Source of the DNA: an uncultured Lentisphaerales bacterium
GTDB lineage: Bacteria > Verrucomicrobiota > Lentisphaeria > JABSQK01 > UBA12247
Length of the DNA stretch: 64,000 nucleotides
Reading direction: 5' to 3'
Assembly: GCA_943788985.1 (NCBI GenBank)
Contig: CALSSJ010000015.1
Span: 95,098 to 159,097 of the forward strand
The notes under the pieces are model-generated. The model made no database searches. It was not told the DNA's origin and saw only the letters and a list, made by a program, of their open reading frames with translations. Below, piece after piece: positions 1 to 64,000 of this stretch; positions within the stretch are counted from its first letter, which is position 1, and every line of letters begins with the position of its first letter. Both the position numbers and the translations under genes were made by a program.

Positions 1-1396
1 AGATAAAACTCCCGGCTTCTATCGGCGGCGCACACCGCGTGAGTCGCCGCTGTTTCAGTTGCTCGAACAGCATTTTGACGAGTTCGAGCGGGTGTATCCG
101 GACCGTTACCAAGAGCGCTATGGTTTCTTTCGGCCCGTAATTCGCAAGGCCGTTGATGCTTTTCTGGGTTGCGGCGACCTGCGCGAGGGGTTCGCTCGAG
201 TTCGCTGCCCCGACTGCGGACACAACCTGTTTGTCGCATTTTCCTGTAAGCAGCGCGGCATCTGCCCAAGTTGCCATCAAAAACGTATGCTGGTCACGGC
301 GATCAACATTGCCGAAAACGTGGCAGTCGCTGTTCCGCATCGCCAGTTCGTCTTTACCATGCCGAAACGGTTCCGCGCTTACTTTCGCTATGACCGGGAT
401 CTACTCAAGCATCTTCCCCGCCTTGCCTGGGAAACAGTGCGCGACGTCTACCGTGCCGTGCTCGATCGCGATGACGTTGTTCCCGGCATGGTCGGCGCCC
501 CACAGAGCTTTGGCGATCTAATAAATTGGCATCCGCATATGCACACTCTATCCACCGATGGAGCGTTTGCCAAAGACGGCACGTATCTGCCTGTGCCCGA
601 TGATCTGCCGATTGAGCCGTTCCTCAAGCTCTGGGAGCACAAGATCTTTGCATTGCTACTGGCAGAGGGCCGCATCACCGAGAAGGTCGTCGAGCAGATG
701 CGTAGCTGGAGGCACTCCGGGTTCAGCGTTGATAAGAGCGTCTACCTGCCGGCCGGTGACCAGGCTGCTATTCAGCGTTTGCTTCAGTACATGCTCAGAT
801 GCCCGTTCAGCCTGAAGCGCATGATTCAGACCACGGCGGATGGTAATGTTGCCTACCGAGCGACGCGCGAGAAGTGTATCGCCTTCCCGACCCGCAACGA
901 TACTCAGTTCCGTCGTGGTGTGTCGCGCAACTTTGAAATATTCGAGCCGCTCGACTTTATTGCTGAGGTCACGCAGCATATTCCGGAGCACGGCGCGCAG
1001 ACAGTTCGCTATTACGGCTGGTATTCAAATAAGGCTCGCGGCATGCGCGCCAAGGCCGCAGAACAGGCAAAGGCAAAGCAGTCTAATGGCCTTGAGCCCC
1101 TCACCACCGATGAGAGCGATACGCCGTATCGTAAATTATGCCGTATGCGCTGGTCGGCGCTGATTAAACGAGTTTACGAAGTAGATCCATTGTGCTGTCC
1201 CCAATGTGGCGGCGCGATGACTATCGTCGCGTTCGTTGAGCAGAAGGACCAGGCCGATGTCATTGAGCGTATTCTCAAGCACTGTCAGCTATGGAATGAT
1301 TACCCGCCCAGGGCGCCACCCAAGCCAGCCGCCGCTAGTGAATTTGAGCTGGAAGTTGAGTATGTAGACTTCGACGAGTTTCTGATGGGTTTCTAA
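1..1396 (+). CDS. IS91-family rolling-circle (Y2/HUH) transposase, 5' end outside window
   Basis: Frame open from base 2 (DKTPGFYRRRTPRESPLFQLLEQ); Zn-binding CPDC...SCKQRGICPSC; HUH motif HPHMH; YYGWYSN; C-terminal CPQCGG. Confidence 0.9.
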   Translation, partial: DKTPGFYRRRTPRESPLFQLLEQHFDEFERVYPDRYQERYGFFRPVIRKAVDAFLGCGDLREGFARVRCPDCGHNLFVAFSCKQRGICPSCHQKRMLVTAINIAENVAVAVPHRQFVFTMPKRFRAYFRYDRDLLKHLPRLAWETVRDVYRAVLDRDDVVPGMVGAPQSFGDLINWHPHMHTLSTDGAFAKDGTYLPVPDDLPIEPFLKLWEHKIFALLLAEGRITEKVVEQMRSWRHSGFSVDKSVYLPAGDQAAIQRLLQYMLRCPFSLKRMIQTTADGNVAYRATREKCIAFPTRNDTQFRRGVSRNFEIFEPLDFIAEVTQHIPEHGAQTVRYYGWYSNKARGMRAKAAEQAKAKQSNGLEPLTTDESDTPYRKLCRMRWSALIKRVYEVDPLCCPQCGGAMTIVAFVEQKDQADVIERILKHCQLWNDYPPRAPPKPAAASEFELEVEYVDFDEFLMGF

Positions 1397-1488
1397 AAGC
1401 GCCCCGTCAGGAAGACGGTATCTCAATGCTCAAATTCGCGTATTCTACCTCCAAAACACCTATCTGCGCGGAATATCGGCACGCAGCA

Positions 1489-1534
1489 GGAAGGGAGGAC
1501 GGCCGGGCCAGCTGGCCCGGCCGTCCTCCCTTCC
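1489..1534. repeat. Perfect 46-bp palindrome between transposase and oriIS
   Basis: GGAAGGGAGGACGGCCGGGCCAG|CTGGCCCGGCCGTCCTCCCTTCC: 23-nt arms are exact reverse complements. Confidence 0.95.
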
Positions 1535-1624
1535 GTTTCTTCGCCGTCTCCGCCCCGTTTCCTTGAATACCTCATCCCGTCAGCGTATCTTGGCTGTATC
1601 GGGAAAAAGCAATTTCCTATCAGT

Positions 1625-1906
1625 TCAGTCAGTCTCTCTGCGCTGCAACGCCATCGTTTGCCCCGTTCCTGGCAAGCGGAAGCGGCCAGATTCCAGGCGC
1701 TTGTACCAAAGCGCAAAGCCATCACCATCCCAGTATAGCACCTTGATCCGATTTCGCAGGCGATTACAAAACACAAACACCGAGACGGTCAAAAGCTGAT
1801 CCGGGAAGTGGGCTGCAACTACCCCTGAAAGCCCTTCAAAGCTCTTGCGCATGTCGGTGGGCCCGCGGTACAAGTAGATTCGCTGAATCCCGGCCAGGCT
1901 CAGCAT
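1625..1906 (-). pseudogene. tnpB: IS66 accessory protein TnpB, 3'-truncated
   Basis: IYLYRGPTDMRKSFEGL, VFVFCNR, IKVLYWDGDGFALWYKRLESGRF; C-terminus frameshifted and cut by the IS91 end. Confidence 0.85.
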
Positions 1907-2190
1907 TCGATCGTCTGAAGCAACTTACGCAACGTTGGCCCATCAAAGTCACATTCGACCATGATCTCAAGGTCTCCTCGCCGGATGCTCAGGCCCGCAC
2001 GCCTACCGGTGGGATGGGGCCTCACCAGCTCGACAAATCCATCGTCTGGTACTTCAAGCCGCTTTCGCCAATAGTAGAACTGCCGCTGGTGAAGGTCTTC
2101 CTTTCTGCAAAAAGCTGCGATGCTTATGCCGCTGCGTTTCTGAGTCTCCAAGATCTCTTGCCATTGCCCGCGCTTGCTTGTGGTTTCCAT
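1900..2190 (-). CDS. tnpA: IS66 accessory protein TnpA (HTH)
   Basis: SGISIAAFCRKEDL...FYYWRKRL...FVEL; overlaps tnpB start as in IS66 elements. Confidence 0.8.
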   Translation of the reverse strand: METTSKRGQWQEILETQKRSGISIAAFCRKEDLHQRQFYYWRKRLEVPDDGFVELVRPHPTGRRAGLSIRRGDLEIMVECDFDGPTLRKLLQTIEC

Positions 2191-2299
2191 CTGCGCTCTC
2201 CTGATGCCGGTTGCGAAAACCAACAGGATAAGCCCAGCTCAATCGCGCATCAAGATGTCGGCGTTGGCCGTTCACTTTGCTGCATTCTCTGGTGAGTAA

Positions 2300-2685
2300 G
2301 TATAGCAAGCGTGACGATCTGATTCGTCAGTGGCACGAGTGCCTGGCATGGCGTCCACATCGAGCATGCGACTTCCTGAAGCAACTCGGGGAGACGTCAG
2401 CGCCGCGGCACGAAGGTTTGACGCGATTGCCGATATCGCGCTTCTTCCCATCGATGAGGAGGTCCAATTGCTGGCAGAACGCCTTGTCGCCGATGGCGGA
2501 ATGCCATCGGCTGAAGGGCGGATGCACTGCACGTGGCAGTTGCGGCGATACATGCTATGAATTACCTGCTCCTCCGGAACTGTCGTCACATTGACAGTGC
2601 TGCGACGAAGCCTGTAATTTGCTCGATCGCTGGATTCGCTTGCCCCAAGATTTGCACACCAATGAAATTGTTTTCAGGAGGCTAG
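2300..2685 (+). pseudogene. PIN-domain (VapC-like) toxin remnant, frameshifted, N-terminus lost
   Basis: Joined frames read GDVSAAARRFDAIADIALLPIDEEVQLLAERLV then ADALHVAVAAIHAMNYLLLRNCRHI...CPKICTP. Confidence 0.7.
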
Positions 2686-2688
2686 AGG

Positions 2689-2874
2689 GTGTATACGGAT
2701 GAGGTTTTAGAAGACGTGTGGCGTCACCGCGATGCGTAAATGGAAGACCACAATCACTACTTCGGAGCAGTGGTGCGCGACCTAATGCGCCGCCAGAAGT
2801 GCTCGAAACGCAAGTTCTTCGACCGGCGATCGCCAACCACTGCTTGCAGCGGACCTCGTAAACTCGGCCGTTGA
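2689..2874 (+). pseudogene. Small partner ORF of the PIN toxin with an internal stop
   Basis: VYTDEVLEDVWRHRDA*MEDHNHYFGAVVRDLMRRQ; resembles short helical proteins that follow this PIN subfamily; runs into an attC-like site. Confidence 0.45.
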
Positions 2875-2888
2875 TGCGGGCGGTCTTC
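2831..2888 (+). other. Degenerate integron attC-like site
   Basis: CGCCAAC (R''-like), inner arms CAGCGG/CCGTTG, decayed R' (GGTCTTC); lies at the 3' end of an ORF. Confidence 0.45.
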
Positions 2889-3075
2889 CACGAATTCAGC
2901 GGAGTCGGATATTGCGCCAGAACTCTTGAATCCTAAAGTGCGAAGTTATCGACCCTAAGCAGACGTTGTCTGGTGTGCAAAAATATCAAATATTTAAGGC
3001 TTTAACTGATCTTTTTTCTTTTGTTTTTATTCAAAAAATATAGCTCAAAAAATAATAAAATAATCACCTTTAATT

Positions 3076-3846
3076 ATGATCAAAATAGAAATATCAGAAA
3101 TTACAAAAAAACAAAAATCACTTGAAAATCACCATGTCTTTAGCGTGGTACAGAATATTGACGACTTGAGAGTGTTTATGTCCTGGCACGTTTTCGCTGT
3201 ATGGGATTTTATGTGTCTCGTGAAACGACTGCAACGTGACCTCACATCCGTCGAGTCGTTATGGGTTCCACCTGACTCTCCCCTGGCCGCTCGGCTCATG
3301 AATGAAATAGTGCTTGGGGAGGAGAGTGATGAAGCGCCCGATGGGAGCTATATCAGCCACTTCGAGCTGTACTTGCTGGCAATGAAGGAAATTGGAGCTG
3401 ACACTAGGCTGATTGAAAATTTCATTGATTTAATTCGAAAGAATATGCCTGTCGAGGAGGCAATGAAGACGCTCTCTGTTGACACCCATATTCAGAATTT
3501 CGTTAACAACACAATTAACACTGTTGTTAATGGCAACTTATATCAAGTACTCGGTAGTTTTGTTTTTGGACGTGAGCATGTTATTCCGAACATGTTTAAA
3601 GGATTGCTTGATGCTTGGCATATTGATGAAAACGATGCCCCGATGTTTGTATATTATCTCAAACGTCATATTGAGCTTGACGGCGATGAGCATGGACCTG
3701 CCGCATTGAAAATTATCCAAATTCTCACAAAAGGAAACCAAACTTCAATAAAACAATTGACCTCTTCTGCAATTGATGCGATTAATGACCGTACTGCTCT
3801 ATGGGATGGAATGGAAAAAGCCATATCTCGCGGTAAAACTATGTAG
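3076..3846 (+). CDS. DUF3050 family heme-oxygenase-like (putative diiron) protein
   Basis: HVFAVWDFM, NEIVLGEESD, SHFELYL, YYLKRHIELDGDEHGP; AT-rich relative to the window. Confidence 0.85.
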   Translation: MIKIEISEITKKQKSLENHHVFSVVQNIDDLRVFMSWHVFAVWDFMCLVKRLQRDLTSVESLWVPPDSPLAARLMNEIVLGEESDEAPDGSYISHFELYLLAMKEIGADTRLIENFIDLIRKNMPVEEAMKTLSVDTHIQNFVNNTINTVVNGNLYQVLGSFVFGREHVIPNMFKGLLDAWHIDENDAPMFVYYLKRHIELDGDEHGPAALKIIQILTKGNQTSIKQLTSSAIDAINDRTALWDGMEKAISRGKTM

Positions 3847-4883
3847 TTAATGCCAGTCTGAACTGTAAAAAAATTTTCACCGAAATTCGATATTAAATTT
3901 ATATTCAGACAACATGATTAAGTAAGCACATTAAAAGTCATTGAAAGCATTACCAAAGAGCGACGCGGTTAAACCAAAACGTTGGCAATTTGAAAACTTA
4001 ACCGACGCTGAGGCGGGAACTTGAAGCGACACGAGTGCGCACCGAGCCGTGCGCTTCATTCAGGCTTAAATGACCTGTGATTGTTTTTTGCAACACAGCG
4101 CTGATCAAATAAATTAGAAATTATAAAAACCAAAAAGGTCGATAAATTTCAACCAAGGCGCCAGAGCATATTTGTTCATCGTGTATGAAATTTGTGGGGA
4201 AAAGTTACGTGCAAGACCAACAAACCTCTCAGTGTGAACGTTGAACTAATATCGACTGCAGAAAGCATTTTCCGATCATGAGCGCAGTCCTCCCATCTGC
4301 CTGCATGCACACCGGTGTGGGGGAAGACATGCGACCTGACTCAGAAAACGCGCAGCGCCTGCTGATGCGGCGCAACGCCGTCTGCCGATTGCGCCTATTT
4401 GTAGATGCGAGCGGCCTGCAGCGCGGCCTGCGACGTTTTAGCGCTCGCTTTGGGCAGAGAAGTTGCATCACACACCGTCTTTACTGCAATTTCAGCGGCG
4501 AGAGCCAGCTCAAGTTCATGGTATTTTGGCTTGCTTCTTGCATCTGCAGGGCTACGGAATCCCCCGTATTGCGGTGGCACTAGGAAGTGCCAACTGCATA
4601 GTTCAACCACGAAATACAACGACTGACTCCTTTCACCATTCGATCGCCTCCTGTCTGCGGAGTCATCTTTGATCTCCGCCGCGGAGGTATCGGTACAAGC
4701 ATGACGTTGCACGAGTTATTTCCTGGAAAAATGAGCTTTAGTAGCTCTTCCAAGCTTGGGGTGGCTGGCGATCTGATCGGTGTCGCGACAGATGGGGGAG
4801 TGCCGCCGCGTACCACCCATGAGCTCCTTAAACAACCCGGCAATAAGCTCTGCTTACGATTCGTCACTCAAGAGACAAGCGAA

Positions 4884-5010
4884 GCCGAATAAGGCGGTGT
4901 TGGACAACCCGCTAATCGCGCCGAATTGAAATGATTCTCGCGACTAGAACCTTTTAGCTGCAGCCCAAGGACCACCGCAGGTAGTCGGTGCCAGAACTTC
5001 GACGTCTGTT
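4884..5010 (+). other. Degenerate long attC-like site
   Basis: GCCGAAT...TTGGACAACCCGCTA pairs imperfectly with TAGTCGGTGCCAG...GACGTCTGTT; upstream ORF ends inside it; resembles attC sites I recall from Verrucomicrobia. Confidence 0.55.
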
Positions 5011-5033
5011 AAATAGATAGCAAGGCTGATACA

Positions 5034-5280
5034 ATGTCTCCATACGCCAATATTCAGATGCCCAGGGTGCTTCTACTCAGCATCGCCGTAGCTTTTGCTC
5101 TCACAGCCTTCGCAGATCAGCCACCCAATGTCGTCCTCATTCTTAGCGATGACCAGGCTTGGACGGATTATGGGTTCATGGGCCATCCCGACACCAAAAC
5201 GCCGCACCTCGACAGGCTGCCCGAACGGAGCCTCGTATTTAAGCGGGGTTACGTCGCCTCTCCGCTGTGCCGGCCAACGG
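5034..5280 (+). pseudogene. Sulfatase N-terminal fragment
   Basis: Signal peptide, PPNVVLILSDDQ, TPHLDRL, SPLCRP; similarity ends within the CxPxR motif. Confidence 0.8.
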
Positions 5281-5677
5281 CCCCAATTCTGCGATCCGCA
5301 CTCGGATCCGCCCCCACGGCTTGCCGGATTTTGTTCGAACTGTTTCATAGATCCAGTGCTACGCGTACGACAACGGCCATATTACCCAGTAATACGGTGA
5401 GGATTTGGTTGCCAAATGAATGGTTCGTGCCATATTTATTATTCGTCATCTGGCATATCTATTTTTTGCTATTTAGGCATAAGAAATGTAGATGGACGCG
5501 ACGCTTTTTAAGTTCAAGGCACGTTCTTTGCGGAAGTGATCTAACTAGAATTGACCTTTCCAGACGAGCACTCGTGGTGTGCGGCTGTAGCTTACCGAGA
5601 TGGAGAGGGAGCGTTCGCTCTCAGGCCACGGCTCAATCGTAGTAAGAGGCCGGCGGGACGCCAGCGCCGCGCTCAGG

Positions 5678-6967
5678 TTAGCGTTGGCTGAGGGCTCCTC
5701 GGAGGGCGTTGACGGTGCGGTCTACGGCACCGCGCTGAGAGCGGACGACGTCGAGGGCAGCCTGGCCCAGCCGGGCGCGTTCTGCGGAATCCGCAAGTAG
5801 GTGAGCTAGCTGCTTTTGCAGGTCCGCAGTGTCCTGGACCTGGACCGCTGCTTTGGCGTCCAGCAGGAGGTGGACGGTGGCTCGAAAATTCCCCATGTGA
5901 GGCCCGAAGAGAATTGGCTTGGCCAGCGCGGCTGGCTCGATCACGTTCTGGCCGCCCATCGCGGGGCCAAGACTCTTGCCGACGAAGACCAAATCCGCTG
6001 CCGAGAGATAGGACAGCAGCTCGCCGGTGGTGTCGCCGAGAAGTACGTCGACTGGCCCCTTGGGCAGGCCCTCGCTGAGCCGGGCGAGTTTTTCGAGCCC
6101 AAGCTCTTCGATCAATTCTGGGGTGCGCTCGGCATGGCGCGGGACGATCAGTAGGCGCAGGTCTGGATGTGAATTTCGCAACTCTTGCCAGCAATGGACC
6201 AGCGCTGCCTCCTCACCTGCATGGGTGCTGGCACCGACCAGCAGAGTAAAGGAGTCGCCGAAGGCTGACTTCAATTGCTGGCGCAGGCCAGCCTGGGCCT
6301 CACTCGGGATGAGATCGTATTTCATCGTGCCGATGACGGTCGTTTTGGCCGCAAACTCGTCGAAGCGTCGCGCGTCTTCGACTGTTTGGGCGAGGACAAC
6401 GGTGACGTGAGAAAGCAGGTAGCGCACCACGCCGCCGAGGCGGAGAAAGCCCCGCAGGGAGTTGTCAGACATCCTCGCATTTGCGATGACCACTGGGACG
6501 CGTTGCGAACTCCGCAGAATCAGCTGGGGCCAGAGCTCGACCTCCATGATGACGAGCATGCGGGGCTCGATCTGGTCTAGGGTGCGATCGATTGCACTGG
6601 GCAGGTCGAGCGGCGCGTAGATGACCTCGCAGCCGTCTGGGGCGCGCTCGCGCGCGAGTCGCTGGGCGGTATTGGTGGTGGTCGAGATGACAAAGGGCCG
6701 GCGGCGATCCACCGCTCGCCAGGCGTCGATCAAGAGCAGCGCTGCGTTCAATTCGCCGACGCTCACTGCATGGATCCAGATGGGGCGTGTCAGGTCGCGC
6801 AGCTGTGATCGCTTGTGATGCGAGAAGTAGCCGCGGCGCTCGCCGATGGTCTCAAGCTCGCCACCACGACGCTGGAGCTTCCGCCGGTAGAAGGGCCAGT
6901 AAAGGGCGTATGCGACGGGGTAGAAGCAGGAGTAGAACAGAAGGAATAGCCGTGTGCCCAGACTCAT
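5678..6967 (-). CDS. waaA: 3-deoxy-D-manno-octulosonic acid (Kdo) transferase
   Basis: IWIHAVSVGE, EVELWP, NARMS, ASTHAGEE, IVPRHAER, DTTGEL, GGQNVIEPA. Confidence 0.93.
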   Translation of the reverse strand: MSLGTRLFLLFYSCFYPVAYALYWPFYRRKLQRRGGELETIGERRGYFSHHKRSQLRDLTRPIWIHAVSVGELNAALLLIDAWRAVDRRRPFVISTTTNTAQRLARERAPDGCEVIYAPLDLPSAIDRTLDQIEPRMLVIMEVELWPQLILRSSQRVPVVIANARMSDNSLRGFLRLGGVVRYLLSHVTVVLAQTVEDARRFDEFAAKTTVIGTMKYDLIPSEAQAGLRQQLKSAFGDSFTLLVGASTHAGEEAALVHCWQELRNSHPDLRLLIVPRHAERTPELIEELGLEKLARLSEGLPKGPVDVLLGDTTGELLSYLSAADLVFVGKSLGPAMGGQNVIEPAALAKPILFGPHMGNFRATVHLLLDAKAAVQVQDTADLQKQLAHLLADSAERARLGQAALDVVRSQRGAVDRTVNALRGALSQR

Positions 6968-7084
6968 CTTAGGAGAACTCTCAGTGCGAGCGTAAAAGCG
7001 ATTCGTACTGGTAGCGCCTGCCGGGCCTTGTGCTTAGAACGCGCTCGTAAATTACACGGGGCCTGGATGCACTATTGTATCACA

Positions 7085-8113
7085 CTAGCAGATGCGGGGG
7101 AGTTGCTCGCCGCGCAGGAGGTCGAGGACGCGAGTGGCGCCTAGCTCACTGGTGAGGGTAACGATCCCGCGGGGAGACTCGTTGACGGTGCCGATCAGGC
7201 AGGCCTCACAGCCGGCGTTGCGGAGTTCGCAAATTGCGGAGTCCGCAGATTCTGGGGCGACAATGGCGAGGAAGCGGCCTTCGTTGGCGAGATAGAGCGG
7301 ATCGAGGCCGAGGAGTTCGCTGGCGCCACGGACGGCGTCGGTGACGGGGATGGCCTGGGCGTTGAGCGAGAGTGAGCAGTTTGCGGAGTTCGCAATCTCG
7401 TTTGCAGCGCTGGCGAGGCCGCCGCGGGTGAGGTCGCGCAGGCAGTGCACCTCGACGTCGGAGGCGAGCACGGCTGCGATCGGGGCTGCGAGTGAGCAGA
7501 GATCGCTTTCGATGTTGGTCTCGAAGGCGATGCCTTCACGGGAGGCCATGACGGCGGTGGCGTGGCGGCCGAGGTCGCCACTGAGGATGAGGGCGTCGCC
7601 GGGACGGACGGAGCGGGGATGAATGTCGCTGCCGTGGTTGAGGGGGCCGATGCCGCTGGTGTTGATGTAGATGCCGTCGCACTTGCCGCGTTCGACGACT
7701 TTGGTGTCGCCAGTGACGATCTGTACGTCTGCTTCGCGGGCGGCGGTGGCGATGGATTCGATGATCCTGCGCAGCTTGGCCATGGGCAGGCCTTCTTCGA
7801 GGATGAGGCCGAGGCTGATGGCTTGGGGTGTGGCACCGCGCATGGCGAGATCGTTGACGGTGCCGAATACGGCCAGTCGGCCGATGTCACCGCCGGGAAA
7901 GAATATCGGCTTGACCACGAAGCTGTCGGTGGTGAAGGCGACGGGCCCGGCGATGTCCAGTGCTGCGGAGTCCGCATCGGCCTGCAGGCCGAGCCCGACG
8001 AAGGCTTCGGCAAAGACGGACTGGATGAGTTCGGCCATGAGCCGACCGCCACCGCCGTGGGCTTGGAGGATGGTGTCGCCGTGGTGGTGCTCGATGGGGC
8101 AGCTTAGGTTCAT
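7085..8113 (-). CDS. hypE: Hydrogenase maturation protein HypE
   Basis: [34 protein letters not shown]-terminal EQLPRIC. Confidence 0.96.
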
Positions 8114-9201
8114 AGCGCGACTCTCCGAAAGCGATAGTAGGCAGCGCAGGCGCCTTCATCGGAGACCATCGGCGCGCCCAGCGGGGAGTCGGGTGTGCAG
8201 CGGGTGCCGAAGGCGGTACAGGCGGTGGGTTTGCAGCGGCCCTGGAGGACCTCGCCGGCGATGCACTCGGCGGGTTCGGGGACGGTGCCGCCGTTGAGGC
8301 CAAAGCGTTGTTCGGCGTCAAACTGCGCGTATTCGGCGCGCAGCACGAGGCCACTCTGCGGGATCTCGCCAATGCCGCGCCAGGTCTGTGCAGCAGGCTC
8401 GAAGACGGTCTCGAGAATGGAGCGGGCGGTGGGGTTGCCGTCGTCTCGTGCGGATCTGGCGTAGCAATTGCGCACGGTGGCTTCGCCTGCTTCGAGCTGG
8501 CGCACGCACTCGAGGATGCCATCAAGAATGTCGAGCGGTTCGAAGCCGGTGACGGCAATGGGGACGTGGTAGCGAGCGGCGATGGGTAGGTACTCGGCGG
8601 AGCCGGTGATGGTGCAGACGTGCCCGGCGGCCAGGAATGCCTGGACCCGTGCTTCGTCATGACTGAGGATGGCTTCGATCGCTGGCGGGACGAGGACCTG
8701 AGAGACGAGGGCGCTATAGTTGGTCAGGTTCTGGCGGGCGGCTTGAAAGATGGCCATGGCGTTGGGCGGCGCGGTGGTTTCGAAGCCAATGGCAAAGAAC
8801 ACGATCTGGCGGTCGGGATTCTCGGCGGCGACGGTGAGCGCATCGAGCGGTGAGTAGACGATGCGCACATCAGCGCCCTGGGCGCGGACGGTGAGCAGGT
8901 CGGTCGCGGAGCCAGGGACCCGCAGCATGTCGCCGAAGGAACAGAGGATGACGTCTGGCCGCCGGGCGAGGGCGATAGCGGCGTCGATCTTGCCGAGCGG
9001 GGTGACGCAGACGGGACAGCCGGGGCCGTGTAGCAGCTCGATGCCGTCGGGCAAGAGGTCCTGAATGCCATAGCGCATGATGGCGTGGGTCTGCCCGCCG
9101 CAAATCTCCATGATGGTCCATGGCTGGGTTGCGGACGCCGCAATTTTTGCGGCGATTTTCTTGGCGGTCTCGCAATCTCGATACTCGTCCAGATACTTCA
9201 C
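8110..9201 (-). CDS. hypD: Hydrogenase maturation protein HypD
   Basis: [38 protein letters not shown]. Confidence 0.96.
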
Positions 9202-9443
9202 GGAAGCGGCTCCTGGAACTCCCCGAGCTCCTCAAAGGTGTCGAAGATGCGGGCGGCCTCGTCTTCGTCGATGGTGCTGATGGCGAAGCCGACGTGAACG
9301 AGCACGTGGTCGTCTACTTGCGCCTCGGGGGTAAATGCGAGATTGACGGTCTTGACGATCCCGCCGAAGCTGACGCGCCCGGCACGTAGCAGCGGGTCGG
9401 TCTCGGTGAGCTCAATAATTCTACCTGGGATGGCTAAACACAT
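9198..9443 (-). CDS. hypC: Hydrogenase assembly chaperone HypC
   Basis: MCLAIPG start, VLVHVGFAI. Confidence 0.95.
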
Positions 9444-11614
9444 GGCAGGCCTCGGGTTCGGGAAGCGATGAGTTGGCCCACGGCGATACCGCCATCGTTC
9501 GGGGGGACAAGCTGAGGCCAATGTGGCGTAAATCGGGCGTGACGCAAGCTGGCTATTGCCTCGGTAAGTAGCGAGCGGTTTTGGAAGCAGCCGCCGGAGA
9601 GGAGCACGTCTGGTAGCGCTTGGGCCTGAGCGATTTGGACGATGAGGGCGACGAGCGCCCGATGAAACCGCGCGGCGATGGTCCCAGTGGCGGTGCCGGC
9701 ATCGAGGTCGGCGCAGATCGCCCGGATGAGCGGCCGCCAGTCGGCTTGCATGCCGTCGAGCGTGATTGGGTAGGTGTCCTGACCAGGACTAATGGCGTGC
9801 TCCAAGGCCATAGCCGCATGGCCCTCGTATTCTACTTTTTTGATGAGGCCGATGAGGGCGCTGACGGCGTCGAACAGGCGGCCCATGGCACTGCATTGTG
9901 GCGAGTTTAGCCCGGTCGCTAGCTGGGTGTCGAGGATGTGAGTTGCGGACTTCGCAAATCCCAGACGGTGGCAGGGGAGGCCACAGCTTCGCAGCAGGGC
10001 ATAGGCAATACGGTCAGGGGATTGAATGGCTGCCTCGCCGCCGAGCAACGGGAATGGCCGCAAGGTGCTCACGCGCTCACAAAAGCGGTCGCGAATGACA
10101 AAGCTTTCGCCGCCCCAGATGGTCCCGTCATGGCCGTAGCCGGTGCCATCCCAGATGATGGCGAGGCAGGGCTGGGTGAGGCTGTGCTCGGCTACGCCGG
10201 CCCAGGCGTGTGCCTCATGATGCTGGACGCGGACGGTGGGCCTGTCGAGGCGCTCCGCCTCGAGGGTGGTGGCGTAGTCTGGGTGAAGGTCGCAGACAAC
10301 GGTGGGGTGGGCGGGAGCGATGCGATCTCGAAGCTGCTCGTGGGTCTGTCGGGTTGCCAGGGTAGTGAGGTCGCCGATGTGTTGGCTGAGGACGATGCGG
10401 TCACCGCGAGAAGCCGCGAGGGTGTTCTTGAGCTGGCCACCAAGCGCGAGCACGGGCCCGCCAGGTGGCGCGTGGAAGGGGATTGCCTGGGGATAGCCCC
10501 GGGCTCGGCGGATGAGGGTGGCCTTTTCGTCGATGACGATGACGATGGAGTCGTCGAGCGGCTCGACGATGTCGCGGTTGTGCATCAGCCAGGCGTCTGC
10601 GATCTGCGCAAGGCGCGCGATGGCTTCGTCGTTGCTGATGCAGATGGTCTCACCAGAGACGTTGCCGCTGGTGGCGATGAGCGGGCGTTGGAGTTGGTCG
10701 AGCAGCAGGTGGTGAAGGGGGGTGCAGGGAAGCATGGCGCCGATGTGGCTGGATGCGCAACGATGCCGCGGGCGTAGGAGGACGATGGGGGCGGCGGGTG
10801 AGCTGAGAATGGCGCGCTCGCTGGGGGTGACCTGGCAGTGGCGCTCGATGGCTGCTAAATCTGGATAGAGGATCGCCAGCGGTTTGGAGCTGCGACGTTT
10901 GCGCAGGCGTAGGCGCTCGACTGCCTGCGGGTTCTGGGCGTCGACCATGAGTTGGAAGCCGCCTATGCCTTTGAAGGCGAGGATCTGGCCAGCTTCGAGG
11001 GTGGCGCAGGCCGCCTCGAGTGGATTGCCGCCGTGGGGGCCCCGGTAGTGGAGGCTTGGCCCGCAAGTGGGACAGGCGTTGGTCTGGGAGTGAAACCTGC
11101 GGTCGGTGGGGCTGCGTGTTTCGCTCTGGCAAGCAAGACATTGGGCGAAGGCGGACATGGAGGAGGAGGCGCGATCCCACGGCAGTTCCAAGCAGATACT
11201 CTGGCGTGGCCCGCACTGGGTGCAGCTAATGAAGGAATAGCCGTGGCGCCGATCGGCAGGATTGCGGAGTTCGCAAAGGCAGGCGGGGCAGGTGGCGAGG
11301 TCGGGGGGGAGGTCGGTGGTGATGGCACCATCGGTGCTCTGGAGGATCCGAAAGTCGCTGGCATGGCGTGGGGGGGCGGGGGTGATGGTTACGCTGGTGA
11401 TGTGCGCGTGCTGCGGTGGTCGCTGCTGGAGGTTATCGGCAAACGCCCGCAGGGCAGCGGGCGCGCCCTCGACGGTAATCGAGAGGCCGTCTGCGGTGTT
11501 GCGCACTTGGCCACAGAGCTGGAGCTGGGTGGCTTGGGTGTGAATCCATGGCCGAAAGCCGACGCCCTGGACCACGCCAGTGACGCGGACATCGCAGCTC
11601 TGGATTTCACTCAT
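9434..11614 (-). CDS. hypF: Carbamoyltransferase HypF
   Basis: Acylphosphatase GVVQGVGFRP, Zn fingers, KGIGGF, TSGN, QHHEAH, DGTGYG, LSGGCFQN, PPNDGG. Confidence 0.95.
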   Translation of the reverse strand: MSEIQSCDVRVTGVVQGVGFRPWIHTQATQLQLCGQVRNTADGLSITVEGAPAALRAFADNLQQRPPQHAHITSVTITPAPPRHASDFRILQSTDGAITTDLPPDLATCPACLCELRNPADRRHGYSFISCTQCGPRQSICLELPWDRASSSMSAFAQCLACQSETRSPTDRRFHSQTNACPTCGPSLHYRGPHGGNPLEAACATLEAGQILAFKGIGGFQLMVDAQNPQAVERLRLRKRRSSKPLAILYPDLAAIERHCQVTPSERAILSSPAAPIVLLRPRHRCASSHIGAMLPCTPLHHLLLDQLQRPLIATSGNVSGETICISNDEAIARLAQIADAWLMHNRDIVEPLDDSIVIVIDEKATLIRRARGYPQAIPFHAPPGGPVLALGGQLKNTLAASRGDRIVLSQHIGDLTTLATRQTHEQLRDRIAPAHPTVVCDLHPDYATTLEAERLDRPTVRVQHHEAHAWAGVAEHSLTQPCLAIIWDGTGYGHDGTIWGGESFVIRDRFCERVSTLRPFPLLGGEAAIQSPDRIAYALLRSCGLPCHRLGFAKSATHILDTQLATGLNSPQCSAMGRLFDAVSALIGLIKKVEYEGHAAMALEHAISPGQDTYPITLDGMQADWRPLIRAICADLDAGTATGTIAARFHRALVALIVQIAQAQALPDVLLSGGCFQNRSLLTEAIASLRHARFTPHWPQLVPPNDGGIAVGQLIASRTRGLPCV

Positions 11615-11638
11615 GCTTGGCGGAGTCCGAGGATGGGG

Positions 11639-12046
11639 TCATGCATCTTTTGCGATCTCCGCAATGACGGCCTGGGCGGCTTGGAGAACTGCTGGCGAGA
11701 GGTCTTGACCAAGGTCGAATGTCTGGCCTTCGATGCCGTAGAGGCGCAGGTCGGTAGGGAGTTGGCCGAGGGCGCGTAGACGCTCAATGGCCTCGGCAAT
11801 GTTGAAGTCGCCGGGGATGGTGGTTCGGTGGGCGTCGATGCGGTGAATAGTGCCCGGTTCGTGCTGAAGGGGCACGGCGTGTACCAGGCAGGCTTTTGGG
11901 TGGGCCTGTAGTAGCTCAAGGAGTTCTGTGCCCTCTGCAGAGACTTCGGTGACGATGAGGCCGGGCCGCAAGTGCGCGACGGCCCTAGCTAGGTAATGGC
12001 CGACACCATCGTCGCTGCGCAGTCTGTTGCCAACGCTGATGATCAT
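11639..12046 (-). CDS. Hydrogenase maturation protease-like protein (degenerate)
   Basis: GNRLRSDDGVG, LYGIEG, LSPAV; usual VDA reads VHA and the STH segment is absent. Confidence 0.8.
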   Translation of the reverse strand: MIISVGNRLRSDDGVGHYLARAVAHLRPGLIVTEVSAEGTELLELLQAHPKACLVHAVPLQHEPGTIHRIDAHRTTIPGDFNIAEAIERLRALGQLPTDLRLYGIEGQTFDLGQDLSPAVLQAAQAVIAEIAKDA

Positions 12047-12148
12047 GTGCGCGCTGCACAGGCGACCGAGGCTTGTTGCCAGTAGCCTGTTTTTTGCAGG
12101 GCCAAGACCTATACCTACTGTGATCGAGATGGTCGGTCATGGCTGCGA

Positions 12149-13156
12149 TTACTGATCTGCATCGGGGGTGGAGAGTTCCTCGAGGACTTCGAGGTAGTTC
12201 GCGCGCTCGAAGTCGCCGGGGGTGGCCGAGGCGGATCTGCTCAGCAAGCCCTGGAGGCTTCGTACTGACTCGTGCCCATAGTCGAGAATCAGCTCCTCCA
12301 AGCTCTCGCGCAGGACGCGCACCTGATCTACGCCATGACGAAGCAGAGAGCCCGCCACCATGACAGCATCTGCACCTACGAGGAGATACTTCATGACCTG
12401 CTCGGCGGTTTCGACGCCGCGTCCGCCTGCGAGAGAGCAGATGATCATGTCGCGAAGCATCCCGATCCAGAGTAGCGGCAGGCGAATCTCATCGGGAGTG
12501 CTGGGGGCGAGATTGCGGTCGACCGATAGCCGGCTGAGGTCAATGTCTGGCTGGTAGAAGCGATTAAACAGCACGAGTGAATCTGCCCCTGCTGCATCGA
12601 AGCGGATTGCGATGTTCGCAAAGGATGTAAAGAACGGACTCAGCTTGAGGGCTATTGGGATATTTACGGCGCGCTTGACAGTCTTGAGGGTATCGAGATA
12701 CTGGCTCTCGATATTCACGGCGGGCTGGTCGGGGTCGGCTGCGACCCGGTAGAGGTTGAGTTCCACAGCATCGGCGCCGGCTTGTTCGATTTGTCTGGCG
12801 TAGTTTGCCCAGCCTTGGAAGGTGCAGCCATTCAGGCTGGCGATGATTGGGATGTCCACGGCCTGTTTGGCCGCGACAATGTGGGAGAGATACTGGTCTG
12901 GACCCACGGGCCTGGCGATGGGAGGCAGATACCTTGCTGCCTCGGCGGGTGCATTACCTGCGAGATCCAGGGCGCGGGCGACTGCGGCACGATCGCGCGA
13001 GACTTGCTCCTCGAACAGGGAGTAGAGCACGACTGCTCCGGCCCCTGCGTCCTCCATTTTTTTGATGCTGTCGAGCGAGCGTGAGAGCGGGCACGCCGAT
13101 ACGATGATCGGGCAGCTCAATTCGAGATTCATATAACGTGTTGAAAGATCGGTCAT
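12149..13156 (-). CDS. Dihydroorotate dehydrogenase-like flavoprotein
   Basis: GAGAVVLYSLFEEQ, IPIIASLNG, KLSPFF, LVLFNRFYQPDID; RBS AGGAG before ATG 13156. Confidence 0.88.
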   Translation of the reverse strand: MTDLSTRYMNLELSCPIIVSACPLSRSLDSIKKMEDAGAGAVVLYSLFEEQVSRDRAAVARALDLAGNAPAEAARYLPPIARPVGPDQYLSHIVAAKQAVDIPIIASLNGCTFQGWANYARQIEQAGADAVELNLYRVAADPDQPAVNIESQYLDTLKTVKRAVNIPIALKLSPFFTSFANIAIRFDAAGADSLVLFNRFYQPDIDLSRLSVDRNLAPSTPDEIRLPLLWIGMLRDMIICSLAGGRGVETAEQVMKYLLVGADAVMVAGSLLRHGVDQVRVLRESLEELILDYGHESVRSLQGLLSRSASATPGDFERANYLEVLEELSTPDADQ

Positions 13157-13193
13157 GCCAAGTCTCCTGCCATCCAATTGCTGATTTGGTATA

Positions 13194-13209
13194 AGCAGAT
13201 TCCGTGCCC
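13194..13209 (-). promoter_or_regulatory. Candidate sigma-54 (-24/-12) promoter for the DHOD-like/hyp operon
   Basis: Minus strand GGGCACG-GAAT-CTGCT with GG-N10-GC spacing, about 40 bp upstream of the ATG. Confidence 0.55.
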
Positions 13210-13350
13210 ACTGCGTTCAGGTAGAAGCCTTGTGCGAAATCGGACGGTTGCCGAAAGGGGGTCTCCGTTCTGCGGATCGCGGCAGAGTGCGGAATAAAAT
13301 TGCTGGCAGTAAGGACCTGTCGCGATATGTTCCCCCAAGTTCGCAAAATA

Positions 13351-14550
13351 ATGAGTCGCGCGATGAAAGATGAACAGGGCGAGTACCAGGCAGGGGCGTT
13401 TCACGAGATGTTTGCTCGTGGCCGTGCTTCGGGGCGCCTGCGCCTGACGCGCGAGGGCGTGGCTTTCAGCAACGACCAAGGCTCGGTTCTACTGCCGATG
13501 TCAGGGCTCAAAGTGGAATTGGGCGGGGCGAGCGATCGGCTCGTGTTTTTTAAGTCTGCAGCAGAGCCGGCTTGGTCCGTGTACACGTCTGATCGGGATA
13601 TTTTGAAGGATCCAAGCCTGGAGATTTCACTGGCAGATCGGCAGGCGATTAGCAAGACGCGGAGCCTTGCCAAGCTCGCCTGGGTGGCAGCGGTGGGGTT
13701 AGTCCTGGCGGCGGGACTCGTGACGCTGCTACTCTGGTCGCAGCGGGCTTTGCTGAGCGGCTGGCTGGCGAGCAAGATTCCGGCCGAGCAGGAGGCCAAG
13801 CTTGGTGAACTTATCGCCGAGCAGTTCGCGGGCTCGAAACGAGTGCTGAGCGAGGATGAGGATCTGGCAGGCGACTGGGGGGCGATGTTGGCACCACTGC
13901 TAGAGGGCGTGGATGGGAATCGCTATGATTATGATATTGTGCTGATCGAGGACTCGGTGCCGAACGCGTTCGCGCTACCGGGCGGCAAGATTTTCGTCCA
14001 TAGTGGGCTGCTGCTGCAGGCAGAACGCCCCGAGGAAGTGCTGGGGGTGGTGGCGCATGAGATCGCGCACGTGAACCTGCAGCATGGCACGCGGGCTGTA
14101 CTCGAGACGGTGACGCTGGTGGTGGTTGTGCAGGCGCTAATCGGCGACTTTTCTGGGGTGATCGCGCTGGCAGCGGAGGGCGGCGTGGCGCTGTTGACAA
14201 AGGCGCACTCGCGCGATGCCGAACGTGAGGCCGATGAGGTGGGCTGGGGCTATATGATGAAGGCGGGCCTGGATCCGGCCGCCATGATTTCGTTGTTTGA
14301 GAAGCTGGGGGAACTGCAGGAAGTCCATGAAGGATTGGAAGATGCTATCGCCTGGATCTCGACGCACCCAACCACCGACGAGCGGGTCGCGACGCTGGAA
14401 GGAAAACGCGATGCGCTCACTGAGGAATACGCGCCGCTGGTATTCGATTTCGAGTCGTTTCTGACGCGCGTTCGCGGCGTGCTGTTGAACCCTGAGGATG
14501 ATGAGTCCCCCACCGAGAATAGAGAGGAGTCTGATGAACACACACATTGA
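13351..14550 (+). CDS. M48 family zinc metallopeptidase
   Basis: NAFALPGG, HEIAH, SRDAEREAD, STHP; one TM segment. Confidence 0.9.
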   Translation: MSRAMKDEQGEYQAGAFHEMFARGRASGRLRLTREGVAFSNDQGSVLLPMSGLKVELGGASDRLVFFKSAAEPAWSVYTSDRDILKDPSLEISLADRQAISKTRSLAKLAWVAAVGLVLAAGLVTLLLWSQRALLSGWLASKIPAEQEAKLGELIAEQFAGSKRVLSEDEDLAGDWGAMLAPLLEGVDGNRYDYDIVLIEDSVPNAFALPGGKIFVHSGLLLQAERPEEVLGVVAHEIAHVNLQHGTRAVLETVTLVVVVQALIGDFSGVIALAAEGGVALLTKAHSRDAEREADEVGWGYMMKAGLDPAAMISLFEKLGELQEVHEGLEDAIAWISTHPTTDERVATLEGKRDALTEEYAPLVFDFESFLTRVRGVLLNPEDDESPTENREESDEHTH

Positions 14551-15193
14551 AGGATCGCCATCCTTTGCCTACATCCAGGTAGACCTTGAGCCTGGGGAGT
14601 CCGTGATCGCCGAGTCCAACGCGATGGCCAGCATGGCTGGTGATATCGATCTGGACACGAAGTTTAATGGTGGATTTATGCGGGGCCTGCTGCGCAAATT
14701 TTTGGGCGGAGAGTCGCTGTTTGTGAATCATTTCACCAACAACCAGGCCGAGGCCCGCCGGATCACATTGGTGCAGCCGAATCCCGGTGATATTCACGAA
14801 CTAGAGCTGAACGGCGATTCGTTCTGCTTGCAACCGGGCGCATACATCTGCTCTAGCCCGGATGTGGAGCTGGGGCTGCAATGGGCGGGCCTTCGTTCTG
14901 GAATCTCGCGCGAGGGCTTTTTCCGGCTGAAGCTGTCGGGGCACGGGACTGTGTGGTACGGCGCCTACGGTGGGATGATCACACGGCAGATCGATGGCGA
15001 GTACATCGTGGATACGAGTCATCTTGTGGGCTACGAACCGCAGATCAACCTGAAGCTCCAGCTGGCGGGCGGCCTTTTCTCCAGCTTTTTCGGGGGCGAG
15101 GGCTTGGTGACACGCGTAGAAGGTAAGGGCAAGATTGTGATTCAAACCCGCAGCCTCAGTGGACTGCGCGACTATATGAACCCGAGGATCTGA
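14534..15193 (+). CDS. AIM24 / TIGR00266 family protein 1
   Basis: AESNAMASM, GGESLFVN, VDTSHLVG, GGEGLV, QTRS. Confidence 0.9.
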   Translation: MNTHIEGSPSFAYIQVDLEPGESVIAESNAMASMAGDIDLDTKFNGGFMRGLLRKFLGGESLFVNHFTNNQAEARRITLVQPNPGDIHELELNGDSFCLQPGAYICSSPDVELGLQWAGLRSGISREGFFRLKLSGHGTVWYGAYGGMITRQIDGEYIVDTSHLVGYEPQINLKLQLAGGLFSSFFGGEGLVTRVEGKGKIVIQTRSLSGLRDYMNPRI

Positions 15194-15195
15194 TC

Positions 15196-15873
15196 ATGGA
15201 AGTTGAATTGATGCACCAACCTGGGAATTCTGCAGCCCGGATGATCATTCCTGCAGGGGAAACGGTAACGGCGGAGGCCGGGGCAATGATCTCGATGAGC
15301 AGTGATGTGCAGATCGAGACCACCACGCACAAGCGCGGCAAGGGCGGCGTGATGAAAGCATTGCGGCGGATACTGTCTGGCGAATCGATGTTTCTGAACC
15401 ACTTCACACCCGGCGCGAATGGCGGAGAAGTGATCGTGGCGGCAACGCTGGCCGGCGATATGATGGTCTACGACTTGGACGACGAGGAATTGGTCGTGCA
15501 GTCTGGATCGTTCGTTGCTTGCGAAGAGCAGCTAGACGTGGACATGAACTGGCAGGGCTTCAAGTCGCTTCTGAGCGGCGAGTCCGTGTTTTGGCTGCGT
15601 ATTCGTGGCACAGGAAAAGTGGTTCTCAGTTCATTCGGGGCGATCTATCAGCTATCGGTGGACAGCGAGCAAATCGTGGACACGGGCCACATTGTGGCCT
15701 TCAATGAGACGTTGGACTTCACGATCTCGAAGGCTGGCAAGAGCTGGCTGCAATCGATCCTCGGAGGAGAGGGCTTTGTCTGCCGGTTCAACGGCCGCGG
15801 TACGGTCTGGTGCCAATCCCACAATGCCAGCTCGTTTGGCCGCAACCTCGGGCCAATGCTGAAACCACGCTAG
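15196..15873 (+). CDS. AIM24 / TIGR00266 family protein 2
   Basis: AEAGAMISM, SGESMFLN, VDTGHIVAF, GGEGFVCRF. Confidence 0.9.
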   Translation: MEVELMHQPGNSAARMIIPAGETVTAEAGAMISMSSDVQIETTTHKRGKGGVMKALRRILSGESMFLNHFTPGANGGEVIVAATLAGDMMVYDLDDEELVVQSGSFVACEEQLDVDMNWQGFKSLLSGESVFWLRIRGTGKVVLSSFGAIYQLSVDSEQIVDTGHIVAFNETLDFTISKAGKSWLQSILGGEGFVCRFNGRGTVWCQSHNASSFGRNLGPMLKPR

Positions 15874-15883
15874 GAGAGCGATC

Positions 15884-16572
15884 ATGAGAGACGATACAAG
15901 TGAGTTTGAGTTCGAGGTTTCCTGTAAGCCTGACTTTGCGTATTTGAACGTACAGGTCCCGGAGGGCGTGACGCTGAAGGTGGAGTCCTCCGCCATGGCC
16001 TGCATGGATACGAACATGAAGATGAAGACCAAGATGCGTGGCGGCCTCGGGCGCATGTTCACGGGGGAGTCTTTGTTCATTAATGAGTTTACGGCCGAGG
16101 GTGCGCCTGCCGAGATTGGCATCGCGCCAGGAGCGCCGGGGATCTGGCGCATGTCTACCTGGAAGGCGGTGACGATGAGATCTATCTGCAGAATTCCGGC
16201 TACGTGGCATCCAGTGTCGGCGTGGATCTGGCGACCAAGTGGCAAGGGCTGGTGAAGGGATTTTTCGGGGGCGAAGGGCTGTTTCTGGTGAAGGCGACCG
16301 GAACGGGGGATCTGTGGTTTTCGACCTTTGGGGCCATGATCGAAGTGGACGTGGAAGACGAGTACGTGGTGGACACGGCCTACATCGTGGCCTTTACCGC
16401 GGGCTTGGACTACAAGGTCTCCCGCGTTGGTGGCTACAAGTCCTTGTTCCTCTCTGGAGAAGGCTTTGTCGCCCGCTTCAGCGGCCAGGGCAAGCTCTGG
16501 ATTCAGACGCGGCAGTTGCCTGCGTTCGGCGCTTGGGTTTTGCCATTCCGGCCGGTGAAGGACCCGGGGTAG
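15884..16572 (+). pseudogene. AIM24 / TIGR00266 family protein 3, one frameshift at about 16140
   Basis: Adding one G to GGGG (16138-16141) joins ORFs 15884 and 16204 into APGDLAHVYLEGG...GYVASS; may be a sequencing error. Confidence 0.8.
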
Positions 16573-16655
16573 GTGCGTTTCACGTTGCTCCTGGCCGTTA
16601 CATTGGCGTCGCACCGGAAGACGGGGACGGAGACTTCGTGCCCCCGCCACCACAC

Positions 16656-18044
16656 TCACCCCTCTAACACAGCTGTCCCTGCCCCAGAATAATTCAGCAG
16701 TGCCGCGGGGTTGCTGTGCGGCACAAGGTCTGGCGAATCAGAATCGCAGCGGAGGTAGACTGCCCCAAACGAAATGTCGCGTGCTTCCGGACAGGCCTGT
16801 GGGTTGAAGATCTCCTGCGTACCGGAGGCGGCAAAGGGAATAGGACGAATACAGGACTTCGGGCCGACGGACAGCAGGTACTCTGGGTGGGCGCCGCCCG
16901 GCACATAGTCGAGATAGATATTCTCGAAGTGCAGGCCCGTAGCGTGCTCGCAGAGCTCGAAAACCGCGGTCTTGGACTTGTCCATGTGGTGGGTCAGGTC
17001 GAGGGGGACCACATGGATGTCGTCGAAGTACAGCTCTGCTACCTGCCCGAGGTCGGCAGAGTAGTCATCTTGGATGCAGCGGATGTTCGGTTGGTCGTAG
17101 ATCTTGAAGGTGTGGCAGTTGCGAATGTTCGAGAAGATGCAGCGTGCGATATCACACGCCTCGGTGGCGCCATCCGGGTATGTTTTTACGCCGGGGAGAA
17201 TGCGGATGGCGCAGGAACCAGCTGTGACGTTGGCGTCTTGTACGAGGATGTCGGTGATGCTGCCGAAGGTCAGGCTGGAGGTACGCCAGTCCCAGGCATT
17301 GAGCGCGACTACGTCGTCGCCGGCGAGCGGGCCGTTGACTTCGCGAATGACGCCAAATTCCGCTGGCCCTTCGACGTGCACCCCGTCCTTGGTCCCGTCC
17401 ACGCAGAAATTGTCGACCAGGAAACGCCTCGCGTTGCCGATCTGCACGCCAAACGAGGAGTTGTCTTTGACGGTCACGCCGCGAATGGTCACGTCTTCGA
17501 CGTTGCTGAGTACGATTGCCCCTTGCGAGCCGAGCATGAGGCCCTTTTTCCCCTTGCGGAAGCCCTGCGGTCCGGCGCCGTTGTTCTTCTGGTCTGACCA
17601 GATGCCGCCTTCGATGAGAATATTCCGGTCGGCGCCCTGGCACAGCTCGACGGGGCCCTGCTGGCCGGAGACCAGGTTGCGGTTGCGAATTAGGCAGTAC
17701 TCGACGTCGCCGCTGATCATCCGGATCTCTGTGCGAGGATGCGCGACGATGCGAGCGCCGCTGCCGATGACAATGGACCGGTCCAGATAGAGCGGTTCGG
17801 CCATTTCTGGGATGTAGACGGCGTTGTTCTCGGCCAATGAGGCGTCGATAGCATCCGACCAGACGCGGCCGGAGATCTCGAAGGACTCGACCTCGAGCTC
17901 TCGTTTTGTAGGATTCCAGCGCTGCTGCCAGGTGCGGTCTTGGACCAAGTGGGCATATTCGGGTAACGGCCGGATCGGCGAGGCATCTCGAGGAATTTCC
18001 GCGACTGCTTTCTCGATCTGCGCCTGCAAGATTTCTTTGTTCAT
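16656..18044 (-). CDS. Pectin-lyase-like beta-helix protein (GH28-like)
   Basis: VEDVTIRGVTV, DGVHVEGPA, GDDVVALNAWDW, GSITDILVQD; start taken at MNKEIL. Confidence 0.6.
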   Translation of the reverse strand: MNKEILQAQIEKAVAEIPRDASPIRPLPEYAHLVQDRTWQQRWNPTKRELEVESFEISGRVWSDAIDASLAENNAVYIPEMAEPLYLDRSIVIGSGARIVAHPRTEIRMISGDVEYCLIRNRNLVSGQQGPVELCQGADRNILIEGGIWSDQKNNGAGPQGFRKGKKGLMLGSQGAIVLSNVEDVTIRGVTVKDNSSFGVQIGNARRFLVDNFCVDGTKDGVHVEGPAEFGVIREVNGPLAGDDVVALNAWDWRTSSLTFGSITDILVQDANVTAGSCAIRILPGVKTYPDGATEACDIARCIFSNIRNCHTFKIYDQPNIRCIQDDYSADLGQVAELYFDDIHVVPLDLTHHMDKSKTAVFELCEHATGLHFENIYLDYVPGGAHPEYLLSVGPKSCIRPIPFAASGTQEIFNPQACPEARDISFGAVYLRCDSDSPDLVPHSNPAALLNYSGAGTAVLEG

Positions 18045-18355
18045 TTTTCTTCCTATCGTTCTCTCATCATCTGCCAGGGACGACGTGCAAGATTCTATCC
18101 CGGACGAAAAACTGGCATTCCAGCCAGAGATGGTGTGTCCAAGTCCTCTACGGCCACCAAGAAGGCTACAACCAAAAGAAGCCAGACTAGACGTCTCGGC
18201 CTTATCAATGTACTCTCCAGCAACCATCGTCAAGTGGACAATATCAACTTATGGCTCCCGCCGAAATGTAACGTCACTTCGGCGCGGGCCCTTAATGAAA
18301 CGGACCATAGTCGCGGCCTCTCTGGCGATCGACTGCTTGTTTGATACTTGAGCCA

Positions 18356-19501
18356 TTAGGGACGGGGAGCTAACCTCGCATACGCGGCGGCGGCGGCCTC
18401 CCAGCAGAAGTGCTTCTGCACGTGCTTGCGGGCTGCGGGCCCGTAGCCTTTGCGGCTCTCAAGCAGCTCTCTGATTCCGGCTGCCAGCGCTGCCGCGTCT
18501 TCTGCCGGGACGAGGCAGCCGTTCTCGCCATCCACGACGATGTCTTCGCTCCCGGAGACCTGCGTCGCGACCACTGGCAGTCCGCAGGCCATTGCCTCCA
18601 GCAGGGCATTCGGCAGGCCCTCGGCGCGAGAGGGAAAGACGAAGCCGTCGGCCCCCTGATAGGCTGCTGGCAGTGCGGCGCGTTCACACCAGCCGGAAAA
18701 CTCTACTCGGCCTGCCAGCCCGAGCTGTTGGGCCTGCGCCGTCAGCGCCGCTAGCTCCGGGCCATCGCCCACAATTTTCAGCGTCCAGTCGAGCTCCTTG
18801 AGCGTAGACAGCGCCTCCAACAACACATCCAGGCCCTTCTCGAACGAGAGCCGTCCGACATACAGCAACCGACCGTTGGGCGCTTCCGATCTAGCGGGCG
18901 GGCAGTACACTGCGGTGTCGACGCCGCTTGGGATGATCGAGATTTGCGTCTGGAGATCCGCTTTGCGGGCCATGTCAGCCAGGCCTGCGGAGTTCGCAAC
19001 TACGGCTGTAGCGCGGCGCCAGAGGAAGCGGATAAACGGCGCTGTGAGCTGGTGCTGGCGGCGTAGTTGCTGCGGCTGCATCCCCGGGACATCGCCACCA
19101 CGCAACGAGACCACGTATGGCACGCCGCGAATCAGCCGTAGCCACCACGCCGCGGGTCCGCCAGGAATACCAAAATAGGCGATTGTGAGATCGGGTCGCC
19201 AGCCGCGAGTTACCGACAACACGCCGGTTCCGGAGCTGAGCATGAAGGTCAGCATCTCGAACACTGAACAGCGCTCGACCGCGCCGCGCATCACCGGAAT
19301 CCGCCGGATGTGGTAGCCGTCTACCGTCTCATTGCGCGGCTGTCCCCGAAAGCGCGAGCTGAGCACACGCACGTCGTGCCCCTGGCGGGCCAACTCGCGA
19401 GCCGTGTGCATGGTGGCGTTTCCAGCACCGCCGCCGAGCGGGGGAAACTCGTAGTTGATCAGCAGAAATCGCTTCGCCACTGCACCCTCAGATTTAGACA
19501 T
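18356..19501 (-). CDS. Glycosyltransferase family 4
   Basis: NYEFPPLGGGAG, YVGRLSFEKG, EGLPNALLEAMACGLP. Confidence 0.92.
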   Translation of the reverse strand: MSKSEGAVAKRFLLINYEFPPLGGGAGNATMHTARELARQGHDVRVLSSRFRGQPRNETVDGYHIRRIPVMRGAVERCSVFEMLTFMLSSGTGVLSVTRGWRPDLTIAYFGIPGGPAAWWLRLIRGVPYVVSLRGGDVPGMQPQQLRRQHQLTAPFIRFLWRRATAVVANSAGLADMARKADLQTQISIIPSGVDTAVYCPPARSEAPNGRLLYVGRLSFEKGLDVLLEALSTLKELDWTLKIVGDGPELAALTAQAQQLGLAGRVEFSGWCERAALPAAYQGADGFVFPSRAEGLPNALLEAMACGLPVVATQVSGSEDIVVDGENGCLVPAEDAAALAAGIRELLESRKGYGPAARKHVQKHFCWEAAAAAYARLAPRP

Positions 19502-19503
19502 GA

Positions 19504-21351
19504 TTAGCGTCGCCGGTTCTGCAACACCCACATGTTCCAGAGAAACGCGCGGTTGTCTGCGTTGTGCGCAAGATGCTCGCTCACCTGGCGCTGCACGAAA
19601 TCCTGGCGCATGCCGAAGCTGTTTGCCGGATCCACGATCAGCGCGCCGTCACGCAGCCAGCGGGCGATCGGCATACCAAAGCCATGCTTTGCCCGATACA
19701 AAATGTCATGCGGAAGGACCGGCTCCAAGGCTCGCTTGAGCAAGTACTTGGTCTCGCCATTGCGGTATTTCCAGGCGTGCGGAATGCGGCGAATAAAGTT
19801 CACCAGGTCGATATCGAGAAACGGCGCGCGCACCTCTAACGAGTGCATCATGCTGGCGCGATCCACCTTCACCAGGATGTCGTCCTGGAGGTAGAGCTTG
19901 GTGTAAAACTGCAAGGTTTTGTCGACCATGTGCTCCTGTGGGCAAGCGTCCCAGTGGGCGATTGCCTCGGCGTAGAGCTCAGTGAGCGGCAGCGGCTTGT
20001 CGAACAACTCGCCAATCTCGACGGGCCCGAGCGGCCCCAGCCAAACGGCATTCCACAAATTCCTCGGGTATGACAGGCCCCGGAGTGTGCGCTTGATCTT
20101 GAAGTCCAGGCTCATGTTTGTGTGCGAGACTGGCAATGCCGCCATCACGGTGCGCAGCAGTTCGTGGCCTTTGCCGGGCATCATACGGTCATAGAGGCGG
20201 GCTGGCCGCAGTGCCTTGAACGGATCATAGCCGGCAAACAACTCGTCCGCGCCATCTCCGCCCAGTGCCACCGTTACCGCCTCCCGGGCATTGCCACAGA
20301 GCAGGTACGTTGGCACGATCGAAGAGTCGCCCATCGGCTCATCGAGCCGGCTAGCAATCTTTGGCGCCAAGCCGCTGGCATTTCCCATGTGCAAGATATC
20401 GCTGCGATGCGTACAGCCGACGTGCTCAGCTACTTGCCGCGCGTACTCCGACTCATCGAAGCTAGCCTCTTCGAAGCCAATTGAGAAGCTGTGCACCGCG
20501 GTGCTGGACGCGGCCTGTGCGTAGTGCGCAATGGCCGAGGAATCCACCCCACCGCTCAAGAACACCCCCAGCGGCACATCGGACATCATCCGCCGCTCTA
20601 CTGCCTGGCCCAGCAAGTGTCGTAGCTCCTCGCACCAGGCTGGTTCAGGTTTATGCGAGATCTCGGTAAATGGGTCCAGGATGTACTCCCAGTATTGCGA
20701 AGTCCGCACTGTCCGGCTCTCCAGATCCACCGTTAGATTGTATCCACCGGGAAGTTTGCGAACTTCGCGATACAGGGTGTGCGGTGCCGGAATATAGCCG
20801 TAGGCAAAATACTTCTGCAAGCCAGCGACCGACTGGGTAAAGGTCAGGCTGCTGTGTTGCTCAAGCGCGTTAAGCTCCGAAGCGAAAGCAAAGCAGCCTG
20901 CGGACTCCGCATAGAAAAGTGGCTTCTGGCCGAACCGGTCACGACTTAAGAACAGCTGATTGGCCTTGCGGTCATAAATGGCGAAGGCCCACATCCCGTT
21001 CAGCTTCTCCGGCAGCGCCTCCCCCCACTCGCGGTAACCATGCAGCAGCACTTCCGTATCCGAATGATCTGTGATAAAGCGGTGGCCGCGGGACTGCAGA
21101 TCGGCGCGGAGCTCACGGTGGTTGTAGATCTCGCCGTTGAAGGTTACACCCAGCTGTGCGTCCGACGTCCACATGGGCTGGCTGCCGTCCGCCAGGTCGA
21201 CAATCGAAAGGCGCCGGTGTCCGAGGCCCACCGCGCGCTCTGGATCAAACCAATTATTGGCCCCATCCGGGCCACGATGCGTCAGTACTTGGGCCATCGC
21301 CTCAAGGTCCTGGAGCGTTCCTGCCCCGCAAAATCCTGCTATGCCGCACAT
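19504..21351 (-). CDS. asnB: Asparagine synthase (glutamine-hydrolysing) family amidotransferase
   Basis: MCGIAG, HRGPD, FNGEIYN, LSGGVDS, GDGADELFAGY, KVDRASMMHSLEVRAPFLD. Confidence 0.94.
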   Translation of the reverse strand: MCGIAGFCGAGTLQDLEAMAQVLTHRGPDGANNWFDPERAVGLGHRRLSIVDLADGSQPMWTSDAQLGVTFNGEIYNHRELRADLQSRGHRFITDHSDTEVLLHGYREWGEALPEKLNGMWAFAIYDRKANQLFLSRDRFGQKPLFYAESAGCFAFASELNALEQHSSLTFTQSVAGLQKYFAYGYIPAPHTLYREVRKLPGGYNLTVDLESRTVRTSQYWEYILDPFTEISHKPEPAWCEELRHLLGQAVERRMMSDVPLGVFLSGGVDSSAIAHYAQAASSTAVHSFSIGFEEASFDESEYARQVAEHVGCTHRSDILHMGNASGLAPKIASRLDEPMGDSSIVPTYLLCGNAREAVTVALGGDGADELFAGYDPFKALRPARLYDRMMPGKGHELLRTVMAALPVSHTNMSLDFKIKRTLRGLSYPRNLWNAVWLGPLGPVEIGELFDKPLPLTELYAEAIAHWDACPQEHMVDKTLQFYTKLYLQDDILVKVDRASMMHSLEVRAPFLDIDLVNFIRRIPHAWKYRNGETKYLLKRALEPVLPHDILYRAKHGFGMPIARWLRDGALIVDPANSFGMRQDFVQRQVSEHLAHNADNRAFLWNMWVLQNRRR

Positions 21352-21552
21352 GCCGTATTGCTCCGTTGCTCTGCTGAAGCCTGGGCAAAGGTCTCGCGTT
21401 CCGCTCGCCTTTCAACGCGCTGCCGGCGTCTAAGGGGCTCTTCGTGCTTGTGGACGATTTCCTGCACTCCCAGTCTTGCTCGCCGCCTGGTGCGAGCAGA
21501 GGGATTGCCCAGTTCAACAGGCCCTGCGGTGCGCGGGCGCTATTGTTCCACC

Positions 21553-22707
21553 ATGAGAACGATGAGACACTTATTGCTGTTTCTACTGGCTGCCGGTTGG
21601 CTGCCAGCACAGGTCCCCGTACCGTTCCTGCCGGAGCGCGCGAAGGTGATCGCAGCGCTAGAAGAGCCTATGGCTAAGGGCATGGATGTCTCCGTGGCCC
21701 TCACAGCCTGGTCTGCTGCGGAGTCCGCAACCACGCCGGAGCAGAAGCGGAACCACTACCTGCGGGCACTTGCTGCGCTTGAGAACGTGGAGCCGTTGCC
21801 TCAGAGCGACTGGGGGGAGAATCCCAGCGATGTTCGCATCGAATTTCTCGAGGAACTTCGAGCGGCAGAGCCAGGTGTGAAAATGCAGGTGATCCGCTTT
21901 CAGGTGGACGGCCTGACCCAGTACGGGCTGGTCACTAGGCCGATCGCCGCGGGCGATACGCCTTTGCCACTGCTGATCTATGTGCACGGTGCAGCCTATG
22001 GCGTGCCCGTGAGCACCATCGCCTGGCAGGCTGACGTGGCCCGCATGGGCTACGTGGTCGCAGCGCCGGCTTTTCGCGGTGAACCCGCCTTTCTGCCGCC
22101 GATCACTGGCCTTGACTACACCAGCGAGGGTGAGGTCGAGAACTACGCCGGCGAACCGCGCGACGTTCTCGGCCTGGCGGACGGCATGCGCGATCTACCG
22201 TACGTAAGGCACGGGAAGTTCGGGATCTTCGGGCATAGCTTTGGGGCAGGAGCCGGGTTGCTGGCTGCCGCCAGATCCGACGACGTTGCCTGTGTGATCA
22301 GCTACGATGCCTGGCTGGTCAATCCGTTTACCTTCTACTGGCTACGGCTGAGCGGCGGCTCGATTTACTACTGGGGATCTTGGGAGGCGTACTGCGAGGC
22401 CCCCGTGCCGGAGCAGCTGTCAGGGCTCATGGCCCGCAGTATCGCCCATCATGTCGACCGCCTGAAGTGCCCCGTGCAGATCTTCATCGGGCAACTCGAC
22501 GGCGCGGGCTATCACACCTGCCACGACTATCTCGCCGCGCAGTTGAAGGCGCACAGCGTACCACACGAGTACCACGTGATCCCTAATGGCTCCCATAACT
22601 TCGCCCTCTACCGGGACGAGGCACCAGCGAAATCTGCTTGGAAGCTGCAACTGCCGTTTATGCTGCAGTACTTTCCACCCGGGAAACTTTCTGGAGGTCC
22701 CAAGTGA
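21553..22707 (+). CDS. Secreted alpha/beta hydrolase (S9-like)
   Basis: Signal peptide, PLLIYVHG, nucleophile GHSFG, C-terminal GSHNF. Confidence 0.8.
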   Translation: MRTMRHLLLFLLAAGWLPAQVPVPFLPERAKVIAALEEPMAKGMDVSVALTAWSAAESATTPEQKRNHYLRALAALENVEPLPQSDWGENPSDVRIEFLEELRAAEPGVKMQVIRFQVDGLTQYGLVTRPIAAGDTPLPLLIYVHGAAYGVPVSTIAWQADVARMGYVVAAPAFRGEPAFLPPITGLDYTSEGEVENYAGEPRDVLGLADGMRDLPYVRHGKFGIFGHSFGAGAGLLAAARSDDVACVISYDAWLVNPFTFYWLRLSGGSIYYWGSWEAYCEAPVPEQLSGLMARSIAHHVDRLKCPVQIFIGQLDGAGYHTCHDYLAAQLKAHSVPHEYHVIPNGSHNFALYRDEAPAKSAWKLQLPFMLQYFPPGKLSGGPK

Positions 22708-22855
22708 GTCAGACCATTCAGGAGCAGCAAGATACCACCTGGCATCGACGCCGTACTAGTGTCGCTATGGCAATTTTTGGCACCGTGGAAGTTCGATGAA
22801 CACAGACAAGCAAATTGCGCAGGTCATTTCGTGCCGTGCGCTACGAATTGCCTAG

Positions 22856-23788
22856 ATGCGAGTCGTCACCGTATTGAATCCGCTCTCCTGTAGCGGCGCC
22901 GCGCAGAAGATGTGGGACCGGCTGGCCGCCCATCTGGATAGCCTGGGTATCGTCTGCCAGACAGTCTCCCTCCTCGATGAGCAGCTCTGCCCAAAATTGT
23001 GTGAGGCGCTGTCAAAGTCGAGCGATGCGATCATTGGCGTGGGCGGTGACGGCACGCACATGTCTGTGATCAATGTCCTGCTGAAACTTCCTGCCGAGAT
23101 CTCGCTGCCGCCGTATCTGCCAGCCCCCTGCGGGACCGGGAACGATCTGGCGAAATCCCTCGGGATTCAACCGCAGGACTTGAAGCGCACCGCGGAATTA
23201 CTCACCGAAGGAACCCCGATCATCATCGATCTCGGCTTGGTGCGCGGCCGCTGGTTTGCCGACGCCGTCTCGCTGGGCATCGAAGCCTCCATCCTCGCGC
23301 GGCGCGACGTCCTAGTAAAAGAGCGCCCGAATGGTCACGGCTACTGGCCCTATTTCCTGGCGACGCTCGATACGCTGGGGCAGCGCGTAAGCTGGCATAT
23401 CGACCTGACCCTAGACGGCAGCCCCTGGTACAGCGGCCCGGTGAAAGGCGTGGTCATCAACAACGCGCCCATTCACGCGAGCGAGTTCGTCGTCACACCC
23501 GGTGCCAGCATGTCGGATGGTTGGCTCGATATCGCGGTATTTCCAGTAATGCAAAACCTTGTGGAAGGGTACATGAGGCGCTGCCGCCGTGTGCCACGCA
23601 TGTTGCGTTCCAGGCGTCCCAAACAAGTGGCAAGGGCTAAGAGAATCGAACTGAATGCGATGCAGTCTGTCCCATGGCAGATGGACGGAGAAACCCAAGA
23701 CCCGGAATGTCACTTGAATATCGGAATCGATCCGAGTAGAATTTCCGTCTTGTCCGATAGCCGCAGGATGCCGAAGGAGAAAGTGTGA
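22856..23788 (+). CDS. Diacylglycerol/lipid kinase family protein
   Basis: NP, GGDGT, GTGNDLA, DGWLD, QMDGE. Confidence 0.9.
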   Translation: MRVVTVLNPLSCSGAAQKMWDRLAAHLDSLGIVCQTVSLLDEQLCPKLCEALSKSSDAIIGVGGDGTHMSVINVLLKLPAEISLPPYLPAPCGTGNDLAKSLGIQPQDLKRTAELLTEGTPIIIDLGLVRGRWFADAVSLGIEASILARRDVLVKERPNGHGYWPYFLATLDTLGQRVSWHIDLTLDGSPWYSGPVKGVVINNAPIHASEFVVTPGASMSDGWLDIAVFPVMQNLVEGYMRRCRRVPRMLRSRRPKQVARAKRIELNAMQSVPWQMDGETQDPECHLNIGIDPSRISVLSDSRRMPKEKV

Positions 23789-25125
23789 ATCTAATATTTT
23801 TGAGTTCCGCAGATAATGGGCAGGTCGTAGAACTGAAGGAAGAGGGAACGCGCCTTGGGAGAATCCAAGACGAGGCGGACATCTTCCTAGACGATGTCGA
23901 GGTGTCTGGACACCATGCGGTCGTGGAGAAAGTTGGCCGCCTTTGGCGCGTCTATGACCTAAATAGCACCAACGGCACTTTTGTAAACAACAGGCGAATC
24001 GCTGGCAGCGCCAAACTAAAAATTGGCGATACCCTCCGATTAGGAGACACGATCTTAGTTTTTACGGACGAGACTGAGCCCCAAGCCGCTCCGCCTCGCG
24101 AAGGGAATGATACCCTGGCCGAGGCCTCCCCGCGAGAAGTAGCCGCGTTCGGTGAGGCCGGGAGCGATACCCGCGAGACCTACCAGACTCAGGCAGAGCG
24201 CCTGCTGCCCGCTGAGGTGGGCGATGCGATCACCGAAATCTCCCAGGCCCGCGAGCAAATCGAGGCGGAGGTTGCCAAGCAGGTCGTAGGGCAGCAGCAA
24301 TTTATCCATCAGGTCATGTTGACGATCCTGGCCGGTGGCCACGCCATCGTCAGTGGAGGCCCCGGCTTAGGAAAAACCCTAGTCGTGGCGACGCTTGCCC
24401 GCACCATGGGATTGGTCTGGCGGCGAACCCGGCTAACGCAGGACACCCAGCCCGACAATCTGGAGAAAGTGCAGGCCGCAAATCTGTTACTCGCCGTAGG
24501 GATCGACGAAGCACCGAAACGCACGCAGGCAGTGCTGCTAGAGTGGCTGCGAGATCCATCGCTGAATCCCGATGGGCACCGAGTCGGACGACGGCCCTTT
24601 CACCTGCTTGCCGCGCTAGATCCACGAGCGTGGGGCCCTAATTCGCTGCGGCACGGGGACATGGACGCCTTTCTGAGCATGATTCACTTGGATCCTCCAT
24701 CCATAACAGACGAGCAGAACATTATTGCGCTCGCAGCACACGCCCGAGTGCCCGCCATCGACCGCATCTGTGACCGCGCTGCCGTCCTCGAGATGCAACA
24801 GTTGCTGGCAAACCTTCCCGTCGACAGTGCCGTCGCATCCTACGCCGTCATGCTCGCCCGTGCCACCCGGCCCGAGTGTGAGGAATCGCCTGCCATTGTC
24901 CGCGAGTCCACCGCCTTTGGCTGCAGCGTCCGCGGCGGCCAAGCACTGCTCGAATGCGCCAAGGCCAATGCCGTCCTTGCGGGTCGCGAGAAGGTCACCA
25001 AGGATGACGTGCGCGCAGTCGCGTATCCCACACTTCGGCATCGCCTTGGTATGACCCAGAAAGCTGTAGACGAAGGCCTGCTCTGTGACGATATGATTAC
25101 CGCGATTTTGGAGCAGTATGCCTGA
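23785..25125 (+). CDS. FHA domain fused to a degenerate MoxR-type AAA+ domain
   Basis: FHA GR...VSGHHA...DLNSTNGTFVN; Walker A GGPGLGKT; MoxR lid TKDDVRAVAYPTLRHRL. Confidence 0.8.
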   Translation: MNLIFLSSADNGQVVELKEEGTRLGRIQDEADIFLDDVEVSGHHAVVEKVGRLWRVYDLNSTNGTFVNNRRIAGSAKLKIGDTLRLGDTILVFTDETEPQAAPPREGNDTLAEASPREVAAFGEAGSDTRETYQTQAERLLPAEVGDAITEISQAREQIEAEVAKQVVGQQQFIHQVMLTILAGGHAIVSGGPGLGKTLVVATLARTMGLVWRRTRLTQDTQPDNLEKVQAANLLLAVGIDEAPKRTQAVLLEWLRDPSLNPDGHRVGRRPFHLLAALDPRAWGPNSLRHGDMDAFLSMIHLDPPSITDEQNIIALAAHARVPAIDRICDRAAVLEMQQLLANLPVDSAVASYAVMLARATRPECEESPAIVRESTAFGCSVRGGQALLECAKANAVLAGREKVTKDDVRAVAYPTLRHRLGMTQKAVDEGLLCDDMITAILEQYA

Positions 25126-25945
25126 GCTACCCGAGGTCGAGACCGTCGGCCGTGCCCTACGTCCACAACTTCTCGGCCGCAGCATTCGCACCATCTCCGC
25201 CCACATCGAAAGCCTGCGTCATCCTCTGACTTTACAGCAGGATGCCAGCCTTTGTGGTGCCCCTGTGGCTGCCGTCACCAGACGCGCGAAGTATCTCACC
25301 GTTGCCTTGGCCAACGGCCGCGGGATTTTGTTACATCTCGGCATGACCGGACACTTCCGGATCGAACCTGCGGACTCCGCACATCGCAAGCACGATCGGC
25401 TCGAGTTTTTCCTCGACAACGATCAAGTCTGGCGCTTCAATGACATCCGCCGCTTTGGCATTGCCAAGGCCGTAAACGTAGATGCCGCAGGCAACCCGCT
25501 CGAAGGACTGCCAGCGCTCGGTCCGGAGCCCTGGGATCCAGCCTGGGGCGGCGCCGCGCTTCACACCTGGCTGAGCCGGCGAATCGCCGCGATCAAGCCG
25601 CTCATTATGGACCCGCGCTGCGTTGTCGGCGTGGGCAACATCTACGCCAGCGAAGCCCTGCATCGCGCCCGCATCTCACCCACCCGGCCCGGGAAATCCC
25701 TCTCCCGAAAGGCCTGTGACCGCCTGGTTTGCGAAGTTCGCAAAACCTTGGAAGAGGCGATCGAAGCTGGCGGGACCACCATCTCAGATTTTCGCGGGGT
25801 CGATGGCAGCGAAGGCAGTTTCGAGCAAGAGTTGCTCGTCTATGGCCGTGCCGATGCCCCCTGTCTCTCTTGCGAGGAGGGCACCATTCTGCGATCCGTT
25901 CAGGGCGGGCGCGCCACCTATTCCTGCGCCAAGTGCCAGCGATGA
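25118..25945 (+). CDS. mutM: Formamidopyrimidine-DNA glycosylase
   Basis: MPELPEVE, HLGMTG, GVGNIYASE, C-terminal Zn finger. Confidence 0.96.
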   Translation: MPELPEVETVGRALRPQLLGRSIRTISAHIESLRHPLTLQQDASLCGAPVAAVTRRAKYLTVALANGRGILLHLGMTGHFRIEPADSAHRKHDRLEFFLDNDQVWRFNDIRRFGIAKAVNVDAAGNPLEGLPALGPEPWDPAWGGAALHTWLSRRIAAIKPLIMDPRCVVGVGNIYASEALHRARISPTRPGKSLSRKACDRLVCEVRKTLEEAIEAGGTTISDFRGVDGSEGSFEQELLVYGRADAPCLSCEEGTILRSVQGGRATYSCAKCQR

Positions 25946-26997
25946 GCGAAGACTTCATGCGCGAACTCCGCACGATCGCCCAAGAAACGCGGGCGCTGAT
26001 TTTGGATGCGTTGCCTGCACCACAGGAGCCTGAGATCTTGTTTCAGTTGGTGCGCGCCTATCCAGAGCGTGGTGGGAAATGCTTGCGCCCAGCGCTGTGT
26101 CGCTGGTGCTGCGGCATGCTCGGCGGGGCCCCACAGGAGGTCCGCCGCGTTGCCGCCGCCGCTGAACTCTTTCACACTTGGACGCTGGTGCACGATGACA
26201 TCATCGACGAAGACGACGAGCGCCGTGGCCAGCCCTCCGCCCACGCCTTGGCTCGCGACAGCATCAGCCACCCGCGGGCGGTGAAATTTGGCGCAGACAT
26301 GGCTCTGTTGGCCGGAGACATCCAACACGCGATCAGCGCCGACCTCGTCCTCGCTGCGACCGAAGACGGGCTCCCCGCCGACGTCGCGATCGCTATTGCC
26401 CGCCAAATGCACCACGTGCTCGCGCCGGGCCTGATTCGTGGCGAAGCTGCCGATACCGAGTTCGAGTACCGGGCGATTGACTCCGTGAGCCACAGTGAAA
26501 TCGAAGCGATGATGCGCGACAAGACCGGGCTACTCCTCGCCTTCGCCGCGCGAGCTGGTGCCATGGCAGCGTTGCGAACTCCGCACCCCGATGATCCGCA
26601 AGTTGCTGCGCTGGCCGATATGGCCACTTCTGCCGGCCTGGCCTTCCAGCTGCAAGATGATATTCTTGGGATGTTTGGCGATCCCAAGGCCGTTGGCAAG
26701 CCGATCGGCTCCGACCTGCGTCAGGGGAAGCGTACGCTGCTTACGGCCTATGCCTTCGAGCTGCTCGATCCAGCTGGCTCAGCCCGCCTGCGGGAGCTTT
26801 CTGTTGCGGAGTCCGCAACAGACGCCCTGGCCGAGGCGCAGAACCTACTGATCGGCTGCGGCGCATTGCAGCGTGTGCAAGACGCTGCCGCCGCGCATGT
26901 GCAGCGGGCCATGGACATTCTGGCGGCCCAACCCGTCGGGCCCTTCCGGGATCTGCTGGAACAATGGCTTCACTTTCTCACCGCCAGAATCACCTGA
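25942..26997 (+). CDS. Polyprenyl diphosphate synthase
   Basis: GGKCLRP, LVHDDIIDEDDERRG, KT, FQLQDDILG, GKPIGSDLRQGKRT. Confidence 0.92.
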   Translation: MSEDFMRELRTIAQETRALILDALPAPQEPEILFQLVRAYPERGGKCLRPALCRWCCGMLGGAPQEVRRVAAAAELFHTWTLVHDDIIDEDDERRGQPSAHALARDSISHPRAVKFGADMALLAGDIQHAISADLVLAATEDGLPADVAIAIARQMHHVLAPGLIRGEAADTEFEYRAIDSVSHSEIEAMMRDKTGLLLAFAARAGAMAALRTPHPDDPQVAALADMATSAGLAFQLQDDILGMFGDPKAVGKPIGSDLRQGKRTLLTAYAFELLDPAGSARLRELSVAESATDALAEAQNLLIGCGALQRVQDAAAAHVQRAMDILAAQPVGPFRDLLEQWLHFLTARIT

Positions 26998-27098
26998 TGG
27001 CGGGCGTGGTACGTGCGAATGTACCAAGGGCCTCCGTGCCCGTCGAGCGTTTTTCCTGCCTCGCCACTGCCTCCGCGGTGTGTAATGGGGCGAACTCG

Positions 27099-27213
27099 TT
27101 ATCGGACATCTCGGACAGATCGGGCGACTGTCCCGGCGCCAGCCTACCAGGACAAAGGCAAGCTCATCGTGCTCTCGTTAGTGGTAGCCCGATCAGCCCG
27201 ATCAGTCCGATAA
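27099..27213. repeat. Imperfect inverted repeat of 9-bp TCGGACNNN units between convergent genes
   Basis: TTATCGGACATCTCGGACAGATCGGG (27099-27124) versus CCCGATCAGCCCGATCAGTCCGATAA (27188-27213). Confidence 0.7.
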
Positions 27214-27266
27214 ATCGTTCCGTTGCGCCTCAAAGTGCACGCCATCGCGTTGTACTCTCAAGAGCT

Positions 27267-27515
27267 CTAAGCTTGCTTGCGGATTATCCAAGCGCGGACG
27301 CTGGTCAGCGTCGCAAACACGTCCGTGTTGAAATCGCTTGGCTCAAAACGCACGCCAAACTGCTCTTCGATGCCCACGATCATCTCCTGCAACAGAAATG
27401 AATCTACGCCGTAGTCTTCAAGCGGCGCAGTTACGTCCACTTCTTCTGGCGTGTAGTCGAGAAAAAGTCGATCGATTAGAATATTCTTCAGGGCATCGTC
27501 AATCTGCTGGCTCAT
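27267..27515 (-). CDS. Acyl carrier protein
   Basis: 82 aa, acidic, YGVDS phosphopantetheine motif, IEEQFGV; divergent from acpS. Confidence 0.85.
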   Translation of the reverse strand: MSQQIDDALKNILIDRLFLDYTPEEVDVTAPLEDYGVDSFLLQEMIVGIEEQFGVRFEPSDFNTDVFATLTSVRAWIIRKQA

Positions 27516-27595
27516 AGTAGAATCCGTAATAGGTCGGTTGCTTGCGCGGCGATAGTGGGGATACTGTGTGCCCATAACGGAAAGAGAGCCAGCAG

Positions 27596-27979
27596 ATGAT
27601 TATTGGAATTGGGACAGATCTGGTGCAGATCTCACGTCTAGCAGGCGTGATGGAGCGGCACCCGGAACCGTTCTTACGGCGAACATACACGGCTGTCGAG
27701 CAGGCGGCGGCGCGAGAGCGTAAGAATAGTCTGTCGTTTTTGGCGGGGCGCTGGGCCGCGAAGGAGGCCGTTTCAAAAGCCTTACGAACCGGGATCGGGG
27801 TCCACTGCAGCTTTACCGATGTCGAGATTACCCGCAACGCCGATGGGGCACCGCGCATTTCCCTCTCCGGCGACGCGTTGCGAACTTCGCAAGCCCTGGG
27901 CATCGACAGCTGGCACGTGTCTATCACCCATGAGCAAGACTACGCCTGCGCGTTCGTGATTGCGGAGCGGACCGGATGA
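27596..27979 (+). CDS. acpS: Holo-ACP synthase
   Basis: GIGTDLV, AGRWAAKEAVSKA, VSITHE. Confidence 0.95.
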   Translation: MIIGIGTDLVQISRLAGVMERHPEPFLRRTYTAVEQAAARERKNSLSFLAGRWAAKEAVSKALRTGIGVHCSFTDVEITRNADGAPRISLSGDALRTSQALGIDSWHVSITHEQDYACAFVIAERTG

Positions 27980-29469
27980 AGGTCGTCAGCGGGACCACGA
28001 TGCGCCAGGTAGACGCGGCGACCATTGCAGCTGGCCTCTCGGATCAGGTGCTGATGGAGCGGGCGGGCCAAGGAGCTACGGCTGCCATCGTCGCGTTTCT
28101 GGCAAACTCCGCAGCGTCGCATCGACGTCGCATCGTCGTGTACGCGGGCAAGGGCAATAATGGTGGAGATGGCTACGTCATCGCCCGCTGTCTGAGCGAG
28201 AAAGGGTACGATGTCGCCCTGGTCGCGAGTCATGAATCTAGCGCGCTCACCGGCGCAGCGGCTCACCACGCGCGCTTGCTTCCCACCACCGTACCAATCT
28301 TGACTGCGTATTCCTTGTCCCCTGATTGCGTGGTGATCGATTGCCTGCTCGGGACAGGAATTGCCGGCCCAGCTCGAGTTCCGGTCAGCCATCTGATCCG
28401 TGAGATCAATGAGGCTGGCTGTCTCGTGATTGCGATCGACATAGCCTCTGGCGTCAATGCCGACGATGGTTCCGCAGCAGGGGAGGCCATTCGGGCCGAC
28501 CTGACTGTGACGATTGGCTGCCTCAAGACCGGCTTGCTCACCGGGGAGGGAGCAAAACTACGAGGCGTGCTCCGACTTGTGGATATCGGAATCGATCCAC
28601 AAGCGCTGGGAGTTGCGGAGTCCGCAGGCGAGGCATTTACCGCGGCAGAGGCGCAGGCATTGCTCGGGCGGCTGCCACATGGCTGCCACAAGGTCACCAC
28701 GGGATGTGTCACCGTCTTCGGAGGCTCGGCGCTTTACCCAAGCGCACCGTTCCTTAGCGGGGAGGCTGCACTGCGGTGCGGCGCCGGCCTCGTGACGGTC
28801 GCTGTGCCCACAGCGATTCCGGTTCTGCCCGTGCCGCGTGCCCTGATCGTGCAGCAACGCAGCGGCCCGCAGACACACAGGGCCTTGGCCGAGGCCGAGC
28901 GCGCGGCTCTCACCAGCCAGGATGTCATCGCCGTTGGGCCCGGTCTGACACGTGAGCCCGAGGCCGTGGGGATGGTGCAACAGCTCTTGAGCACGGAGAT
29001 AAAGCTGGTGGTAGATGCCGATGCCTTGGTTGCGATCTCCGCAGATCTGCTCCCGAAGCAGGCACCCTGGGTGCTGACTCCGCACGCAGGAGAGTGTGCT
29101 AGGCTGATCGAGCGCCTGGGCGGCAGTTGGCCGGAGGACCGCCGAGAGCTGGCCCGGGAACTATCCGCACAAACCGGGGCAGTCGTGGTCCTGAAGGGGC
29201 CGAACACGATTGTGGCAGCGCCCGATGGCTCGGTCACTTGGAACACAACTGGGACTCAGGCTCTGGCCACAGGCGGGACAGGTGACATCCTGACCGGCAT
29301 GATCGCGGGCTTTTGGGCCGGTGGGCTTGCAGCTGCCGATGCCGCCAGGCTTGCTACTTTTGTCCACGGCAGCGTTGCGGAGTCCGCAATCTGCCAGCGG
29401 GCCTTCATCGCCGACGACTTGCTGGCTGGCTTGGCGCCCGCGCTCGCGGCCATCTCTCCGTTCGCCTGA
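27976..29469 (+). CDS. nnr: Bifunctional NAD(P)H-hydrate epimerase/dehydratase
   Basis: LMERAG, GKGNNGGDG, DCLLGTG, VVDADAL, LTPHAGE, LATGGTGDIL. Confidence 0.93.
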   Translation: MKVVSGTTMRQVDAATIAAGLSDQVLMERAGQGATAAIVAFLANSAASHRRRIVVYAGKGNNGGDGYVIARCLSEKGYDVALVASHESSALTGAAAHHARLLPTTVPILTAYSLSPDCVVIDCLLGTGIAGPARVPVSHLIREINEAGCLVIAIDIASGVNADDGSAAGEAIRADLTVTIGCLKTGLLTGEGAKLRGVLRLVDIGIDPQALGVAESAGEAFTAAEAQALLGRLPHGCHKVTTGCVTVFGGSALYPSAPFLSGEAALRCGAGLVTVAVPTAIPVLPVPRALIVQQRSGPQTHRALAEAERAALTSQDVIAVGPGLTREPEAVGMVQQLLSTEIKLVVDADALVAISADLLPKQAPWVLTPHAGECARLIERLGGSWPEDRRELARELSAQTGAVVVLKGPNTIVAAPDGSVTWNTTGTQALATGGTGDILTGMIAGFWAGGLAAADAARLATFVHGSVAESAICQRAFIADDLLAGLAPALAAISPFA

Positions 29470-30104
29470 TGGGAATGTTCGTCTCCATGGCGGTCGAAGA
29501 TCCGCACCGTTACATGATGTGGGTGCTCTGCGTCATCTTCTCGATTTGCTTGCACGAGTTTGCCCATGCCATCGTGGCTAAATGGCAGGGGGATACGACG
29601 GCCGAGGATATGGGCCATCTTACCCTGAACCCGATGATTCAAATGGGGCCGATGGCGTTGATCATTCTCTGCCTAGCTGGGATTGCCTGGGGGGCAGTGC
29701 CCGTGGATCCTCGACAGATGCGCCATCGCTACAGCCATGCACTGGTGGCCTTTGCCGGTCCGGCGATGAATCTGTTGCTGTGGGTGCTGGGGGTGCTTGG
29801 CTTCGTACTGGCGATGAAGATGGCACCGGAGAACCAGACCTTGCACATGGCATTTTTTCAGCTAGCTAGTCTGAATTTGCTGCTGGCGCTATTCAATCTG
29901 ATTCCCGCGAGTCCGTTGGATGGCTGGACTGTAGCCGCCTTCTTTTTCCCTAAGCTTGAGCAGGCATCGGATGAAGTGAAGGGAGGGATTACAATCGGAC
30001 TTTTCGCACTGGCGTTTATCTCTCCCATGATTGGTTTCTTGTACAACCTGTCAGGAGACGTATCCTGGGCCGTGGGAAGCTTTCTGCTTACGCAGTTGAG
30101 TTGA
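29469..30104 (+). CDS. Site-2 protease (M50) family membrane protein
   Basis: LHEFAH, AGPAMN, FNLIPASPLDG; hydrophobic. Confidence 0.9.
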   Translation: MGMFVSMAVEDPHRYMMWVLCVIFSICLHEFAHAIVAKWQGDTTAEDMGHLTLNPMIQMGPMALIILCLAGIAWGAVPVDPRQMRHRYSHALVAFAGPAMNLLLWVLGVLGFVLAMKMAPENQTLHMAFFQLASLNLLLALFNLIPASPLDGWTVAAFFFPKLEQASDEVKGGITIGLFALAFISPMIGFLYNLSGDVSWAVGSFLLTQLS

Positions 30105-30133
30105 CTGTAACTAGAAATCTTTTTCTTGAGGTT

Positions 30134-31200
30134 ATGCGACTGAATCATCCAAACACTCTGTTGATTATCACGGATCAGCAGTTCGCGGATGCGATGAGCT
30201 GCGACATTGGCGATCGCTACTTACATACGCCTCATATGGATTCATTGGCCCGCAGCGGCATGCGCTTCACGCGCGCCTCCTCGCCGAATCCGCTCTGTGT
30301 GCCCCTGCGCAGCTCCGTGATCGCCGGGCTTTATCCGCAGTGGACAGGCGTTCAGTCCAGCGGCGGCCTGTGCCTTCCTGCGTGCGGAACACGAGAATCC
30401 CTATTTCGCCGTTGCCTCGTTCCTGAGCCCACACGAGATCTGCGAGTGTTCCCGCCGCCAGGAGCTTCCGTGCAGCCAGATCGGGGAGCCTCCGGCCATG
30501 CCGGATCGGCCGCCTCTCCCGCACAACGCTGCACCGCCGGAGAACTAAACCGACATCATGGCTCAGATGCGCACGGCCTACCAGACCCACCGTTTGTTCC
30601 CCGTCGGAGACTGCACCGAGAACGATTGGCGTCGACAGCTCTGGGGCTATTACCGTCTTATTGAGCGTGCGGATCGCTTCGTCGGGGAGCTGCTCGCTGC
30701 CCTCTAGGCGTCCGGTCAGCAAGACGATCACATAGTGGTCGTCTTCATCTGCCACCAAGGAGTCATCGCACATGGCAAATCAGGCCCGCTGGCAAACCTG
30801 GGCGTGGACCTCATGCCGAGCTTATGCGAGTTTGCCGGGATTCCGGCTCCCGTAGCTTTGCCGGGCTTGAGCATTTAGGCAGCCGCTCATGGCGAAGAAT
30901 CCGCTGGAAACCGCGAGTACGTCGTTTCCCAGAATCAAATGGTTCAGTGCGAGCCCGTAGACGGCAAACGGTTCATGCCCCACAGGCGCATGGTCCGTAG
31001 CGACTGCGACAAATACAGCCTCTACAGCGAAGGCATCCGGCCCGAGTCATTGGTCGATATGGAACAGGACCCCGGTGAGATGTACAACCAAGCAGGCAAT
31101 TCAAAGCTAGCGCCCGTGCTCACCTAGCACAGAGAATACCTCAGCGAGTTCGCGCAACAGCATGGCGACGATCAGGCGCTAAGCATGCTGAACTACCAAG
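30134..31200 (+). pseudogene. Sulfatase, multiply frameshifted and deleted
   Basis: PNTLLIITDQQ, TPHMDSLA, PLCVPLRSS; later fragments YYRLIERADRFVGELLAAL* and LVDMEQDPGEMYN. Confidence 0.85.
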
Positions 31201-31203
31201 CTG

Positions 31204-31231
31204 GCGTTTTTCCGCGCACGCGGAAAAACGC
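31204..31231. repeat. Perfect 13-bp-arm hairpin
   Basis: GCGTTTTTCCGCG-CA-CGCGGAAAAACGC. Confidence 0.8.
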
Positions 31232-31659
31232 GCCCCCAGCGCTTGGCGCGCTTGCCGATAGAGCCTTTGACATGGTTGCCGCTCGGTTCTCACTTAAGCT
31301 GCAAACAGCTTGCTGGCTCGTTGCGCTCGGCCAAGAAACGCTAGGCAAAATGGGTGCTTACCAGAGCCGTTCCAGGCTTTCCAGCGAGCGACTGACGGAG
31401 GGCCCGTTGTGTTGCTTGGGACGTGCTGAGGGGAACTCTTTGACTTCGAGCAAGTTCGTGAAATTACTGCCCGCTGCGAACGTGGTTGAATGATCCGTCA
31501 GCGAACTGAGGCCTGCCTGCTCGCAGGCGTGCGTTCTTCCAGTACTATATGGGACGGACAGCAGCAATCGTACCCCGGTCTCCGTAGAATAAGGCGCAGA
31601 ATCGGGCGAGGGCGATTGCGCTGCTCCCTCGATGGTTTCTTCGAATACCGGTAATATTT

Positions 31660-33687
31660 ATGCACATTCCGACCATAAATATCAGCATACGCTGGAAGTT
31701 GATCGGCGCGTTTTTTATCTCCGCGTTATGCCCATCTGTGCTGCTTCTGTGTGGAGTGCCGATCGCTCAGACGATCTTTGGCTCTCTACTCTGTGCGGCG
31801 GCTCTGGCGTGGTACTCCAGCGTGCGGATCCTGCGCACATTTAGTCGTGTGCAAGAGCGCCTTCCGTACCTCCGGCCGGAGGAAGCGCAGTTTCATCGGG
31901 ACGAGTTGCTGGCGTTCGAGCAGCGGTTCTCCCATCTGGTAACCGCGGTAGAGCAGCTTGAGGGTAAGAATATCACGGATCAGATCGAGCCGGAGACGAT
32001 CGTCCGTCGCACTGAGTGGCGGAGTGAGCTTGCGACCGGTAGCCCGGTGTGCGGGGAGGCGGTCCCCTTCCCGCGTGGCGACGGCAGCCATGAGTTGGCC
32101 CAAGTTACCGGCGAGGAGGCCGCACACCAGTTCGCGAGTTCGATCGCTTCCGTCAAACGTGAGCTCGATACAATCATGGCGCAAGCTGGTAATCATCCCG
32201 CTGTGGGTATTGGCATCCTCGAGTTTCAGCAGCTTCTGCTTCAGGATGAGTCGTTGATCGCTGAGGTGGAATCACACATCAAGCTTGGAGCGGCACTGGG
32301 AGAGGCGGTGGATCTCGCCTTTACGGCATTGCGGAATCGCTTTGAGGAGATGCCTAATGCCTACTTTCGGGCGCGGAGCGTGGATTGCGAAGACTTGCGG
32401 CATCGGATGCAGTCGACCTTGCGCGGTCAGTTAGATGAAGCGTTGGTGGCGGAGCGGGTGGCTGGCAAAATCGTAATCTGCGAGCAACTGATGCCGTCCG
32501 AAGTCCTGTTGCTTGTAAAGTGCGGGGCAGTTGGCGTGGTCGCGGAGATCGGCACGCGCTGTTCGCACACGGAAATTCTGTTGAGCGCTCTGGATTTTCC
32601 GTCGCTGAGCCGTTTTCGTGAATTGGACGTGCGCCAGATCGATGGCGTCCAGGTGCTGCTAGATTGCCAGAATGCGCGGCTGGTGGGGCTACCGGATGCG
32701 GCCGAGGCGGTAGCGGCAAAAAACCGCGAGGAAACGGTGAATATCCCGGTGATTCGCGAGCCGGTGACGCTGAAGAGTGGGACGGATGTGGTGGTGGCAG
32801 TCACGATCAATAACATCCACACCGAAGTGGATCAGGCCGTGAAAATGGGTGCCGATGCGGTCGGGCTGTTTCGGTCTGAGGTGGAGTTTATCGCTCGCAA
32901 GGACTGGCCCACAGAGCAGGAGCTTACGGAGCAATATAGCCATCTAGTGCAGTCTTTTGCTGAGCGGCCGGTGGTGATGCGCATGTTAGATTTGGGCGGC
33001 GACAAGCTCCCCGGTGGACTGGTCGCGGTGCGACACGAGGACAACCCGTGCATGGGCGAACGTTCGATGCGTCTGCTGCTGGCAAATCCAGACTTATTTC
33101 GGCGGCAGACGCGGGCGATGCTGCGCGCCGCGAATGAGCATACGTCGATTATCTTTCCGATGGTCAGTGGGTGGTACGAGCTAGAGAAGATCCGAGCACT
33201 GGTCGAGAGCTATACGGGCGAGTTGAAGGCCGAGGGGGCTACGCTGGCACCCGTTCGGTTCGGTTTGATGATTGAGGTGCCCAGCGTCGTCGAGCGGTTT
33301 GCTGATTACGTGGAGCACTTCGACACTTTCAATCTTGGGACGAACGACCTCACCCAGTACGCGCTGGCAGTCGACCGCAATAACGATGCGGTCGCAGACT
33401 ACTATGCCTGTCATCACCCGTCGCTGCTCAGCATGATCCAGCGTGTCTGCCTGATCGCGGCAGAACATGGCAAGGAAGTGAACGCCTGCGGTGAAATGGC
33501 GCGCGATCCCCGCACGCTTCCCGTGCTGGTAGGGCTGGGGATTCGTCGCTTCAGCGTGCCACTCCGGGACATCGGCCGCGTAAAGCTGGCGCTAAGCGAG
33601 CTCGACCTGCCCGTCTGTGAGGCCTTGGCTGAGCGGGCTCTGGCCTGTCGCTCTACTCCCGAAGTCGAAGGCGTGCTGGGCTGGTAG
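31660..33687 (+). CDS. PEP-protein phosphotransferase (PTS Enzyme I-like) with N-terminal membrane anchor
   Basis: CSHTEIL phospho-His motif, GLFRSE, RMLDLGGDK, MIEVP, GTNDLTQY, CGEMA; two hydrophobic N-terminal segments. Confidence 0.88.
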   Translation: MHIPTINISIRWKLIGAFFISALCPSVLLLCGVPIAQTIFGSLLCAAALAWYSSVRILRTFSRVQERLPYLRPEEAQFHRDELLAFEQRFSHLVTAVEQLEGKNITDQIEPETIVRRTEWRSELATGSPVCGEAVPFPRGDGSHELAQVTGEEAAHQFASSIASVKRELDTIMAQAGNHPAVGIGILEFQQLLLQDESLIAEVESHIKLGAALGEAVDLAFTALRNRFEEMPNAYFRARSVDCEDLRHRMQSTLRGQLDEALVAERVAGKIVICEQLMPSEVLLLVKCGAVGVVAEIGTRCSHTEILLSALDFPSLSRFRELDVRQIDGVQVLLDCQNARLVGLPDAAEAVAAKNREETVNIPVIREPVTLKSGTDVVVAVTINNIHTEVDQAVKMGADAVGLFRSEVEFIARKDWPTEQELTEQYSHLVQSFAERPVVMRMLDLGGDKLPGGLVAVRHEDNPCMGERSMRLLLANPDLFRRQTRAMLRAANEHTSIIFPMVSGWYELEKIRALVESYTGELKAEGATLAPVRFGLMIEVPSVVERFADYVEHFDTFNLGTNDLTQYALAVDRNNDAVADYYACHHPSLLSMIQRVCLIAAEHGKEVNACGEMARDPRTLPVLVGLGIRRFSVPLRDIGRVKLALSELDLPVCEALAERALACRSTPEVEGVLGW

Positions 33688-33699
33688 GCAGTTGGCCGG

Positions 33700-34398
33700 T
33701 TAGCGTAGCTCGCGCCAGGCTTGGCCGTCATACTTTTGGGCGGCCAGCTTCGCAGCCGCTTCGTGTAATCCAGCGGGCGTTGCGAACTCCGCAAACCGCG
33801 CGTCGAACGCGAGGACAAAGGCGTCCATCAGTGCCTGTATCAGGCGCTCCCGCGAGTCGCTGCCGAGCACTAGCTGGATGCTGCCTTGCTGGAGAATTCC
33901 CTGCTTTGTGCGGCGTTGTGCGGCACCTGCTACCTTGCTGCCGTCCTCGCGCAGGACATCTGCCTGGGCCGGGCTGCGAAAGCATGACATCGCCGTCCGA
34001 GGCACACCTTCCTCCGGTTGATCTTCGGCGGCCAGGCTGGTGGTGAGCCCCAGCATCTGCAGTGCACGCGCGATTGCCTCGTGAATCAGGCGATAGCTCT
34101 CGAAGCGATTCACCGCGGCTAAGGGGTGAGCGGTGGGGAGAATTAGCCCGTAGGTAAGATCTTGGCCGTGGTATACATGCCCGCCACCGGTTGGGCGGCG
34201 CATGGTGGGCAGGTGCGTCGGTGCCAGCGCAATTGACTGGTAGTAACCGATCGTGACGGCTGGTGCGTCCCAGTCATAGAAGCGCAGCACGGGAGTGGTG
34301 GGGTGGGTCTGCAAGAGCGCTTCGTCGTAGGCCATGTTCAGCGCGGGCCCGTGCTTGCCATGATCCCAGACTTGCCAGGCGGCTGCAGAGTCAGCCAC
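33700..34398 (-). CDS. Lipoate-protein ligase A / LipM family
   Basis: NMAYDEALL, LRFYDW, RRPTGGG, KVAGAAQRR, LQQGSI. Confidence 0.88.
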   Translation of the reverse strand: MADSAAAWQVWDHGKHGPALNMAYDEALLQTHPTTPVLRFYDWDAPAVTIGYYQSIALAPTHLPTMRRPTGGGHVYHGQDLTYGLILPTAHPLAAVNRFESYRLIHEAIARALQMLGLTTSLAAEDQPEEGVPRTAMSCFRSPAQADVLREDGSKVAGAAQRRTKQGILQQGSIQLVLGSDSRERLIQALMDAFVLAFDARFAEFATPAGLHEAAAKLAAQKYDGQAWRELR

Positions 34399-34735
34399 TG
34401 TGGTCCCGCGCAGGCAGGTTTACGCACTGCGAGACACGGCGTTTGAGCAACTCGATGAGCTTCGGGTCCATGCGATCGTAGTCATCCGCGATCCCAAGTA
34501 CGGTCAGGCGGCGGTCGCGCAGGAGCGCTTGGAAGCGATTTGTCACCACCCGGCGGTGCCCGGGCCCCCTGACGAGGATCTCATTGGCCCAATCGATTAG
34601 ACCGCCGCTAAGGGGCGTTTCCGAGTCTGCGTGAGTGCCAGCACCAATGGCGTCGACTCCCGGGTAGTCTGAGAACACCTGCTCGGCCGTCGGGCTGCGT
34701 AGCAGGTTGCGTGGGCATACAAACAAGAGCTTCAT
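34391..34735 (-). CDS. Low-molecular-weight phosphotyrosine phosphatase-like protein
   Basis: LFVCPRNLLRSPTAE P-loop, LGIADDY. Confidence 0.85.
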   Translation of the reverse strand: MKLLFVCPRNLLRSPTAEQVFSDYPGVDAIGAGTHADSETPLSGGLIDWANEILVRGPGHRRVVTNRFQALLRDRRLTVLGIADDYDRMDPKLIELLKRRVSQCVNLPARDHSG

Positions 34736-34760
34736 CTGGTCCTTTTGGCGATGGTAGCGT

Positions 34761-34844
34761 TGGTGCCCGGGGCGGGATTCGAACCCGCACTCCTTTCGAA
34801 AGTTGATTTTAAGTCAACTGCGTCTGCCATTCCGCCACCCGGGC
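34761..34844 (-). tRNA. tRNA-Leu (anticodon TAA), CCA encoded
   Basis: GCCCGGGTGGCGGAATGGCAGACGCAGTTGACTTAAAATCAAC...GGTTCGAATCCCGCCCCGGGCACCA; long variable arm. Confidence 0.96.
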
Positions 34845-35022
34845 ATCGGTTCGCACTGGTCTGATCGCGACAGTGCGCCAACTGTAACACCATAGCCTTG
34901 CCCGGCCTTTTGAGTAACGTGAGAGTATGAAAAGTTCTTTCCGCGCCTCGGTTGCCGGAGCTGGGCGGGGAAATACATCCGGACTCGGGAACCTTTGACG
35001 CAAGCAAACGGGAAGGTAAGGA

Positions 35023-35434
35023 GATGGCAAAGGCATTTCAAGTCAGCAAGTTTACCGACGGGATTGAGGAGCGGAATAAGTGGCGAGGCCAGTCGCTCGG
35101 TCGTGAGTTCGACCTCGCAGGCGCAGAGTTAGCCGGGGCCGAACTGAACGAGGCCAATCTGCACTGAGTTAATCTGAGCGGAGCGCACCTCCAGAGCGTT
35201 TCGCTGAAGTTCGCAAATCTGCGCGAGGCCAATCTGACGGGTGCGGATCTCAGCTAGGCTGACTTGTCGGGCGCAAACCTTACGGGGGCAAAGCTACATC
35301 AGACAAAGATGCCGCAAGTTCATTTGAAGTGCTGCGTCGTCAAGGACGCCGATCTGACCTGGGCAGTCCTGACAAAAGCCTTCCTCTTTCAGGCCGACCT
35401 TAATGACGTGGTCTATCGGAAGCGGGCCCGTTGA
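35023..35434 (+). pseudogene. Pentapeptide-repeat protein with two in-frame stops
   Basis: DLAGAELAGAELNEANLH*VNLSGAHL...ANLTGADLS*ADLSGANLTGAKL. Confidence 0.85.
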
Positions 35435-35816
35435 ACCCGGTTTGTGCGGCTGGGCCTCCTGTTGAGATTGCCGACAGGGCTTGCGAGACGCTGGCTGGTG
35501 TAGGCTCGCACAGCACTCTCTGGTGTGAGCTCAGCAGGGCCGCAAGGGCTTGCGATTTTTCTTGGCCGGGCTAGGGTTGAGGGTCCTGCGCTACGCAGGG
35601 CGCTAGTTCGATTGGCCATCGTTTCGATAGAGGCCGTAGCCGTAATTACTCTTAGTTTTTGTTAGTCGTCGTCGGGACGCGCCGGGCATTAGTTCGCCGT
35701 CCGTTGCTCCCGGGCCCCGTCATTTGAGAAACTTTCCGGTTGCGCCTGCACTCTTCGCGAATGTGCTGAATTGGGCTAGGTAGTACTAGTTTCTAATTAG
35801 CCTACGGAGTAGGACT

Positions 35817-38243
35817 ATGCTTGATGGCCGTGCCCTCATTGACGCCGGAGCGACAATTGTCCTCTGCGTAGACGAGTATCCGTTTCCTGCGAAGAATAAC
35901 CATTTTTGCGTCATGTACCCGTTGATGACTCTCGACGGGAAGCGGCTTGACCCGACTCCTCAGTCATTCCCAAACCGTTCCCGGACTTGGTGGATGGTGC
36001 GCGATGATCACGTAGAAAATATCGAGCCGGGGAGCATCTGGGTCGCACAGCTTCAGGAAGCAAAAGGCTGGGCTCCGACCGATCCCAAGTCTGATCAGTA
36101 CGAAGTGCGCTGGGATACCGTACGTCCGGACCATAATGTCATCGAGATTATGGACTTCGAAAGTGCCGAGCCAGATCTGAGTTTCGTCTATGAGGAACGC
36201 GCGCTGAATTGGTCCCGTTCTCCGGCGAACCGGGTGTTTCTGCGGGGCCAGGATTCTGTCGTTGGCCCTTTTCGTAGCGAGTGGGACTCACAGGCTAGGC
36301 AGGTGCGGCTATCGATTCGCTCCGGTGCTTCTCAGGCGCTGCGTATTCCGCGTCCGCTGTTCGATGAGTTGGCACCCTCGCACACCTTCATGCACACCGT
36401 AAATACCTACGATAAGAGCCGCCGGAACGAGAACCACGAGATTACTCTGGTGGCGCGGAGTGAGCTCGACATGGGCCTGCTGCGCCAACACGCGACTGAG
36501 GTCGATTGCCGGACTGACCAGGATATCGTGCGCACTGCAGTGCGGCAGGCCAGTTTCTCTCGGAGCGAACGCTCGGAGATGAAATCGCTGTTGAACAAGC
36601 TGGAAAAGGCAAATCTGCAGGACGACATCAGCGAGCGCCTGCGCCGCATCAACATGAACGTGATTTCGGCTAGCGACCGCGCGGAGCAGATCTCTGCCCA
36701 GCTCGGCGAGGCCCCCGAGTTCAAAGAGCTGATTCAGGCACACATTGATGCCACCACCGCAGACCGAGTGCGCGACGAAGTGGCCCGGCGCGAGACGACC
36801 ATCCAGGAGGAACTCGCCTCGCTGGATGCCACCCGCGGCAAGGTGAAGCGCGATATCGAGAGCCTGCGCAAGCAATACGAAACGAAGCTCCAGCAGCAGG
36901 AGCGCGACATCAAGCAGGCGCAAGAGAAGCAGAAGCACTCGCTTGATGAGCGTCAGAAGACGCTCGAACTGCGCGAGCAGGAAGTCGTGCAGAAGGAATC
37001 AGAGTTCATCGATCGCCTCGAACGCATGACCAATGAGTATCGTAACCAGGCATCTCGAATCGGTGACGAAGTCTTGCTCCAGTTTCCCATCATCGAGCGC
37101 CTGTTGCAGGGCCGCAGCGCGTCGTCAGCGCCCGCTGATGACGACGCCCTAGTCCCGGATTGGGCTGTGAAGCCACAGACGCGGAAGAGATCTCGCAGCA
37201 AGATCAGCGAGCGAGATTTTATCGACCAGCTTGCGGAAGTCAGCCGAGAACGCGGTTTTATCTTCGATCGCGAAGATCTGGTCAACTACCATGTTTCGCT
37301 GAAGAGCTCAGCGATGACCGTGTTGACCGGCGGCCCGGGAACTGGCAAGAGCAGCCTGCCGCGGCTCTACGCCGAAGCCATGAGTAGCCGTGAGCAGTTC
37401 CTGCAGGTGCCTGTTCGGCCAGATTGGCTGGATGACCGCGACCTGCTCGGCGCGTACAACCCGCTCTCACGGCGCTTTGAGCCCAGCTCTTCCGGGGTTG
37501 TGGACCGCCTGGTGACTGCGGGAATGGACTACGAAAACGGCCGCGACGGCCTGTACATGTTGGCATTTGATGAGATGAATCTGGCCCGTGTCGAGCACTA
37601 TTTCTCGCAGTTCCTGAGCATTCTCGACAATCCCCCCAGCCAGCGATCTGTGACGCTGTTTCCCGCGGGCATCACCTCCAGCAGCGATCCCTACTCCGCG
37701 CACCGTGAGCTGATAGTTTCGCCGAATGTACGGTTTGTTGGCACCGTGAACTTGGACGAGACGACTCATTTCTTCACGCCGAAAGTCCTTGATCGCGTGC
37801 AGATTGTGCGCCTGCGCTCCCCGGACGTTTCGCAGGTTCAGGACGGTACAGACGCGGTAGATATCGCCGGTCTCGAGCCTGTTTCGTACGGAACTTGGGA
37901 GTCGTGGATTAAGCCAGTTCCTGCGAACTCCGCCGCGCGCGGCCTGCTTGTGCGTCTAGATGGTGTGTTGCGTAAAGAAGGCATCCCGCTAAACGGGCGT
38001 AAATTCCAGCAGATTCTCCGCTACATCGCCTGCGCGGATGGCTTTCTCTCTGAGTACACGGCGCTGGATATGCAGGTGCGCCAACGCGTCCTGCCGGGAT
38101 TGGAGCGGAATTCCAGTACCTTTGACGCAACGGTCCAGGAACTGGAGGCAATCCTCCCATCGGACAAGTTGCCGCGCAGCCACGCCTTGCTTCGGCGCAT
38201 CGCCGATTCGCACGCTGAATATGGCTACTTTCAGTATTTGTGA
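35817..38243 (+). CDS. McrB-like AAA+ GTPase (NxD type) with large N-terminal region and coiled coil
   Basis: GGPGTGKS, VPVRPDW, FDEMNLARVEHYFSQFLS, GTVNLDETT, KVLDR; Q/E/K/R-rich heptad stretch about 36780-37060. Confidence 0.85.
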   Translation: MLDGRALIDAGATIVLCVDEYPFPAKNNHFCVMYPLMTLDGKRLDPTPQSFPNRSRTWWMVRDDHVENIEPGSIWVAQLQEAKGWAPTDPKSDQYEVRWDTVRPDHNVIEIMDFESAEPDLSFVYEERALNWSRSPANRVFLRGQDSVVGPFRSEWDSQARQVRLSIRSGASQALRIPRPLFDELAPSHTFMHTVNTYDKSRRNENHEITLVARSELDMGLLRQHATEVDCRTDQDIVRTAVRQASFSRSERSEMKSLLNKLEKANLQDDISERLRRINMNVISASDRAEQISAQLGEAPEFKELIQAHIDATTADRVRDEVARRETTIQEELASLDATRGKVKRDIESLRKQYETKLQQQERDIKQAQEKQKHSLDERQKTLELREQEVVQKESEFIDRLERMTNEYRNQASRIGDEVLLQFPIIERLLQGRSASSAPADDDALVPDWAVKPQTRKRSRSKISERDFIDQLAEVSRERGFIFDREDLVNYHVSLKSSAMTVLTGGPGTGKSSLPRLYAEAMSSREQFLQVPVRPDWLDDRDLLGAYNPLSRRFEPSSSGVVDRLVTAGMDYENGRDGLYMLAFDEMNLARVEHYFSQFLSILDNPPSQRSVTLFPAGITSSSDPYSAHRELIVSPNVRFVGTVNLDETTHFFTPKVLDRVQIVRLRSPDVSQVQDGTDAVDIAGLEPVSYGTWESWIKPVPANSAARGLLVRLDGVLRKEGIPLNGRKFQQILRYIACADGFLSEYTALDMQVRQRVLPGLERNSSTFDATVQELEAILPSDKLPRSHALLRRIADSHAEYGYFQYL

Positions 38244-38284
38244 TATCTTCGGCGACCTTTCGGTCCAAGGCAGATCTTTAGTCT

Positions 38285-39430
38285 ATGACACCATCCACTT
38301 CTGAGCCGGTTGTTGAAGCCGTCGAGCTGAGCAAAGTCTTTCTTGATTTCTGGCGTCGCCCGAAGGCGGTCGCAGTCAGCAAGATCGACTTTTCCCTGCA
38401 TCAAGGGCAAGTCCTTGGTTTTTTGGGACCGAATGGCTCCGGGAAGTCCACGACCATCAAGATGATGCTGGGCCTGTTGCGGCCTACCGGCGGTAGCTTG
38501 CGGGTGTTGGGCGAGAGTCCGCGAAACGTCCCGGTAAAACGCCGAATCGGTTATCTGCCGGAGGAGACGCACCTATACAAATACCTAACAGCGCGGGAGA
38601 CCTTGGATTTCATGGGTTCTCTGTTCAAGCTGCCCAAGAGGGAGCGTGCGAAGCGCATTGATCAACTGTTGGAGATGGTCGGTCTTGAGCAGTCGGCAGA
38701 TCGAATCGTGGGTGAGTTTTCGAAAGGGATGGCTCGCCGCGTTGGGCTCGCCCAGGCGCTGATTAATGATCCCGATCTGGTCATTCTGGATGAGCCAACA
38801 TCCGGGCTTGATCCGCTCGGTTGCCAGGAAGTGCGTGAAATCATCAAAGCGCTGAAGAAGAAGGGCACCACCGTGGTGCTTTGCAGCCATCTTCTCAGCG
38901 ACGTTGAAGACGTCTGCGATGACGTCATGATCATGTACGGCGGCAAGATCCGCGCTTCTGGTTCGCTGGATGTTTTGCTGGCGGATCAGACCCACACGCA
39001 GATCGTGACCGAAGCGCTGGGCGAAAGCGCTTTGCAGCAGATCCGGGAAACACTCGATCGCCTCGGCGCCAAGAGTGTCGCCGTGAGCGCCCCGAACAAG
39101 GGGCTTACCGAGTTTTTCCTCGATGTCATGAATCAGGCTCGCCAAGATCAATTGGCCACTGCGGGATCCGCAACTGGAAAGGGCGTCGCGGACTATTTGA
39201 CAGATGAGCAAGGGGCGGATGAGGACGTTCTTGAGAAGCTGCTCCAAGATGACCAGTTGCCCGTTCCGGACGTCGCAGCCAATACCGCGCCGGAGCCAGA
39301 AACCACTGCGCCTGACTTGGCCCAACTCGAAGCCCTCTCGCCAGAACAGCTTCCGAGCGAGAAAGCTGCCCCGAGCGTCGATCGTCACGTAGAGTCTGAT
39401 CGAATTCGGTCCCTGCTCGATGATGACTGA
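38285..39430 (+). CDS. ABC transporter ATP-binding protein with acidic C-terminal extension
   Basis: GPNGSGKST, FSKGMARR, ILDEPTSGLD, SH. Confidence 0.92.
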   Translation: MTPSTSEPVVEAVELSKVFLDFWRRPKAVAVSKIDFSLHQGQVLGFLGPNGSGKSTTIKMMLGLLRPTGGSLRVLGESPRNVPVKRRIGYLPEETHLYKYLTARETLDFMGSLFKLPKRERAKRIDQLLEMVGLEQSADRIVGEFSKGMARRVGLAQALINDPDLVILDEPTSGLDPLGCQEVREIIKALKKKGTTVVLCSHLLSDVEDVCDDVMIMYGGKIRASGSLDVLLADQTHTQIVTEALGESALQQIRETLDRLGAKSVAVSAPNKGLTEFFLDVMNQARQDQLATAGSATGKGVADYLTDEQGADEDVLEKLLQDDQLPVPDVAANTAPEPETTAPDLAQLEALSPEQLPSEKAAPSVDRHVESDRIRSLLDDD

Positions 39431-39494
39431 CTGTAGCGAGCGCAACTCGCGCCCGCATTATAAATGGCTCAATAACCCCGAATAGGTACCCGTT

Positions 39495-40181
39495 ATGGCA
39501 ACCAAACTTACCTGGCTGGGGCATGGGACCTGGCTGATGCAGATCGGCGCGCACACTGTGCTGTTGGATCCCTTTCTCAATGACAACCCAAGCTCGCCGC
39601 TCAAAGCTGCGGATGTCTCTCCGGACTTCATCCTGATTTCACACGGCCACTTCGACCACATCGCCGACGCTGCGGAGATCGCAAACCGGTCTGGTGCCAC
39701 GGTGATCGCCAACTATGAAGTTGCCCAGTGGCTGGCGACAAAACATGGCGTCCAGAACACCATTGGCATGAACCTGGGGGGCGGCATTCAGCAGCCTTTC
39801 GGGCACGTGAAGATGACCCTTGCCTTCCACAGCTCGCAGCTTCCCGACGGCTCATATGGCGGCGGGGCAGGCGGGTTCCTGCTCACCTTGGATGATGGAA
39901 CTGTCTACTTTGCCTGTGACACTGCGCTATTCTCTGACATGGCGCTCATCGGCGCTGCTGGCATTGATCTGGCGGTGCTTCCGATCGGCGACCTGTTCAC
40001 CATGGGACCGGAAGATGCCTTGGCGGCCGTAGGAATGCTCAAGCCCAAGCGCGTCGCCCCTGCGCATTACAACACCTGGCCACCAATCGCGCAGGATGCC
40101 TCAGCGTGGGCGAGAGACGTGCAGGAACACACCAGCGCCTGGCCGATGGTGCTTCAGCCCGGGGAAGAAATCGAGCTCTGA
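39495..40181 (+). CDS. Metallo-beta-lactamase-fold hydrolase (UPF0173)
   Basis: WLGHG, SHGHFDH, LPIGDLFTMGPEDA, HYNTWP. Confidence 0.9.
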   Translation: MATKLTWLGHGTWLMQIGAHTVLLDPFLNDNPSSPLKAADVSPDFILISHGHFDHIADAAEIANRSGATVIANYEVAQWLATKHGVQNTIGMNLGGGIQQPFGHVKMTLAFHSSQLPDGSYGGGAGGFLLTLDDGTVYFACDTALFSDMALIGAAGIDLAVLPIGDLFTMGPEDALAAVGMLKPKRVAPAHYNTWPPIAQDASAWARDVQEHTSAWPMVLQPGEEIEL

Positions 40182-40930
40182 TTGGGCTCTGCCGGCGGCT
40201 GCTTGGGGTTTGCCGGCTTGCTGCCCAGGGCAGCCACCTCAGCCGCGGTCAATTCGCGCCATTCCCCGGTATCAAGTTCGCCCAGCTCTAAGTTGCCGAT
40301 CGCGACGCGAAGGAGTTCCTTTACGCGACCGCCGCAGAAGCGGATCAATCTTCGAACTTCGCGTTTATGCCCCTGCGTCAGCGTCATCTGCAGTTCGCAA
40401 CTGTCACCCATGTTGCGGAGCATCCGCACTTCCTTGGCTTGGAGAATATCGCCTTCGTCTTCGATGCCGTCGGTCATGACCTCGAGATCGCGATCTTCAA
40501 ACTCGCCGCGCACCCTCAGCCAATAGACCTTCTCGACTTGATACTTGGGATGCGTGATACGTTGCGCCCAGGCGCCGTCGTTCGTAAACAGGATCAGCCC
40601 TTCGCTATCTCGGTCGAGTCGCCCCACGGAGAACAGTCTGCCGTATTTCTCCGGCAGCAACTCGAGGGCCAGTTGGCCGGCATGCTCATCGGCAGCCGTG
40701 CACGTGTAGCCCTTCGGCTTATTGAGAGCCAGATAGACTGACTGGCCTTGGCTCGCAGGCTGGCCATCGACAAGCACTTCATCACGCTCCGGATCCACCC
40801 GAAAGGGCAGCTCCTGAATCACCGTGCCATTCACGGTCACGCGCCCGCTGGAAATGATCTCTTGAGACGCTCTGCGCGATGCCACCCCACACTTGGCCAG
40901 ATAACTGGCGAGGACAATGCCGCCTGCCAT
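40154..40930 (-). CDS. rRNA pseudouridine synthase (RsuA/RluB family)
   Basis: S4 domain GVASRR, LNKPKG, VGRLDRDSEGL. Confidence 0.92.
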   Translation of the reverse strand: MAGGIVLASYLAKCGVASRRASQEIISSGRVTVNGTVIQELPFRVDPERDEVLVDGQPASQGQSVYLALNKPKGYTCTAADEHAGQLALELLPEKYGRLFSVGRLDRDSEGLILFTNDGAWAQRITHPKYQVEKVYWLRVRGEFEDRDLEVMTDGIEDEGDILQAKEVRMLRNMGDSCELQMTLTQGHKREVRRLIRFCGGRVKELLRVAIGNLELGELDTGEWRELTAAEVAALGSKPANPKQPPAEPNQSSISSPG

Positions 40931-40934
40931 CGGG

Positions 40935-42662
40935 CTATTGGATGGAGCGCAGTCGCGCTCGCAGATCTGCTGCAATTGGCAGCGTTTTGTCGCTCAGGCG
41001 GTGCTCGATATTCATAAATGCCACAGCGTTGGCCTGAAAAAACTCTGCGTAGTAGGCGGCCAGCCGATCGTCGAGAAAGGCAACCTGATAAGAGTGCTGG
41101 TAGCCAGCCGCAGGATAGGTCGTGCCGGGCATAAACCAATCGGTGCCGTAGATCAGTTTCCTGCCAAAGTCATAAAGCTGTTCGTTCTTGTGCGAGAACT
41201 CGACGAGGAGCGATAGTCTGTTGATGAAGCCTATACGCTTGATCGGGTCCGCAATTTCCGGGTGCATGCCGAGTTGGCAGTAGACGTTCGGGTAGTTGGT
41301 GCACAGCGCATACACGCCCTGGCCCCACTCATCCTCGCCGCCGCGGCCAAACCAGAACTTACGGCCGCCAGCCTGCCCCAAGCACAGACGCAGTGGAGAC
41401 GGCTTGCCCAGTTCGGCTGAGCGCTCGGCTAGATAATGTGCCCACCATTGCGGATGAGCCATGTCTTCGCCATAGCCAGCGCGTGCTTCCCACTCTTCGT
41501 CCGGAGCGCAGGGCGCGTAAACAGGAACCTGATTCTCTTCGCACCACACCAGCAAATCACGCAGCAGTTGGTCGAGTTTCTCGCCCGTGATTCCACCGTA
41601 GCGCGCCTCCCATTGCCGCCGGGGATGACGGCTGACCAGGCTGAGCGGGGGATGGGGGATGACGTTACAGGCCGGACGATAGCCGGAGAGCGGAAACAGG
41701 CTCACGCCGTACGCGCCGTGATCCGTGATCGCGCGCTGGACGATCCGTAGTGCGTCTCCGTGCACGGCTCGTCCGCCACGCCAGTGATCGCGAAACGGAT
41801 TGTAGCCTACGAAATATACGGACTTCGCATCTGGCACGGCCTGGAAGCGGGCGACCCGCTTGAGCAGTTCGCCTTCATAATCGATCAGCCGTCGATCTGG
41901 ATCCCAGCCGATTCGGCCAGCTTTCTGGTCATACACCGGCGCGAAATCTACCAGATGGTTCACTACTAGATCTACGTCCGGGTAGGCGGTCTGGTACCAG
42001 CGATGAATGTCTCCGTCTGAAGAAAGTAGTACCGCCATGATGCCCTTGGCGGCGTCTCCCTCTGGGCTAAACCCTAGGAGTTTCAGGCCCCAAATGAGCC
42101 CCTTGTGCTCTTCTTCGGTCAGTTGCGCCATGGCCAGTTCGAGCGCCTGCTTTCTGGCTTGATGCGCCTGGACCGTGGGCGCGAAGGCCACGTTCTCGAT
42201 CTTGCTGCTGCCAAGCGCCGATTCATAGCGCCCGAGAATGCGCGTCAGGGCGCACACAGCCGGATGATTCGACAGGCGCTTGTGCGACAACTCTTCGGCG
42301 CGTGCGACCTGCTCGACAATGGCGCTGAAATGCTCCTCGGCATCAATCAGGTCGTACGGCGCGAAGCCTGGCTCGGACAACCGTGCTCGTTCTGCAATCA
42401 CCCGCGCTACGGGCTGCGCCGTGCGGCTGTTCACCAGCGACGAAATCACATTCATGTTCTTCTTGCCCAACACAATACCTTCCAGCGGTATCGCCTTGGC
42501 ATTGAAGGTGTGGGCGTGGATATCGACAATCTTGACCTGCTTGAGGGCAGGGTGGTTTTTCAACAGGCTGCTTACTTGGTCAGGGCCAGGAGGCACCGGC
42601 TTTTCTCGGGCCCAAGCTGGCATGAGACAGGTGAAAATAATCAATAAACAGATCGCACGCAT
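40935..42662 (-). CDS. Secreted amidohydrolase-family protein
   Basis: Signal peptide, DIHAHTFN, YPNVY, LIYGTDWFM. Confidence 0.7.
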   Translation of the reverse strand: MRAICLLIIFTCLMPAWAREKPVPPGPDQVSSLLKNHPALKQVKIVDIHAHTFNAKAIPLEGIVLGKKNMNVISSLVNSRTAQPVARVIAERARLSEPGFAPYDLIDAEEHFSAIVEQVARAEELSHKRLSNHPAVCALTRILGRYESALGSSKIENVAFAPTVQAHQARKQALELAMAQLTEEEHKGLIWGLKLLGFSPEGDAAKGIMAVLLSSDGDIHRWYQTAYPDVDLVVNHLVDFAPVYDQKAGRIGWDPDRRLIDYEGELLKRVARFQAVPDAKSVYFVGYNPFRDHWRGGRAVHGDALRIVQRAITDHGAYGVSLFPLSGYRPACNVIPHPPLSLVSRHPRRQWEARYGGITGEKLDQLLRDLLVWCEENQVPVYAPCAPDEEWEARAGYGEDMAHPQWWAHYLAERSAELGKPSPLRLCLGQAGGRKFWFGRGGEDEWGQGVYALCTNYPNVYCQLGMHPEIADPIKRIGFINRLSLLVEFSHKNEQLYDFGRKLIYGTDWFMPGTTYPAAGYQHSYQVAFLDDRLAAYYAEFFQANAVAFMNIEHRLSDKTLPIAADLRARLRSIQ

Positions 42663-42714
42663 AACACTCTCCAAACCACGTCTTAAAGGCAAGTAAGCTC
42701 ATACCATACCACGT

Positions 42715-43632
42715 TCACTTCCTGCCAGCAACGCAGGTCCCGACGCGAACCTTCCCAGTCACTGGCGGGCGACCGGCCGTGATCACCATTACAGGGCCGC
42801 AATCGGTCTCGAGCCAGAGCTCAAAGCGGCTGCCGATTTGCCGCATCTCACGAACCGTCAGGCCGTCGTCCGCTGCTGTGATGGTCAGTTCCTCCGGCCG
42901 GTACAGGCCGCGGTGGTCCTCGATCTCCAGCGCTGCGCGAGCTTCTGCTGGCAGGCTGGTGCAAGGGCCCAGCAGGCACGCAGCGTCCAGATTGGCTGGA
43001 TTTTGGTACAGTTCGAGTGGGGGAGCGGATCCCACCACCGCCCCTTGCAGGAGGCAGATTGCGAAGTCCGCAAAGCCAAAAACTTCGTCTGCGCGGTGGG
43101 TCGAGAAGATGATGTGTCCCTGGCGCTTCTCCCGCCAGCGCACGAGCAGTTCCCAGCAGCGGTTGGCCGTCGCGCTGTCTGTGCTCGAAAACGGCTCATC
43201 CAGAACCAGCACATCCGGATCGGCCGCAACCGCACGGGCAGTCGCCAGTCGCGCAGCCTGTCCGAGCGACAGCCGCTCAGGGATTGTGTGTGCGAACTCC
43301 GCAAGGCCAAAGCCTGCCAGCAACTCCTGTGCCTGCGCGCGATCGGGCGCGGGCATGACGTACAAAAGGTGATCGATCGCGCTAATCCCCGGCCAACTAC
43401 CCTGATCCTGCGGCATCCAGAATATGCGATTTCCACACCAGTCGACCGTTCCCGACCGCGGCCGCTCGAATCCGACCAGTAGGCTCAGGAGTGTGCTCTT
43501 TCCCGCGCCAGACTCTCCGATCACAGCCGTGACACCCGGCGGAAACTCGAGTGTGGTTGGGAACAGGCGATCGCGAATTTCGAGGCCCGCAACGCGACAG
43601 ATTGGGGGCATTAACAATCTGTCGATGTACAC
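42715..43632 (-). CDS. ABC transporter ATP-binding protein
   Basis: GESGAGKST, LSLGQ, VLDEPFS, STH. Confidence 0.88.
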   Translation of the reverse strand: MYIDRLLMPPICRVAGLEIRDRLFPTTLEFPPGVTAVIGESGAGKSTLLSLLVGFERPRSGTVDWCGNRIFWMPQDQGSWPGISAIDHLLYVMPAPDRAQAQELLAGFGLAEFAHTIPERLSLGQAARLATARAVAADPDVLVLDEPFSSTDSATANRCWELLVRWREKRQGHIIFSTHRADEVFGFADFAICLLQGAVVGSAPPLELYQNPANLDAACLLGPCTSLPAEARAALEIEDHRGLYRPEELTITAADDGLTVREMRQIGSRFELWLETDCGPVMVITAGRPPVTGKVRVGTCVAGRK

Positions 43633-43775
43633 CCGCCGTCGCGAGAGTGAGCCGTTCTTGGGCGGGCGCCAAGCAGGTGCCGCAAAACTTTCACGATGGC
43701 TAAGGCGTGTGTAGTCTGGTTTGTCAGGCGCTCAGAACGGCCGCTCGGAGTAGGTGCGAATTTATCCACGGGTCG

Positions 43776-44156
43776 TTAGAACGGGAGGTTGTCGTCCGAA
43801 ATCTCGGTTTCTTGCGCAGCAGGCATTGCTGGCGGTGGGGGCATTTCACCCGGTGCGCCCGGAGTAGCAGCAGCTTGCCCGTCTTCAATTCGCCAGGCGT
43901 TCAGCGACACGAAGTACTTCACCTCACCAGACGGACTCGTCCACTTGCGGCCACGCAAGTCAAAATGTACCACCACGTTTTGGCCCGGCTGAAAGCCGTC
44001 AATCTGATCGCAGCGATCCTGCGTCAGCTCAAACTTCAGAAACTCCGGGTATTGTGGATTTCGGGGGACATGTTCCACGACAAACTCGCGTTTGCGAAAG
44101 CTCTCGCTGATCTGAACTGGGGCCATTACTTCCAGCAACTTGCCGTTGATATCCAT
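43776..44156 (-). CDS. DUF3127 family OB-fold protein with SSB-like tail
   Basis: FRKREFVV, FDLRGRKW, YFVSLNAWRI, C-terminal DDNLPF. Confidence 0.88.
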   Translation of the reverse strand: MDINGKLLEVMAPVQISESFRKREFVVEHVPRNPQYPEFLKFELTQDRCDQIDGFQPGQNVVVHFDLRGRKWTSPSGEVKYFVSLNAWRIEDGQAAATPGAPGEMPPPPAMPAAQETEISDDNLPF

Positions 44157-44388
44157 CTGATGCCTCTTGAGAAAAAATGAGATTGCTCCTAGTTAAGCAT
44201 CGAATGTAAACAAGCCCGTCGCATCTGCCACAGAGGCGCCGGGCCGGAACTTCTTTGGCTGTCCCGTTTTGCTCTACGTCTTGCAATGTCCGTGCCGACG
44301 CGTAACGTACTCGCTTTTCTTTCGCGCTATTGATCTGCGAAGACGAAAGAGTAACCTGCCTTCCGACTGACATCACCCTCGCGTGTTG

Positions 44389-44446
44389 TGGAATTCGGAC
44401 GGTATAAGCACCTGAATCCGTTTCGGATGTTTATACCGCAATTCCA
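44389..44446 (+). promoter_or_regulatory. Long stem-loop in the pnp leader
   Basis: TGGAATT/AATTCCA outer stem and CGGTATAAGCA/TGTTTATACCG inner stem, ending 54 bp before the ATG. Confidence 0.6.
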
Positions 44447-44499
44447 TGGGCCTGATTTGACGTTACAGTCTGGGCAAAAGTACAAAACAGAGGTAATGA

Positions 44500-46953
44500 A
44501 TGCCTATTCATTCTGTAACCGTTGATCTCGGACACACGTCCATTGAGATCGAGACCGGAAAAATGGCCTTATTGGCTGGAGGCTCTGCTACAGTTCGGCA
44601 GGGAGAAACAATCATCATGGCGGCAGCCTGTTCAGCTGACCCGCGTCCGGGCCTGGACTTCTTTCCGCTGCAGGTCGATTACCGTGAGAAGTTCAGCGCT
44701 GCTGGTCGCCTTCCTGGTGGCTACTTCAAGCGCGAGGGACGTCCTTCCGAGAAAGAAATCCTCACGTCCCGCATGACCGATCGCCCGCTGCGTCCGTTGT
44801 TTGCCAAGGGCTTCATCGATGACGTGCAGATTCAGTCGCTGCTGCTCAGCACCGACGGGGATAACGAGCCGGACGTACTGTCCATGCTCGGCGCTTCCGT
44901 CGCACTGGTCATTTCCGACATTCCTTTCCAAGGCCCAATCGGCGCACTGCGTGTTGGCTATGTGGATGGCGAGTACATCGCTAACCCCACGCACGCCCAA
45001 CGCAAAGACTCCACCCTTGACTTGGTTTACGCTGGTATCCCCGGCAAGACCATCATGATCGAAGGCGATGCCCAAGAAGTCAGCGAAGAGGTTCTGCGTG
45101 ACGCATGCGGATTTGCCGACACCATTGTTCGCAGGCAGGTCGATGCACAGCTCGAGCTGGCCAAGGTCGCTGGGAAGGAGAAGTACACACCCAAACTGGC
45201 TCTGGTTCCGGAAGTGATCACGACCGCAGTTGCGGAGTTCGCAACCGAGAAGATGCAGGAAGCCTGCCAGATCCACGCCAAGAACGACCGCTATGCTCGC
45301 GTTGGGGAGATTTCCGGGGAAGCCACTGAGGCCCTCTCCGAATCCCTGAGCGCGGAGTTTGGCGCCGAAACCGCCGGCTGGATAAAGAAGGCCATGTACG
45401 AGCTTGAGACCACGGTCATCCGCCGTCTCCTCCTCGACGAAGGCAAACGATCCGATGGCCGTGCGCCAGAAGATCTGCGTGACCTGACCAGCGAAGCAAG
45501 CGTTCTGCCCCGCACACATGGCAGCGCACTGTTCAGCCGCGGCGAAACACAGGCGCTGGTGATCACCACGCTTGGCAGCGAAAAAGGTGCGATGGATCTC
45601 GACGGAATCACCGGTGGTGAGACTAAGCGTTCCTTCTACCTGCACTACAACTTCCCGAACTTCAGCGTCGGTGAGACTGGCCGCATCATGGGCCCAGGTC
45701 GTCGCGAAGTTGGGCATGGTTCTCTTGCAGAGCGTTCCCTCGCTCAGGTCATCCCGAAGGATTATCCTTATACAGTACGTTGCGTGTCTGAGGTTATGGG
45801 CTCGAATGGCTCCACCTCCATGGCATCCGTCTGTGGCGCTTCACTTTCCATGCTCGACGCGGGCGTGCCGCTGAAGAGCCCAGTGGCTGGCATCTCTGTC
45901 GGTCTGGTGCAAGAAGGCGACCGCGAAGTTTTGCTTACGGACATCCTTGGCAGTGAAGATCACCATGGTGACATGGACTTCAAACTTGCTGGTACCCGCG
46001 ACGGCATCACTGCTTTCCAGCTGGACCTGAAAACTCCAGGCATCACGCTGGAATTGATGTATACCTCGATGCAGCAGAACAAGATCGCCCGGGACAAGAT
46101 CTTGGACGCGATGGATACCTGTCTCTCCGCACCACGCGAAGAGATCAGCAAGCACGCACCACGCATGCACGTCCTCCAGATCAATCCTGAGAAGATCGGC
46201 GCGCTGATTGGTCCAGGCGGAAAAATCATCAAGGGCCTCTGCGAAACCCACGGTGTCGAGATTGACATCCAAGATGATGGCAAGGTCACCATTTTCGCCA
46301 CCAACGGCGAATCCATGGAAGATGGCGTCAAGGGCGTCGAAGAGATTGTCTCCGAAGTCGAAGTTGGCGCCATCTACGACGGTGTTGTCAAGTCCATCAA
46401 AGAGTTCGGCGCATTCGTCGAAGTACTTCCTGGCCAAGACGGTCTGCTGCACATCTCCGAGTTGGCCAACCACCGCGTCCGCGACGTTGAGGACATCCTC
46501 AGCGTTGGCGATACGGTCAAGGTTAAAGTGCTTGATGTTGACGAGCGTGGGCGCATGCGCCTGAGCCGTCGCGCTCTGCTTGAAGGTAGCGAGGAGTCGG
46601 ATGGTGGCGGCGATCGTGAGCCACGCCGGCCTAAGCCTCCCGCAGTGAAGCTGGAAGTTGGCAAGATTTACGAAGGCACCGTCAAGACCATTAAGGACTT
46701 CGGCGCATTTGTGGAGGTGGCTCCTGGCCGCGATGGGTTGCTGCACATCAGCGAGCTCGCCGACGAGAAGGTCCGCCGCGTAAGTGACATTGTCCAAGTG
46801 GGCGAAGTCGTTCCGGTCAAGCTGCTCGAGATTGACGATCGTGATCGTCTGCGTCTCAGCCGCCGGGCTGCACTCGCCGAATTGGGAGATTCATCCGATA
46901 AGTTTGACGATGATGACGACGATGACGACGAATTCTACGACGACGACTATTAA
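44500..46953 (+). CDS. pnp: Polyribonucleotide nucleotidyltransferase with two S1 domains
   Basis: [50 protein letters not shown] domain, two FGAFVEV S1 copies. Confidence 0.97.
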
Positions 46954-46976
46954 TCCATCGAACGAGGAGTCTTGAG

Positions 46977-47180
46977 ATGAAAGCTGATATTCATCCAGAA
47001 CTGCACAAGACGACGATCACCTGTACCGGGTGTCAGACGGCTTACCAGGTGCGCACCACGCGCACGGATACCAAGGTCGCGATTTGCGCGTCCTGTCATC
47101 CGTTCTTCACGGGTCAGCAGAAGTTTGTTGATACCGAAGGCCGCGTAGACCGCTTCCGCCGTCGCTACCAGCAAGGCTAG
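46977..47180 (+). CDS. rpmE: 50S ribosomal protein L31 (Zn-binding type)
   Basis: MKADIHP, CTGC, CASCHPFFTG, GRVDRF. Confidence 0.96.
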   Translation: MKADIHPELHKTTITCTGCQTAYQVRTTRTDTKVAICASCHPFFTGQQKFVDTEGRVDRFRRRYQQG

Positions 47181-47205
47181 GCGACGCGCTACCTTGCGCC
47201 ACAAG

Positions 47206-47259
47206 AAGGCCTGTTTTCTTCCCCAGTTTCGCTGCGGGAGGACAATGGGCCTTTTTGTT
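47206..47259 (+). terminator. Possible intrinsic terminator after rpmE
   Basis: Imperfect stem AGGCC...GGCCT followed by TTTTGTT. Confidence 0.4.
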
Positions 47260-47346
47260 GGTGTGCGAGCCGTCGAACTTTTCAGTTGGCGCGCTATCAT
47301 ACCGAAGTCGGCCAGTCGGCCAATTTGCTAGAACAGGAACCACGTC

Positions 47347-47922
47347 ATGGAAGAAGAAGAGAAAAGCGAGCGCAATGTCGCAGACCCTATTTCTCGCAAG
47401 CTGTTTGAGAACCGTACGATTCTAATCAGCGGCGGAATCGACCATAAAATCTCCGAGCGTGTCGTCTCGCAATTGCTAGCGATGGCAATTGACTCTGATG
47501 ACGATATCCACCTCTATGTGAACTCGCCAGGCGGGCACGTGGAGTCTGCGGACTCGATTTTTGACATCATCAATTTCGTCAAGCCCCGCGTAATTATTAT
47601 CGGGACTGGTTGGGTTGCCAGCGCTGGCGCTCACATCTTTTTGAGTGTGCCGCTCAAAGATCGCTACTGCCTGACCAACACCCGGTTTCTGCTGCATCAG
47701 CCCAGCGGCGGTGTCGGCGGCCGTGCCTCCGATGTCCAGATCGAAGCAGAAGAAATTCTGCGGATGCGGATGCGTCTGAACATGATCATCGCGCGCCAGA
47801 CCGGCCAGGCACTGGAGAAGGTCGAGACAGACACCGATCATGACTTCTGGATGTCTGCAGAGGAAGCCAAGGACTATGGCATCGTCGGTAAGATCATCGA
47901 ACGGATCGACGAAGTCAAATAA
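47347..47922 (+). CDS. clpP: ATP-dependent Clp protease proteolytic subunit
   Basis: YVNSPGG, VASAG, LLHQPSGG, DHDFWMSAEEAKDYG. Confidence 0.95.
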   Translation: MEEEEKSERNVADPISRKLFENRTILISGGIDHKISERVVSQLLAMAIDSDDDIHLYVNSPGGHVESADSIFDIINFVKPRVIIIGTGWVASAGAHIFLSVPLKDRYCLTNTRFLLHQPSGGVGGRASDVQIEAEEILRMRMRLNMIIARQTGQALEKVETDTDHDFWMSAEEAKDYGIVGKIIERIDEVK

Positions 47923-47930
47923 CGGCCAGC

Positions 47931-49463
47931 ATGGCACGCGGACGCAGCATCATTGGGTCCTTGCCAACGGACGGAAATCCGCAGGCGCCGCAGCCTCCTG
48001 CTGACCCGGAGCCTAAGCAGGGCGCCAAGGCGCAGAAGGGAAAGTCTACTAGCATCATCGGCTCGCTGCCGACTGCTGGTGGCGGTCCCGCGGCGCCTAC
48101 GCCAGCAGCCGAAGCGCCAGCACCGGCTCCCTTGCCGCCAGCACCGTCTCCACTGGCACCGGCCCCCGCGGCTTCCAAGCCCAAGGGGCGGAAGAGGAAG
48201 AGCGACAGCTTGATCGGAGATCTGCCCGGAGACCAGGCTTCGCCGTCGACTCCGGCCCAGGCGCAGCCCGCCGCGCAGACCAAGAAGCCAAAGGCAGCCA
48301 AAAGCGGCAGCCTGATCGGGTCCTTACCGGAGCCGCAAGAGGCAAAGCCCCCGCCAGCCCCAGCACCTGTACCCTTGCCTGCTGCGCAGACCCAGCCGCC
48401 GACCGCCCCGAAAGGCAGCAGTTTGATCGGATCCCTACCCGTGCCGCAAGGGATACCGGCTCCACCAGCTGCCGCCCCGCCCACGACAGTTTCGGCAGCA
48501 GAGCGGACAGAGGTCGAGAATCAGGCCGCATACGTGCCGATGCCTGCGGACATCGCACCAGAGCCGACGCCACATCGCTCAGCTGATCCCGCGTCCAGCA
48601 GTATCATTGGTGCACTTGTTGAGCGCGCGGCCCCTTCGCCCAATGATACCGGGACTTTCGCCGGGCTTCCCACTGCTGAGAGGGCCACGGTGCACGAACA
48701 CCATGACAGCGCGCGCGGCTTCCGTCTGATCGTCCGCAAGCGCAACGATGGGCCCAGGCCGCAGAGAGCAGTTCATTCTTTTACCTATCGGCAGGATCTG
48801 CGCGTGGGTGGAATGACGGACTGCGACGTCTACCTCCCCGAGGCAACTGGAGCTGTCACCTTGGGCGTAGGCCCAGGATCGATCGCCTTGGTCAAAATCG
48901 ATGCCCCTGCAGGAATCTTGCTCAACGGTCACCAGCCATTGGCGCTGCCAGCCCCGCTCAAGAACGGCGATGAGCTGATCTGGGGTGCCTACAGCGTTCG
49001 GCTCGCCATCCAGCTGCAACAGGTCGACGGTGAGAACCGCTCGCGCAGCCTGGTCGGTCGGCTCACCGTATTGTTGGTGTGCGCCGCCTTGGCCTGGCAG
49101 TTTGCGATGGTCGGCGGCTTGACTTGGGTCATCTTCGACAGAATGGAGTTGGGGCACGAAATCGCCCGCGCGCGCCTGGTGCACCGCATTGACGACATCA
49201 AGGGAAAGATCGCGACCAGCGAGCTTGACCAGGAAGATGTGCGGCAAGCCATGCTGCTAGAAGCCATGCGCGGAGAACTCAAGCATATAACCGGTTACCT
49301 GCGCGAGTATCGCTCCGATCTTAGTGATCGGCAGGTGGCGGACTTTAATCGCCAGCTCGCCGGTCTGCAGACCGTGCTCGAGGATCTAGACGCTGACACC
49401 TTTGGCTACCTCCCCGCCGTTCAGGCGCGGCCCTATTTGGAGCGGTTGTTACGCAGTGAATAA
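47931..49463 (+). CDS. Hypothetical membrane protein: Pro/Ala-rich tail with repeated S[IL]IG[SD]LP motifs, FHA-like domain, TM, helical C-terminus
   Basis: Five near-exact motif copies plus SIIGALV; LRVGGMTDCDVYL...LLNG...LKNGDELIWGAY; one long hydrophobic segment. Confidence 0.65.
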   Translation: MARGRSIIGSLPTDGNPQAPQPPADPEPKQGAKAQKGKSTSIIGSLPTAGGGPAAPTPAAEAPAPAPLPPAPSPLAPAPAASKPKGRKRKSDSLIGDLPGDQASPSTPAQAQPAAQTKKPKAAKSGSLIGSLPEPQEAKPPPAPAPVPLPAAQTQPPTAPKGSSLIGSLPVPQGIPAPPAAAPPTTVSAAERTEVENQAAYVPMPADIAPEPTPHRSADPASSSIIGALVERAAPSPNDTGTFAGLPTAERATVHEHHDSARGFRLIVRKRNDGPRPQRAVHSFTYRQDLRVGGMTDCDVYLPEATGAVTLGVGPGSIALVKIDAPAGILLNGHQPLALPAPLKNGDELIWGAYSVRLAIQLQQVDGENRSRSLVGRLTVLLVCAALAWQFAMVGGLTWVIFDRMELGHEIARARLVHRIDDIKGKIATSELDQEDVRQAMLLEAMRGELKHITGYLREYRSDLSDRQVADFNRQLAGLQTVLEDLDADTFGYLPAVQARPYLERLLRSE

Positions 49464-50427
49464 TCTCGAGATTCTCGGGCAGGTTTCCCAGCGGCACATC
49501 GCCGTTATCGGGGACATGATGGTGGACCGCTACATTTGGGGGAAAACCTCACGCATCAGCGAAGAAGCGCCCGTTCCCGTCGTCCAAGTTCAGTCGCGCA
49601 GCGAGACGCTCGGCGGCGCGGCCAATGTCTTGCGCAATCTCGCCTGTCTGGGCGCTCGCACCTCAGCATTTGGGGCCGTAGGCCAGGATCCGGGCGGGGA
49701 CTCATTTGCCGCGCTGTGCGCCGAGGATGGTATCGACACCCGTGGCATCGTGATCACCCCTGAGCGCCCGACCACGCGCAAGTCACGCGTCGTCTGTGGT
49801 CGCCAGCAAATGCTGCGGCTGGATGACGAGGTCACCAGCGCCATCGCCGTCGAGACCACGGCTGAGATCTGCGCACGATTCGAAGCGCTCCTTGCCGAAG
49901 ATCCGCCCGACGCGGTGATCATCGAAGATTACTGCAAGGGCTGCGTGAGCCAGGAACTGGCTGGTCACGTGGTCGCGATTGCGAACTCCGCAGGCATCGC
50001 TGTGGCGCTGGACCCGCATCCGGGAAACCGGCTGTGGGTCCGAGACCTAGTGTTGCTCAAACCCAACTGTGCCGAGGCCTACGCTATGGCGAACTTGCCG
50101 GCTGAAGCGCCGCTGGAGGCTGTCGTGCAGACGCTGCTCGAGCGCTGGCAGGCCAAGAATCTCTTGATCACCCTAGGCCGTCGCGGCATGGCCCTGGCCC
50201 AAGAGGACGGCACGCTTGCATACATCGCCACTGCGCCGCGGGAAGTGTTCGATGTCTCCGGGGCTGGAGATACCTCGATCGCTACGTTTGTGGCTTGCCT
50301 CGCCTCGGGTGCCTCGCCGTTGCAGGCTGCGAACATCGCAAACGAAGCCGGTGGCGTGGTCGTCACCCACGTAGGCACGGTACCGATCACGCTTTGCGAA
50401 CTCCGCAATGCCCTTGCCGTCAGTTAG
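49456..50427 (+). CDS. rfaE1: D-glycero-beta-D-manno-heptose-7-phosphate kinase (HldE/RfaE domain I)
   Basis: GDMMVDRY, RISEEAPVPV, GGAANV, DYCKG, VFDVSGAGDT. Confidence 0.9.
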   Translation: MNNLEILGQVSQRHIAVIGDMMVDRYIWGKTSRISEEAPVPVVQVQSRSETLGGAANVLRNLACLGARTSAFGAVGQDPGGDSFAALCAEDGIDTRGIVITPERPTTRKSRVVCGRQQMLRLDDEVTSAIAVETTAEICARFEALLAEDPPDAVIIEDYCKGCVSQELAGHVVAIANSAGIAVALDPHPGNRLWVRDLVLLKPNCAEAYAMANLPAEAPLEAVVQTLLERWQAKNLLITLGRRGMALAQEDGTLAYIATAPREVFDVSGAGDTSIATFVACLASGASPLQAANIANEAGGVVVTHVGTVPITLCELRNALAVS

Positions 50428-51268
50428 CCGCCGTATGTTTCTCGCGGCTGGTTCCGCTGCTAGCGCAGCCGCCGCAAGTGGAGGGGAGCGTCTGCCGTTC
50501 TTCCGCAATGCGGACTACCACGTGCGCGAACTGCCGAGCCCACGCGAAGCCCTGTTAGGCTACTCGGTTTATCACGAGTTTGATGTCGACCCACGCAAGA
50601 CTGCGGAGTCCGCTGCGAACTTCGCAGCCCCAACCTGGAACCTGGAAGTGCGCGGCAAGGTGGGCAAGACGCTTCGTCTGAATGCCGGTGACCTTGTCTC
50701 GATGTTCCCGCTCGAGGAGCGCGTCTATCGGTTTCGCACCATCACGGGAGTCGGCATGGTCGTCCCCTGGCTTGGCTTTCCACTCGAGTTGCTGCTTGAC
50801 CGAGCGGCGGTCAGCGCCGATGCGAAGTTCGCAACCTTCACCTCGCTTCAAGATCCAGAGCAGCTGCCGAACCAACGCCCGGACAGCGGCCTGGGACTGG
50901 ACTGGCCGTATCGCGAAAGTCTGACGCTCGCCGAGGCGAGCCACCCGCTCGCCTTTCTTGCCGTAGGCGTGTACGGCTATCGGCTGCCCGCGCATTTCGG
51001 CGCTCCGGTACGCCTGATTGTCCCTTGGAAGTACAGCTACAAAGGCCCAAATGCGGTAGTCTCGATCGAGCTTTCGAGCGAGCGCCCTGCCTCCACCTGG
51101 GAGACGGCACTGCCGCATGAATACGAGTTTTCGGGAAATGTTGATCCGGCTCGCCCGCATCCTCGCTGGGGGCAGGGAACCGAACGCCGCTTAGACCGCG
51201 CTGGCCGCTGGCGCTCGCTGCCATACAACGGCTACGGCAAAGATGTGCAGGACCTGTATCCGGGCTAA
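50408..51268 (+). CDS. MsrP/YedY-like Tat-exported protein lacking the Mo-ligand Cys
   Basis: Tat SRRMFL; LEERVYRFR, VPWLGFPL, WPYRESL, GAPVRLIVPWKY, NVDP..PHPRW, YNGYG. Confidence 0.8.
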   Translation: MPLPSVSRRMFLAAGSAASAAAASGGERLPFFRNADYHVRELPSPREALLGYSVYHEFDVDPRKTAESAANFAAPTWNLEVRGKVGKTLRLNAGDLVSMFPLEERVYRFRTITGVGMVVPWLGFPLELLLDRAAVSADAKFATFTSLQDPEQLPNQRPDSGLGLDWPYRESLTLAEASHPLAFLAVGVYGYRLPAHFGAPVRLIVPWKYSYKGPNAVVSIELSSERPASTWETALPHEYEFSGNVDPARPHPRWGQGTERRLDRAGRWRSLPYNGYGKDVQDLYPG

Positions 51269-51666
51269 GAGGCTGGGCCAAAGGAGGCCTTGAGCTTGCG
51301 GATGATTTGCCGCAGTTTTTCCTCCTGCTTGTCATCCAAAACCGGCTCGAGTTGCTGCACGGACTCTTTCAGAATGGCGTTCACTTCAGGCTGATTTCGC
51401 AATTTCACCGTGCGTAGTCGCTCATGGGTCGCCTCGAGGATTCGCGCCACTTCAGACCGTTGGTCTTGACGCAGGTCCAAACGTCGGACAAGGCGCCGCT
51501 CGACGACTTTGCGGACCGAATCCGGCCCGCCGGCTGCTAGCTTTTGCATGCGCGAGCGAACGATTCCGAGGGTCCCGACTGTGCCGATGGCGATCCCCAA
51601 CAGCAGGATGGCGATCATGCCGGTGATCTTCTTGCTGCGAGGTGGAGTTTGCGGGTGGTCTGTCAT
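51265..51666 (-). CDS. Membrane-anchored periplasmic helical protein (CpxP/heavy-metal-sensor-like)
   Basis: N-terminal TM, RLDLRQDQ, VLDDKQ; last gene of the ECF operon. Confidence 0.6.
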   Translation of the reverse strand: MTDHPQTPPRSKKITGMIAILLLGIAIGTVGTLGIVRSRMQKLAAGGPDSVRKVVERRLVRRLDLRQDQRSEVARILEATHERLRTVKLRNQPEVNAILKESVQQLEPVLDDKQEEKLRQIIRKLKASFGPAS

Positions 51667-51956
51667 AGGAATACGGCTCCGACAAGTGGCTCCACAGACT
51701 GTTGAATCAGAGCATCTGCGACCGAAGCTTCGATCGGCGCTACGCTCACCGACCACACGGCTACGATGACCAGGAGGCTGGCCGCCGCGGCGATGAATTG
51801 CCAGAGCAGCAGGTCAGGTTTTGCGGACTCCGCAACCGGCTGTTGCAGCGCCTTCAGGACGTCGTCCTCCCAGCCGGGCTGCGTGGGCGGTGGCTCGGAG
51901 GCCAGCTGCCACGCTGCGCGAAAGCGTGCCTCAGAATCAGGGCTATCGTTACTCAT
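51663..51956 (-). CDS. Putative anti-sigma factor
   Basis: Small single-TM protein overlapping the ECF sigma stop. Confidence 0.55.
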   Translation of the reverse strand: MSNDSPDSEARFRAAWQLASEPPPTQPGWEDDVLKALQQPVAESAKPDLLLWQFIAAAASLLVIVAVWSVSVAPIEASVADALIQQSVEPLVGAVFL

Positions 51957-52588
51957 TTGTGTGCCTCTCGTTCAAGAATAGTCTGTAGTTTGCGCTGGGC
52001 CCGAAAGGCGCGAATCTTGACGTTTGCGATGCTCAGGCCGAGCAACTCGGCTGCTTCACGGACGCTGTGTTCCTGGAGGTGGACCAGCGTCAGGACGGTG
52101 CGATCGGCGGGGGAAAGGCGGCCCAGGCCCCAGTGGACTAATTCACGGGTTTCCTGTCTGGCGAGGTCTCTGTTGCCGGCAAGTGCTGCCTGCTCCCCGT
52201 CGTGACTGGTCAACCAGACTGCCGCTGTTTCGCTCAGGTCTGTATGGGGTGATTCACGCCGTCGGTAGGCGGCACGCCAGTAGTCGTGACAGCGCCGGAC
52301 TGCGATGCGGCTGAGCCAGCGGTCCAAGCCGACGGTGTCCTGATAGGCGGGTAAGGAGCGATAGGCGCTGACGAAAACCTCGTGCACCAACTCCTCGACA
52401 TCTTGGCTCGGCAGATGGCCGGCCACGATCGCCGCGACATGGTCGCGATAGCGCTGCATGATCAGGCGATATGCATCCGGATCGCCCTTGGTAATGCGCT
52501 CGAGAATAGCCGAATCCCGGTCAAGCGGCGGTGTCACCGCTTGATCGGGAAGGGCCATTCGCAGGAAGCTGAGGGAGAGTGTACTCAT
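51953..52588 (-). CDS. ECF RNA polymerase sigma factor
   Basis: DVEELVHEVF, WLSRIAVRRCHDYWR, SVREAAELLGLSIANVKIRAFRA. Confidence 0.92.
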   Translation of the reverse strand: MSTLSLSFLRMALPDQAVTPPLDRDSAILERITKGDPDAYRLIMQRYRDHVAAIVAGHLPSQDVEELVHEVFVSAYRSLPAYQDTVGLDRWLSRIAVRRCHDYWRAAYRRRESPHTDLSETAAVWLTSHDGEQAALAGNRDLARQETRELVHWGLGRLSPADRTVLTLVHLQEHSVREAAELLGLSIANVKIRAFRAQRKLQTILEREAHK

Positions 52589-52604
52589 GCCTACGGAAGG
52601 TTCA

Positions 52605-53159
52605 TCATTCCGCGTGCATGTCGATCCAAGTATCGACCGCGGCTTGAATCATGGGCCTGACCACGCGCAGGCGGTTGCCGACGGTTTCGGTTGCTGTGGC
52701 CAGCGTGACTTGCTGGTCCTGGTCGAGCAGCTCACGGATGGCGCCGTAGAGCGCGTAGCGGGTGACGGCGAGATCTTCAATCGTGTCCCCGAGGTTCCTG
52801 GCGCGACTGCGGACCTGGTCTTCATCGGCCCGCTCGGCGAGAATAGCAGCAACCATTGCCGTGCGGGCCTCGGCCACGGCATCCAGCTGCGGACGAACGG
52901 TGTCGCGGGAGTCCTTGAGGATCGTGGCGATCTCGCGTTTTTGGTCTGCGGAGAGTTCGAGTTGCTGCAGCAGCTTGCCCAGGTGGCAGCGCTGGGGAGT
53001 GTCCTCGGGGAAGCCTCCGAATGGATTGGTGGATGCCTGCAGGCCGAGGCAGTTGATGGGGAGTAGGGAAATGGTGAGTCGGGTGAAAATGGCTAATTCC
53101 TCGCGGTGTTTTGGTGTCGGTGTGAGTGTGCGCACACCCTCCTTATCGCACCACAGCAC
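52605..53159 (-). CDS. Spy/CpxP family protein (start uncertain)
   Basis: LELSADQKREI and LLDQDQQ LTxxQ-like motifs; helical. Confidence 0.65.
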   Translation of the reverse strand: MLWCDKEGVRTLTPTPKHREELAIFTRLTISLLPINCLGLQASTNPFGGFPEDTPQRCHLGKLLQQLELSADQKREIATILKDSRDTVRPQLDAVAEARTAMVAAILAERADEDQVRSRARNLGDTIEDLAVTRYALYGAIRELLDQDQQVTLATATETVGNRLRVVRPMIQAAVDTWIDMHAE

Positions 53160-53258
53160 GAAGTGGTTACACTGTTCTCACGATTATTCGTGGCGGCTCA
53201 TTGTCTGCAAACGGCAACTTTCGAATGAACACCCGGCGCGCGGCACTACTGGTACCGG

Positions 53259-53888
53259 ATGGGACGAACGATATTTATTGGCGATATTCATGGTTGCCTG
53301 GACGAATTCCTGGCGATTCTAGACCGACTTGCGATCACCGCAGGCGACCGTGTGATCTGTATTGGCGACTTGATCAACAAGGGACCGAAGTCGGCAGCAG
53401 TGGTGCGGGTGGTCTACAAGCGCGGTTTCGAATGCCTGCGTGGGAATCATGACCACAGCTACCTGAAGCATCCAGAGAACCGCCGCTATGCAGAACTCCA
53501 TGACGCGCTCCCAGGCAAGGTGCGTAAGTGGTACGGCAAGTTACCGCTTTACATTGAGGACCAGCACTTTCTAGCGGTGCACGCCGGGCTGGCACCCGGT
53601 CTTGGGATTGCCGGACAGGACCCACATATTCTCATGTCTATTCGCACTTGGGATGGAAAGGGAGATCGCTTGAATTCAGCAGACGATCCGCCCTGGTACA
53701 GCTTCTATAAGGGACAGAAGCCTGTGATCTACGGGCATTGGGCTGCCGCCGGCTTAACGGTTCGTCGCCATACGATCGGGCTGGACAGCGGCTGCGTGTA
53801 CGGAAACCAACTCACGGCGTATGTCTTGGAGACCGGCGAGATTATCCAAGTGCAGGCCAAGAAAGTCTATGCGGCGGTGAGCGGGTGA
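53259..53888 (+). CDS. Metallophosphoesterase (ApaH/PrpE-like)
   Basis: GDIHG, GDLINKG, GNHD, VHAG, GH, LDSGCVYG. Confidence 0.9.
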   Translation: MGRTIFIGDIHGCLDEFLAILDRLAITAGDRVICIGDLINKGPKSAAVVRVVYKRGFECLRGNHDHSYLKHPENRRYAELHDALPGKVRKWYGKLPLYIEDQHFLAVHAGLAPGLGIAGQDPHILMSIRTWDGKGDRLNSADDPPWYSFYKGQKPVIYGHWAAAGLTVRRHTIGLDSGCVYGNQLTAYVLETGEIIQVQAKKVYAAVSG

Positions 53889-54259
53889 CGGCGCTGGTCA
53901 TCGTTGATCATGGAAGCAAGCGCGAGGCTGCCAATCGCATGCTGCAGCAGATGTGTGAGCTGGTGCTAGGTCAGGCCGCCGGCCGCTACATGTGCGTGCG
54001 TCCGGCACACATGGAATTGGCGGAACCCACTTTGGGCCAGGCGATCGATGCCTGCGTGGCAGATGGTGCGACCACGGTGATCATCAGCCTGCTATTTCTC
54101 GCGCCAGGCCGCCATGCGACCGCGGATATCCCGGCGCTGGTTGCGGAGTCCGCAACGGCTCACCCGGGGCTCGAGATCCACCTCGCGGAGCCATTGGGGC
54201 TGGACGCACTGCTCGCAGATTTGCTTATCAAACGCGCGGATCAGGCGCGTTCGGGATAA
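53885..54259 (+). CDS. CbiX/SirB-type short chelatase
   Basis: VDHGS, AHMELAEP, FLAPGRH, DIP, AEPLG. Confidence 0.88.
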   Translation: MTALVIVDHGSKREAANRMLQQMCELVLGQAAGRYMCVRPAHMELAEPTLGQAIDACVADGATTVIISLLFLAPGRHATADIPALVAESATAHPGLEIHLAEPLGLDALLADLLIKRADQARSG

Positions 54260-54285
54260 CACAAGAACCAAGGCCGGGAGGCACA

Positions 54286-56424
54286 ATGCCGACGCCGATG
54301 CACAAGTTGATCGGACGCAGTATTTTACTATCAGGAACAGATCCGGAGCAGAAGCGCGAAGAGCTGCGCGCTTATTTTCACCGCACATTCACGCTCTACG
54401 AGCGGCTGTTCGAGACGCTGGTGGCGGAGGACGCCTATTACGAGCGGCCGGAGCCTTTGCGCCACCCGTTGATCTTTTACTACGGGCATACCGCTACGTT
54501 CTTTGTCAATAAGCTAATTTTGGCTAAGGCCATTCCGCAGCGGATTAATCCGCGGTTCGAAGCGATGTTCGCGATCGGGGTCGACGAGATGAGCTGGGAT
54601 GACCTGAATGACGCGCACTATCAATGGCCCCGCGTCGAGGACGTCCGGGCCTATCGCAACCAGGTGCGTGAGCTGGTGGACGCAGTGATCTCTGAGCAGG
54701 ACCTGTCGCTGCCGATTCACTGGGATACGTTTGTGCCATGGACGATCTGCATGGGGATCGAGCACGAGCGCATTCATCTTGAGACCAGCTCCGTACTGAT
54801 CCGGCAGTTGGACGTTCGCTGGGTGCAGCCGCACGCGGACTGGCCTATCTGCACGGACAGCGGAGAAGCTCCAGAGAACGTCATGCAGCCAGTTCCCGCC
54901 GGGACCGTCGATATCGGCAAACAGCGTTCGGATGGGCTCTATGGGTGGGATAATGAATATGGCACGCACCGGGCCGAAGTTGCGGAGTTCGCAGCCTCGA
55001 AGTACCTGATCAGCAATCAAGAATTCCGCGGCTTCATGGATGCTGGCGGCTACCAAACGCCAGAATGGTGGACCGAGGAAGGGCGCAATTGGCTCGCATT
55101 CAGCGGGCGCGAGTACCCGATTTTCTGGTTGAAGGATGGGGCAGGGAACTATCGCTTCCGGACCATGCTGCAGGAGATTGAGATGCCGTGGGATTGGCCG
55201 GCAGAGGTGAACTATCTCGAGGCCAAGGCGTTCTGTAAGTGGCGCGCCACCGTTACGGGGCACCTTGTGCGGTTGCCCACCGAAGATGAGTGGCACCGCT
55301 TGCACGACAGCTGTGGAATTCCGGATCAGCCGGATTGGCCAGAGACGGTCCCGTTCAATATCAACCTGGAGCATGGGGCCTCTTCGGTGCCCGTGAACCG
55401 CCATGAGCTGGGTGGTTTCTGTGACGTGATCGGCAATGTCTGGCAATGGACGGAGACGCCCATTCACGGGTTCGATGGATTCGAGGTGCATCCGCTCTAT
55501 GATGATTTCTCGAGCCCCACCTTCGATAATCAGCATAACTTGATCAAGGGCGGGTCCTGGATCGCCACCGGAAATGAAGCGACACGTTTGGGCCGCTATG
55601 CGTTTCGGCGGCACTTTTTTCAGCACGTCGGCTTTCGTCTGGTCGAAGGAGAGGAGCTGCCGCCTTTAGCCGAATTGCCGAACGAGGACTATGAGACCGA
55701 CGCCGCAGTTTCTCAGTACTGCGAATTCCACTACGGAGCCAGCTGCTTCGGCGTGCCAAATTTCCCGGAGGCGGTGGTTCAGCATGTGCTGGACCATCAC
55801 ATGGGCGGGACCGAGCGCGCGTTGGATCTTGGCTGTGCAGTTGGGCGGGGCACCTTTGAGCTGGCCCGAGTCTTTGAGCAAGCGACCGGCATCGATTTCT
55901 CGGCGCGATTCATTCGGCAGGCAATTTCTCTGCAAGAGCACGGCTTCGTCAGCTACGCAATCTGCGATGAAGGCAGTCTCACCAGTGCTCGTGAGTACAC
56001 GCTCGAGGATCTTGGGCTGCTCGGACTCGAGACCAAAGTGACGTTCTGTCAAGGCGATGCGCACAACCTGCGACCGCAATTTAGCGACTACGACCTGATC
56101 ACTGCGGTGAATCTGATCGACCGCTTGTACGAGCCACAAAAGTTTTTGGAAAGCCTGCACGAGCGGTTGCGCCCTGGCGGGACTTTGGCGATTACGTCTC
56201 CTTATACATGGCTGGAGGAATACACGGCTCCCGAGAACTGGCTGGGGGGCTTTACCCGGGACGGCGAGGCGGTCACGACGCTGGACGCCCTGCGCCAGAT
56301 TCTAAGCCCGCGTTTTGAGCCGATCACAGATCCGATCGATGTGCCGTTTGTGATTCGCGAGACGGCGCGCAAGCACCAACACACGGTCAGCCACCTCACG
56401 CTATGGCGGCGCCGCGATGTCTGA
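54286..56424 (+). CDS. ovoA: Ovothiol synthase: 5-histidylcysteine sulfoxide synthase plus methyltransferase
   Basis: LRHPLIFYYGHTATFFVNKL, GVDEMSWDD, HERIHLETSSVL, YGWDNEYG, RYAFRRHFFQHVGFR, SAM motif LDLGCAVGR. Confidence 0.93.
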   Translation: MPTPMHKLIGRSILLSGTDPEQKREELRAYFHRTFTLYERLFETLVAEDAYYERPEPLRHPLIFYYGHTATFFVNKLILAKAIPQRINPRFEAMFAIGVDEMSWDDLNDAHYQWPRVEDVRAYRNQVRELVDAVISEQDLSLPIHWDTFVPWTICMGIEHERIHLETSSVLIRQLDVRWVQPHADWPICTDSGEAPENVMQPVPAGTVDIGKQRSDGLYGWDNEYGTHRAEVAEFAASKYLISNQEFRGFMDAGGYQTPEWWTEEGRNWLAFSGREYPIFWLKDGAGNYRFRTMLQEIEMPWDWPAEVNYLEAKAFCKWRATVTGHLVRLPTEDEWHRLHDSCGIPDQPDWPETVPFNINLEHGASSVPVNRHELGGFCDVIGNVWQWTETPIHGFDGFEVHPLYDDFSSPTFDNQHNLIKGGSWIATGNEATRLGRYAFRRHFFQHVGFRLVEGEELPPLAELPNEDYETDAAVSQYCEFHYGASCFGVPNFPEAVVQHVLDHHMGGTERALDLGCAVGRGTFELARVFEQATGIDFSARFIRQAISLQEHGFVSYAICDEGSLTSAREYTLEDLGLLGLETKVTFCQGDAHNLRPQFSDYDLITAVNLIDRLYEPQKFLESLHERLRPGGTLAITSPYTWLEEYTAPENWLGGFTRDGEAVTTLDALRQILSPRFEPITDPIDVPFVIRETARKHQHTVSHLTLWRRRDV

Positions 56425-57433
56425 AGATCGCTACAGTCGGCAGGTGCGCTTTTCCGGAATCGGGGAGAGCGGTCAGCAAAAGCTGGTGGAGGCGTCGGTG
56501 CTGCTGGTGGGCTGCGGTGGATTGGGTACCGTGCTGGCGGACATGCTGGGCCGGGCGGGGATCGGCAAGCTGCACATCATCGACCGCGACTATGTGGAGC
56601 TCAGTAACCTGCAACGACAGATGCTGTTTACGACGGCCGATGCCACCGAGCGGTTGCCCAAAGCCGCTGCAGCCCGCGACCGGCTGGCTCTGATCAACCC
56701 GGAGATCACCGTGGAAGCCACCATCGGTGAGTTTTCGGCAGCCTGCGCGGACGAGTTGGTGGCGGATGCGTCGCTGGTGATCGACGGTACGGACAATCTT
56801 GGGACGCGGTATTTGATCAACGACGCCTGCGTCGCGGCAGGCAAGCCGTGGATCTATGGGGCGGCCGTGGGCAGCTCCGGAATGGCCATGTCGATCACGC
56901 CAGGGGCTTCGCCTTGCTTTCGCTGCATTTTCCCTGAAGCGCCCCGAGCCGGAAGCGCCCAGACCTGTGATACTGCGGGCGTGCTCTCGCCCATCCTGCA
57001 CCAGGTCGCTGCGCAACAGGCAACGCTGGCCTTTCAGCTGCTGACCGGTGACCACGGTCAGACCGGGCAGTTGTTTCAGTTTGATTGTTGGACCGGTCAG
57101 TTTGATCGGCTAGATCTGCGCACCGCGAAGAACCCAGAATGTGTGTGTTGCGGACTTCGCAACTTCGAGCATCTCGATGCAGTTGCGCGGGAGACCACGA
57201 CTTCGTTGTGCGGGCGGAATGCCATTCAGATTGCGCCGGCGACACCGGATGCGGTGGATCTGGCGGCCCTAGCCGAGCGGTTGCGCCGTTCTGGAAGAGT
57301 GACCGAGAATCCATACTTGCTCAGCTTCGCAGGGGATGGCGTGTCCTTTACGGTGTTTCGCGATGGCCGCGCCGTAGTGCATGAAACCACCGATGCTGTC
57401 GTGGCGAGAGGTATTCGAGATCGCTACGTCTGA
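56417..57433 (+). CDS. ThiF/MoeB family adenylyltransferase
   Basis: RYSRQ, GCGGLG, DRDYVELSNLQRQ, DGTDN, CFRC, CDTAGV. Confidence 0.92.
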   Translation: MSEDRYSRQVRFSGIGESGQQKLVEASVLLVGCGGLGTVLADMLGRAGIGKLHIIDRDYVELSNLQRQMLFTTADATERLPKAAAARDRLALINPEITVEATIGEFSAACADELVADASLVIDGTDNLGTRYLINDACVAAGKPWIYGAAVGSSGMAMSITPGASPCFRCIFPEAPRAGSAQTCDTAGVLSPILHQVAAQQATLAFQLLTGDHGQTGQLFQFDCWTGQFDRLDLRTAKNPECVCCGLRNFEHLDAVARETTTSLCGRNAIQIAPATPDAVDLAALAERLRRSGRVTENPYLLSFAGDGVSFTVFRDGRAVVHETTDAVVARGIRDRYV

Positions 57434-57625
57434 CTGTCTGAAGGGGGCCAGCTCTCTTTGTGATTACAATTTCTTCACCGCAGAGCTCACAGAGAGCACA
57501 AAGAAAAGAGGAGATGTATTGTGGCCGTTGTTAGTCTGCGCGTGGATTCTAGCCTGCCGAGGGGCGGTGCGGTTTTTACTCGACTCGGTGTAACGTGCTC
57601 TGGCATCAAAAATGAGGCGGGGACG

Positions 57626-58438
57626 ATGACACAGGAAAAAATCTGGCTGGCGATTCGAGCCGAGGCCAAGGACGAAGCGCAGCAAGAACCGCTCTTGGTG
57701 GGCTTTCTGCACGCGACAATCTTGAACCACACCACGCTGGCCAGCGCGCTGGCGTTCCATCTGGCAAACCAGCTTGAGGCGCCCACGATGCCGGCGGTTC
57801 TGCTGAGGGAAATCATCAGTGAGGCACTGGAGAACGATGAGACCGTGATGGATGCGGTGTGCCATGACATCGAAGCGGTCATGACCCGCGACCCAGCCTG
57901 CCCGGGCTATTCGATCCCGTTTCTGTTCTTCAAAGGATTTCATGCGCTGCAAGCGTACCGTGTTGGGCATTGGCTGTGGACGCATGGCCGAACAGTGCTG
58001 GCGCTGGCGCTGCAGAGCAAGGTCTCACAGAAGTTTGGCGTAGATATCCACCCGGGTGCCCGGATTGGGAAAGGCATCTTGTTCGATCACGCGACGGGAA
58101 TTGTGATCGGTGAGACCGCTGTGCTTGGCAACAATGTCTCGATGCTGCACCAGGTGACGCTCGGCGGCACGGGCAAGATCTCGGGAGACCGTCACCCGAA
58201 GGTGGAAGACGGTGTCTTGATCGGTGCAGGGGCGACCATCATCGGCAACATCCGGATCGGCGAAGGAGCCAAGATTGGCGCCAGCAGTGTCGTGCTGGCT
58301 GATGTCCCCTGCCACACCACCGCAGTGGGCGTGCCCGCGCAAATTATCGGCCGGCCCACCTGCGACCAGCCAGCCTTGGAGATGAACCACGAGGTGCCGT
58401 GCGGCAAGCACGACATACACCTTGGGTCCCATATTTAA
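57626..58438 (+). CDS. cysE: Serine O-acetyltransferase
   Basis: RDPAC, FKGFHALQ, DIHPGARIG, DHATGIVIGETA, GGTGK, RHPK. Confidence 0.95.
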   Translation: MTQEKIWLAIRAEAKDEAQQEPLLVGFLHATILNHTTLASALAFHLANQLEAPTMPAVLLREIISEALENDETVMDAVCHDIEAVMTRDPACPGYSIPFLFFKGFHALQAYRVGHWLWTHGRTVLALALQSKVSQKFGVDIHPGARIGKGILFDHATGIVIGETAVLGNNVSMLHQVTLGGTGKISGDRHPKVEDGVLIGAGATIIGNIRIGEGAKIGASSVVLADVPCHTTAVGVPAQIIGRPTCDQPALEMNHEVPCGKHDIHLGSHI

Positions 58439-59999
58439 GACGGCCAAGCAGTGCTGCGATGTCCGCATTGCCTGTGGCTTCGCCGCGCTCGTCTTCTTCA
58501 CCTACGCCTATAATTATCATGGCGCGACGTGGAACCAGAACTCGCGCTTTGATATGGTCTTTACCACGGTTGAGCCGAGTTCGGCTGAGCAGCCGCTATT
58601 CGCGATCGATCGCTTTCTGCCCGCGCCGGACTTGGGCCTGAATACCGGCGATTGGTCGTACTACCCGGGAACCTGCCGCCAGACCGAGAAAGGCTGGCTC
58701 GGTGAAGGCGGGCATTACTATTCGAACAAGGCCCCGGGCCCGGCGTTGCTGGGCATCATCGCCTACGGAATCCTGCATCCGCTAGAGAGAAGCCTCGGAA
58801 TGCACCCGGATCAGCCGGGGGTGGCGCTGGCAAACGCCTACCTGATTCACCTCTGGGCCACAGTGTTGCCACTTACACTGGCCGCACTGGCGGCCTATCA
58901 GCTATTGTTGAACCTGACAAAGCAGGATCGAAAGCGAACCTTTCTCGGCATGCTGGCATTGTTCTGGGGGAGCCTGCTGTGGCCCTACGCGAGTCAGTTT
59001 TGGGGCCATGCGACCGCGGCGGCGTTCGTGATCATTGGCCTATGGGGCTTTATGAAGCCGCCCGGCTGGCTGCAGGCCCTATCCGGCTTGGCTATCGGCC
59101 TCGCTGTGCTCTGCGAATACTCGTGCGCGTTCTTCGTGATCGGCATGTGCGTGACGCGAGCCGTCCAGCGCGACTGGTGCAGCCTGGGGCTGCTGTTGGC
59201 AGGCGGGTTGATCCCGTTCTCCCTGTTTGCCTGGTATCACTGGATTTGCTTCGGAAACCCGCTGGCGGTGGCCAATCTCTACAACAACCCCGGGTTTCGC
59301 GATACAGGCGCTGTTGGTGGACTGTTCAGTACGGTCGATCCAGAGGCGATTGTGGGCCTGACGGTTTCGCCAGACAAGGGCTTGTTCCTGCTGATGCCGG
59401 TGCTGGGCATCGCGATCCCGGCGCTTTATCTGCGCGCTCGCGAACGGCTGGCCACTGCGTTGGAATGGCTGTGTGCCGGCACCATCGCAGCCTTCTTCAT
59501 TATGAACATCTCCTTCAACGGCTGGCATGGCGGGATGTGCATCGGGCCTCGCTATCAGATCCCGGTATTACCCGCGTACATTCTGCTTCTCGTCTTGCTT
59601 CCACAGCATCGCTTGGCGACTCTCGCACTGGCGACGGGCACCGCGATCTCAGTCTGCAACATGCTGGTTGTGACCTTAATCACGCCGCTCGGGTTCGACC
59701 GTTCGAGTACATCCCTGCAGGTCTGTTATGAGTCCGTAGGCCAGATGCTGTTCCAAGGAAAGAACATGCTGCATCCTTACCAGGGCCCGATTCGGCTGCA
59801 GGCTGTAGAGACGCGCTTGGGAGATTGGGAGTGTTTCAACTGGGGCGAGTTGGCCTCGCTAGAAGGGCGCAGCTCGGTGCTGCCGCTACTCTTTGTCTTT
59901 GGCGCCAGCCTCTACCTGCTCTGGCGCGATTCCGCGCGCGAACCGCAGGGAGAAAACGATAAGGCGCTTGAGACTTGTGATCAGGGGCATCCCGGCTAG
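58422..59999 (+). CDS. Polytopic membrane protein, possibly a GT-C-fold glycosyltransferase
   Basis: Many TM segments; NQNSRFD, YYSNKAPG, GWHGG..IGPRY. Confidence 0.6.
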   Translation: MGPIFKTAKQCCDVRIACGFAALVFFTYAYNYHGATWNQNSRFDMVFTTVEPSSAEQPLFAIDRFLPAPDLGLNTGDWSYYPGTCRQTEKGWLGEGGHYYSNKAPGPALLGIIAYGILHPLERSLGMHPDQPGVALANAYLIHLWATVLPLTLAALAAYQLLLNLTKQDRKRTFLGMLALFWGSLLWPYASQFWGHATAAAFVIIGLWGFMKPPGWLQALSGLAIGLAVLCEYSCAFFVIGMCVTRAVQRDWCSLGLLLAGGLIPFSLFAWYHWICFGNPLAVANLYNNPGFRDTGAVGGLFSTVDPEAIVGLTVSPDKGLFLLMPVLGIAIPALYLRARERLATALEWLCAGTIAAFFIMNISFNGWHGGMCIGPRYQIPVLPAYILLLVLLPQHRLATLALATGTAISVCNMLVVTLITPLGFDRSSTSLQVCYESVGQMLFQGKNMLHPYQGPIRLQAVETRLGDWECFNWGELASLEGRSSVLPLLFVFGASLYLLWRDSAREPQGENDKALETCDQGHPG

Positions 60000-60090
60000 G
60001 TTGCACTGTTTTAGCAATAGGGCTGAACGGCCTGGCCTGCGATCGGCCAGCTGCACGCTCCTACTCACTGCTTCGGAGCATGAATCGACG

Positions 60091-60375
60091 ATGGTGGATA
60101 CAAAAGCAAACTGCGACAGGCACGGGGAGCAGGAATTAGCAATTGCCTGCATTCATGTGTGCCGATCTCTGGACAGCCGCGACGATGTCGGCTTTTATTG
60201 GGACCCCGACTCGAACGGTGCCCGGCACGATGCCTGGTGTCACGCTTGCGAGCAATGGTCGCTGGCCAACCCAGACGAATCGCCTGAGGTCTGGATGAAG
60301 GTTACAGAGTTTCAATTTCTATGTGTTCGGTGTTGGGACGAGGCCAAAGCGCGCTATACTCAGCCGAAATCTTGA
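60091..60375 (+). CDS. Small Cys-rich hypothetical protein (putative Zn-binding)
   Basis: CDRHG, CIHVC, WCHACE, LCVRCWD. Confidence 0.6.
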   Translation: MVDTKANCDRHGEQELAIACIHVCRSLDSRDDVGFYWDPDSNGARHDAWCHACEQWSLANPDESPEVWMKVTEFQFLCVRCWDEAKARYTQPKS

Positions 60376-60431
60376 TCAGCTAGAAAAACCTGTCTTAAGC
60401 CAGGGGATTTTATCCTTTAGATCCTGTCTCT

Positions 60432-61261
60432 GTGCGTGGTTGTGAAGAAACCGACAGAATATTGCGTCCGCATTTTCGATGCGACCAGACGGGCGCTCGA
60501 CGCTGGAGTCAACTACATCGACGTTTCCCCGCTTACGAAGTGACCAAGGCCAAGACCGTCCTCGGAAAGGCTCTCAAAACCGTAACCCGCGATCGCTACA
60601 TCCTGGCGACCAAGGTTGGCCAGTACGATCACTGCGTCTTCGACTTCTCCGCCGAGCGCGTCACCCGTAGCGTTGAAGAAAGCATGCAGCGGCTAAACGT
60701 AGACTACATCGACCTAATTCAGGTGCATGACATCGAATATGCGGAGCCCGCACTGATTCTAGGCGAAACCGTACCCGCCCTCCAGAAGCTCAATCAAGCT
60801 GGGAGGATTGGGCACATCGGCATTACCGGCCTGCCGTTAACCGGGCTGCGCAAGCTGGTGGCCGAAGCAGGCCACGGGGCAATCGAGACCATCCTATTCT
60901 TCTGCCCCTACACGTTGCAGGATGACGCATCGCCGGTATCCATGGGCTTGCACACCGAGCGCGGGGCGCCGGACTTGGCCCCCGTCCAGCCCAACCGTGC
61001 AGAAGACCGTGCGCCAGGCGATTGCTTCCTGCCAGGCTGCTGGCATCAACATCGTCGAGCTGGCGGTTCAGTAATCCGTTGCAAATCCAGACATTGCAAC
61101 CACAGTTGTTGGCTCAGCGAACCCCGATAATATGCTGGCGAATATTCGCTACGCGCAGCCCCCGATCGATGAAGACCATCTGCAGTTCGTGTGCGAGGCA
61201 CTTGAGCCTGTGCGTAATTGAAACTACACCCGCGGACTCGCCCAAAACCGTGATACCCTGA
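60432..61261 (+). pseudogene. Aldo/keto reductase (L-galactose/L-fucose dehydrogenase-like), frameshifted
   Basis: GVNYIDVSP, ILATKVG, FDFSAERVTRSVEESMQRLNVDYIDLIQVHDIE, spread over different frames. Confidence 0.8.
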
Positions 61262-61275
61262 TAGGACACTGAGAT

Positions 61276-61665
61276 ATGCTGAAGACCGCCTTGCTCAATC
61301 CCGACCTGAACGAATTGCTCGGTCGCATCCGCCACACCAACACTGTTGTGATCGCCGATCGTGGCTTCCCGTATTGGCCAATGATCGAAACCATCGACAT
61401 CGCGCTGGTGGATGACCAGCCCTCGGTGTTCGACGTGCTCAAAGCACTGCTGCCGACCTTTACTGTCGGCGGTGCCTGGATGGCTGAAGAGTTCTTCTCG
61501 AACAACTCCCAAGCAACTCAGCAGGCCCTGCGCGATATTCTTGGAGATACTCCGCTGCACACCGAGCCGCACGACCCGTTCAAAACGCGCGTACCTCAGG
61601 CAATCGGCCTCATCCGCACCGGCGGTACCGCTCCCTATTCGAACATCATCCTTGAGTCTGCCTGA
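61276..61665 (+). CDS. RbsD/FucU family sugar mutarotase
   Basis: RHTNTVVIADRGFP, IRTGGTAPYSNIILES. Confidence 0.88.
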   Translation: MLKTALLNPDLNELLGRIRHTNTVVIADRGFPYWPMIETIDIALVDDQPSVFDVLKALLPTFTVGGAWMAEEFFSNNSQATQQALRDILGDTPLHTEPHDPFKTRVPQAIGLIRTGGTAPYSNIILESA

Positions 61666-62489
61666 TGGTCGATGCCCATCACCATTTCTGGAACTACTCT
61701 ACCGAAGATTACGGCTGGATTAGCGATGAGATGGCGCGCATTCGCCAGGACTTCCTGCCTGACAATCTCGCCGCCACCCTCGCGGCCGCGCAGGTCGATG
61801 GCGCCATCAGTGTCCAGGCGCGCAGCTCAATCGAAGAGACCGAGTGGCTGCTGGGCATGTTCGAGAACCACGCACATCTTCGCGGCGTGGTCGGCTGGCT
61901 CTCGCTCGCTGAGCCAGAAATCGACGAGCAGCTCGAGCGCTTCGCGTCCCATCCCGGCCTCGTGGGCGTGCGCGAGGTGCTCCAAGGCATGCCCGTAGAG
62001 ACCATGGCCGATGCCGCCTTCAACGCTGGCGTCGGTCATCTAGCTGGCCACGGCCTCACCTACGATCTGCTTGTGATCGAGCATCAGCTCCCGCCTGCCA
62101 TCGACTTTGTCGACCGGCACCCAGATCTGCCGATCATTCTCGACCACATCGCCAAGCCGCTCATCAAAGACAATGTCCTCGAGCCGTGGCAGCAGAACAT
62201 CCGCGAGTTGGCCCGTCGTCCCCACGTCTCCTGCAAGCTCTCTGGCCTCGTCACTGAAGCAGATTTCCATGCCTGGACTCCCGAGCAGCTCACGCCGTAT
62301 GTCGAGACTGTTCTGGAAGCATTCGGTCCTGATCGCGTCCTATTTGGCTCTGACTGGCCCGTCTGTCTGGTGGCCTGCGAGTACAGCCGCTGGGCGGATC
62401 TCGTGCGCGGCTGGGTTGCTCCGCTGAGCGACGACGAGCAGGCCGCAATTCTGGGTGGAAACGCCCAACGTATCTACAACCTTTCCTAG
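61665..62489 (+). CDS. Amidohydrolase_2 sugar lactonase (L-fucono/L-galactono-lactonase-like)
   Basis: DAHHHFW, SVQA, LDHIAKP, CKLSGLVTEA, FGSDWPVC. Confidence 0.88.
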   Translation: MVDAHHHFWNYSTEDYGWISDEMARIRQDFLPDNLAATLAAAQVDGAISVQARSSIEETEWLLGMFENHAHLRGVVGWLSLAEPEIDEQLERFASHPGLVGVREVLQGMPVETMADAAFNAGVGHLAGHGLTYDLLVIEHQLPPAIDFVDRHPDLPIILDHIAKPLIKDNVLEPWQQNIRELARRPHVSCKLSGLVTEADFHAWTPEQLTPYVETVLEAFGPDRVLFGSDWPVCLVACEYSRWADLVRGWVAPLSDDEQAAILGGNAQRIYNLS

Positions 62490-62507
62490 CATACAGGAGT
62501 CCAGATC

Positions 62508-64000
<1,493 letters not shown>

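Follow-up and report, generated by a model that had tools for sequence, protein, structure and literature searches.

A spaced-dyad DNA word, TTGCG-N5-CGCAA, in large excess across the genome of an uncultured Lentisphaerales bacterium

Genome-wide 'self' words are, to our knowledge, established experimentally in only a few groups, the Pasteurellaceae, the Neisseriaceae and, lately, the cyanobacteria, and their origin is still debated. The DUS of the Neisseriaceae comes in lineage 'dialects', palindromes of the HIP1 type recur with a periodic spacing of 10-90 kb, and matS, a palindrome of 13 bp whose centre is degenerate, represents a further kind of site whose known cases amount to tens of copies in one region of the chromosome. 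The USS of the Pasteurellaceae and the DUS are each a short word present in hundreds to thousands of copies, lying in genes and in several reading frames, inflating the peptides that it specifies and distributed among frames according to codon usage. In one study, the USS roughly doubles the tripeptides that it encodes, follows codon preference and does not occur in genes that lack homologues (PMC2817400). HIP1 (GCGATCGC), which with other highly iterated palindromes is hyper-abundant in and between cyanobacterial genes, has sites conserved between genomes beyond neutral expectation, according to one report (PMC5861425), and has been proposed, in another, as a watermark for uptake and horizontal gene transfer (PMC13756078). 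The word described below shares features with each of these systems and departs from each in others.

The window analysed here is a stretch of 64,000 nucleotides (contig CALSSJ010000015.1, positions 95,098 to 159,097) from an uncultured Lentisphaerales bacterium, whose assembly (GCA_943788985.1) consists of 48 contigs and is 83.6% complete. We call strict any exact match to TGCGRASTYCGCA, and variant any TGCG-N5-CGCA with another spacer. The observation of the initial annotation is confirmed: the window holds 30 strict sites, the first starting at 6504 and the last ending at 57161, whereas 100 dinucleotide shuffles averaged 0.02 and never exceeded 1, and the 4.58 Mb genome holds 850, where Markov models of orders 1, 3 and 5 predict 1.4, 1.1 and 4.0. 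TGCG-N5-CGCA occurs 46 times in the window, against 1-5 times for spacers of 3, 4, 6 and 7 bases, and 1749 times genome-wide, against 142-183 for each of nine other spacer lengths. Its arms are sharp (380 perfect 15-mers versus 97 one-off copies, summed over 8 arm positions), and sequence conservation around the sites ends at 15 bp. The 13-15 base word TTGCG-N5-CGCAA stands about 1000-fold above chance in genes, in every reading frame, and we found no paper that describes it. The two 5-bp half-sites, TTGCG and CGCAA, lie exactly 5 bp apart, which sets their centres one helical turn from each other, as would be convenient for a DNA-binding protein of two-fold symmetry, probably a dimer. Such an arrangement recalls the spaced dyads of the matS type, with two short inverted half-sites, a degenerate centre and a duplex read by a dimer (a prediction in the present case), but the word has about 1700 sites, distributed across all 48 contigs.

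The initial annotation had described the word as a palindrome whose R and Y positions vary independently. In this genome it is not truly palindromic: a strong coupling ties the centre base to the arms, 424 copies falling in the GAGTT class and 78 in the GACTT class (p 1e-58), which makes the consensus the asymmetric TTGCGGAGTTCGCAA. Independence of R and Y holds only once sites are oriented by their centre base (chi-square 2.0, p 0.16). The A/T-swapped variants also noted there are present, GAGAT/ATCTC being the fourth commonest class with 100 copies, alongside ATGTT/AACAT (43), GACAT/ATGTC (42) and AAGAT/ATCTT (33) in the genome, and intergenic and coding copies have an identical variant spectrum. 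Within the window, the A/T-swapped spacer ATCTC is found at 11651..11663 and again in nnr at 29031..29043, here without insertion relative to orthologues, together with ATGTT (12608..12620), GAGAT (39671..39683), GACAT (48545..48557), AACAT (50328..50340) and ATGTC (58455..58467); the remaining variants carry the spacers GAATC (5783..5795), GACGC (9130..9142), ATCTG (10598..10610), GATGG (17201..17213), TTGTG (19558..19570), TAGTG (20518..20530), GGATC (39160..39172), ATCAC (53330..53342) and GAGCC (60740..60752).

All three frames are used, as had been claimed: in frames assigned by our own crude gene caller, checked against family matches in the window only, 740 of the 850 strict copies fall in called genes and divide 522:110:108, where a codon model predicts 0.52, 0.07 and 0.18 and a dicodon model 1.32, 0.18 and 0.26, an enrichment of 400-1500 fold in each frame. 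The division among frames follows codon usage, and the 70% of coding copies that share one phase match the share predicted from it. Copy density is 0.193 per kb in genes and 0.149 per kb outside them, values that we treat as equal. A role at the RNA level was considered and rejected, sense and antisense orientations being nearly equal (408 versus 332).

The strict sites of the window comprise 20 in the phase reading A-x-x-A, 5 in that reading C-x-x-R, 4 in that reading L/V-R-x-x, and 1 outside called genes. Those of the first phase encode A-D-S-A (7235..7247, 16 bp from the copy at 7219), A-N-S-A (7382..7394) and A-D-S-A (7964..7976) in hypE; A-K-S-A in hypF (9944..9956); A-N-S-A in a GT4 glycosyltransferase gene (18986..18998); A-E-S-A in an asparagine-synthase-like gene (20899..20911); A-D-S-A in mutM (25369..25381); A-E-S-A in a polyprenyl synthase gene (26805..26817); A-E-S-A twice in nnr, within a variable linker (28614..28626) and where orthologues have A-E-L-A/S (29376..29388); A-E-F-A in a lipoate-ligase-like gene (33781..33793); A-D-F-A (43060..43072) and A-E-F-A (43291..43303) in an ABC ATPase gene; A-E-F-A in pnp (45231..45243), aligned without a gap to the A-A-L-A of the E. 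coli-type PNPase; A-N-S-A in the hldE kinase gene (49980..49992); A-N-F-A (50614..50626) and A-K-F-A (50821..50833) in msrP, the latter aligned without a gap to A-K-Y-V in a solved homologue; A-E-S-A in a small ORF on the minus strand (51663-51956; site 51822..51834) and in a CbiX-like chelatase gene (54142..54154); and A-E-F-A in ovoA (54981..54993). The second phase gives C-E-L-R-N in hypE (7219..7231), hypF (11263..11275) and the hldE kinase gene (50395..50407), C-E-V-R-K in mutM (25730..25742) and C-G-L-R-N in a moeB/thiF-family gene (57149..57161), and the third L-R-S-S-Q in waaA, a minus-strand gene (6504..6516), V-R-T-S-Q in the asparagine-synthase-like gene (20696..20708), L-R-T-P-H in the polyprenyl synthase gene (26573..26585) and L-R-T-S-Q in acpS, which encodes an ACPS domain (27879..27891). 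The site at 21717..21729 lies in a plus-strand ORF (21040-22707) for an S9/DLH-type hydrolase that the gene caller missed, and arithmetic places it in the A-x-x-A phase, giving a window split of 21:5:4. Every peptide quoted in the initial annotation was found as given (VAEFAT in pnp, VAESA in nnr, ADSA and CEVRK in mutM, AKFA in msrP, LRSSQ in waaA, LRTSQ in acpS, LRTPH in the prenyl synthase, CELRN in hypF and hldE, and CGLRN in moeB).

Selection for these peptides (A-E/D/N/K-S/F-A and the others), or the insertion of copies as REP or MITE mobile elements, would account for the predominance of one phase and for pairs of copies only 15-16 bp apart, but the tests that follow contradict this explanation, which we consider extremely improbable. 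Against it stand the enrichment of every frame, the equal intergenic density and the codons themselves. Proteome-wide, where the suggested check of peptide excess and codon skew bore out a constraint on DNA rather than peptide, there are 874 peptides of the form A[EDNK][SF]A against 262 expected, and 549 of these peptides (63%) are spelled by the exact motif codons, one codon string of 64 possible, where 9.7 are expected; with the motif-coded copies removed, roughly the expected number is left, and control peptides of reversed order number 225 against the 874. Likewise, 116 of the 153 C[EG][LV]R peptides are motif-coded, against 5.8 expected. Peptides specified by the motif are in 3.3-6 fold excess, and they are a by-product of the DNA word.

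Insertion fares no better. Among 18 sites aligned to homologues, none contains an insertion of motif length, the orthologous DNA being gap-free with 2-10 differences from the word over 13 positions, and flanking direct repeats or target duplications occur only at control level. Because hypE is present in only 3 of the 41 relatives' genomes, solved structures were used for its alignment. The copies, unlike REP or MITE elements, lie mostly in genes and arose in place, as the initial annotation had proposed, through point substitutions, some silent and others altering the protein, at positions near-cognate or tolerant beforehand.

Once made, the copies are kept. Conservation was followed in a related genus (g18) rather than in this genome, and there 15 of 26 and 12 of 24 orthologous sites keep their arms intact, where matched control windows gave 0.17 and 0.11, with third-codon identity of 72-75% in the arms versus 52-56% elsewhere. 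Maintenance, the other half of the earlier proposal, holds for that genus: orthologous sites and synonymous codon positions preserve the arms even as the spacer drifts. In the genome studied here, too, the arms are retained far more sharply than neutral decay permits. Four other lineages of the class have exact counts of 291, 188, 29-123 and 43-124, most others having 0-4, and in 400 kb from a relative of 41% GC there are 87 N5 copies versus 0-4 for other spacers, with a free spacer; this last genus, of 5-6 Mb, may resemble Lentisphaera. The part common to the class is the pair of arms, TTGCG-N5-CGCAA, the spacer being free in a related genus, and the RASTY preference would be an addition by the lineage of this genome, a 'dialect' in the spacer comparable to those of DUS.

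An array of binding sites for an abundant dimeric protein that organises the nucleoid or chromosome, with weak direct selection on each site in a very large population and neither uptake nor drive, would fit a dyad of strict 5-bp spacing, with a free spacer between arms that are preserved both among orthologues and at synonymous positions. From evidence of the same sort Xu et al. arrived at a role for HIP1 in the nucleoid (PMC5861425), and clustering of copies and their presence in phage structural genes are compatible with such an array. We nevertheless regard it as doubtful, since many sites carry an amino-acid cost, visible in the peptide excess, that some 1700 separate benefits would have to exceed, no candidate protein was identified, and several related lineages show no excess at all.

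In a strictly HIP1-like process, an orphan DNA methyltransferase, a nicking enzyme or a short-patch repair enzyme would target the word, and near-cognate sequences would be turned into it by biased repair or in a methylation-dependent way. Its bipartite form, 4-5 + N5 + 4-5, resembles Type I-like recognition sites, and the arms are very sharp. HIP1 itself, in one report, is recognised by two methylases and has a methylation-dependent effect on transformation (PMC13756078). Such a process is unlikely here. The evidence on methylases spans four families in a genome that is 83.6% complete, and in that assembly no Vsr, N4/N6 (PF01555) or Dam-type (PF02086) genes were found, while its N6_Mtase genes carry frameshifts and sit in a motif-free island of low GC. 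The single intact C5 methylase has no homologue in any of five motif-rich f3 genomes or three g18 genomes, and PF02384 is absent from all five f3 genomes, yet most motif-poor genomes have one. Unlike the two cognate methylases of HIP1, then, none of the candidates tried (C5, N4/N6, Vsr, N6_Mtase, Dam-type) tracks the motif-rich lineages. The word differs from HIP1 also in being interrupted (5+5+5), longer and, in this genome, asymmetric in its spacer; it shares with HIP1 a palindrome-like form, hyper-abundance in and between genes, conservation between genomes beyond neutral expectation, the lack of any RNA, peptide or regulatory pattern, and a patchy occurrence in its clade. Competence genes were uninformative as discriminators, being class-wide or undetected and failing to separate motif-rich from motif-poor genomes: no ComEC turned up in this genome, whose assembly is 83.6% complete, but it is present in 39 of 41 relatives, motif-rich and motif-poor alike, PilT is present in 41 of 41, and a ComEA-type match above the curated cut-off occurs in 1 of 41, a motif-poor one. 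Our literature search found no published work on transformation for this group.

The copies lie in clusters, not at even intervals. As local GC increases, their density goes from 0.08 per kb up to 0.75, whereas a control with a spacer of 6 stays at about 0.03, and no copy lies in the low-GC, IS91 end of the window. No preference for position within genes was supported, convergent spacers hold 44 copies in 142 kb, much as for other spacer types, and the intergenic clusters, examined as operators of a cognate regulator, yielded nothing decisive. Like USS and DUS, as described in PMC2817400, the word is scarce in foreign genes and sits at less conserved residues. Viral loci containing the exact 15-mer numbered 60, of which 59 have a single, chance-level copy and one is motif-rich, a phage contig with 5 strict copies and 1 variant in 14.6 kb, placed inside a protease-like ORF, a portal gene and an unannotated ORF.

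This phage contig, the scarcity of the word in low-GC, probably foreign, DNA and the presence of a RecC-family gene that itself carries 3 copies are what would be expected of a self-marker protecting against a nuclease in the manner of Chi and RecBCD, accumulating in the host and in its successful phages. Chi sites, however, are short, contiguous and polar. The present word, unlike Chi and KOPS, has no orientation bias relative to GC skew when read by its centre base (chi-square 0.04, p 0.85), a spaced dyad implies that the duplex is what is recognised, and only one of the 60 viral loci is motif-rich; we judge a marker of this kind very unlikely.

The word is probably a double-stranded DNA 'watermark' whose copies arise by point substitution; a genome-wide directional force would both create them and retain them. 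As to the source of that force, our best guess, favoured tentatively and at rather less than even confidence, is a molecular drive like that of USS, DUS or HIP1, which would arise from sequence-biased DNA uptake or recombination, a mechanism established for USS and DUS and lately proposed for HIP1, and act via a dimeric protein. It is possible, rather than probable, that TTGCG-N5-CGCAA serves several Lentisphaeria lineages as a recognition word for self-DNA discrimination, whether at uptake, at recombination or in protection from nucleases, with a dimeric receptor and with spacer 'dialects'. The known USS and DUS words, unlike this spaced dyad from another phylum, are contiguous and asymmetric; terminators show no enrichment of the present word, and no canonical ComEA is evident. 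A phage-borne word is not predicted by uptake bias, unless the phage is a long-resident prophage.

What this genome offers, in a phylum that is unrelated to those groups and little studied, is a spaced dyad strong enough to reshape the proteome, with peptides at three to six times their expected numbers. Related lineages retain the arms and differ in the spacer, and they therefore form a natural comparison between drive and selection, while the 15-bp word is a concrete bait for the protein that reads it. The word also flags native versus recently acquired DNA and could help to link phages and plasmids to their hosts. Self-DNA discrimination via TTGCG-N5-CGCAA, if true, would be the first in the PVC group and the first to rest on a spaced dyad.

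The over-represented word here is TGCGRASTYCGCA, usually extended to TTGCG...CGCAA, a palindrome whose strict copies hold a RASTY-type spacer of five bases. Exact copies number 30 in the window (C15:95098-159097 of a 4.58 Mb assembly), spread over 6504..57161, where 100 dinucleotide-preserving shuffles yielded 0.02 on average and never more than 1, and the looser form TGCG-N5-CGCA occurs 46 times, compared with 1-5 times at spacers of 3, 4, 6 or 7 bases. The genome (48 contigs, 58.3% GC, completeness 83.6%) carries the word on all 48 contigs, with 850 strict copies where first-, third- and fifth-order Markov models predict 1.4, 1.1 and 4.0, respectively, and a seventh-order model, into which most of the word is already built, 79. 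The looser form is found 1749 times genome-wide versus 142-183 for each of nine alternative spacer lengths, and the spacing of the arms is therefore exact. The observation made in the initial annotation, of a palindrome read in all three frames, is confirmed.

Among the copies in this genome, conservation ends at 15 bp, the further flanks being at background, and T stands immediately before the GCG core in 91% of cases and one position further out in 64%. The arms are sharp, with 380 perfect 15-mers versus 97 one-change copies summed over the eight arm positions. The purine and pyrimidine positions, earlier described as independent, are so after the sites have been put in one orientation according to the centre base (chi-square 2.0, p 0.16), but the centre base itself is strongly coupled to the arms (424 copies of the GAGTT class versus 78 of the GACTT class, p 1e-58), and the consensus is thus asymmetric, TTGCGGAGTTCGCAA. 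The most frequent departures from the word swap an inner A or T, as anticipated from the window, GAGAT/ATCTC accounting for 100 copies.

Genes were called with our own simple codon-score caller (3576 genes, 83.8% of bases), whose calls were compared within the window with NCBIfam and Pfam matches; two neighbouring paralogues of the uncharacterised TIGR00266 family lie at window 14534-15873. Called genes contain 740 strict copies, and 110 are intergenic (0.193 versus 0.149 per kb). The coding copies divide 522:110:108 among phases encoding A-x-x-A, L/V-R-x-x-Q/H and C-x-x-R, where a codon-frequency model expects 0.52, 0.07 and 0.18 copies and a dicodon model 1.32, 0.18 and 0.26, and each phase is therefore enriched some 400-1500 fold. 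The phase shares are 70, 15 and 15% as against 67-75, 9-10 and 15-24% predicted, and the bias comes from the opportunities that codon usage offers and is no indication of peptide selection. Variants GAGTT, GAGTC, AAGTT and AAGTC number 364, 212, 94 and 70 in coding DNA and, with the same spectrum, 60, 27, 15 and 8 between genes. All the peptides listed in the initial annotation are found in the window. Genome-wide, the eight A[EDNK][SF]A tetrapeptides occur 874 times (262 expected from amino-acid frequencies; 225 for the reversed-order peptides) and C[EG][LV]R 153 times (25 expected); in a codon-skew test on strings drawn from genome matches, exact motif codons specify 549 of the former and 116 of the latter, codon usage predicting 9.7 and 5.8. 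Once motif-coded copies are subtracted, peptide counts are near expectation. The DNA word gives rise to the peptides, not vice versa, and the suggested constraint on DNA rather than peptide holds in every phase as well as in the matching intergenic spectrum, while conservation of the peptides under free codon choice is contradicted by the codon skew.

Sites were compared with homologues at 18 places, 14 of them in the window (13 of the 30 strict copies and one variant) and four on contig C21: two strict sites and one variant in Nnr (against 29 relatives), four in HypE (against solved structures), two each in MutM, MsrP and HypF and one in PNPase (homologue alignments), and four in a fused GlyQS on C21 (against 13 relatives). 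At all 18, residues encoded by the word pair with residues, never with a gap. Minor length differences adjoin five sites, this genome's sequence being the shorter in four of them: two residues after the Nnr variant site, one after the second strict Nnr site, two next to the neighbouring HypE pair and three after the second HypF site. The orthologous 13 bases of GlyQS are without gaps in 13 of 13 relatives and show 2-10 mismatches to the word, conserved positions being already near-cognate (D-D-F-A or A-D-F-S in relatives, A-D-F-A or A-N-F-A here). Flanking direct repeats of 2-5 bp show no excess over a shifted control around the copies of this genome. Motif residues occupy somewhat less conserved columns in this small sample (means, by our averaging of per-residue values, 0.59 versus 0.72 in GlyQS and 0.40 versus 0.56 in Nnr). 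Gap-free alignment and control-level repeats bear out an origin by substitution, not insertion; the earlier view of a DNA-level word so made stands, amended in two respects: the centre is asymmetric, and what is conserved at its core is the pair of spaced arms. The window PNPase (44500-46953; 817 aa) exceeds the bacterial enzymes of known structure by about 100 residues; their alignment ends at residue 698, and S1-protein models match the window protein up to about residue 815, which suggests an extra C-terminal S1-like region.

Exact copies were counted in 40 genomes from this bacterium's order or class but outside its family: 291 in G032, 188 in G017, 29-123 in family f3, 43-124 in genus g18, 8-13 in genus g15 and 0-4 in the remaining relatives (reversed-pattern control 0-2). 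Allowing one mismatch raises counts from 8 to 133 in G022, 95 to 432 in G028 and 850 to 1677 in the window's genome, a gain far larger in g15, g18 and f3 than in the last. In 400 kb of G028 (40.8% GC), TGCG-N5-CGCA occurs 87 times versus 0-4 at other spacers, with the five spacer bases almost free and T ahead of the arm, and 385 kb of G022 (61% GC) hold 45 such copies versus 8-13; the shared core is therefore TTGCG-N5-CGCAA, and the RASTY spacer (850 of 1749 copies) is a lineage preference. That G028 stretch (C1:1-400000, pieces L143-L162) also bears a separate run of overlapping 13-mers, repeated 27-28 times, which has nothing to do with the palindrome and is probably a tandem repeat in coding sequence. 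Sites in the window's genome are not common to relatives, and one f3 GlyQS site is common to f3 alone; since sites are unshared between lineages, copies were gained independently. Because the set has no close relative of the window's genome, maintenance was examined in g18, where 60 kb of G028 were compared with syntenic DNA of two congeners, G034 and G025 (aligned blocks 69-95% identical, mostly 70-87%). Of 26 sites aligned to G034, 15 retain all eight arm bases, as do 12 of the 24 aligned to G025, versus 0.17 and 0.11 of control windows with matched arm GC (p about 3e-6 each), and third-codon identity is 0.72-0.75 in arms, 0.53-0.54 in spacers and 0.52-0.56 elsewhere (p 0.002 and 4e-5). This is direct evidence that the arms are under DNA-level constraint, in g18 rather than in the window's genome.

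Along that genome, copies are evenly placed over gene length, occur slightly more often in the sense than in the antisense orientation (408 versus 332), are not enriched between convergent genes and take no preferred orientation relative to GC skew (p 0.85). They are clustered, short and very long gaps both being in excess. That the word is a selected array of binding sites is possible, if rather doubtful. Its density climbs steeply with local GC, bins of 50-54% GC having 0.08 copies per kb and those of 60-63% GC 0.75 (Spearman 0.52 over 5-kb bins), the spacer-6 control staying flat at about 0.03, and this correlation could reflect residence time or a process tied to recombination, GC-biased conversion for instance. 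Window 1-5700, of low GC (51% in its opening 4 kb), encodes an IS91-family transposase at 59-1396, has no word before 5783 and looks like recently acquired DNA.

Among candidate drivers, this genome (83.6% complete) has one intact C5 methylase, and Vsr, PF01555, Dam-type and ComEC genes were not found in it. Homologues of the methylase (E <= 1e-10) are absent from five of five f3 and three of three g18 genomes, and PF02384 is in none of the five f3 genomes yet in most motif-poor ones; a modification or repair-linked process is an unlikely source of the word. The genome's N6_Mtase genes are frameshifted and lie where GC is low and the word is absent; two in tandem (Type I or IIG-like; C36:36244-38483) are split into fragments in different frames within an 11-kb stretch of 48-55% GC that lacks the motif, which is a restriction-modification island in decay or else an artefact of assembly. 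A marker protecting against nucleases is a highly improbable reading. ComEC is present in 39 of 41 genomes, PilT in all 41 and a ComEA-type match above cut-off in one, and no gene among those tested (methylase, Vsr, ComEC, PilT, ComEA) separates motif-rich from motif-poor lineages. A second ComEC-like match, inside very long ORFs (950-1270 aa), is seen in G002, G005 (at C166:15403-16365, for example), G011, G013 and G017, which belong to the motif-rich families f3 and f8. In G008 (f3) there are two fragmentary matches instead, and no other genome shows the long copy, motif-rich g18 and f12 included. Exact 15-mers occur in 60 viral loci, one of which is motif-rich: IMG/VR contig L090, where 14.6 kb contain five strict copies and one variant, located in the portal gene, a protease-like ORF and an unannotated ORF. 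Its tailed-phage structural module (terminase, portal, head, neck, tail fibre; 60% GC) probably belongs to a phage, or a prophage, whose host bears the motif.

No description of the word, or of uptake sequences, natural transformation or competence in this group, was found in the open-access papers searched. In Findlay and Redfield's study of the uptake words USS and DUS, these are reported to inflate the peptides they specify, in frames that track preferred codons, to be missing from genes without homologues and to be located at poorly conserved residues (PMC2817400); our word behaves likewise in coding regions, and its site conservation resembles that of the cyanobacterial HIP1 (PMC5861425). 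HIP1 was recently proposed as an uptake sequence because it correlates with pilus and competence genes and boosts transformation in a methylation-dependent way (PMC13756078; bioRxiv 10.1101/2024.09.10.611283). The present word differs in its spaced-dyad layout, in its phylum and in that no methylase family tested tracks it, and is known here from sequence alone. Tentatively, and as a real possibility short of an even chance, a drive by uptake or recombination would write the word in these genomes and keep it there.

Follow-up and report, generated by a model that had tools for sequence, protein, structure and literature searches.

The stretch of DNA analysed in this work (64 kb, hereafter the window) has a GC content of 59.5%, which an earlier note on this DNA had put at about 62%. 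The nearest named homologues are sourced from Lentisphaeria or Lentisphaerae, and this fits the PVC affiliation guessed in that note. Seventeen unrelated genes of the window carry copies of one word, TGCGRASTYCGCA (Table 1), with A or G, C or G and C or T at its degenerate positions. We counted exactly 30 exact matches, at the starts implied earlier, and 16 copies with one mismatch, namely the 15 previously listed and another at 29072, which that list had missed. All exact copies had been assigned to coding sequence; this holds for 29 of them, the copy at 51822 lying in a spacer of 196 bp. The genic copies are distributed over minus-strand (13) and plus-strand (16) genes, with 19 in codon phase 2, 6 in phase 0 and 4 in phase 1.

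Table 1. Copies of the word and word-free stretch in the window
Feature	Coordinates	Location and remarks
Exact	6504..6516	waaA (minus-strand gene), codon phase 1
Exact	7219..7231	hypE (minus-strand gene), phase 0 (CELRN); tandem with copy 7235
Exact	7235..7247	hypE, phase 2 (ADSA)
Exact	7382..7394	hypE, phase 2 (ANSA)
Exact	7964..7976	hypE, phase 2 (ADSA)
Exact	9944..9956	hypF (minus-strand gene), phase 2
Exact	11263..11275	hypF, phase 0 (CELRN)
Exact	18986..18998	GT4 glycosyltransferase (minus-strand gene), phase 2
Exact	20696..20708	asnB (minus-strand gene), phase 1
Exact	20899..20911	asnB, phase 2
Exact	21717..21729	S9 peptidase-like gene (plus), phase 2
Exact	25369..25381	mutM (plus), phase 2
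Exact	25730..25742	mutM, phase 0
Exact	26573..26585	polyprenyl synthase (plus), phase 1
Exact	26805..26817	polyprenyl synthase, phase 2
Exact	27879..27891	acpS (plus), phase 1
Exact	28614..28626	nnr (plus), phase 2 (VAESAG); family-variable stretch
Exact	29376..29388	nnr, phase 2 (VAESAI)
Exact	33781..33793	lipB-like gene (minus), phase 2
Exact	43060..43072	ABC ATPase gene (minus), phase 2
Exact	43291..43303	ABC ATPase gene (minus), phase 2
Exact	45231..45243	pnp (plus), phase 2 (VAEFAT)
Exact	49980..49992	pfkB-family kinase (plus), phase 2
Exact	50395..50407	pfkB-family kinase, phase 0 (CELRN)
Exact	50614..50626	MsrP-like molybdopterin oxidoreductase (plus), phase 2; adjoins one-mismatch copy 50602
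Exact	50821..50833	MsrP-like gene, phase 2
Exact	51822..51834	sole intergenic exact copy, spacer between sigma-factor gene and orf163
Exact	54142..54154	ovoA-like gene (plus), phase 0 (CGVRN)
Exact	54981..54993	ovoA-like gene, phase 2
Exact	57149..57161	ThiF-family gene (plus), phase 0
One mismatch	5783..5795	centre A
One mismatch	9130..9142	
One mismatch	11651..11663	A to T beside centre
One mismatch	12608..12620	A to T beside centre
One mismatch	20757..20769	last base
One mismatch	25960..25972	first base
One mismatch	29031..29043	nnr
One mismatch	29072..29084	nnr, over invariant LTPH peptide; absent from earlier list
One mismatch	37922..37934	last base
One mismatch	39671..39683	T to A beside centre
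One mismatch	41817..41829	
One mismatch	48545..48557	T to A beside centre
One mismatch	50328..50340	T to A beside centre
One mismatch	50602..50614	1-base overlap with exact copy 50614
One mismatch	58455..58467	A to T beside centre
One mismatch	60740..60752	
Word-free stretch, GC 0.515	1..5700	IS91-family transposase, IS66 TnpA-like ORF, DUF3050, sulfatase fragment

The word is far more frequent in the window than in any control. Dinucleotide-preserving shuffles (n = 100) contained on average 0.02 copies (maximum 1), none reaching at least 30, and Markov models predicted 0.02-0.04 copies at orders 1 to 4, 0.2 at order 5 and 0.96 at order 6. Codon-order shuffles left 1.01 copies. Synonymous-codon shuffles keeping every protein (300 runs) left 1.72 on average (maximum 5), a mean that includes the unshuffled intergenic copy, so that some 0.7 genic copies remain out of 29. 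The earlier reading, that the word is a genuine signal at the DNA level lying inside unrelated genes, thus withstood both the Markov models and the codon-preserving controls. Among sites with up to two mismatches, 57 were observed versus 8.4 expected (30 exact, 16 with one mismatch, 11 with two); the two-mismatch sites are therefore about as numerous as expected by chance, the excess lying in the exact and one-mismatch copies, and the word is a sharp optimum. The spacing of its arms is equally specific, with 46 occurrences of TGCG-N5-CGCA in the window compared to 4, 1, 1 and 5 for spacers of 3, 4, 6 and 7 nucleotides. The first 15 10-mers and all 7 12-mers listed when those of the window were ranked are pieces of the word.

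The exact copies are preferentially flanked by T at -1 (22/30) and A at +1 (19/30), as the earlier note had seen, and by G at -2 (17/30), giving the extended form (GT)TGCGRASTYCGCA(AC) and the fuller consensus GTTGCGRASTYCGCAAC. The information content is approximately 24 bits over 13-17 bp, with none outside ±2. The example quoted previously, TGTTGCGGAGTCCGCAACA at 26802, is present; the copy at 26805 is the core of a perfect 19-nt palindrome (26802-26820). The word is composed of two TTGCGRA half-sites around one central S base. No covariation between half-sites was detected at the five mirror-position pairs tested in the 30 exact copies: Watson-Crick pairing occurred in 14/30 copies at positions 4/8 (15.6 when re-dealt), in 16 at -1/+13 (15.3) and in 12 at -2/+14 (9.6), and the sense strand of the 16 asymmetric copies has G..T in 8 and A..C in 8. 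Since the half-sites vary independently, a symmetric dimeric protein binding double-stranded DNA, as proposed earlier, is favoured over a selected hairpin.

The word has left an imprint on the encoded proteins. There are 25 A[EDNK][SF]A tetrapeptides versus 3.1 (sd 1.9) in shuffled proteins, an 8-fold enrichment, and 6 of C[EG][LV]R versus 0.5, while four control tetrapeptide patterns were not enriched (16 vs 11.3, 3 vs 3.3, 3 vs 2.3 and 3 vs 2.4). Of the 25 occurrences of the first tetrapeptide, exact copies spell 19, even though GCA represents only 18% of the Ala codons and GTT 13% of the Val codons. Word-encoded residues agree less often with homologues than the others (0.38 vs 0.51, one-sided P = 0.036) and fall in more variable alignment columns, without insertions. 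Homologue alignments of hypE, nnr and pnp show that the word was made by substitution, at times displacing conserved residues: the hypE copy at 7964 puts Ala where 114/117 homologues have His, and the final Ala of VAEFAT (pnp, 45231) replaces a Cys found in 94/119. Created in this way by point substitutions, it occupies whatever reading frame can accommodate it. The word is a DNA-level signal, maintained in spite of codon preference and, in part, of protein conservation; a palindrome of 13-17 bases, present in dozens of copies, bends codon choice and even protein sequence.

Bases 1-5700, a transposase island, contain neither exact nor one-mismatch copies, compared to 2.9 exact copies (Poisson P ~ 0.05) or 4.5 of both kinds (P ~ 0.01) expected from the density in the remainder of the window; this stretch is probably recently acquired. 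The word was also absent from 80 loci of unrelated genomes, all from distant phyla (1,265,163 bases, 47 loci with a GC content of at least 0.55), and relative to these loci it appears specific to the lineage. Four related proteins, compared at the peptide level, suggest that it also exists in a few related genomes. HypE homologue P0002 (71%) reads AESALCELRN against a family consensus of AERALEILR, and P0003 (67%) has CELRN; PNPase homologue P0242 (80%) keeps VAEFA, and Nnr homologue P0127 (46%) has VANSAI and PCGVRN where the window has no such peptides. Peptides shared at the same site could reflect plain inheritance. Signature peptides of the two main kinds were missing from 118 of the 119 other PNPase homologues, 55-71% identical to that of the window, so that the word may be confined to a narrow clade.

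We tentatively favour the explanation that the word is a self-DNA tag comparable to USS, DUS or HIP1 that built up because DNA uptake or recombination biases its transmission; with similar reserve, it may be placed in one class with these elements, as a dyad-symmetric mark repeated many times on duplex DNA. Both half-sites would be read by a homodimer of a sequence-specific DNA-binding protein whose gene would lie outside the window, and cells of the lineage would preferentially pass on to each other DNA bearing the word. Such DNA would be favoured in binding, in uptake or in processing when cells transform naturally or recombine; this would amount to a molecular drive, which might depend on methylation, as reported for HIP1. 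The word would accumulate because DNA carrying it is preferentially transmitted, which would saturate native genes and leave newly acquired DNA without it. Such a drive would explain the override of conserved residues better than selection at each site. Genes for competence, pilins, a methyltransferase or a plausible cognate DNA-binding protein were not found within the window, and the earlier note had likewise assigned no cognate protein.

The word could instead be a by-product of repair or methylation, which we consider unlikely. A methyltransferase site within it (for instance RASTY or GASTC at the centre, or one in the arms, GCGR/YCGC), together with a mismatch correction resembling very-short-patch repair, would convert near-matches into the word, and copies would pile up without function at the individual site. 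Spread by substitution rather than insertion, the sharp fall from exact to one- and two-mismatch copies, and the override of codon preference and of some conserved residues are what a per-site conversion bias would produce. However, Vsr-type short-patch repair acts in known contexts of 4-6 bp, far shorter than this word. The central bases, where a methylation site would be expected, are its least conserved part, R, S and Y being degenerate and 9 of the 16 one-mismatch copies deviating at the A or T that adjoins the centre, and no methyltransferase or Vsr-like gene was found in the window. Elhai's ratchet model already offers such a mechanism for HIP1 (PMC13756078; PMC4390886, in the available text), whereas the conservation of HIP1 sites has been used, in the accessible part of another report, to argue for selection over repair (PMC5861425).

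It is rather improbable that the copies are bound by an abundant nucleoid or chromosome-organising protein (functionally analogous to matS/MatP, Noc, SlmA or an SMC loader), every one of them being selected for folding or segregation. The dyad symmetry and the independently varying half-sites fit a dimeric protein of this type, but the systems of this kind that are known number their sites in the tens for a whole genome, in contrast to 0.51 exact copies per kb over 17 unrelated genes. Among thousands of sites, an abundance extrapolated from 64 kb to the genome, selection at each would be very weak, yet the conserved PNPase and HypE residues mentioned above were displaced. The structural role proposed for HIP1, in the available portion of the same report, was based on periodic spacing (PMC5861425), whereas regular spacing was not seen within the 64 kb: the coefficient of variation of the gaps (1.27 vs 0.95 for random placement, P = 0.04) indicates mild clustering.

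We give little credence to a self-mark protecting against the cell's own nuclease or defence system, Chi-like or anti-restriction, by which foreign DNA without the word would be degraded. Its absence from the transposase island and from unrelated genomes would agree with such a role. The word, however, is a palindrome without orientation, unlike Chi-type sites, which are asymmetric and strand-skewed, and no word-linked nuclease or defence gene is visible in the window. A Chi-like contribution has been suggested for HIP1, as far as the available text goes (10.1101/2024.09.10.611283).

A hairpin in mRNA or single-stranded DNA, with a stem of up to 8 bp and a 3-nt loop, read by an RNA- or ssDNA-binding factor, seems very improbable. 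Being palindromic, the word is present in the transcript whichever strand carries the gene, 29 of the 30 copies are in transcribed coding sequence, and the predicted folding energies of perfect copies are -10.5 kcal/mol for RNA and between -7.6 and -8.2 kcal/mol for DNA (z ~ -4 to -5). Against it, besides the lack of covariation, the sense strand shows A.C mismatches as often as G.U pairs, the asymmetric copy at 49980 (-4.4 kcal/mol) folds no better than shuffles (32/200 as good), and Rfam gave no match to the word, its sole match in the window being a tRNA. Chance, peptide conservation, assembly artefact or mobile-element remnants (REP or MITE), favoured only by the examination of a single 64-kb window, have a negligible probability: no shuffle (0/100 and 0/300) came near 30 copies, proteins 99-100% identical to those of the window (P0241 and P0121, source ena or jgi) carry the same peptides, the word sits in frame in 17 unrelated genes that show no indels when aligned with homologues, and its flanks are uninformative past ±2.

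The self-DNA tag that we favour has counterparts in known systems. Two features fit it less well: DUS and USS are asymmetric whereas the present word is palindromic, and its copies show the mild clustering noted above instead of even spacing. Its effects on codons and proteins can be likened to those of Neisseria or Haemophilus DNA uptake sequences and of cyanobacterial HIP1, and its protein imprint resembles that of USS and DUS: in the available part of their study, Findlay and Redfield described, for uptake sequences, a doubling of tripeptide frequencies and a bias towards positions of low conservation (PMC2817400). Our literature search found no published description of the word, in agreement with the earlier statement that it matches no known element, and within the USS/DUS/HIP1-like class both its sequence and its phylum appear to be new. 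The cyanobacterial HIP1, proposed as a phylum-wide uptake tag in the accessible text of PMC13756078, is a palindrome like this word and differs from it in sequence.

The 13-bp word TGCG[AG]A[CG]T[CT]CGCA was matched exactly at 30 positions in the 64-kb window, the same number as in the earlier note, as opposed to a mean of 0.02 (maximum 1) in 100 dinucleotide-preserving shuffles. For Markov models trained on the window, the predicted number of copies rose from 0.02-0.04 (orders 1-4) to 0.2 (order 5) and 0.96 (order 6); relative to the low-order models, the over-representation is approximately 1,400-fold. The enrichment claimed in that note thus holds against both kinds of control (30 copies versus 0.02-0.96 expected), while its GC content of about 62% has to be corrected to a measured 59.5%. 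All 15 one-mismatch copies that it had listed were found, but the list was incomplete and lacked a copy at 29072, bringing their total to 16. Sites with up to two mismatches numbered 57 for 8.4 expected; 11 of them carried two mismatches, which is about the chance level, and the excess is therefore confined to exact and one-mismatch copies. In an unbiased k-mer scan, each of the first 15 10-mers in the list and every one of the 7 12-mers listed were fragments of the word. The distance between the arms is specific, with 46 occurrences of TGCG-N5-CGCA compared to 4, 1, 1 and 5 for spacers of 3, 4, 6 and 7 nucleotides, respectively. Two other palindromes were mildly over-represented relative to an order-3 Markov model, AAGTACTT (9.4-fold, with 8 occurrences on the two strands together) and CCAAGCTTGG (22.7-fold, with 6 occurrences).

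The word consists of two TTGCGRA half-sites flanking a single S base, in agreement with the dyad around a 1-bp centre first proposed from visual inspection. The R/Y combinations across the half-sites (10, 8, 8 and 4) match those of independent half-sites with 60% G. Across the 30 exact copies the preferred flanking bases were T at -1 (22 copies), A at +1 (19 copies) and G at -2 (17 copies), and positions outside +/-2 carried no information. The fuller consensus, GTTGCGRASTYCGCAAC, contains about 24 bits relative to the composition of the window. The mismatches of the 16 one-mismatch copies fell on the A or T adjoining the central base in 9 cases and on the outermost bases in 4, and rarely on the GCG/CGC arms. 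This two-half-site anatomy fits selection by a symmetric homodimer that would read duplex DNA, and it is from this anatomy that we infer a protein reader. Side-by-side copies occur in two places, at 7219-7247 in hypE and at 50602-50626 in the MsrP-like gene, and their spacing differs, the centres being 16 bp and 12 bp apart, respectively.

All 30 copies had been placed in coding sequences. This is correct for 29 of them; the copy at 51822, the only one in non-coding DNA, is situated in the spacer that separates the sigma-factor gene from orf163. Of the genic copies, which are spread over 17 genes, 13 belong to genes on the minus strand and 16 to genes on the plus strand. Pfam and NCBIfam assignments, which backed the gene names proposed earlier, identified waaA, hypE/D/F, a hydrogenase maturation protease gene, asnB, mutM, a polyprenyl synthase gene, acpS, nnr, lipB, pnp, clpP, a pfkB kinase gene, an MsrP-like gene, an ovoA-like gene, ThiF and cysE. 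The longest open reading frame of the polyprenyl synthase shares 217 bases with the end of mutM, and the copy at 25730 lies inside this overlap; the true start of the polyprenyl synthase is probably downstream of the longest-ORF start. Three codon phases are used. In phase 2 (19 copies) the word is read as nnT GCG RAS TYC GCA and encodes Ala-[Glu/Asp/Asn/Lys]-[Ser/Phe]-Ala, in phase 0 (6 copies) it encodes Cys-[Glu/Gly]-[Leu/Val]-Arg-Asn/Lys, and the remaining 4 copies are in phase 1.

Synonymous codons were shuffled within each gene in 300 runs, so that all proteins and the codon usage of each gene were preserved. The shuffled windows contained a mean of 1.72 copies (maximum 5), including the one intergenic copy that was not shuffled, and therefore approximately 0.7 genic copies compared to the 29 observed. 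Shuffling of the codon order left 1.01 copies. The enrichment thus stands in the codon-preserving control that the earlier note had called for, and the word is a signal at the DNA level, not a by-product of the encoded proteins or of codon usage. Among the codons that it uses, GCA accounts for 18% of Ala, TCC for 22% of Ser and GTT for 13% of Val codons.

The word has left a strong imprint on the proteins. The tetrapeptide A[EDNK][SF]A was counted 25 times among the window proteins versus 3.1 times (sd 1.9) in residue-shuffled proteins, an approximately 8-fold excess, and 19 of the 25 peptides are spelled by exact copies of the word. Likewise, C[EG][LV]R occurs 6 times versus 0.5, while four control tetrapeptide patterns were at expectation (16 vs 11.3, 3 vs 3.3, 3 vs 2.3 and 3 vs 2.4). 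HypE, Nnr and PNPase were aligned with 119, 120 and 119 homologues, respectively, the HypE and PNPase sets comprising 120 sequences with the window's own. At seven sites (four in HypE, two in Nnr and one in PNPase) the word-encoded residues pair with homologue residues and there are no insertions or deletions; the word spreads by nucleotide substitution. The residues that it encodes often differ from the family consensus. At a double site in HypE the family sequence AERALEILR is replaced by a word-encoded peptide, and elsewhere in the same protein EIA[EQ][AT]A has become EIANSA. The copy at 7964-7976 places an Ala where 114 of 117 HypE homologues have His; this His is likewise absent from the two nearest homologues. 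In PNPase, AV.E[FY]C has become AVAEFA at the copy at 45231-45243, with Ala instead of the Cys found in 94 of 119 homologues, and in Nnr LAAEAA has become SVAESA. With the three proteins pooled, the match to homologues was 0.38 at word-encoded residues versus 0.51 at all others (one-sided Mann-Whitney P = 0.036, 29 residues). An Nnr of different origin (P0121, 99% identical) has three residue differences from the window protein. One of them, an anecdotal case, is a Ser/Phe difference at the degenerate Y of a copy in nnr (28101-28113) that carries two mismatches.

These data show that a force acting on the sequence of duplex DNA keeps native genes densely populated with a dyad-symmetric word of 13-17 bp, and that this force, by way of point substitutions, overrides codon preference and partly protein conservation.

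The named homologues closest to the window proteins are labelled by their sources as Lentisphaeria, Lentisphaerae, Lentisphaerales or Kiritimatiellae, with 60-65% identity for PNPase and 38-49% for Nnr; among other relatives, the highest identities are 80% for PNPase and no more than 52% for Nnr. By these identities the organism belongs to a sparsely sampled lineage of the PVC superphylum, probably within the Lentisphaerota. As a negative control only, we used 80 loci listed as PNPase matches (45-49% identical) from Planctomycetota, Desulfobacterota, Acidobacteriota and other phyla. These loci, 1,265,163 bases in total and 47 of them with a GC content of at least 0.55, contained no copy of the word, and TGCG-N5-CGCA was 34 times rarer in them than in the window.

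Word-compatible peptides were found, at the peptide level, at the same sites as in the window in two HypE homologues and one PNPase homologue. At the double site of HypE, the 71%-identical homologue (P0002) has AAESALCELRN and the 67%-identical one (P0003) has CELRN, whereas the remaining 117 homologues contain on average 0.009 C[EG][LV]R peptides per protein. The 80%-identical PNPase (P0242) retains VAEFA. Neither A[EDNK][SF]A nor C[EG][LV]R was present in any of the 118 other PNPase homologues, a protein with few tolerant positions. A 46%-identical Nnr homologue (P0127) has AAKSAG at a site shared with the window, and also VANSAI and PCGVRN where the window has other residues; these peptides at non-shared positions suggest that its genome gathers the same word independently. 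Judging from such footprints, the word is probably common to a small clade and not limited to one contig. In PNPase only the 80%-identical relative is positive, so that a wide clade finds no support. The PNPase of the window is itself unusually long, most homologues having approximately 700 amino acids and spanning only 85% of it; the long form is shared by P0242 and three further homologues (P0245, P0246 and P0248), and its C-terminal extension contains an acidic run, DKFDDDDD.

The density of exact copies is 0.51 per kb between positions 5,701 and 64,000. The first 5,700 bases contain neither exact nor one-mismatch copies, where 2.9 exact copies, or 4.5 exact and one-mismatch copies together, were expected (Poisson P ~0.05 and ~0.01, respectively, for this single island). 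Their GC content is 0.515, compared to 0.602 in the remainder of the window, and they carry transposase genes and a sulfatase fragment (see table); they probably constitute a recently acquired island. This one island gives a weak indication that recently acquired genes are free of the word. Two short open reading frames, one at the end of the island and one further downstream, match no more than the first 56-70 of the 301 positions of the Pfam Sulfatase model and may be truncated or frameshifted sulfatase genes.

Coordinates of genes and open reading frames discussed in the text
Feature	Position	Strand	Remark
IS91-family transposase	59-1396		
IS66 TnpA-like ORF	1900-2223	minus	
DUF3050	3076-3846		GC 0.41
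ORF matching Sulfatase model	5034-5642		202 aa
AIM24-family paralogue	14498-15193		adjacent to the next
AIM24-family paralogue	15196-15873		
Overlap of polyprenyl synthase longest ORF and mutM end	25729-25945		
ORF matching Sulfatase model	30101-30664		187 aa
ORF overlapping tRNA-Leu	34732-35007		
tRNA-Leu	34761-34844	minus	anticodon taa
PNPase	44500-46953		817 aa

Even spacing of the copies was rejected: the coefficient of variation of the gaps was 1.27 versus 0.95 under random placement (P = 0.04), which indicates mild clustering. Both the number of copies per gene and the clustering track the Ala and GC richness of the genes. The two adjacent AIM24-family paralogues are without any copy of the word.

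As for the nature of the force that maintains the word, thousands of sites cannot each be strongly selected, yet conserved residues have been displaced; a per-site transmission bias would explain this better than a summed benefit. The best-documented bias of this type is the preferred uptake or processing of word-bearing DNA in natural transformation, as for the uptake sequences USS and DUS. By analogy, we rank first a self-DNA tag linked to uptake or recombination, as a tentative choice that falls short of being probable. The broader proposal, that the 15-17 bp consensus would be a genome-wide 'watermark', extrapolated to thousands of copies per genome, read by a homodimer and marking self DNA for uptake, recombination or protection, seems to us almost evenly balanced between being right and wrong. 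Searches of the window with Pfam (thresholds of 1e-5 and 0.05) and, for unassigned open reading frames, with NCBIfam revealed no competence gene such as those for a type IV pilus, ComEA, ComEC or a DNA receptor, no methyltransferase and no plausible sequence-specific DNA-binding gene, with the exceptions of an ECF-type sigma factor and the SAM-dependent domain of the ovoA-like gene. No candidate reader thus emerged from the window, as had been anticipated from its sequence.

Among the alternatives, a ratchet of methylation and repair would accumulate the word with no function at the site; this explanation is weakened by how long the word is and by its degenerate centre, and we consider it unlikely. 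The copies could also be sites for a chromosome-organising protein, which we regard as quite unlikely. The binding sites matS, those of Noc and SlmA, and parS are, like the word, dyad-symmetric 12-16 bp sites for dimeric proteins, and matS has 13 bp and an RNY centre. A genome has some tens of such sites, which are restricted to chromosome domains and are not known to resemble the word in sequence, and a site of this type was rejected on density, with 30 exact copies within genes in 64 kb. It is improbable that the word is a protective mark that distinguishes self DNA for a nuclease.

A palindrome is present in the mRNA irrespective of the strand of the gene, so a role as an RNA or single-stranded DNA hairpin had to be tested. 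Perfect copies can fold, with a predicted stem of up to 8 bp and a 3-nt loop (-8.2 kcal/mol as DNA, -10.5 as RNA). The degenerate mirror positions do not covary: Watson-Crick pairs were found in 14 of 30 copies at positions 4/8 (15.6 when bases were re-dealt), in 16 at -1/+13 (15.3) and in 12 at -2/+14 (9.6), and P was never below 0.18 across the five pairs tested. On the sense strand, the 16 asymmetric copies were divided equally between the wobble-compatible G..T (8) and the A..C mismatch (8), and the asymmetric copy at 49980 was predicted to fold no better than shuffled sequences. Rfam and tRNA scans of the window returned nothing matching the word. With no excess in any of the five pairs, as many A..C as G..T and no Rfam match to the word, a structured hairpin with covarying pairs was rejected, and a hairpin in general appears very improbable. 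The only RNA gene of the window is a tRNA-Leu, and the open reading frame overlapping it is probably spurious.

Chance, an artefact or a mobile element can practically be dismissed; REP/BIME and MITE sequences are likewise abundant palindromic repeats, but they are extragenic, longer and inserted as units, and were rejected because 29 of the 30 copies lie in frame in genes, the flanks are uninformative outside +/-2 and there are no indels.

The earlier note had found no match of the word to a described sequence, and the open literature searched, which excludes subscription journals and supplements, agrees with it: exact strings of the word occurred solely as primers in eukaryote papers. The phrase 'highly iterated palindrome' combined with Verrucomicrobia gave no match. 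Among the matches listed, none combined Lentisphaerae or Kiritimatiellota with competence or uptake-sequence topics, nor Lentisphaer with palindrome and over-representation topics, and no such word was found described for Lentisphaerota, Kiritimatiellota or Verrucomicrobia. Hyper-abundant genomic words are rare and, as far as we know, DUS, USS and HIP1 are the only ones that have been examined in depth; it is still debated whether they owe their origin to function or to molecular drive. A long, clearly dyad-symmetric word in another phylum, with a very strong protein imprint, would provide an independent test case, and from its architecture of two half-sites a specific dimeric protein is expected as reader. 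If this is confirmed, the PVC superphylum would have its first USS-, DUS- or HIP-like system. We know of no natural transformation or other self-recognition in Lentisphaerota, and the word would hint at one of these processes there. The word skews the usage of codons and amino acids and can lead scans for motifs or selection astray, and it might serve as a lineage marker for metagenome binning or as a guide for the design of transforming DNA. The imprint, with conserved Cys and His replaced and a tetrapeptide enriched 8-fold, would exceed the approximately 2-fold tripeptide effect of USS and DUS reported in PMC2817400.

By analogy, the word would work like DUS, USS and HIP1, its kinship being one of resemblance rather than of established membership in either family. 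As in the DUS of Neisseriaceae and the USS of Pasteurellaceae, it is short, with an information content of roughly 20-25 bits and a density of about 0.5-1 copy per kb. DUS and USS are asymmetric words, whereas the word of the window is palindromic, with a degenerate centre and an unrelated sequence, and its host belongs to the PVC group (Lentisphaeria), not to the Proteobacteria. According to Findlay and Redfield (PMC2817400), uptake sequences (1,471 USS and 1,892 DUS per genome) occur within genes in several reading frames, enrich the encoded peptides (approximately 2-fold for tripeptides), favour poorly conserved positions and are missing from genes without homologues in relatives. The word similarly occupies three codon phases, enriches a peptide, encodes less conserved residues and is missing from the transposase island, but its peptide imprint is larger (~8-fold for a tetrapeptide). 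It also differs in that 29 of its 30 copies are coding, compared to 34.5-65% of uptake sequences in that study (PMC2817400). With respect to the whole-genome spread of DUS and USS, the word is represented by its 30 exact copies, 0.51 per kb outside the island, in one 64-kb window.

HIP1 (GCGATCGC) is an exact 8-mer of cyanobacteria with two known methyltransferase sites. Like HIP1, the word is a highly iterated palindrome, as judged by counts, shuffles and the k-mer scan, that spreads by substitution and without indels. It differs from HIP1 in its length of 13-17 bp instead of 8, in being built from a pair of 7-bp half-sites separated by one base, with degeneracy at three positions, in that no methyltransferase site was identified in it, and in its host, the nearest named homologues being Lentisphaeria or Lentisphaerae, not Cyanobacteria. 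No RNA or peptide role was found for HIP1 (PMC5861425), and recent work ties HIP1 to transformation (PMC13756078; 10.1101/2024.09.10.611283). The over-representation of HIP1 is 15- to 300-fold (PMC5861425), and that of the word is approximately 1,400-fold relative to low-order Markov models.

Follow-up and report, generated by a model that had tools for sequence, protein, structure and literature searches.

The word (T)TGCG-N5-CGCA(A), an inverted pair of arms held at a fixed distance, has been kept more than 1,000 times in the ordinary genes of a bacterium of the class Lentisphaeria (genome G000), which points to a protein for which the word is either a mark of self or a landmark on the chromosome. 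In the window (the whole 64,000-nt stretch of DNA that was analysed), the 13-mer pattern TGCGRASTYCGCA occurs exactly 30 times (Table 1), where 100 dinucleotide shuffles of the window gave a mean of 0.02 copies and a maximum of one. The original prediction had reported these 30 copies and placed all of them in coding sequence; every one was located, and all lie inside predicted genes. Its 15 one-mismatch copies were each found at the start given, with one more at 29072 making 16, and the 19-mer it noted at 26802 is present as written, while the G+C content, estimated at about 62%, was measured as 59.5%. The gene names waaA, hypE, hypF, asnB, mutM, acpS, nnr, pnp and ovoA are backed by NCBIfam, the matches for waaA and nnr being below the curated cut-offs.

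Table 1. Exact and one-mismatch copies of the 13-mer pattern in the window.
Positions	Copy	Location and remarks
5783..5795	one mismatch	arms intact
6504..6516	exact	waaA-like gene (5678-6967, minus strand)
7219..7231	exact	hypE, translated CELRN
7235..7247	exact	hypE, 16 bp from 7219 copy
7382..7394	exact	hypE
7964..7976	exact	hypE
9130..9142	one mismatch	hypD, arms intact
9944..9956	exact	hypF
11263..11275	exact	hypF
11651..11663	one mismatch	arms intact
12608..12620	one mismatch	arms intact
18986..18998	exact	GT4 glycosyltransferase gene
20696..20708	exact	asnB-like gene
20757..20769	one mismatch	outer arm base altered
20899..20911	exact	asnB-like gene
21717..21729	exact	unnamed 381-aa gene
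25369..25381	exact	mutM
25730..25742	exact	mutM
25960..25972	one mismatch	outer arm base altered
26573..26585	exact	polyprenyl synthase gene
26805..26817	exact	same polyprenyl synthase gene, perfect 3-bp flanks (26802-26820)
27879..27891	exact	acpS
28614..28626	exact	nnr
29031..29043	one mismatch	arms intact
29072..29084	one mismatch	inner arm base altered; absent from earlier list
29376..29388	exact	nnr
33781..33793	exact	lipoate-ligase-like gene
37922..37934	one mismatch	outer arm base altered
39671..39683	one mismatch	arms intact
41817..41829	one mismatch	arm position 2 altered
43060..43072	exact	ABC ATPase gene
43291..43303	exact	same ABC ATPase gene
45231..45243	exact	pnp
48545..48557	one mismatch	arms intact
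49980..49992	exact	rfaE kinase gene
50328..50340	one mismatch	arms intact
50395..50407	exact	close to rfaE end
50602..50614	one mismatch	last base shared with exact copy at 50614
50614..50626	exact	msrP
50821..50833	exact	msrP
51822..51834	exact	predicted 97-aa gene (51663-51956, minus strand)
54142..54154	exact	chelatase-like gene
54981..54993	exact	ovoA
57149..57161	exact	moeB/thiF gene
58455..58467	one mismatch	arms intact
60740..60752	one mismatch	arms intact

The signal is genome-wide, as had been proposed, with 850 exact copies in 4.58 Mb spread over 47 of the 48 contigs. Third- and fifth-order Markov models, from whose training data the TGCG-N5-CGCA sites had been masked, predict 0.87 and 1.35. 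Predicted genes hold 766 of the copies, and enrichment persists against synonymous-codon shuffles in which every protein is preserved, since these give 5–19 copies. Literature searches found no publication on a TGCG-N5-CGCA word of Lentisphaeria.

What is conserved is broader than the 13-mer from which the analysis began. The TGCG and CGCA arms occur 1,749 times at a spacing of 5 bp (one site per 2.6 kb) compared to 142–205 times at other spacings, and the word spans 13–17 bp in total, with flanks unconserved beyond about 2 bp. The arms form a perfect inverted pair and stay constant, while the spacer is specific to the lineage: in G000 it is most commonly GAGTT, to which the asymmetry of the word is confined, and elsewhere it is loose. 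The description of the motif as a 13-bp dyad around a single base was therefore too narrow, the invariant part being the arm pair. Inner positions do not covary as in a hairpin (positions 5 and 9 could pair at 0.36 of sites, against 0.41 expected). Given the fixed spacer length, this lack of covariation and the occurrence of the same arms in tandem, operator-like sites of phages, a dimeric reader of duplex DNA, as originally suggested, is a fair inference.

The source organism is a marine bacterium. A survey of related PVC genomes, one of the checks originally proposed, showed the word to be common to part of the class Lentisphaeria (45 of 301 genomes, in 18 families), with none in the 167 genomes of the phylum outside it. 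Density varies widely between lineages, and five families (f9, f14, f16, f24 and f29) contain both rich and poor genomes. Sites are also carried by a Mu-like phage (G319), which has 14 in 28 kb, several of them in its coding frames.

Alignments show that the sites are made by substitution and not by insertion. At six HypE/HypF sites, 25–78 aligned homologues show residues instead of gaps, the second HypF site being in an indel-prone stretch, and core orthologues show gaps at a rate of 0–3% over 104 sites. The hypF copy at 11263 puts Cys, Arg and Asn in place of the Arg, Phe/Leu and Asp of most homologues, and the hypD site is polymorphic at base 9137, two further assemblies of the species having an exact match there. 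Once present, sites tend to persist. Between the near-complete genomes G028 and G034, arms are intact at 11 of 19 orthologous sites (1.3 expected), and at 11 of 20 in the reverse comparison; comparisons with G025 gave 8/17 and 8/10. Third-position identity within arms is 53/68 (0.78), against 0.42–0.53 for lone half-sites, and none of 10 sites is kept in a motif-free sister genus.

Density tracks gene class, not position. It is 4.27 per 10 kb in 272 single-copy orthologues and 3.26 in all genes, and within the former it is lower the more conserved the protein is in identity (5.9 down to 2.6); by the strict pattern, singletons have 2.23 per 10 kb and families of at least 20 paralogues 0.67. There are no sites in the genes of 80 kb of sulfatase/hydrolase island on contig C12, nor in either 16S locus. 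Counts are over-dispersed (10-kb windows, mean 3.1 and variance 7.0; core genes, 1.48), pair distances up to 20 kb decay smoothly in the 48-contig assembly, and spacing within genes is random. The two large contigs of G028 (2.73 and 2.40 Mb) have a uniform distribution (KS p 0.91 and 0.89, for 64 and 23 sites among the matches listed). The proteome bears an imprint, with AEFA, ANSA, AESA and CELR over-represented.

The explanation we tentatively prefer, at somewhat short of even odds, is that the word is a self tag with a dimeric reader protein, and that a bias in DNA uptake or recombination spreads it. One subunit would contact each arm, the arm centres being about one helical turn apart, and DNA with the word would be preferentially taken up, spared or recombined, either at the cell surface or in an intracellular step. 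Repeated over a long residence, such a bias would fix word-creating point mutations wherever the protein product tolerates them, and would also slow the loss of words; it is the resulting pattern that is observed. Core genes have indeed filled with sites, few or none are seen in recently arrived islands, in rRNA and in the genes under the tightest constraint, and a resident phage, in the one case seen, has the word too. Random spacing within genes and the wide range of densities between lineages fit such a drive better than a fixed architectural need, and uptake sequences have the same pattern of density across gene classes in the portion of PMC7811141 consulted. The persistence of sites at orthologous positions would be explained just as well by direct selection on a structural site. 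Motif-rich genomes possess PilM, DprA and usually ComEC, but the distribution of competence genes does not follow that of the word: ComEC (67 of 71 class genomes), PilM (66/71) and HHH_3 (53/71) are matched whether a genome is rich or poor in sites. G000 (84% complete) has no ComEC match, and its sole HHH_3 match, a proline/acid-rich protein beside MglAB-like genes, is in our reading not a ComEA. The single HHH_3 matches of G028 and G034 lie in a 709-codon frame, the size of Tex; ComEA is not evident in any of the three genomes. The search for a reader among RAYT transposases, two methyltransferase families, ParB/Noc, phage-type repressors and competence genes found none that tracks the word.

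The main rival, which we rate as rather less probable, takes the word for a landmark by which chromosomes are organised: an abundant, sequence-specific dimer would bridge or compact the DNA of a class without the usual condensin and ParABS, selection on chromosome structure then keeping the sites. Lentisphaeria do appear to lack SMC-ScpAB, MukB and chromosomal ParB. No ScpB match was obtained in 71 genomes of the class (9 of 14 controls), nor any to SMC hinge or MukB in 5, while ParB_N gave matches, most of them weak, in 23 of 71, a set that excludes G000, G028, G034 and G032. Uniform placement in G028 and the retained orthologous positions agree with such a role, and a structural role for HIP1 is proposed in PMC5861425, as far as the section seen goes. 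However, motif-poor lineages, including the single-contig genomes G150 and G035, are without the same proteins and evidently do not need the word as a substitute, and the siteless genes of the C12 island, over-dispersed counts, random within-gene spacing and dependence on gene class all speak against an organiser. Its more specific form, an undescribed system in which a dimer, perhaps recruited from a phage-repressor-like fold, acts at more than 1,000 coding sites and resident phages carry sites too, we consider doubtful. A methylation/repair ratchet, in which part of the word is marked by an orphan methyltransferase and near-matches are turned into full sites through a bias in mismatch repair, follows a model published for HIP1 (PMC4390886, consulted in part) and would suit the strictness of the two GC pairs, GC-N7-GC, at which one-mismatch variants number 0–15 against 850. 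Yet GC-N7-GC shows no enrichment except as part of the full word, and near-matches, far from being depleted, reach or exceed background. The two methyltransferase families searched, C5 (PF00145) and N4/N6 beta-class (PF01555), had no match in the motif-rich genomes G028 (550 sites at 94% completeness) and G199. We think the ratchet improbable.

Two further readings start from the word's occurrence elsewhere. At least 121 phage loci have tandem TTGCG-N5-CGCAA, and many of these sites, as we read them, flank promoter-like sequence near XRE genes, so that the bacterial sites might be the regulon of an XRE-type transcription factor. This is disfavoured and seems very unlikely, as sites are mostly genic and even along gene length, and the intergenic density (1.25–1.88 per 10 kb) is not above that of the genome (1.86). 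A profile of these phage repressors had no match in G000 and only weak ones elsewhere, irrespective of whether the genome was rich or poor. Of the two HTH_3 proteins in G000, one was compared with four motif-rich genomes and gave no full-length match, and the other appears to precede a HipA-like gene. Descent from a mobile element, or from a REP family spread by a RAYT transposase, is scarcely credible, even though the same 13-mer recurs in the longer hairpins of small REP-like families in two distant genomes (26 copies in G302, 13 in G316). It is disfavoured by the substitution-only origin, there being no insertion at sites, no conservation of flanks past about 2 bp and no pairing covariation. 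Y1_Tnp was matched in none of G000, G005 and G002, and its presence in 55 of 64 genomes bears no relation to that of the word, which together with the coding location of most copies upholds the distinction originally drawn from intergenic REP elements.

Few groups are known to have hyper-iterated words for which a reader is proven or suspected, and HIP1 remains unexplained after three decades according to the text seen of PMC13756078. Two arms and a fixed spacer indicate the kind of reader to seek in Lentisphaeria. Rich and poor genomes within single families, and spacer dialects on constant arms, are natural controls with which comparison and pull-down could directly decide between drive by DNA exchange and selection on chromosome structure. 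The structural reading gains in importance in that condensin and ParB appear to be lacking from the class.

Several known systems resemble the word in part. The sites of matS/MatP, SlmA and Noc are 13–16-bp palindromes bound by dimers and often lie inside genes, but they come in tens, either restricted to the terminus region or kept out of it; the analogy fails on position and number, as the Lentisphaeria word has hundreds to thousands of sites, uniform along G028, and G000 and G028 have no ParB_N match and hence no Noc. Operators of XRE/lambda-type phages have identical arms and spacer length (5-5-5, TTGCG/CGCAA), but are tandem pairs with A/T-rich spacers in intergenic control regions, whereas the bacterial sites are single, coding and genome-wide. 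REP elements are likewise short repeated palindromes, and the 13-mer itself is found in the REP-like hairpins of the two distant genomes, while the Lentisphaeria sites are coding, single, not inserted and without hairpin covariation, in a genome (G000) with no RAYT. Uptake sequences known to us, including USS (Pasteurellaceae) and DUS (Neisseriaceae), are not palindromes, unlike the present word. In the part of PMC7811141 consulted, they also arise by point change and not insertion, are scarce in new segments, rRNA and constrained genes, and leave a proteome imprint; USS occur about once per kb, and the Lentisphaeria word differs further in showing no excess between convergent genes and no evident ComEA in G000, G028 or G034. 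By analogy with HIP1 (GCGATCGC) and the alternate HIPs of cyanobacteria a cognate orphan methyltransferase would be expected, and the two families searched here gave none in G028 or G199. From the sections seen of PMC4390886, PMC5861425 and PMC13756078, the HIPs are likewise palindromic, far above chance, coding in all frames, conserved at orthologous sites and patchy in their clade, with function unsettled between self tag and chromosome structure. HIP1 is, by the same partial accounts, a contiguous octamer, whereas the Lentisphaeria word, in a different phylum, sets a lineage-variable spacer of fixed 5-bp length between constant arms.

The strict pattern TGCGRASTYCGCA occurs 30 times in the window, as originally predicted, where dinucleotide shuffles give 0.02 copies, and all 30 indeed lie inside gene calls (made with a home-made dicodon caller); one-mismatch copies, put at about 15, number 16. 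The word is not confined to this contig, as 850 exact copies are found on 47 of the 48 contigs of the whole assembly (G000; 4.58 Mb, 83.6% complete), compared with the 0.87–1.35 expected under Markov models. The genes of G000 carry 766 copies versus 5–19 after synonymous-codon shuffles, with all three reading frames in use (540, 115 and 111), and the peptides AEFA, ANSA, AESA, CELR, CGVR and RSSQ are over-represented. The word is real, and it is maintained.

Its design is one of two inverted arms at a fixed distance. TGCG-N5-CGCA is present 1,749 times in G000 versus 142–205 copies for any other spacer length between 0 and 13, and for TTGCG-N5-CGCAA the corresponding figures are 594 and 4–16. 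GAGTT is the commonest spacer (n = 424), and also leads between genes (48/166), while the strictest positions are the two GC pairs. Stem-like covariation is absent at positions 5/9 (pairing 0.36, with 0.41 expected) and 6/8 (0.62, with 0.58 expected). In genus g18 the arms are identical and the spacer is loose, with 58 sites at spacer 5 and 0–2 at others in 240 kb of the motif-rich genome G028. Arm centres 10 bp apart, a fixed spacer length and a free spacer sequence suggest that a dimer reads a single face of the duplex; judged from this pattern, the protein binding the word (the reader) would be dimeric and act on duplex DNA.

Site density follows gene class, with a bias towards core genes: 272 single-copy orthologues carry 4.27 sites per 10 kb and all genes 3.26, and density in the single-copy orthologues falls from 5.9 to 2.6 as conservation rises. 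Strict-site density is 2.23 for singletons and 0.67 for large paralogue families, the genes of a sulfatase/hydrolase island of 80 kb and the two 16S loci carry no sites, and density climbs with G+C (rho 0.55). There is no excess between genes, between convergent genes or at gene ends, and spacing inside genes is random. The analogy with matS, SlmA or Noc sites raised earlier does not extend to regional placement, the listed sites being uniform on both large contigs of the near-complete G028.

The sites are made by substitution. Where the word falls, homologues of HypE (78 aligned) and HypF (25–27 per site) show residues, and the gap rate is 0–3% at 104 core sites; paralogue alignments are noisier than orthologue alignments, with gaps of 2–7% at sites, reaching 9% immediately past them, versus 2.7% overall. 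Residues at sites match the orthologue of a motif-free genome in 290 of 880 cases, where 415 are expected, which is compatible both with placement at tolerant positions and with forced changes. In HypF, the site at 11263 puts Asn in a position that is occupied by Asp in 23 of the 27 homologues.

Once made, sites are retained. Across 52 gene pairs (66.8 kb, third-position identity 0.535) of G028 and a second genome, G034, both arms of G028 sites are kept at 11/19 sites versus 1.3 expected (p = 7e-9), and 11/20 in the reverse direction; third positions are identical in 53/68 cases in arms versus 217/459 in lone half-sites (p = 2e-6). Comparison with a third genome, G025, gave 8/17 and 8/10 sites kept; these overlap with the G034 set and are not independent. 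In a motif-free sister genus 0/10 were kept. Spaced-word controls, at 0–1 each, are too rare for comparison. Turnover at the G028/G034 distance is about 40% of sites. Within the species, two further assemblies (run X16, one contig at depth 4.3, and locus L124) have the 9130 copy in perfect form, and one of 30 variable places in 20 kb falls within a site, a level of variation too low for a test.

The survey of related PVC genomes called for in the original prediction shows the word to be common to part of the class Lentisphaeria, with at least 15 strict copies in 45 of 301 genomes, from 18 families, and a maximum of 11 for a reversed control word. The range is patchy: no genome of four large families (f6, f7, f11 and f15) exceeds 6 strict copies, and five families (f9, f14, f16, f24 and f29) include both rich and poor genomes. 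The relaxed 15-mer brings in further genomes, such as G018 (364) and G124 (365). None of 167 genomes of the phylum outside the class exceeds 25. Eight named records have 153–650 copies, plus one titled Victivallis sp. (321); the titles, which are depositors' labels, are Lentisphaeria, Lentisphaerae, Victivallales, one Verrucomicrobiota and two Kiritimatiellota. Among 80 metagenome loci, close relatives of G000 were not found, two being near-identical and the remainder at most 54% identical. Beyond these class genomes and named records the 13-mer occurs only as small REP-like families, with 26 copies in G302 and 13 in G316, and 4 of the 7 copies in G306 lie on a single 1.7-kb contig. In G302, a Planctomycetota (L004, L014, L018–L021, L028, L030), and G316, an Anaerolinea (L031), the 13-mers form head-to-head pairs inside longer REP-like repeats. 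The reversed control word is present 94 times in the motif-poor G009, where it is probably a REP-like family; the copies at L462:12303 and 19735 are one hairpin-like repeat in opposite orientations.

One phage is rich in the word. In the 28 kb of the Mu-like record G319, 12 sites fit the strict pattern and 14 the relaxed one, some of them read in frame within repressor-like and early genes, and CTAG and CAGCTG are avoided by G319 and likewise by G032. When viral sequences were scanned with two 15-mers, 60 and 36 loci came up, almost every one with a single site; among these 96 only G319 is rich, and one other locus has two sites. No relative of the G319 capsid was found in IMG/VR. The G319 fragment (L363, L364) also carries Gam, a PAPS-reductase-like gene, a D12 adenine methyltransferase and a patatin-like gene. 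TTGCG-N5-CGCAA is found in tandem at no fewer than 121 phage loci, and many of these sites, in our reading, flank promoter-like sequence near XRE genes. This shows that XRE-type phage proteins use the two-arm geometry, a likeness of geometry only, by which the reader in G000 is not named. Across viral loci L240–L360, many phages that are unrelated to one another have such tandem pairs in their control regions, close to XRE repressors that form a recognisable group (alignment A1).

Profile searches for the reader covered 64–71 genomes, chosen by us on motif counts, among which kin are not independent. All candidates were rejected. Y1_Tnp is present in 55/64 genomes, with none in G000; C5 and beta-class methyltransferases were not found in G028 and G199, two of five genomes searched; the XRE-receiver protein at C39:8012 has domain-level matches only, in four rich genomes; and the phage repressor profile A1 gave its best match (E = 1e-8) in poor genomes and none in G000. 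ComEC, PilM and HHH_3 occur almost throughout the class irrespective of the word, ParB_N does not follow it either, and ScpB had no match in the rich or poor group. A nuclease-dead HNH-AP2 protein has five other near-full-length homologues among 27 matches in a search of limited reach, a number too small for a reader that would have to serve 18 families. A second, long ComEC (930–1214 codons, 32–49% identical, in two cases adjoining a common ~670-aa gene) occurs in 5/34 motif-bearing and 0/37 motif-poor genomes, yet is missing from G000 and G028 and is therefore not the reader. No autoregulatory site pair was found beside a common gene, and when a stretch carrying sites was compared with plasmids by BLAST, the only matches were at gene level or were short and due to chance. 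On contig C31 of G000 (127424-130649) a 650-aa protein rich in proline and acidic residues, with an HhH domain at its C-terminus, lies beside MglA- and MglB-like genes, and several class members have similar HhH frames.

The word is absent from positions 1–5700 of the window, and the two short frames at 15884-16572 probably belong to a single gene that an assembly error has divided.

Features of the window and loci of the second, long ComEC family
Feature	Position	Strand	Remark
IS91-family transposase	about 59-1396		in motif-free 1-5700
642-bp stretch	in 1-5700		second copy at C15:70438
125-bp stretch	in 1-5700		repeated on several contigs
Sulfatase fragment	5034-5642		in motif-free 1-5700
Two adjacent short frames	15884-16572		one extra G at base 16137 in 4/4 read runs
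Second sulfatase fragment	30101-30664
tRNA gene	34764-34844	-	Rfam; sole Rfam match in window
PNPase, 817 aa	44500-46953		extra S1-like sequence beyond usual length
Second, long ComEC	L452:6350-9994
Second, long ComEC	L453:3910-6744
Second, long ComEC	L454:93-2906
Second, long ComEC	L455:5821-8967
Second, long ComEC	L456:411-3203

We prefer, tentatively, to read the word as a self-tag for DNA exchange, because its distribution is like that of uptake sequences under molecular drive as set out in the available part of PMC7811141. Against this, the presence of competence genes is unrelated to that of the word, a ComEC match is lacking in G000, and searches of G000, G028 and G034 gave no clear ComEA. 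It seems rather unlikely that the copies are instead sites of a chromosome organiser. This would suit a class in which ScpB was found in 0/71 genomes, SMC hinge and MukB in 0/5, and ParB_N in 23/71, mostly weakly, being missing from 48/71 including the single-contig G150 (with incomplete genomes and a loose first search step, these are proteins not found rather than proven absent), and which may segregate its chromosomes without condensin or ParABS; motif-poor genomes, however, are likewise without these proteins. That a methylation ratchet produced the word is improbable, that its copies are the sites of a regulon much more so, and that they are relics of a mobile element is the least credible of these explanations, which together do not take up the whole of the probability.

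By title or start of abstract, papers on the word itself, on repeats in Lentisphaerae, on palindromes with a spacer, and on SMC and ParB in the class held no description of it (most subscription journals and supplements fell outside the scope); as far as searched the word is undescribed, and the supplement of a genome-wide motif survey could list it. Known uptake sequences have a non-palindromic core. The word is a further variety of highly iterated genomic word: it works like HIP1, as portrayed in the available parts of PMC13756078, PMC5861425 and PMC4390886, but is not a contiguous palindrome, and it works like the uptake sequences in the available part of PMC7811141, but its core is palindromic.
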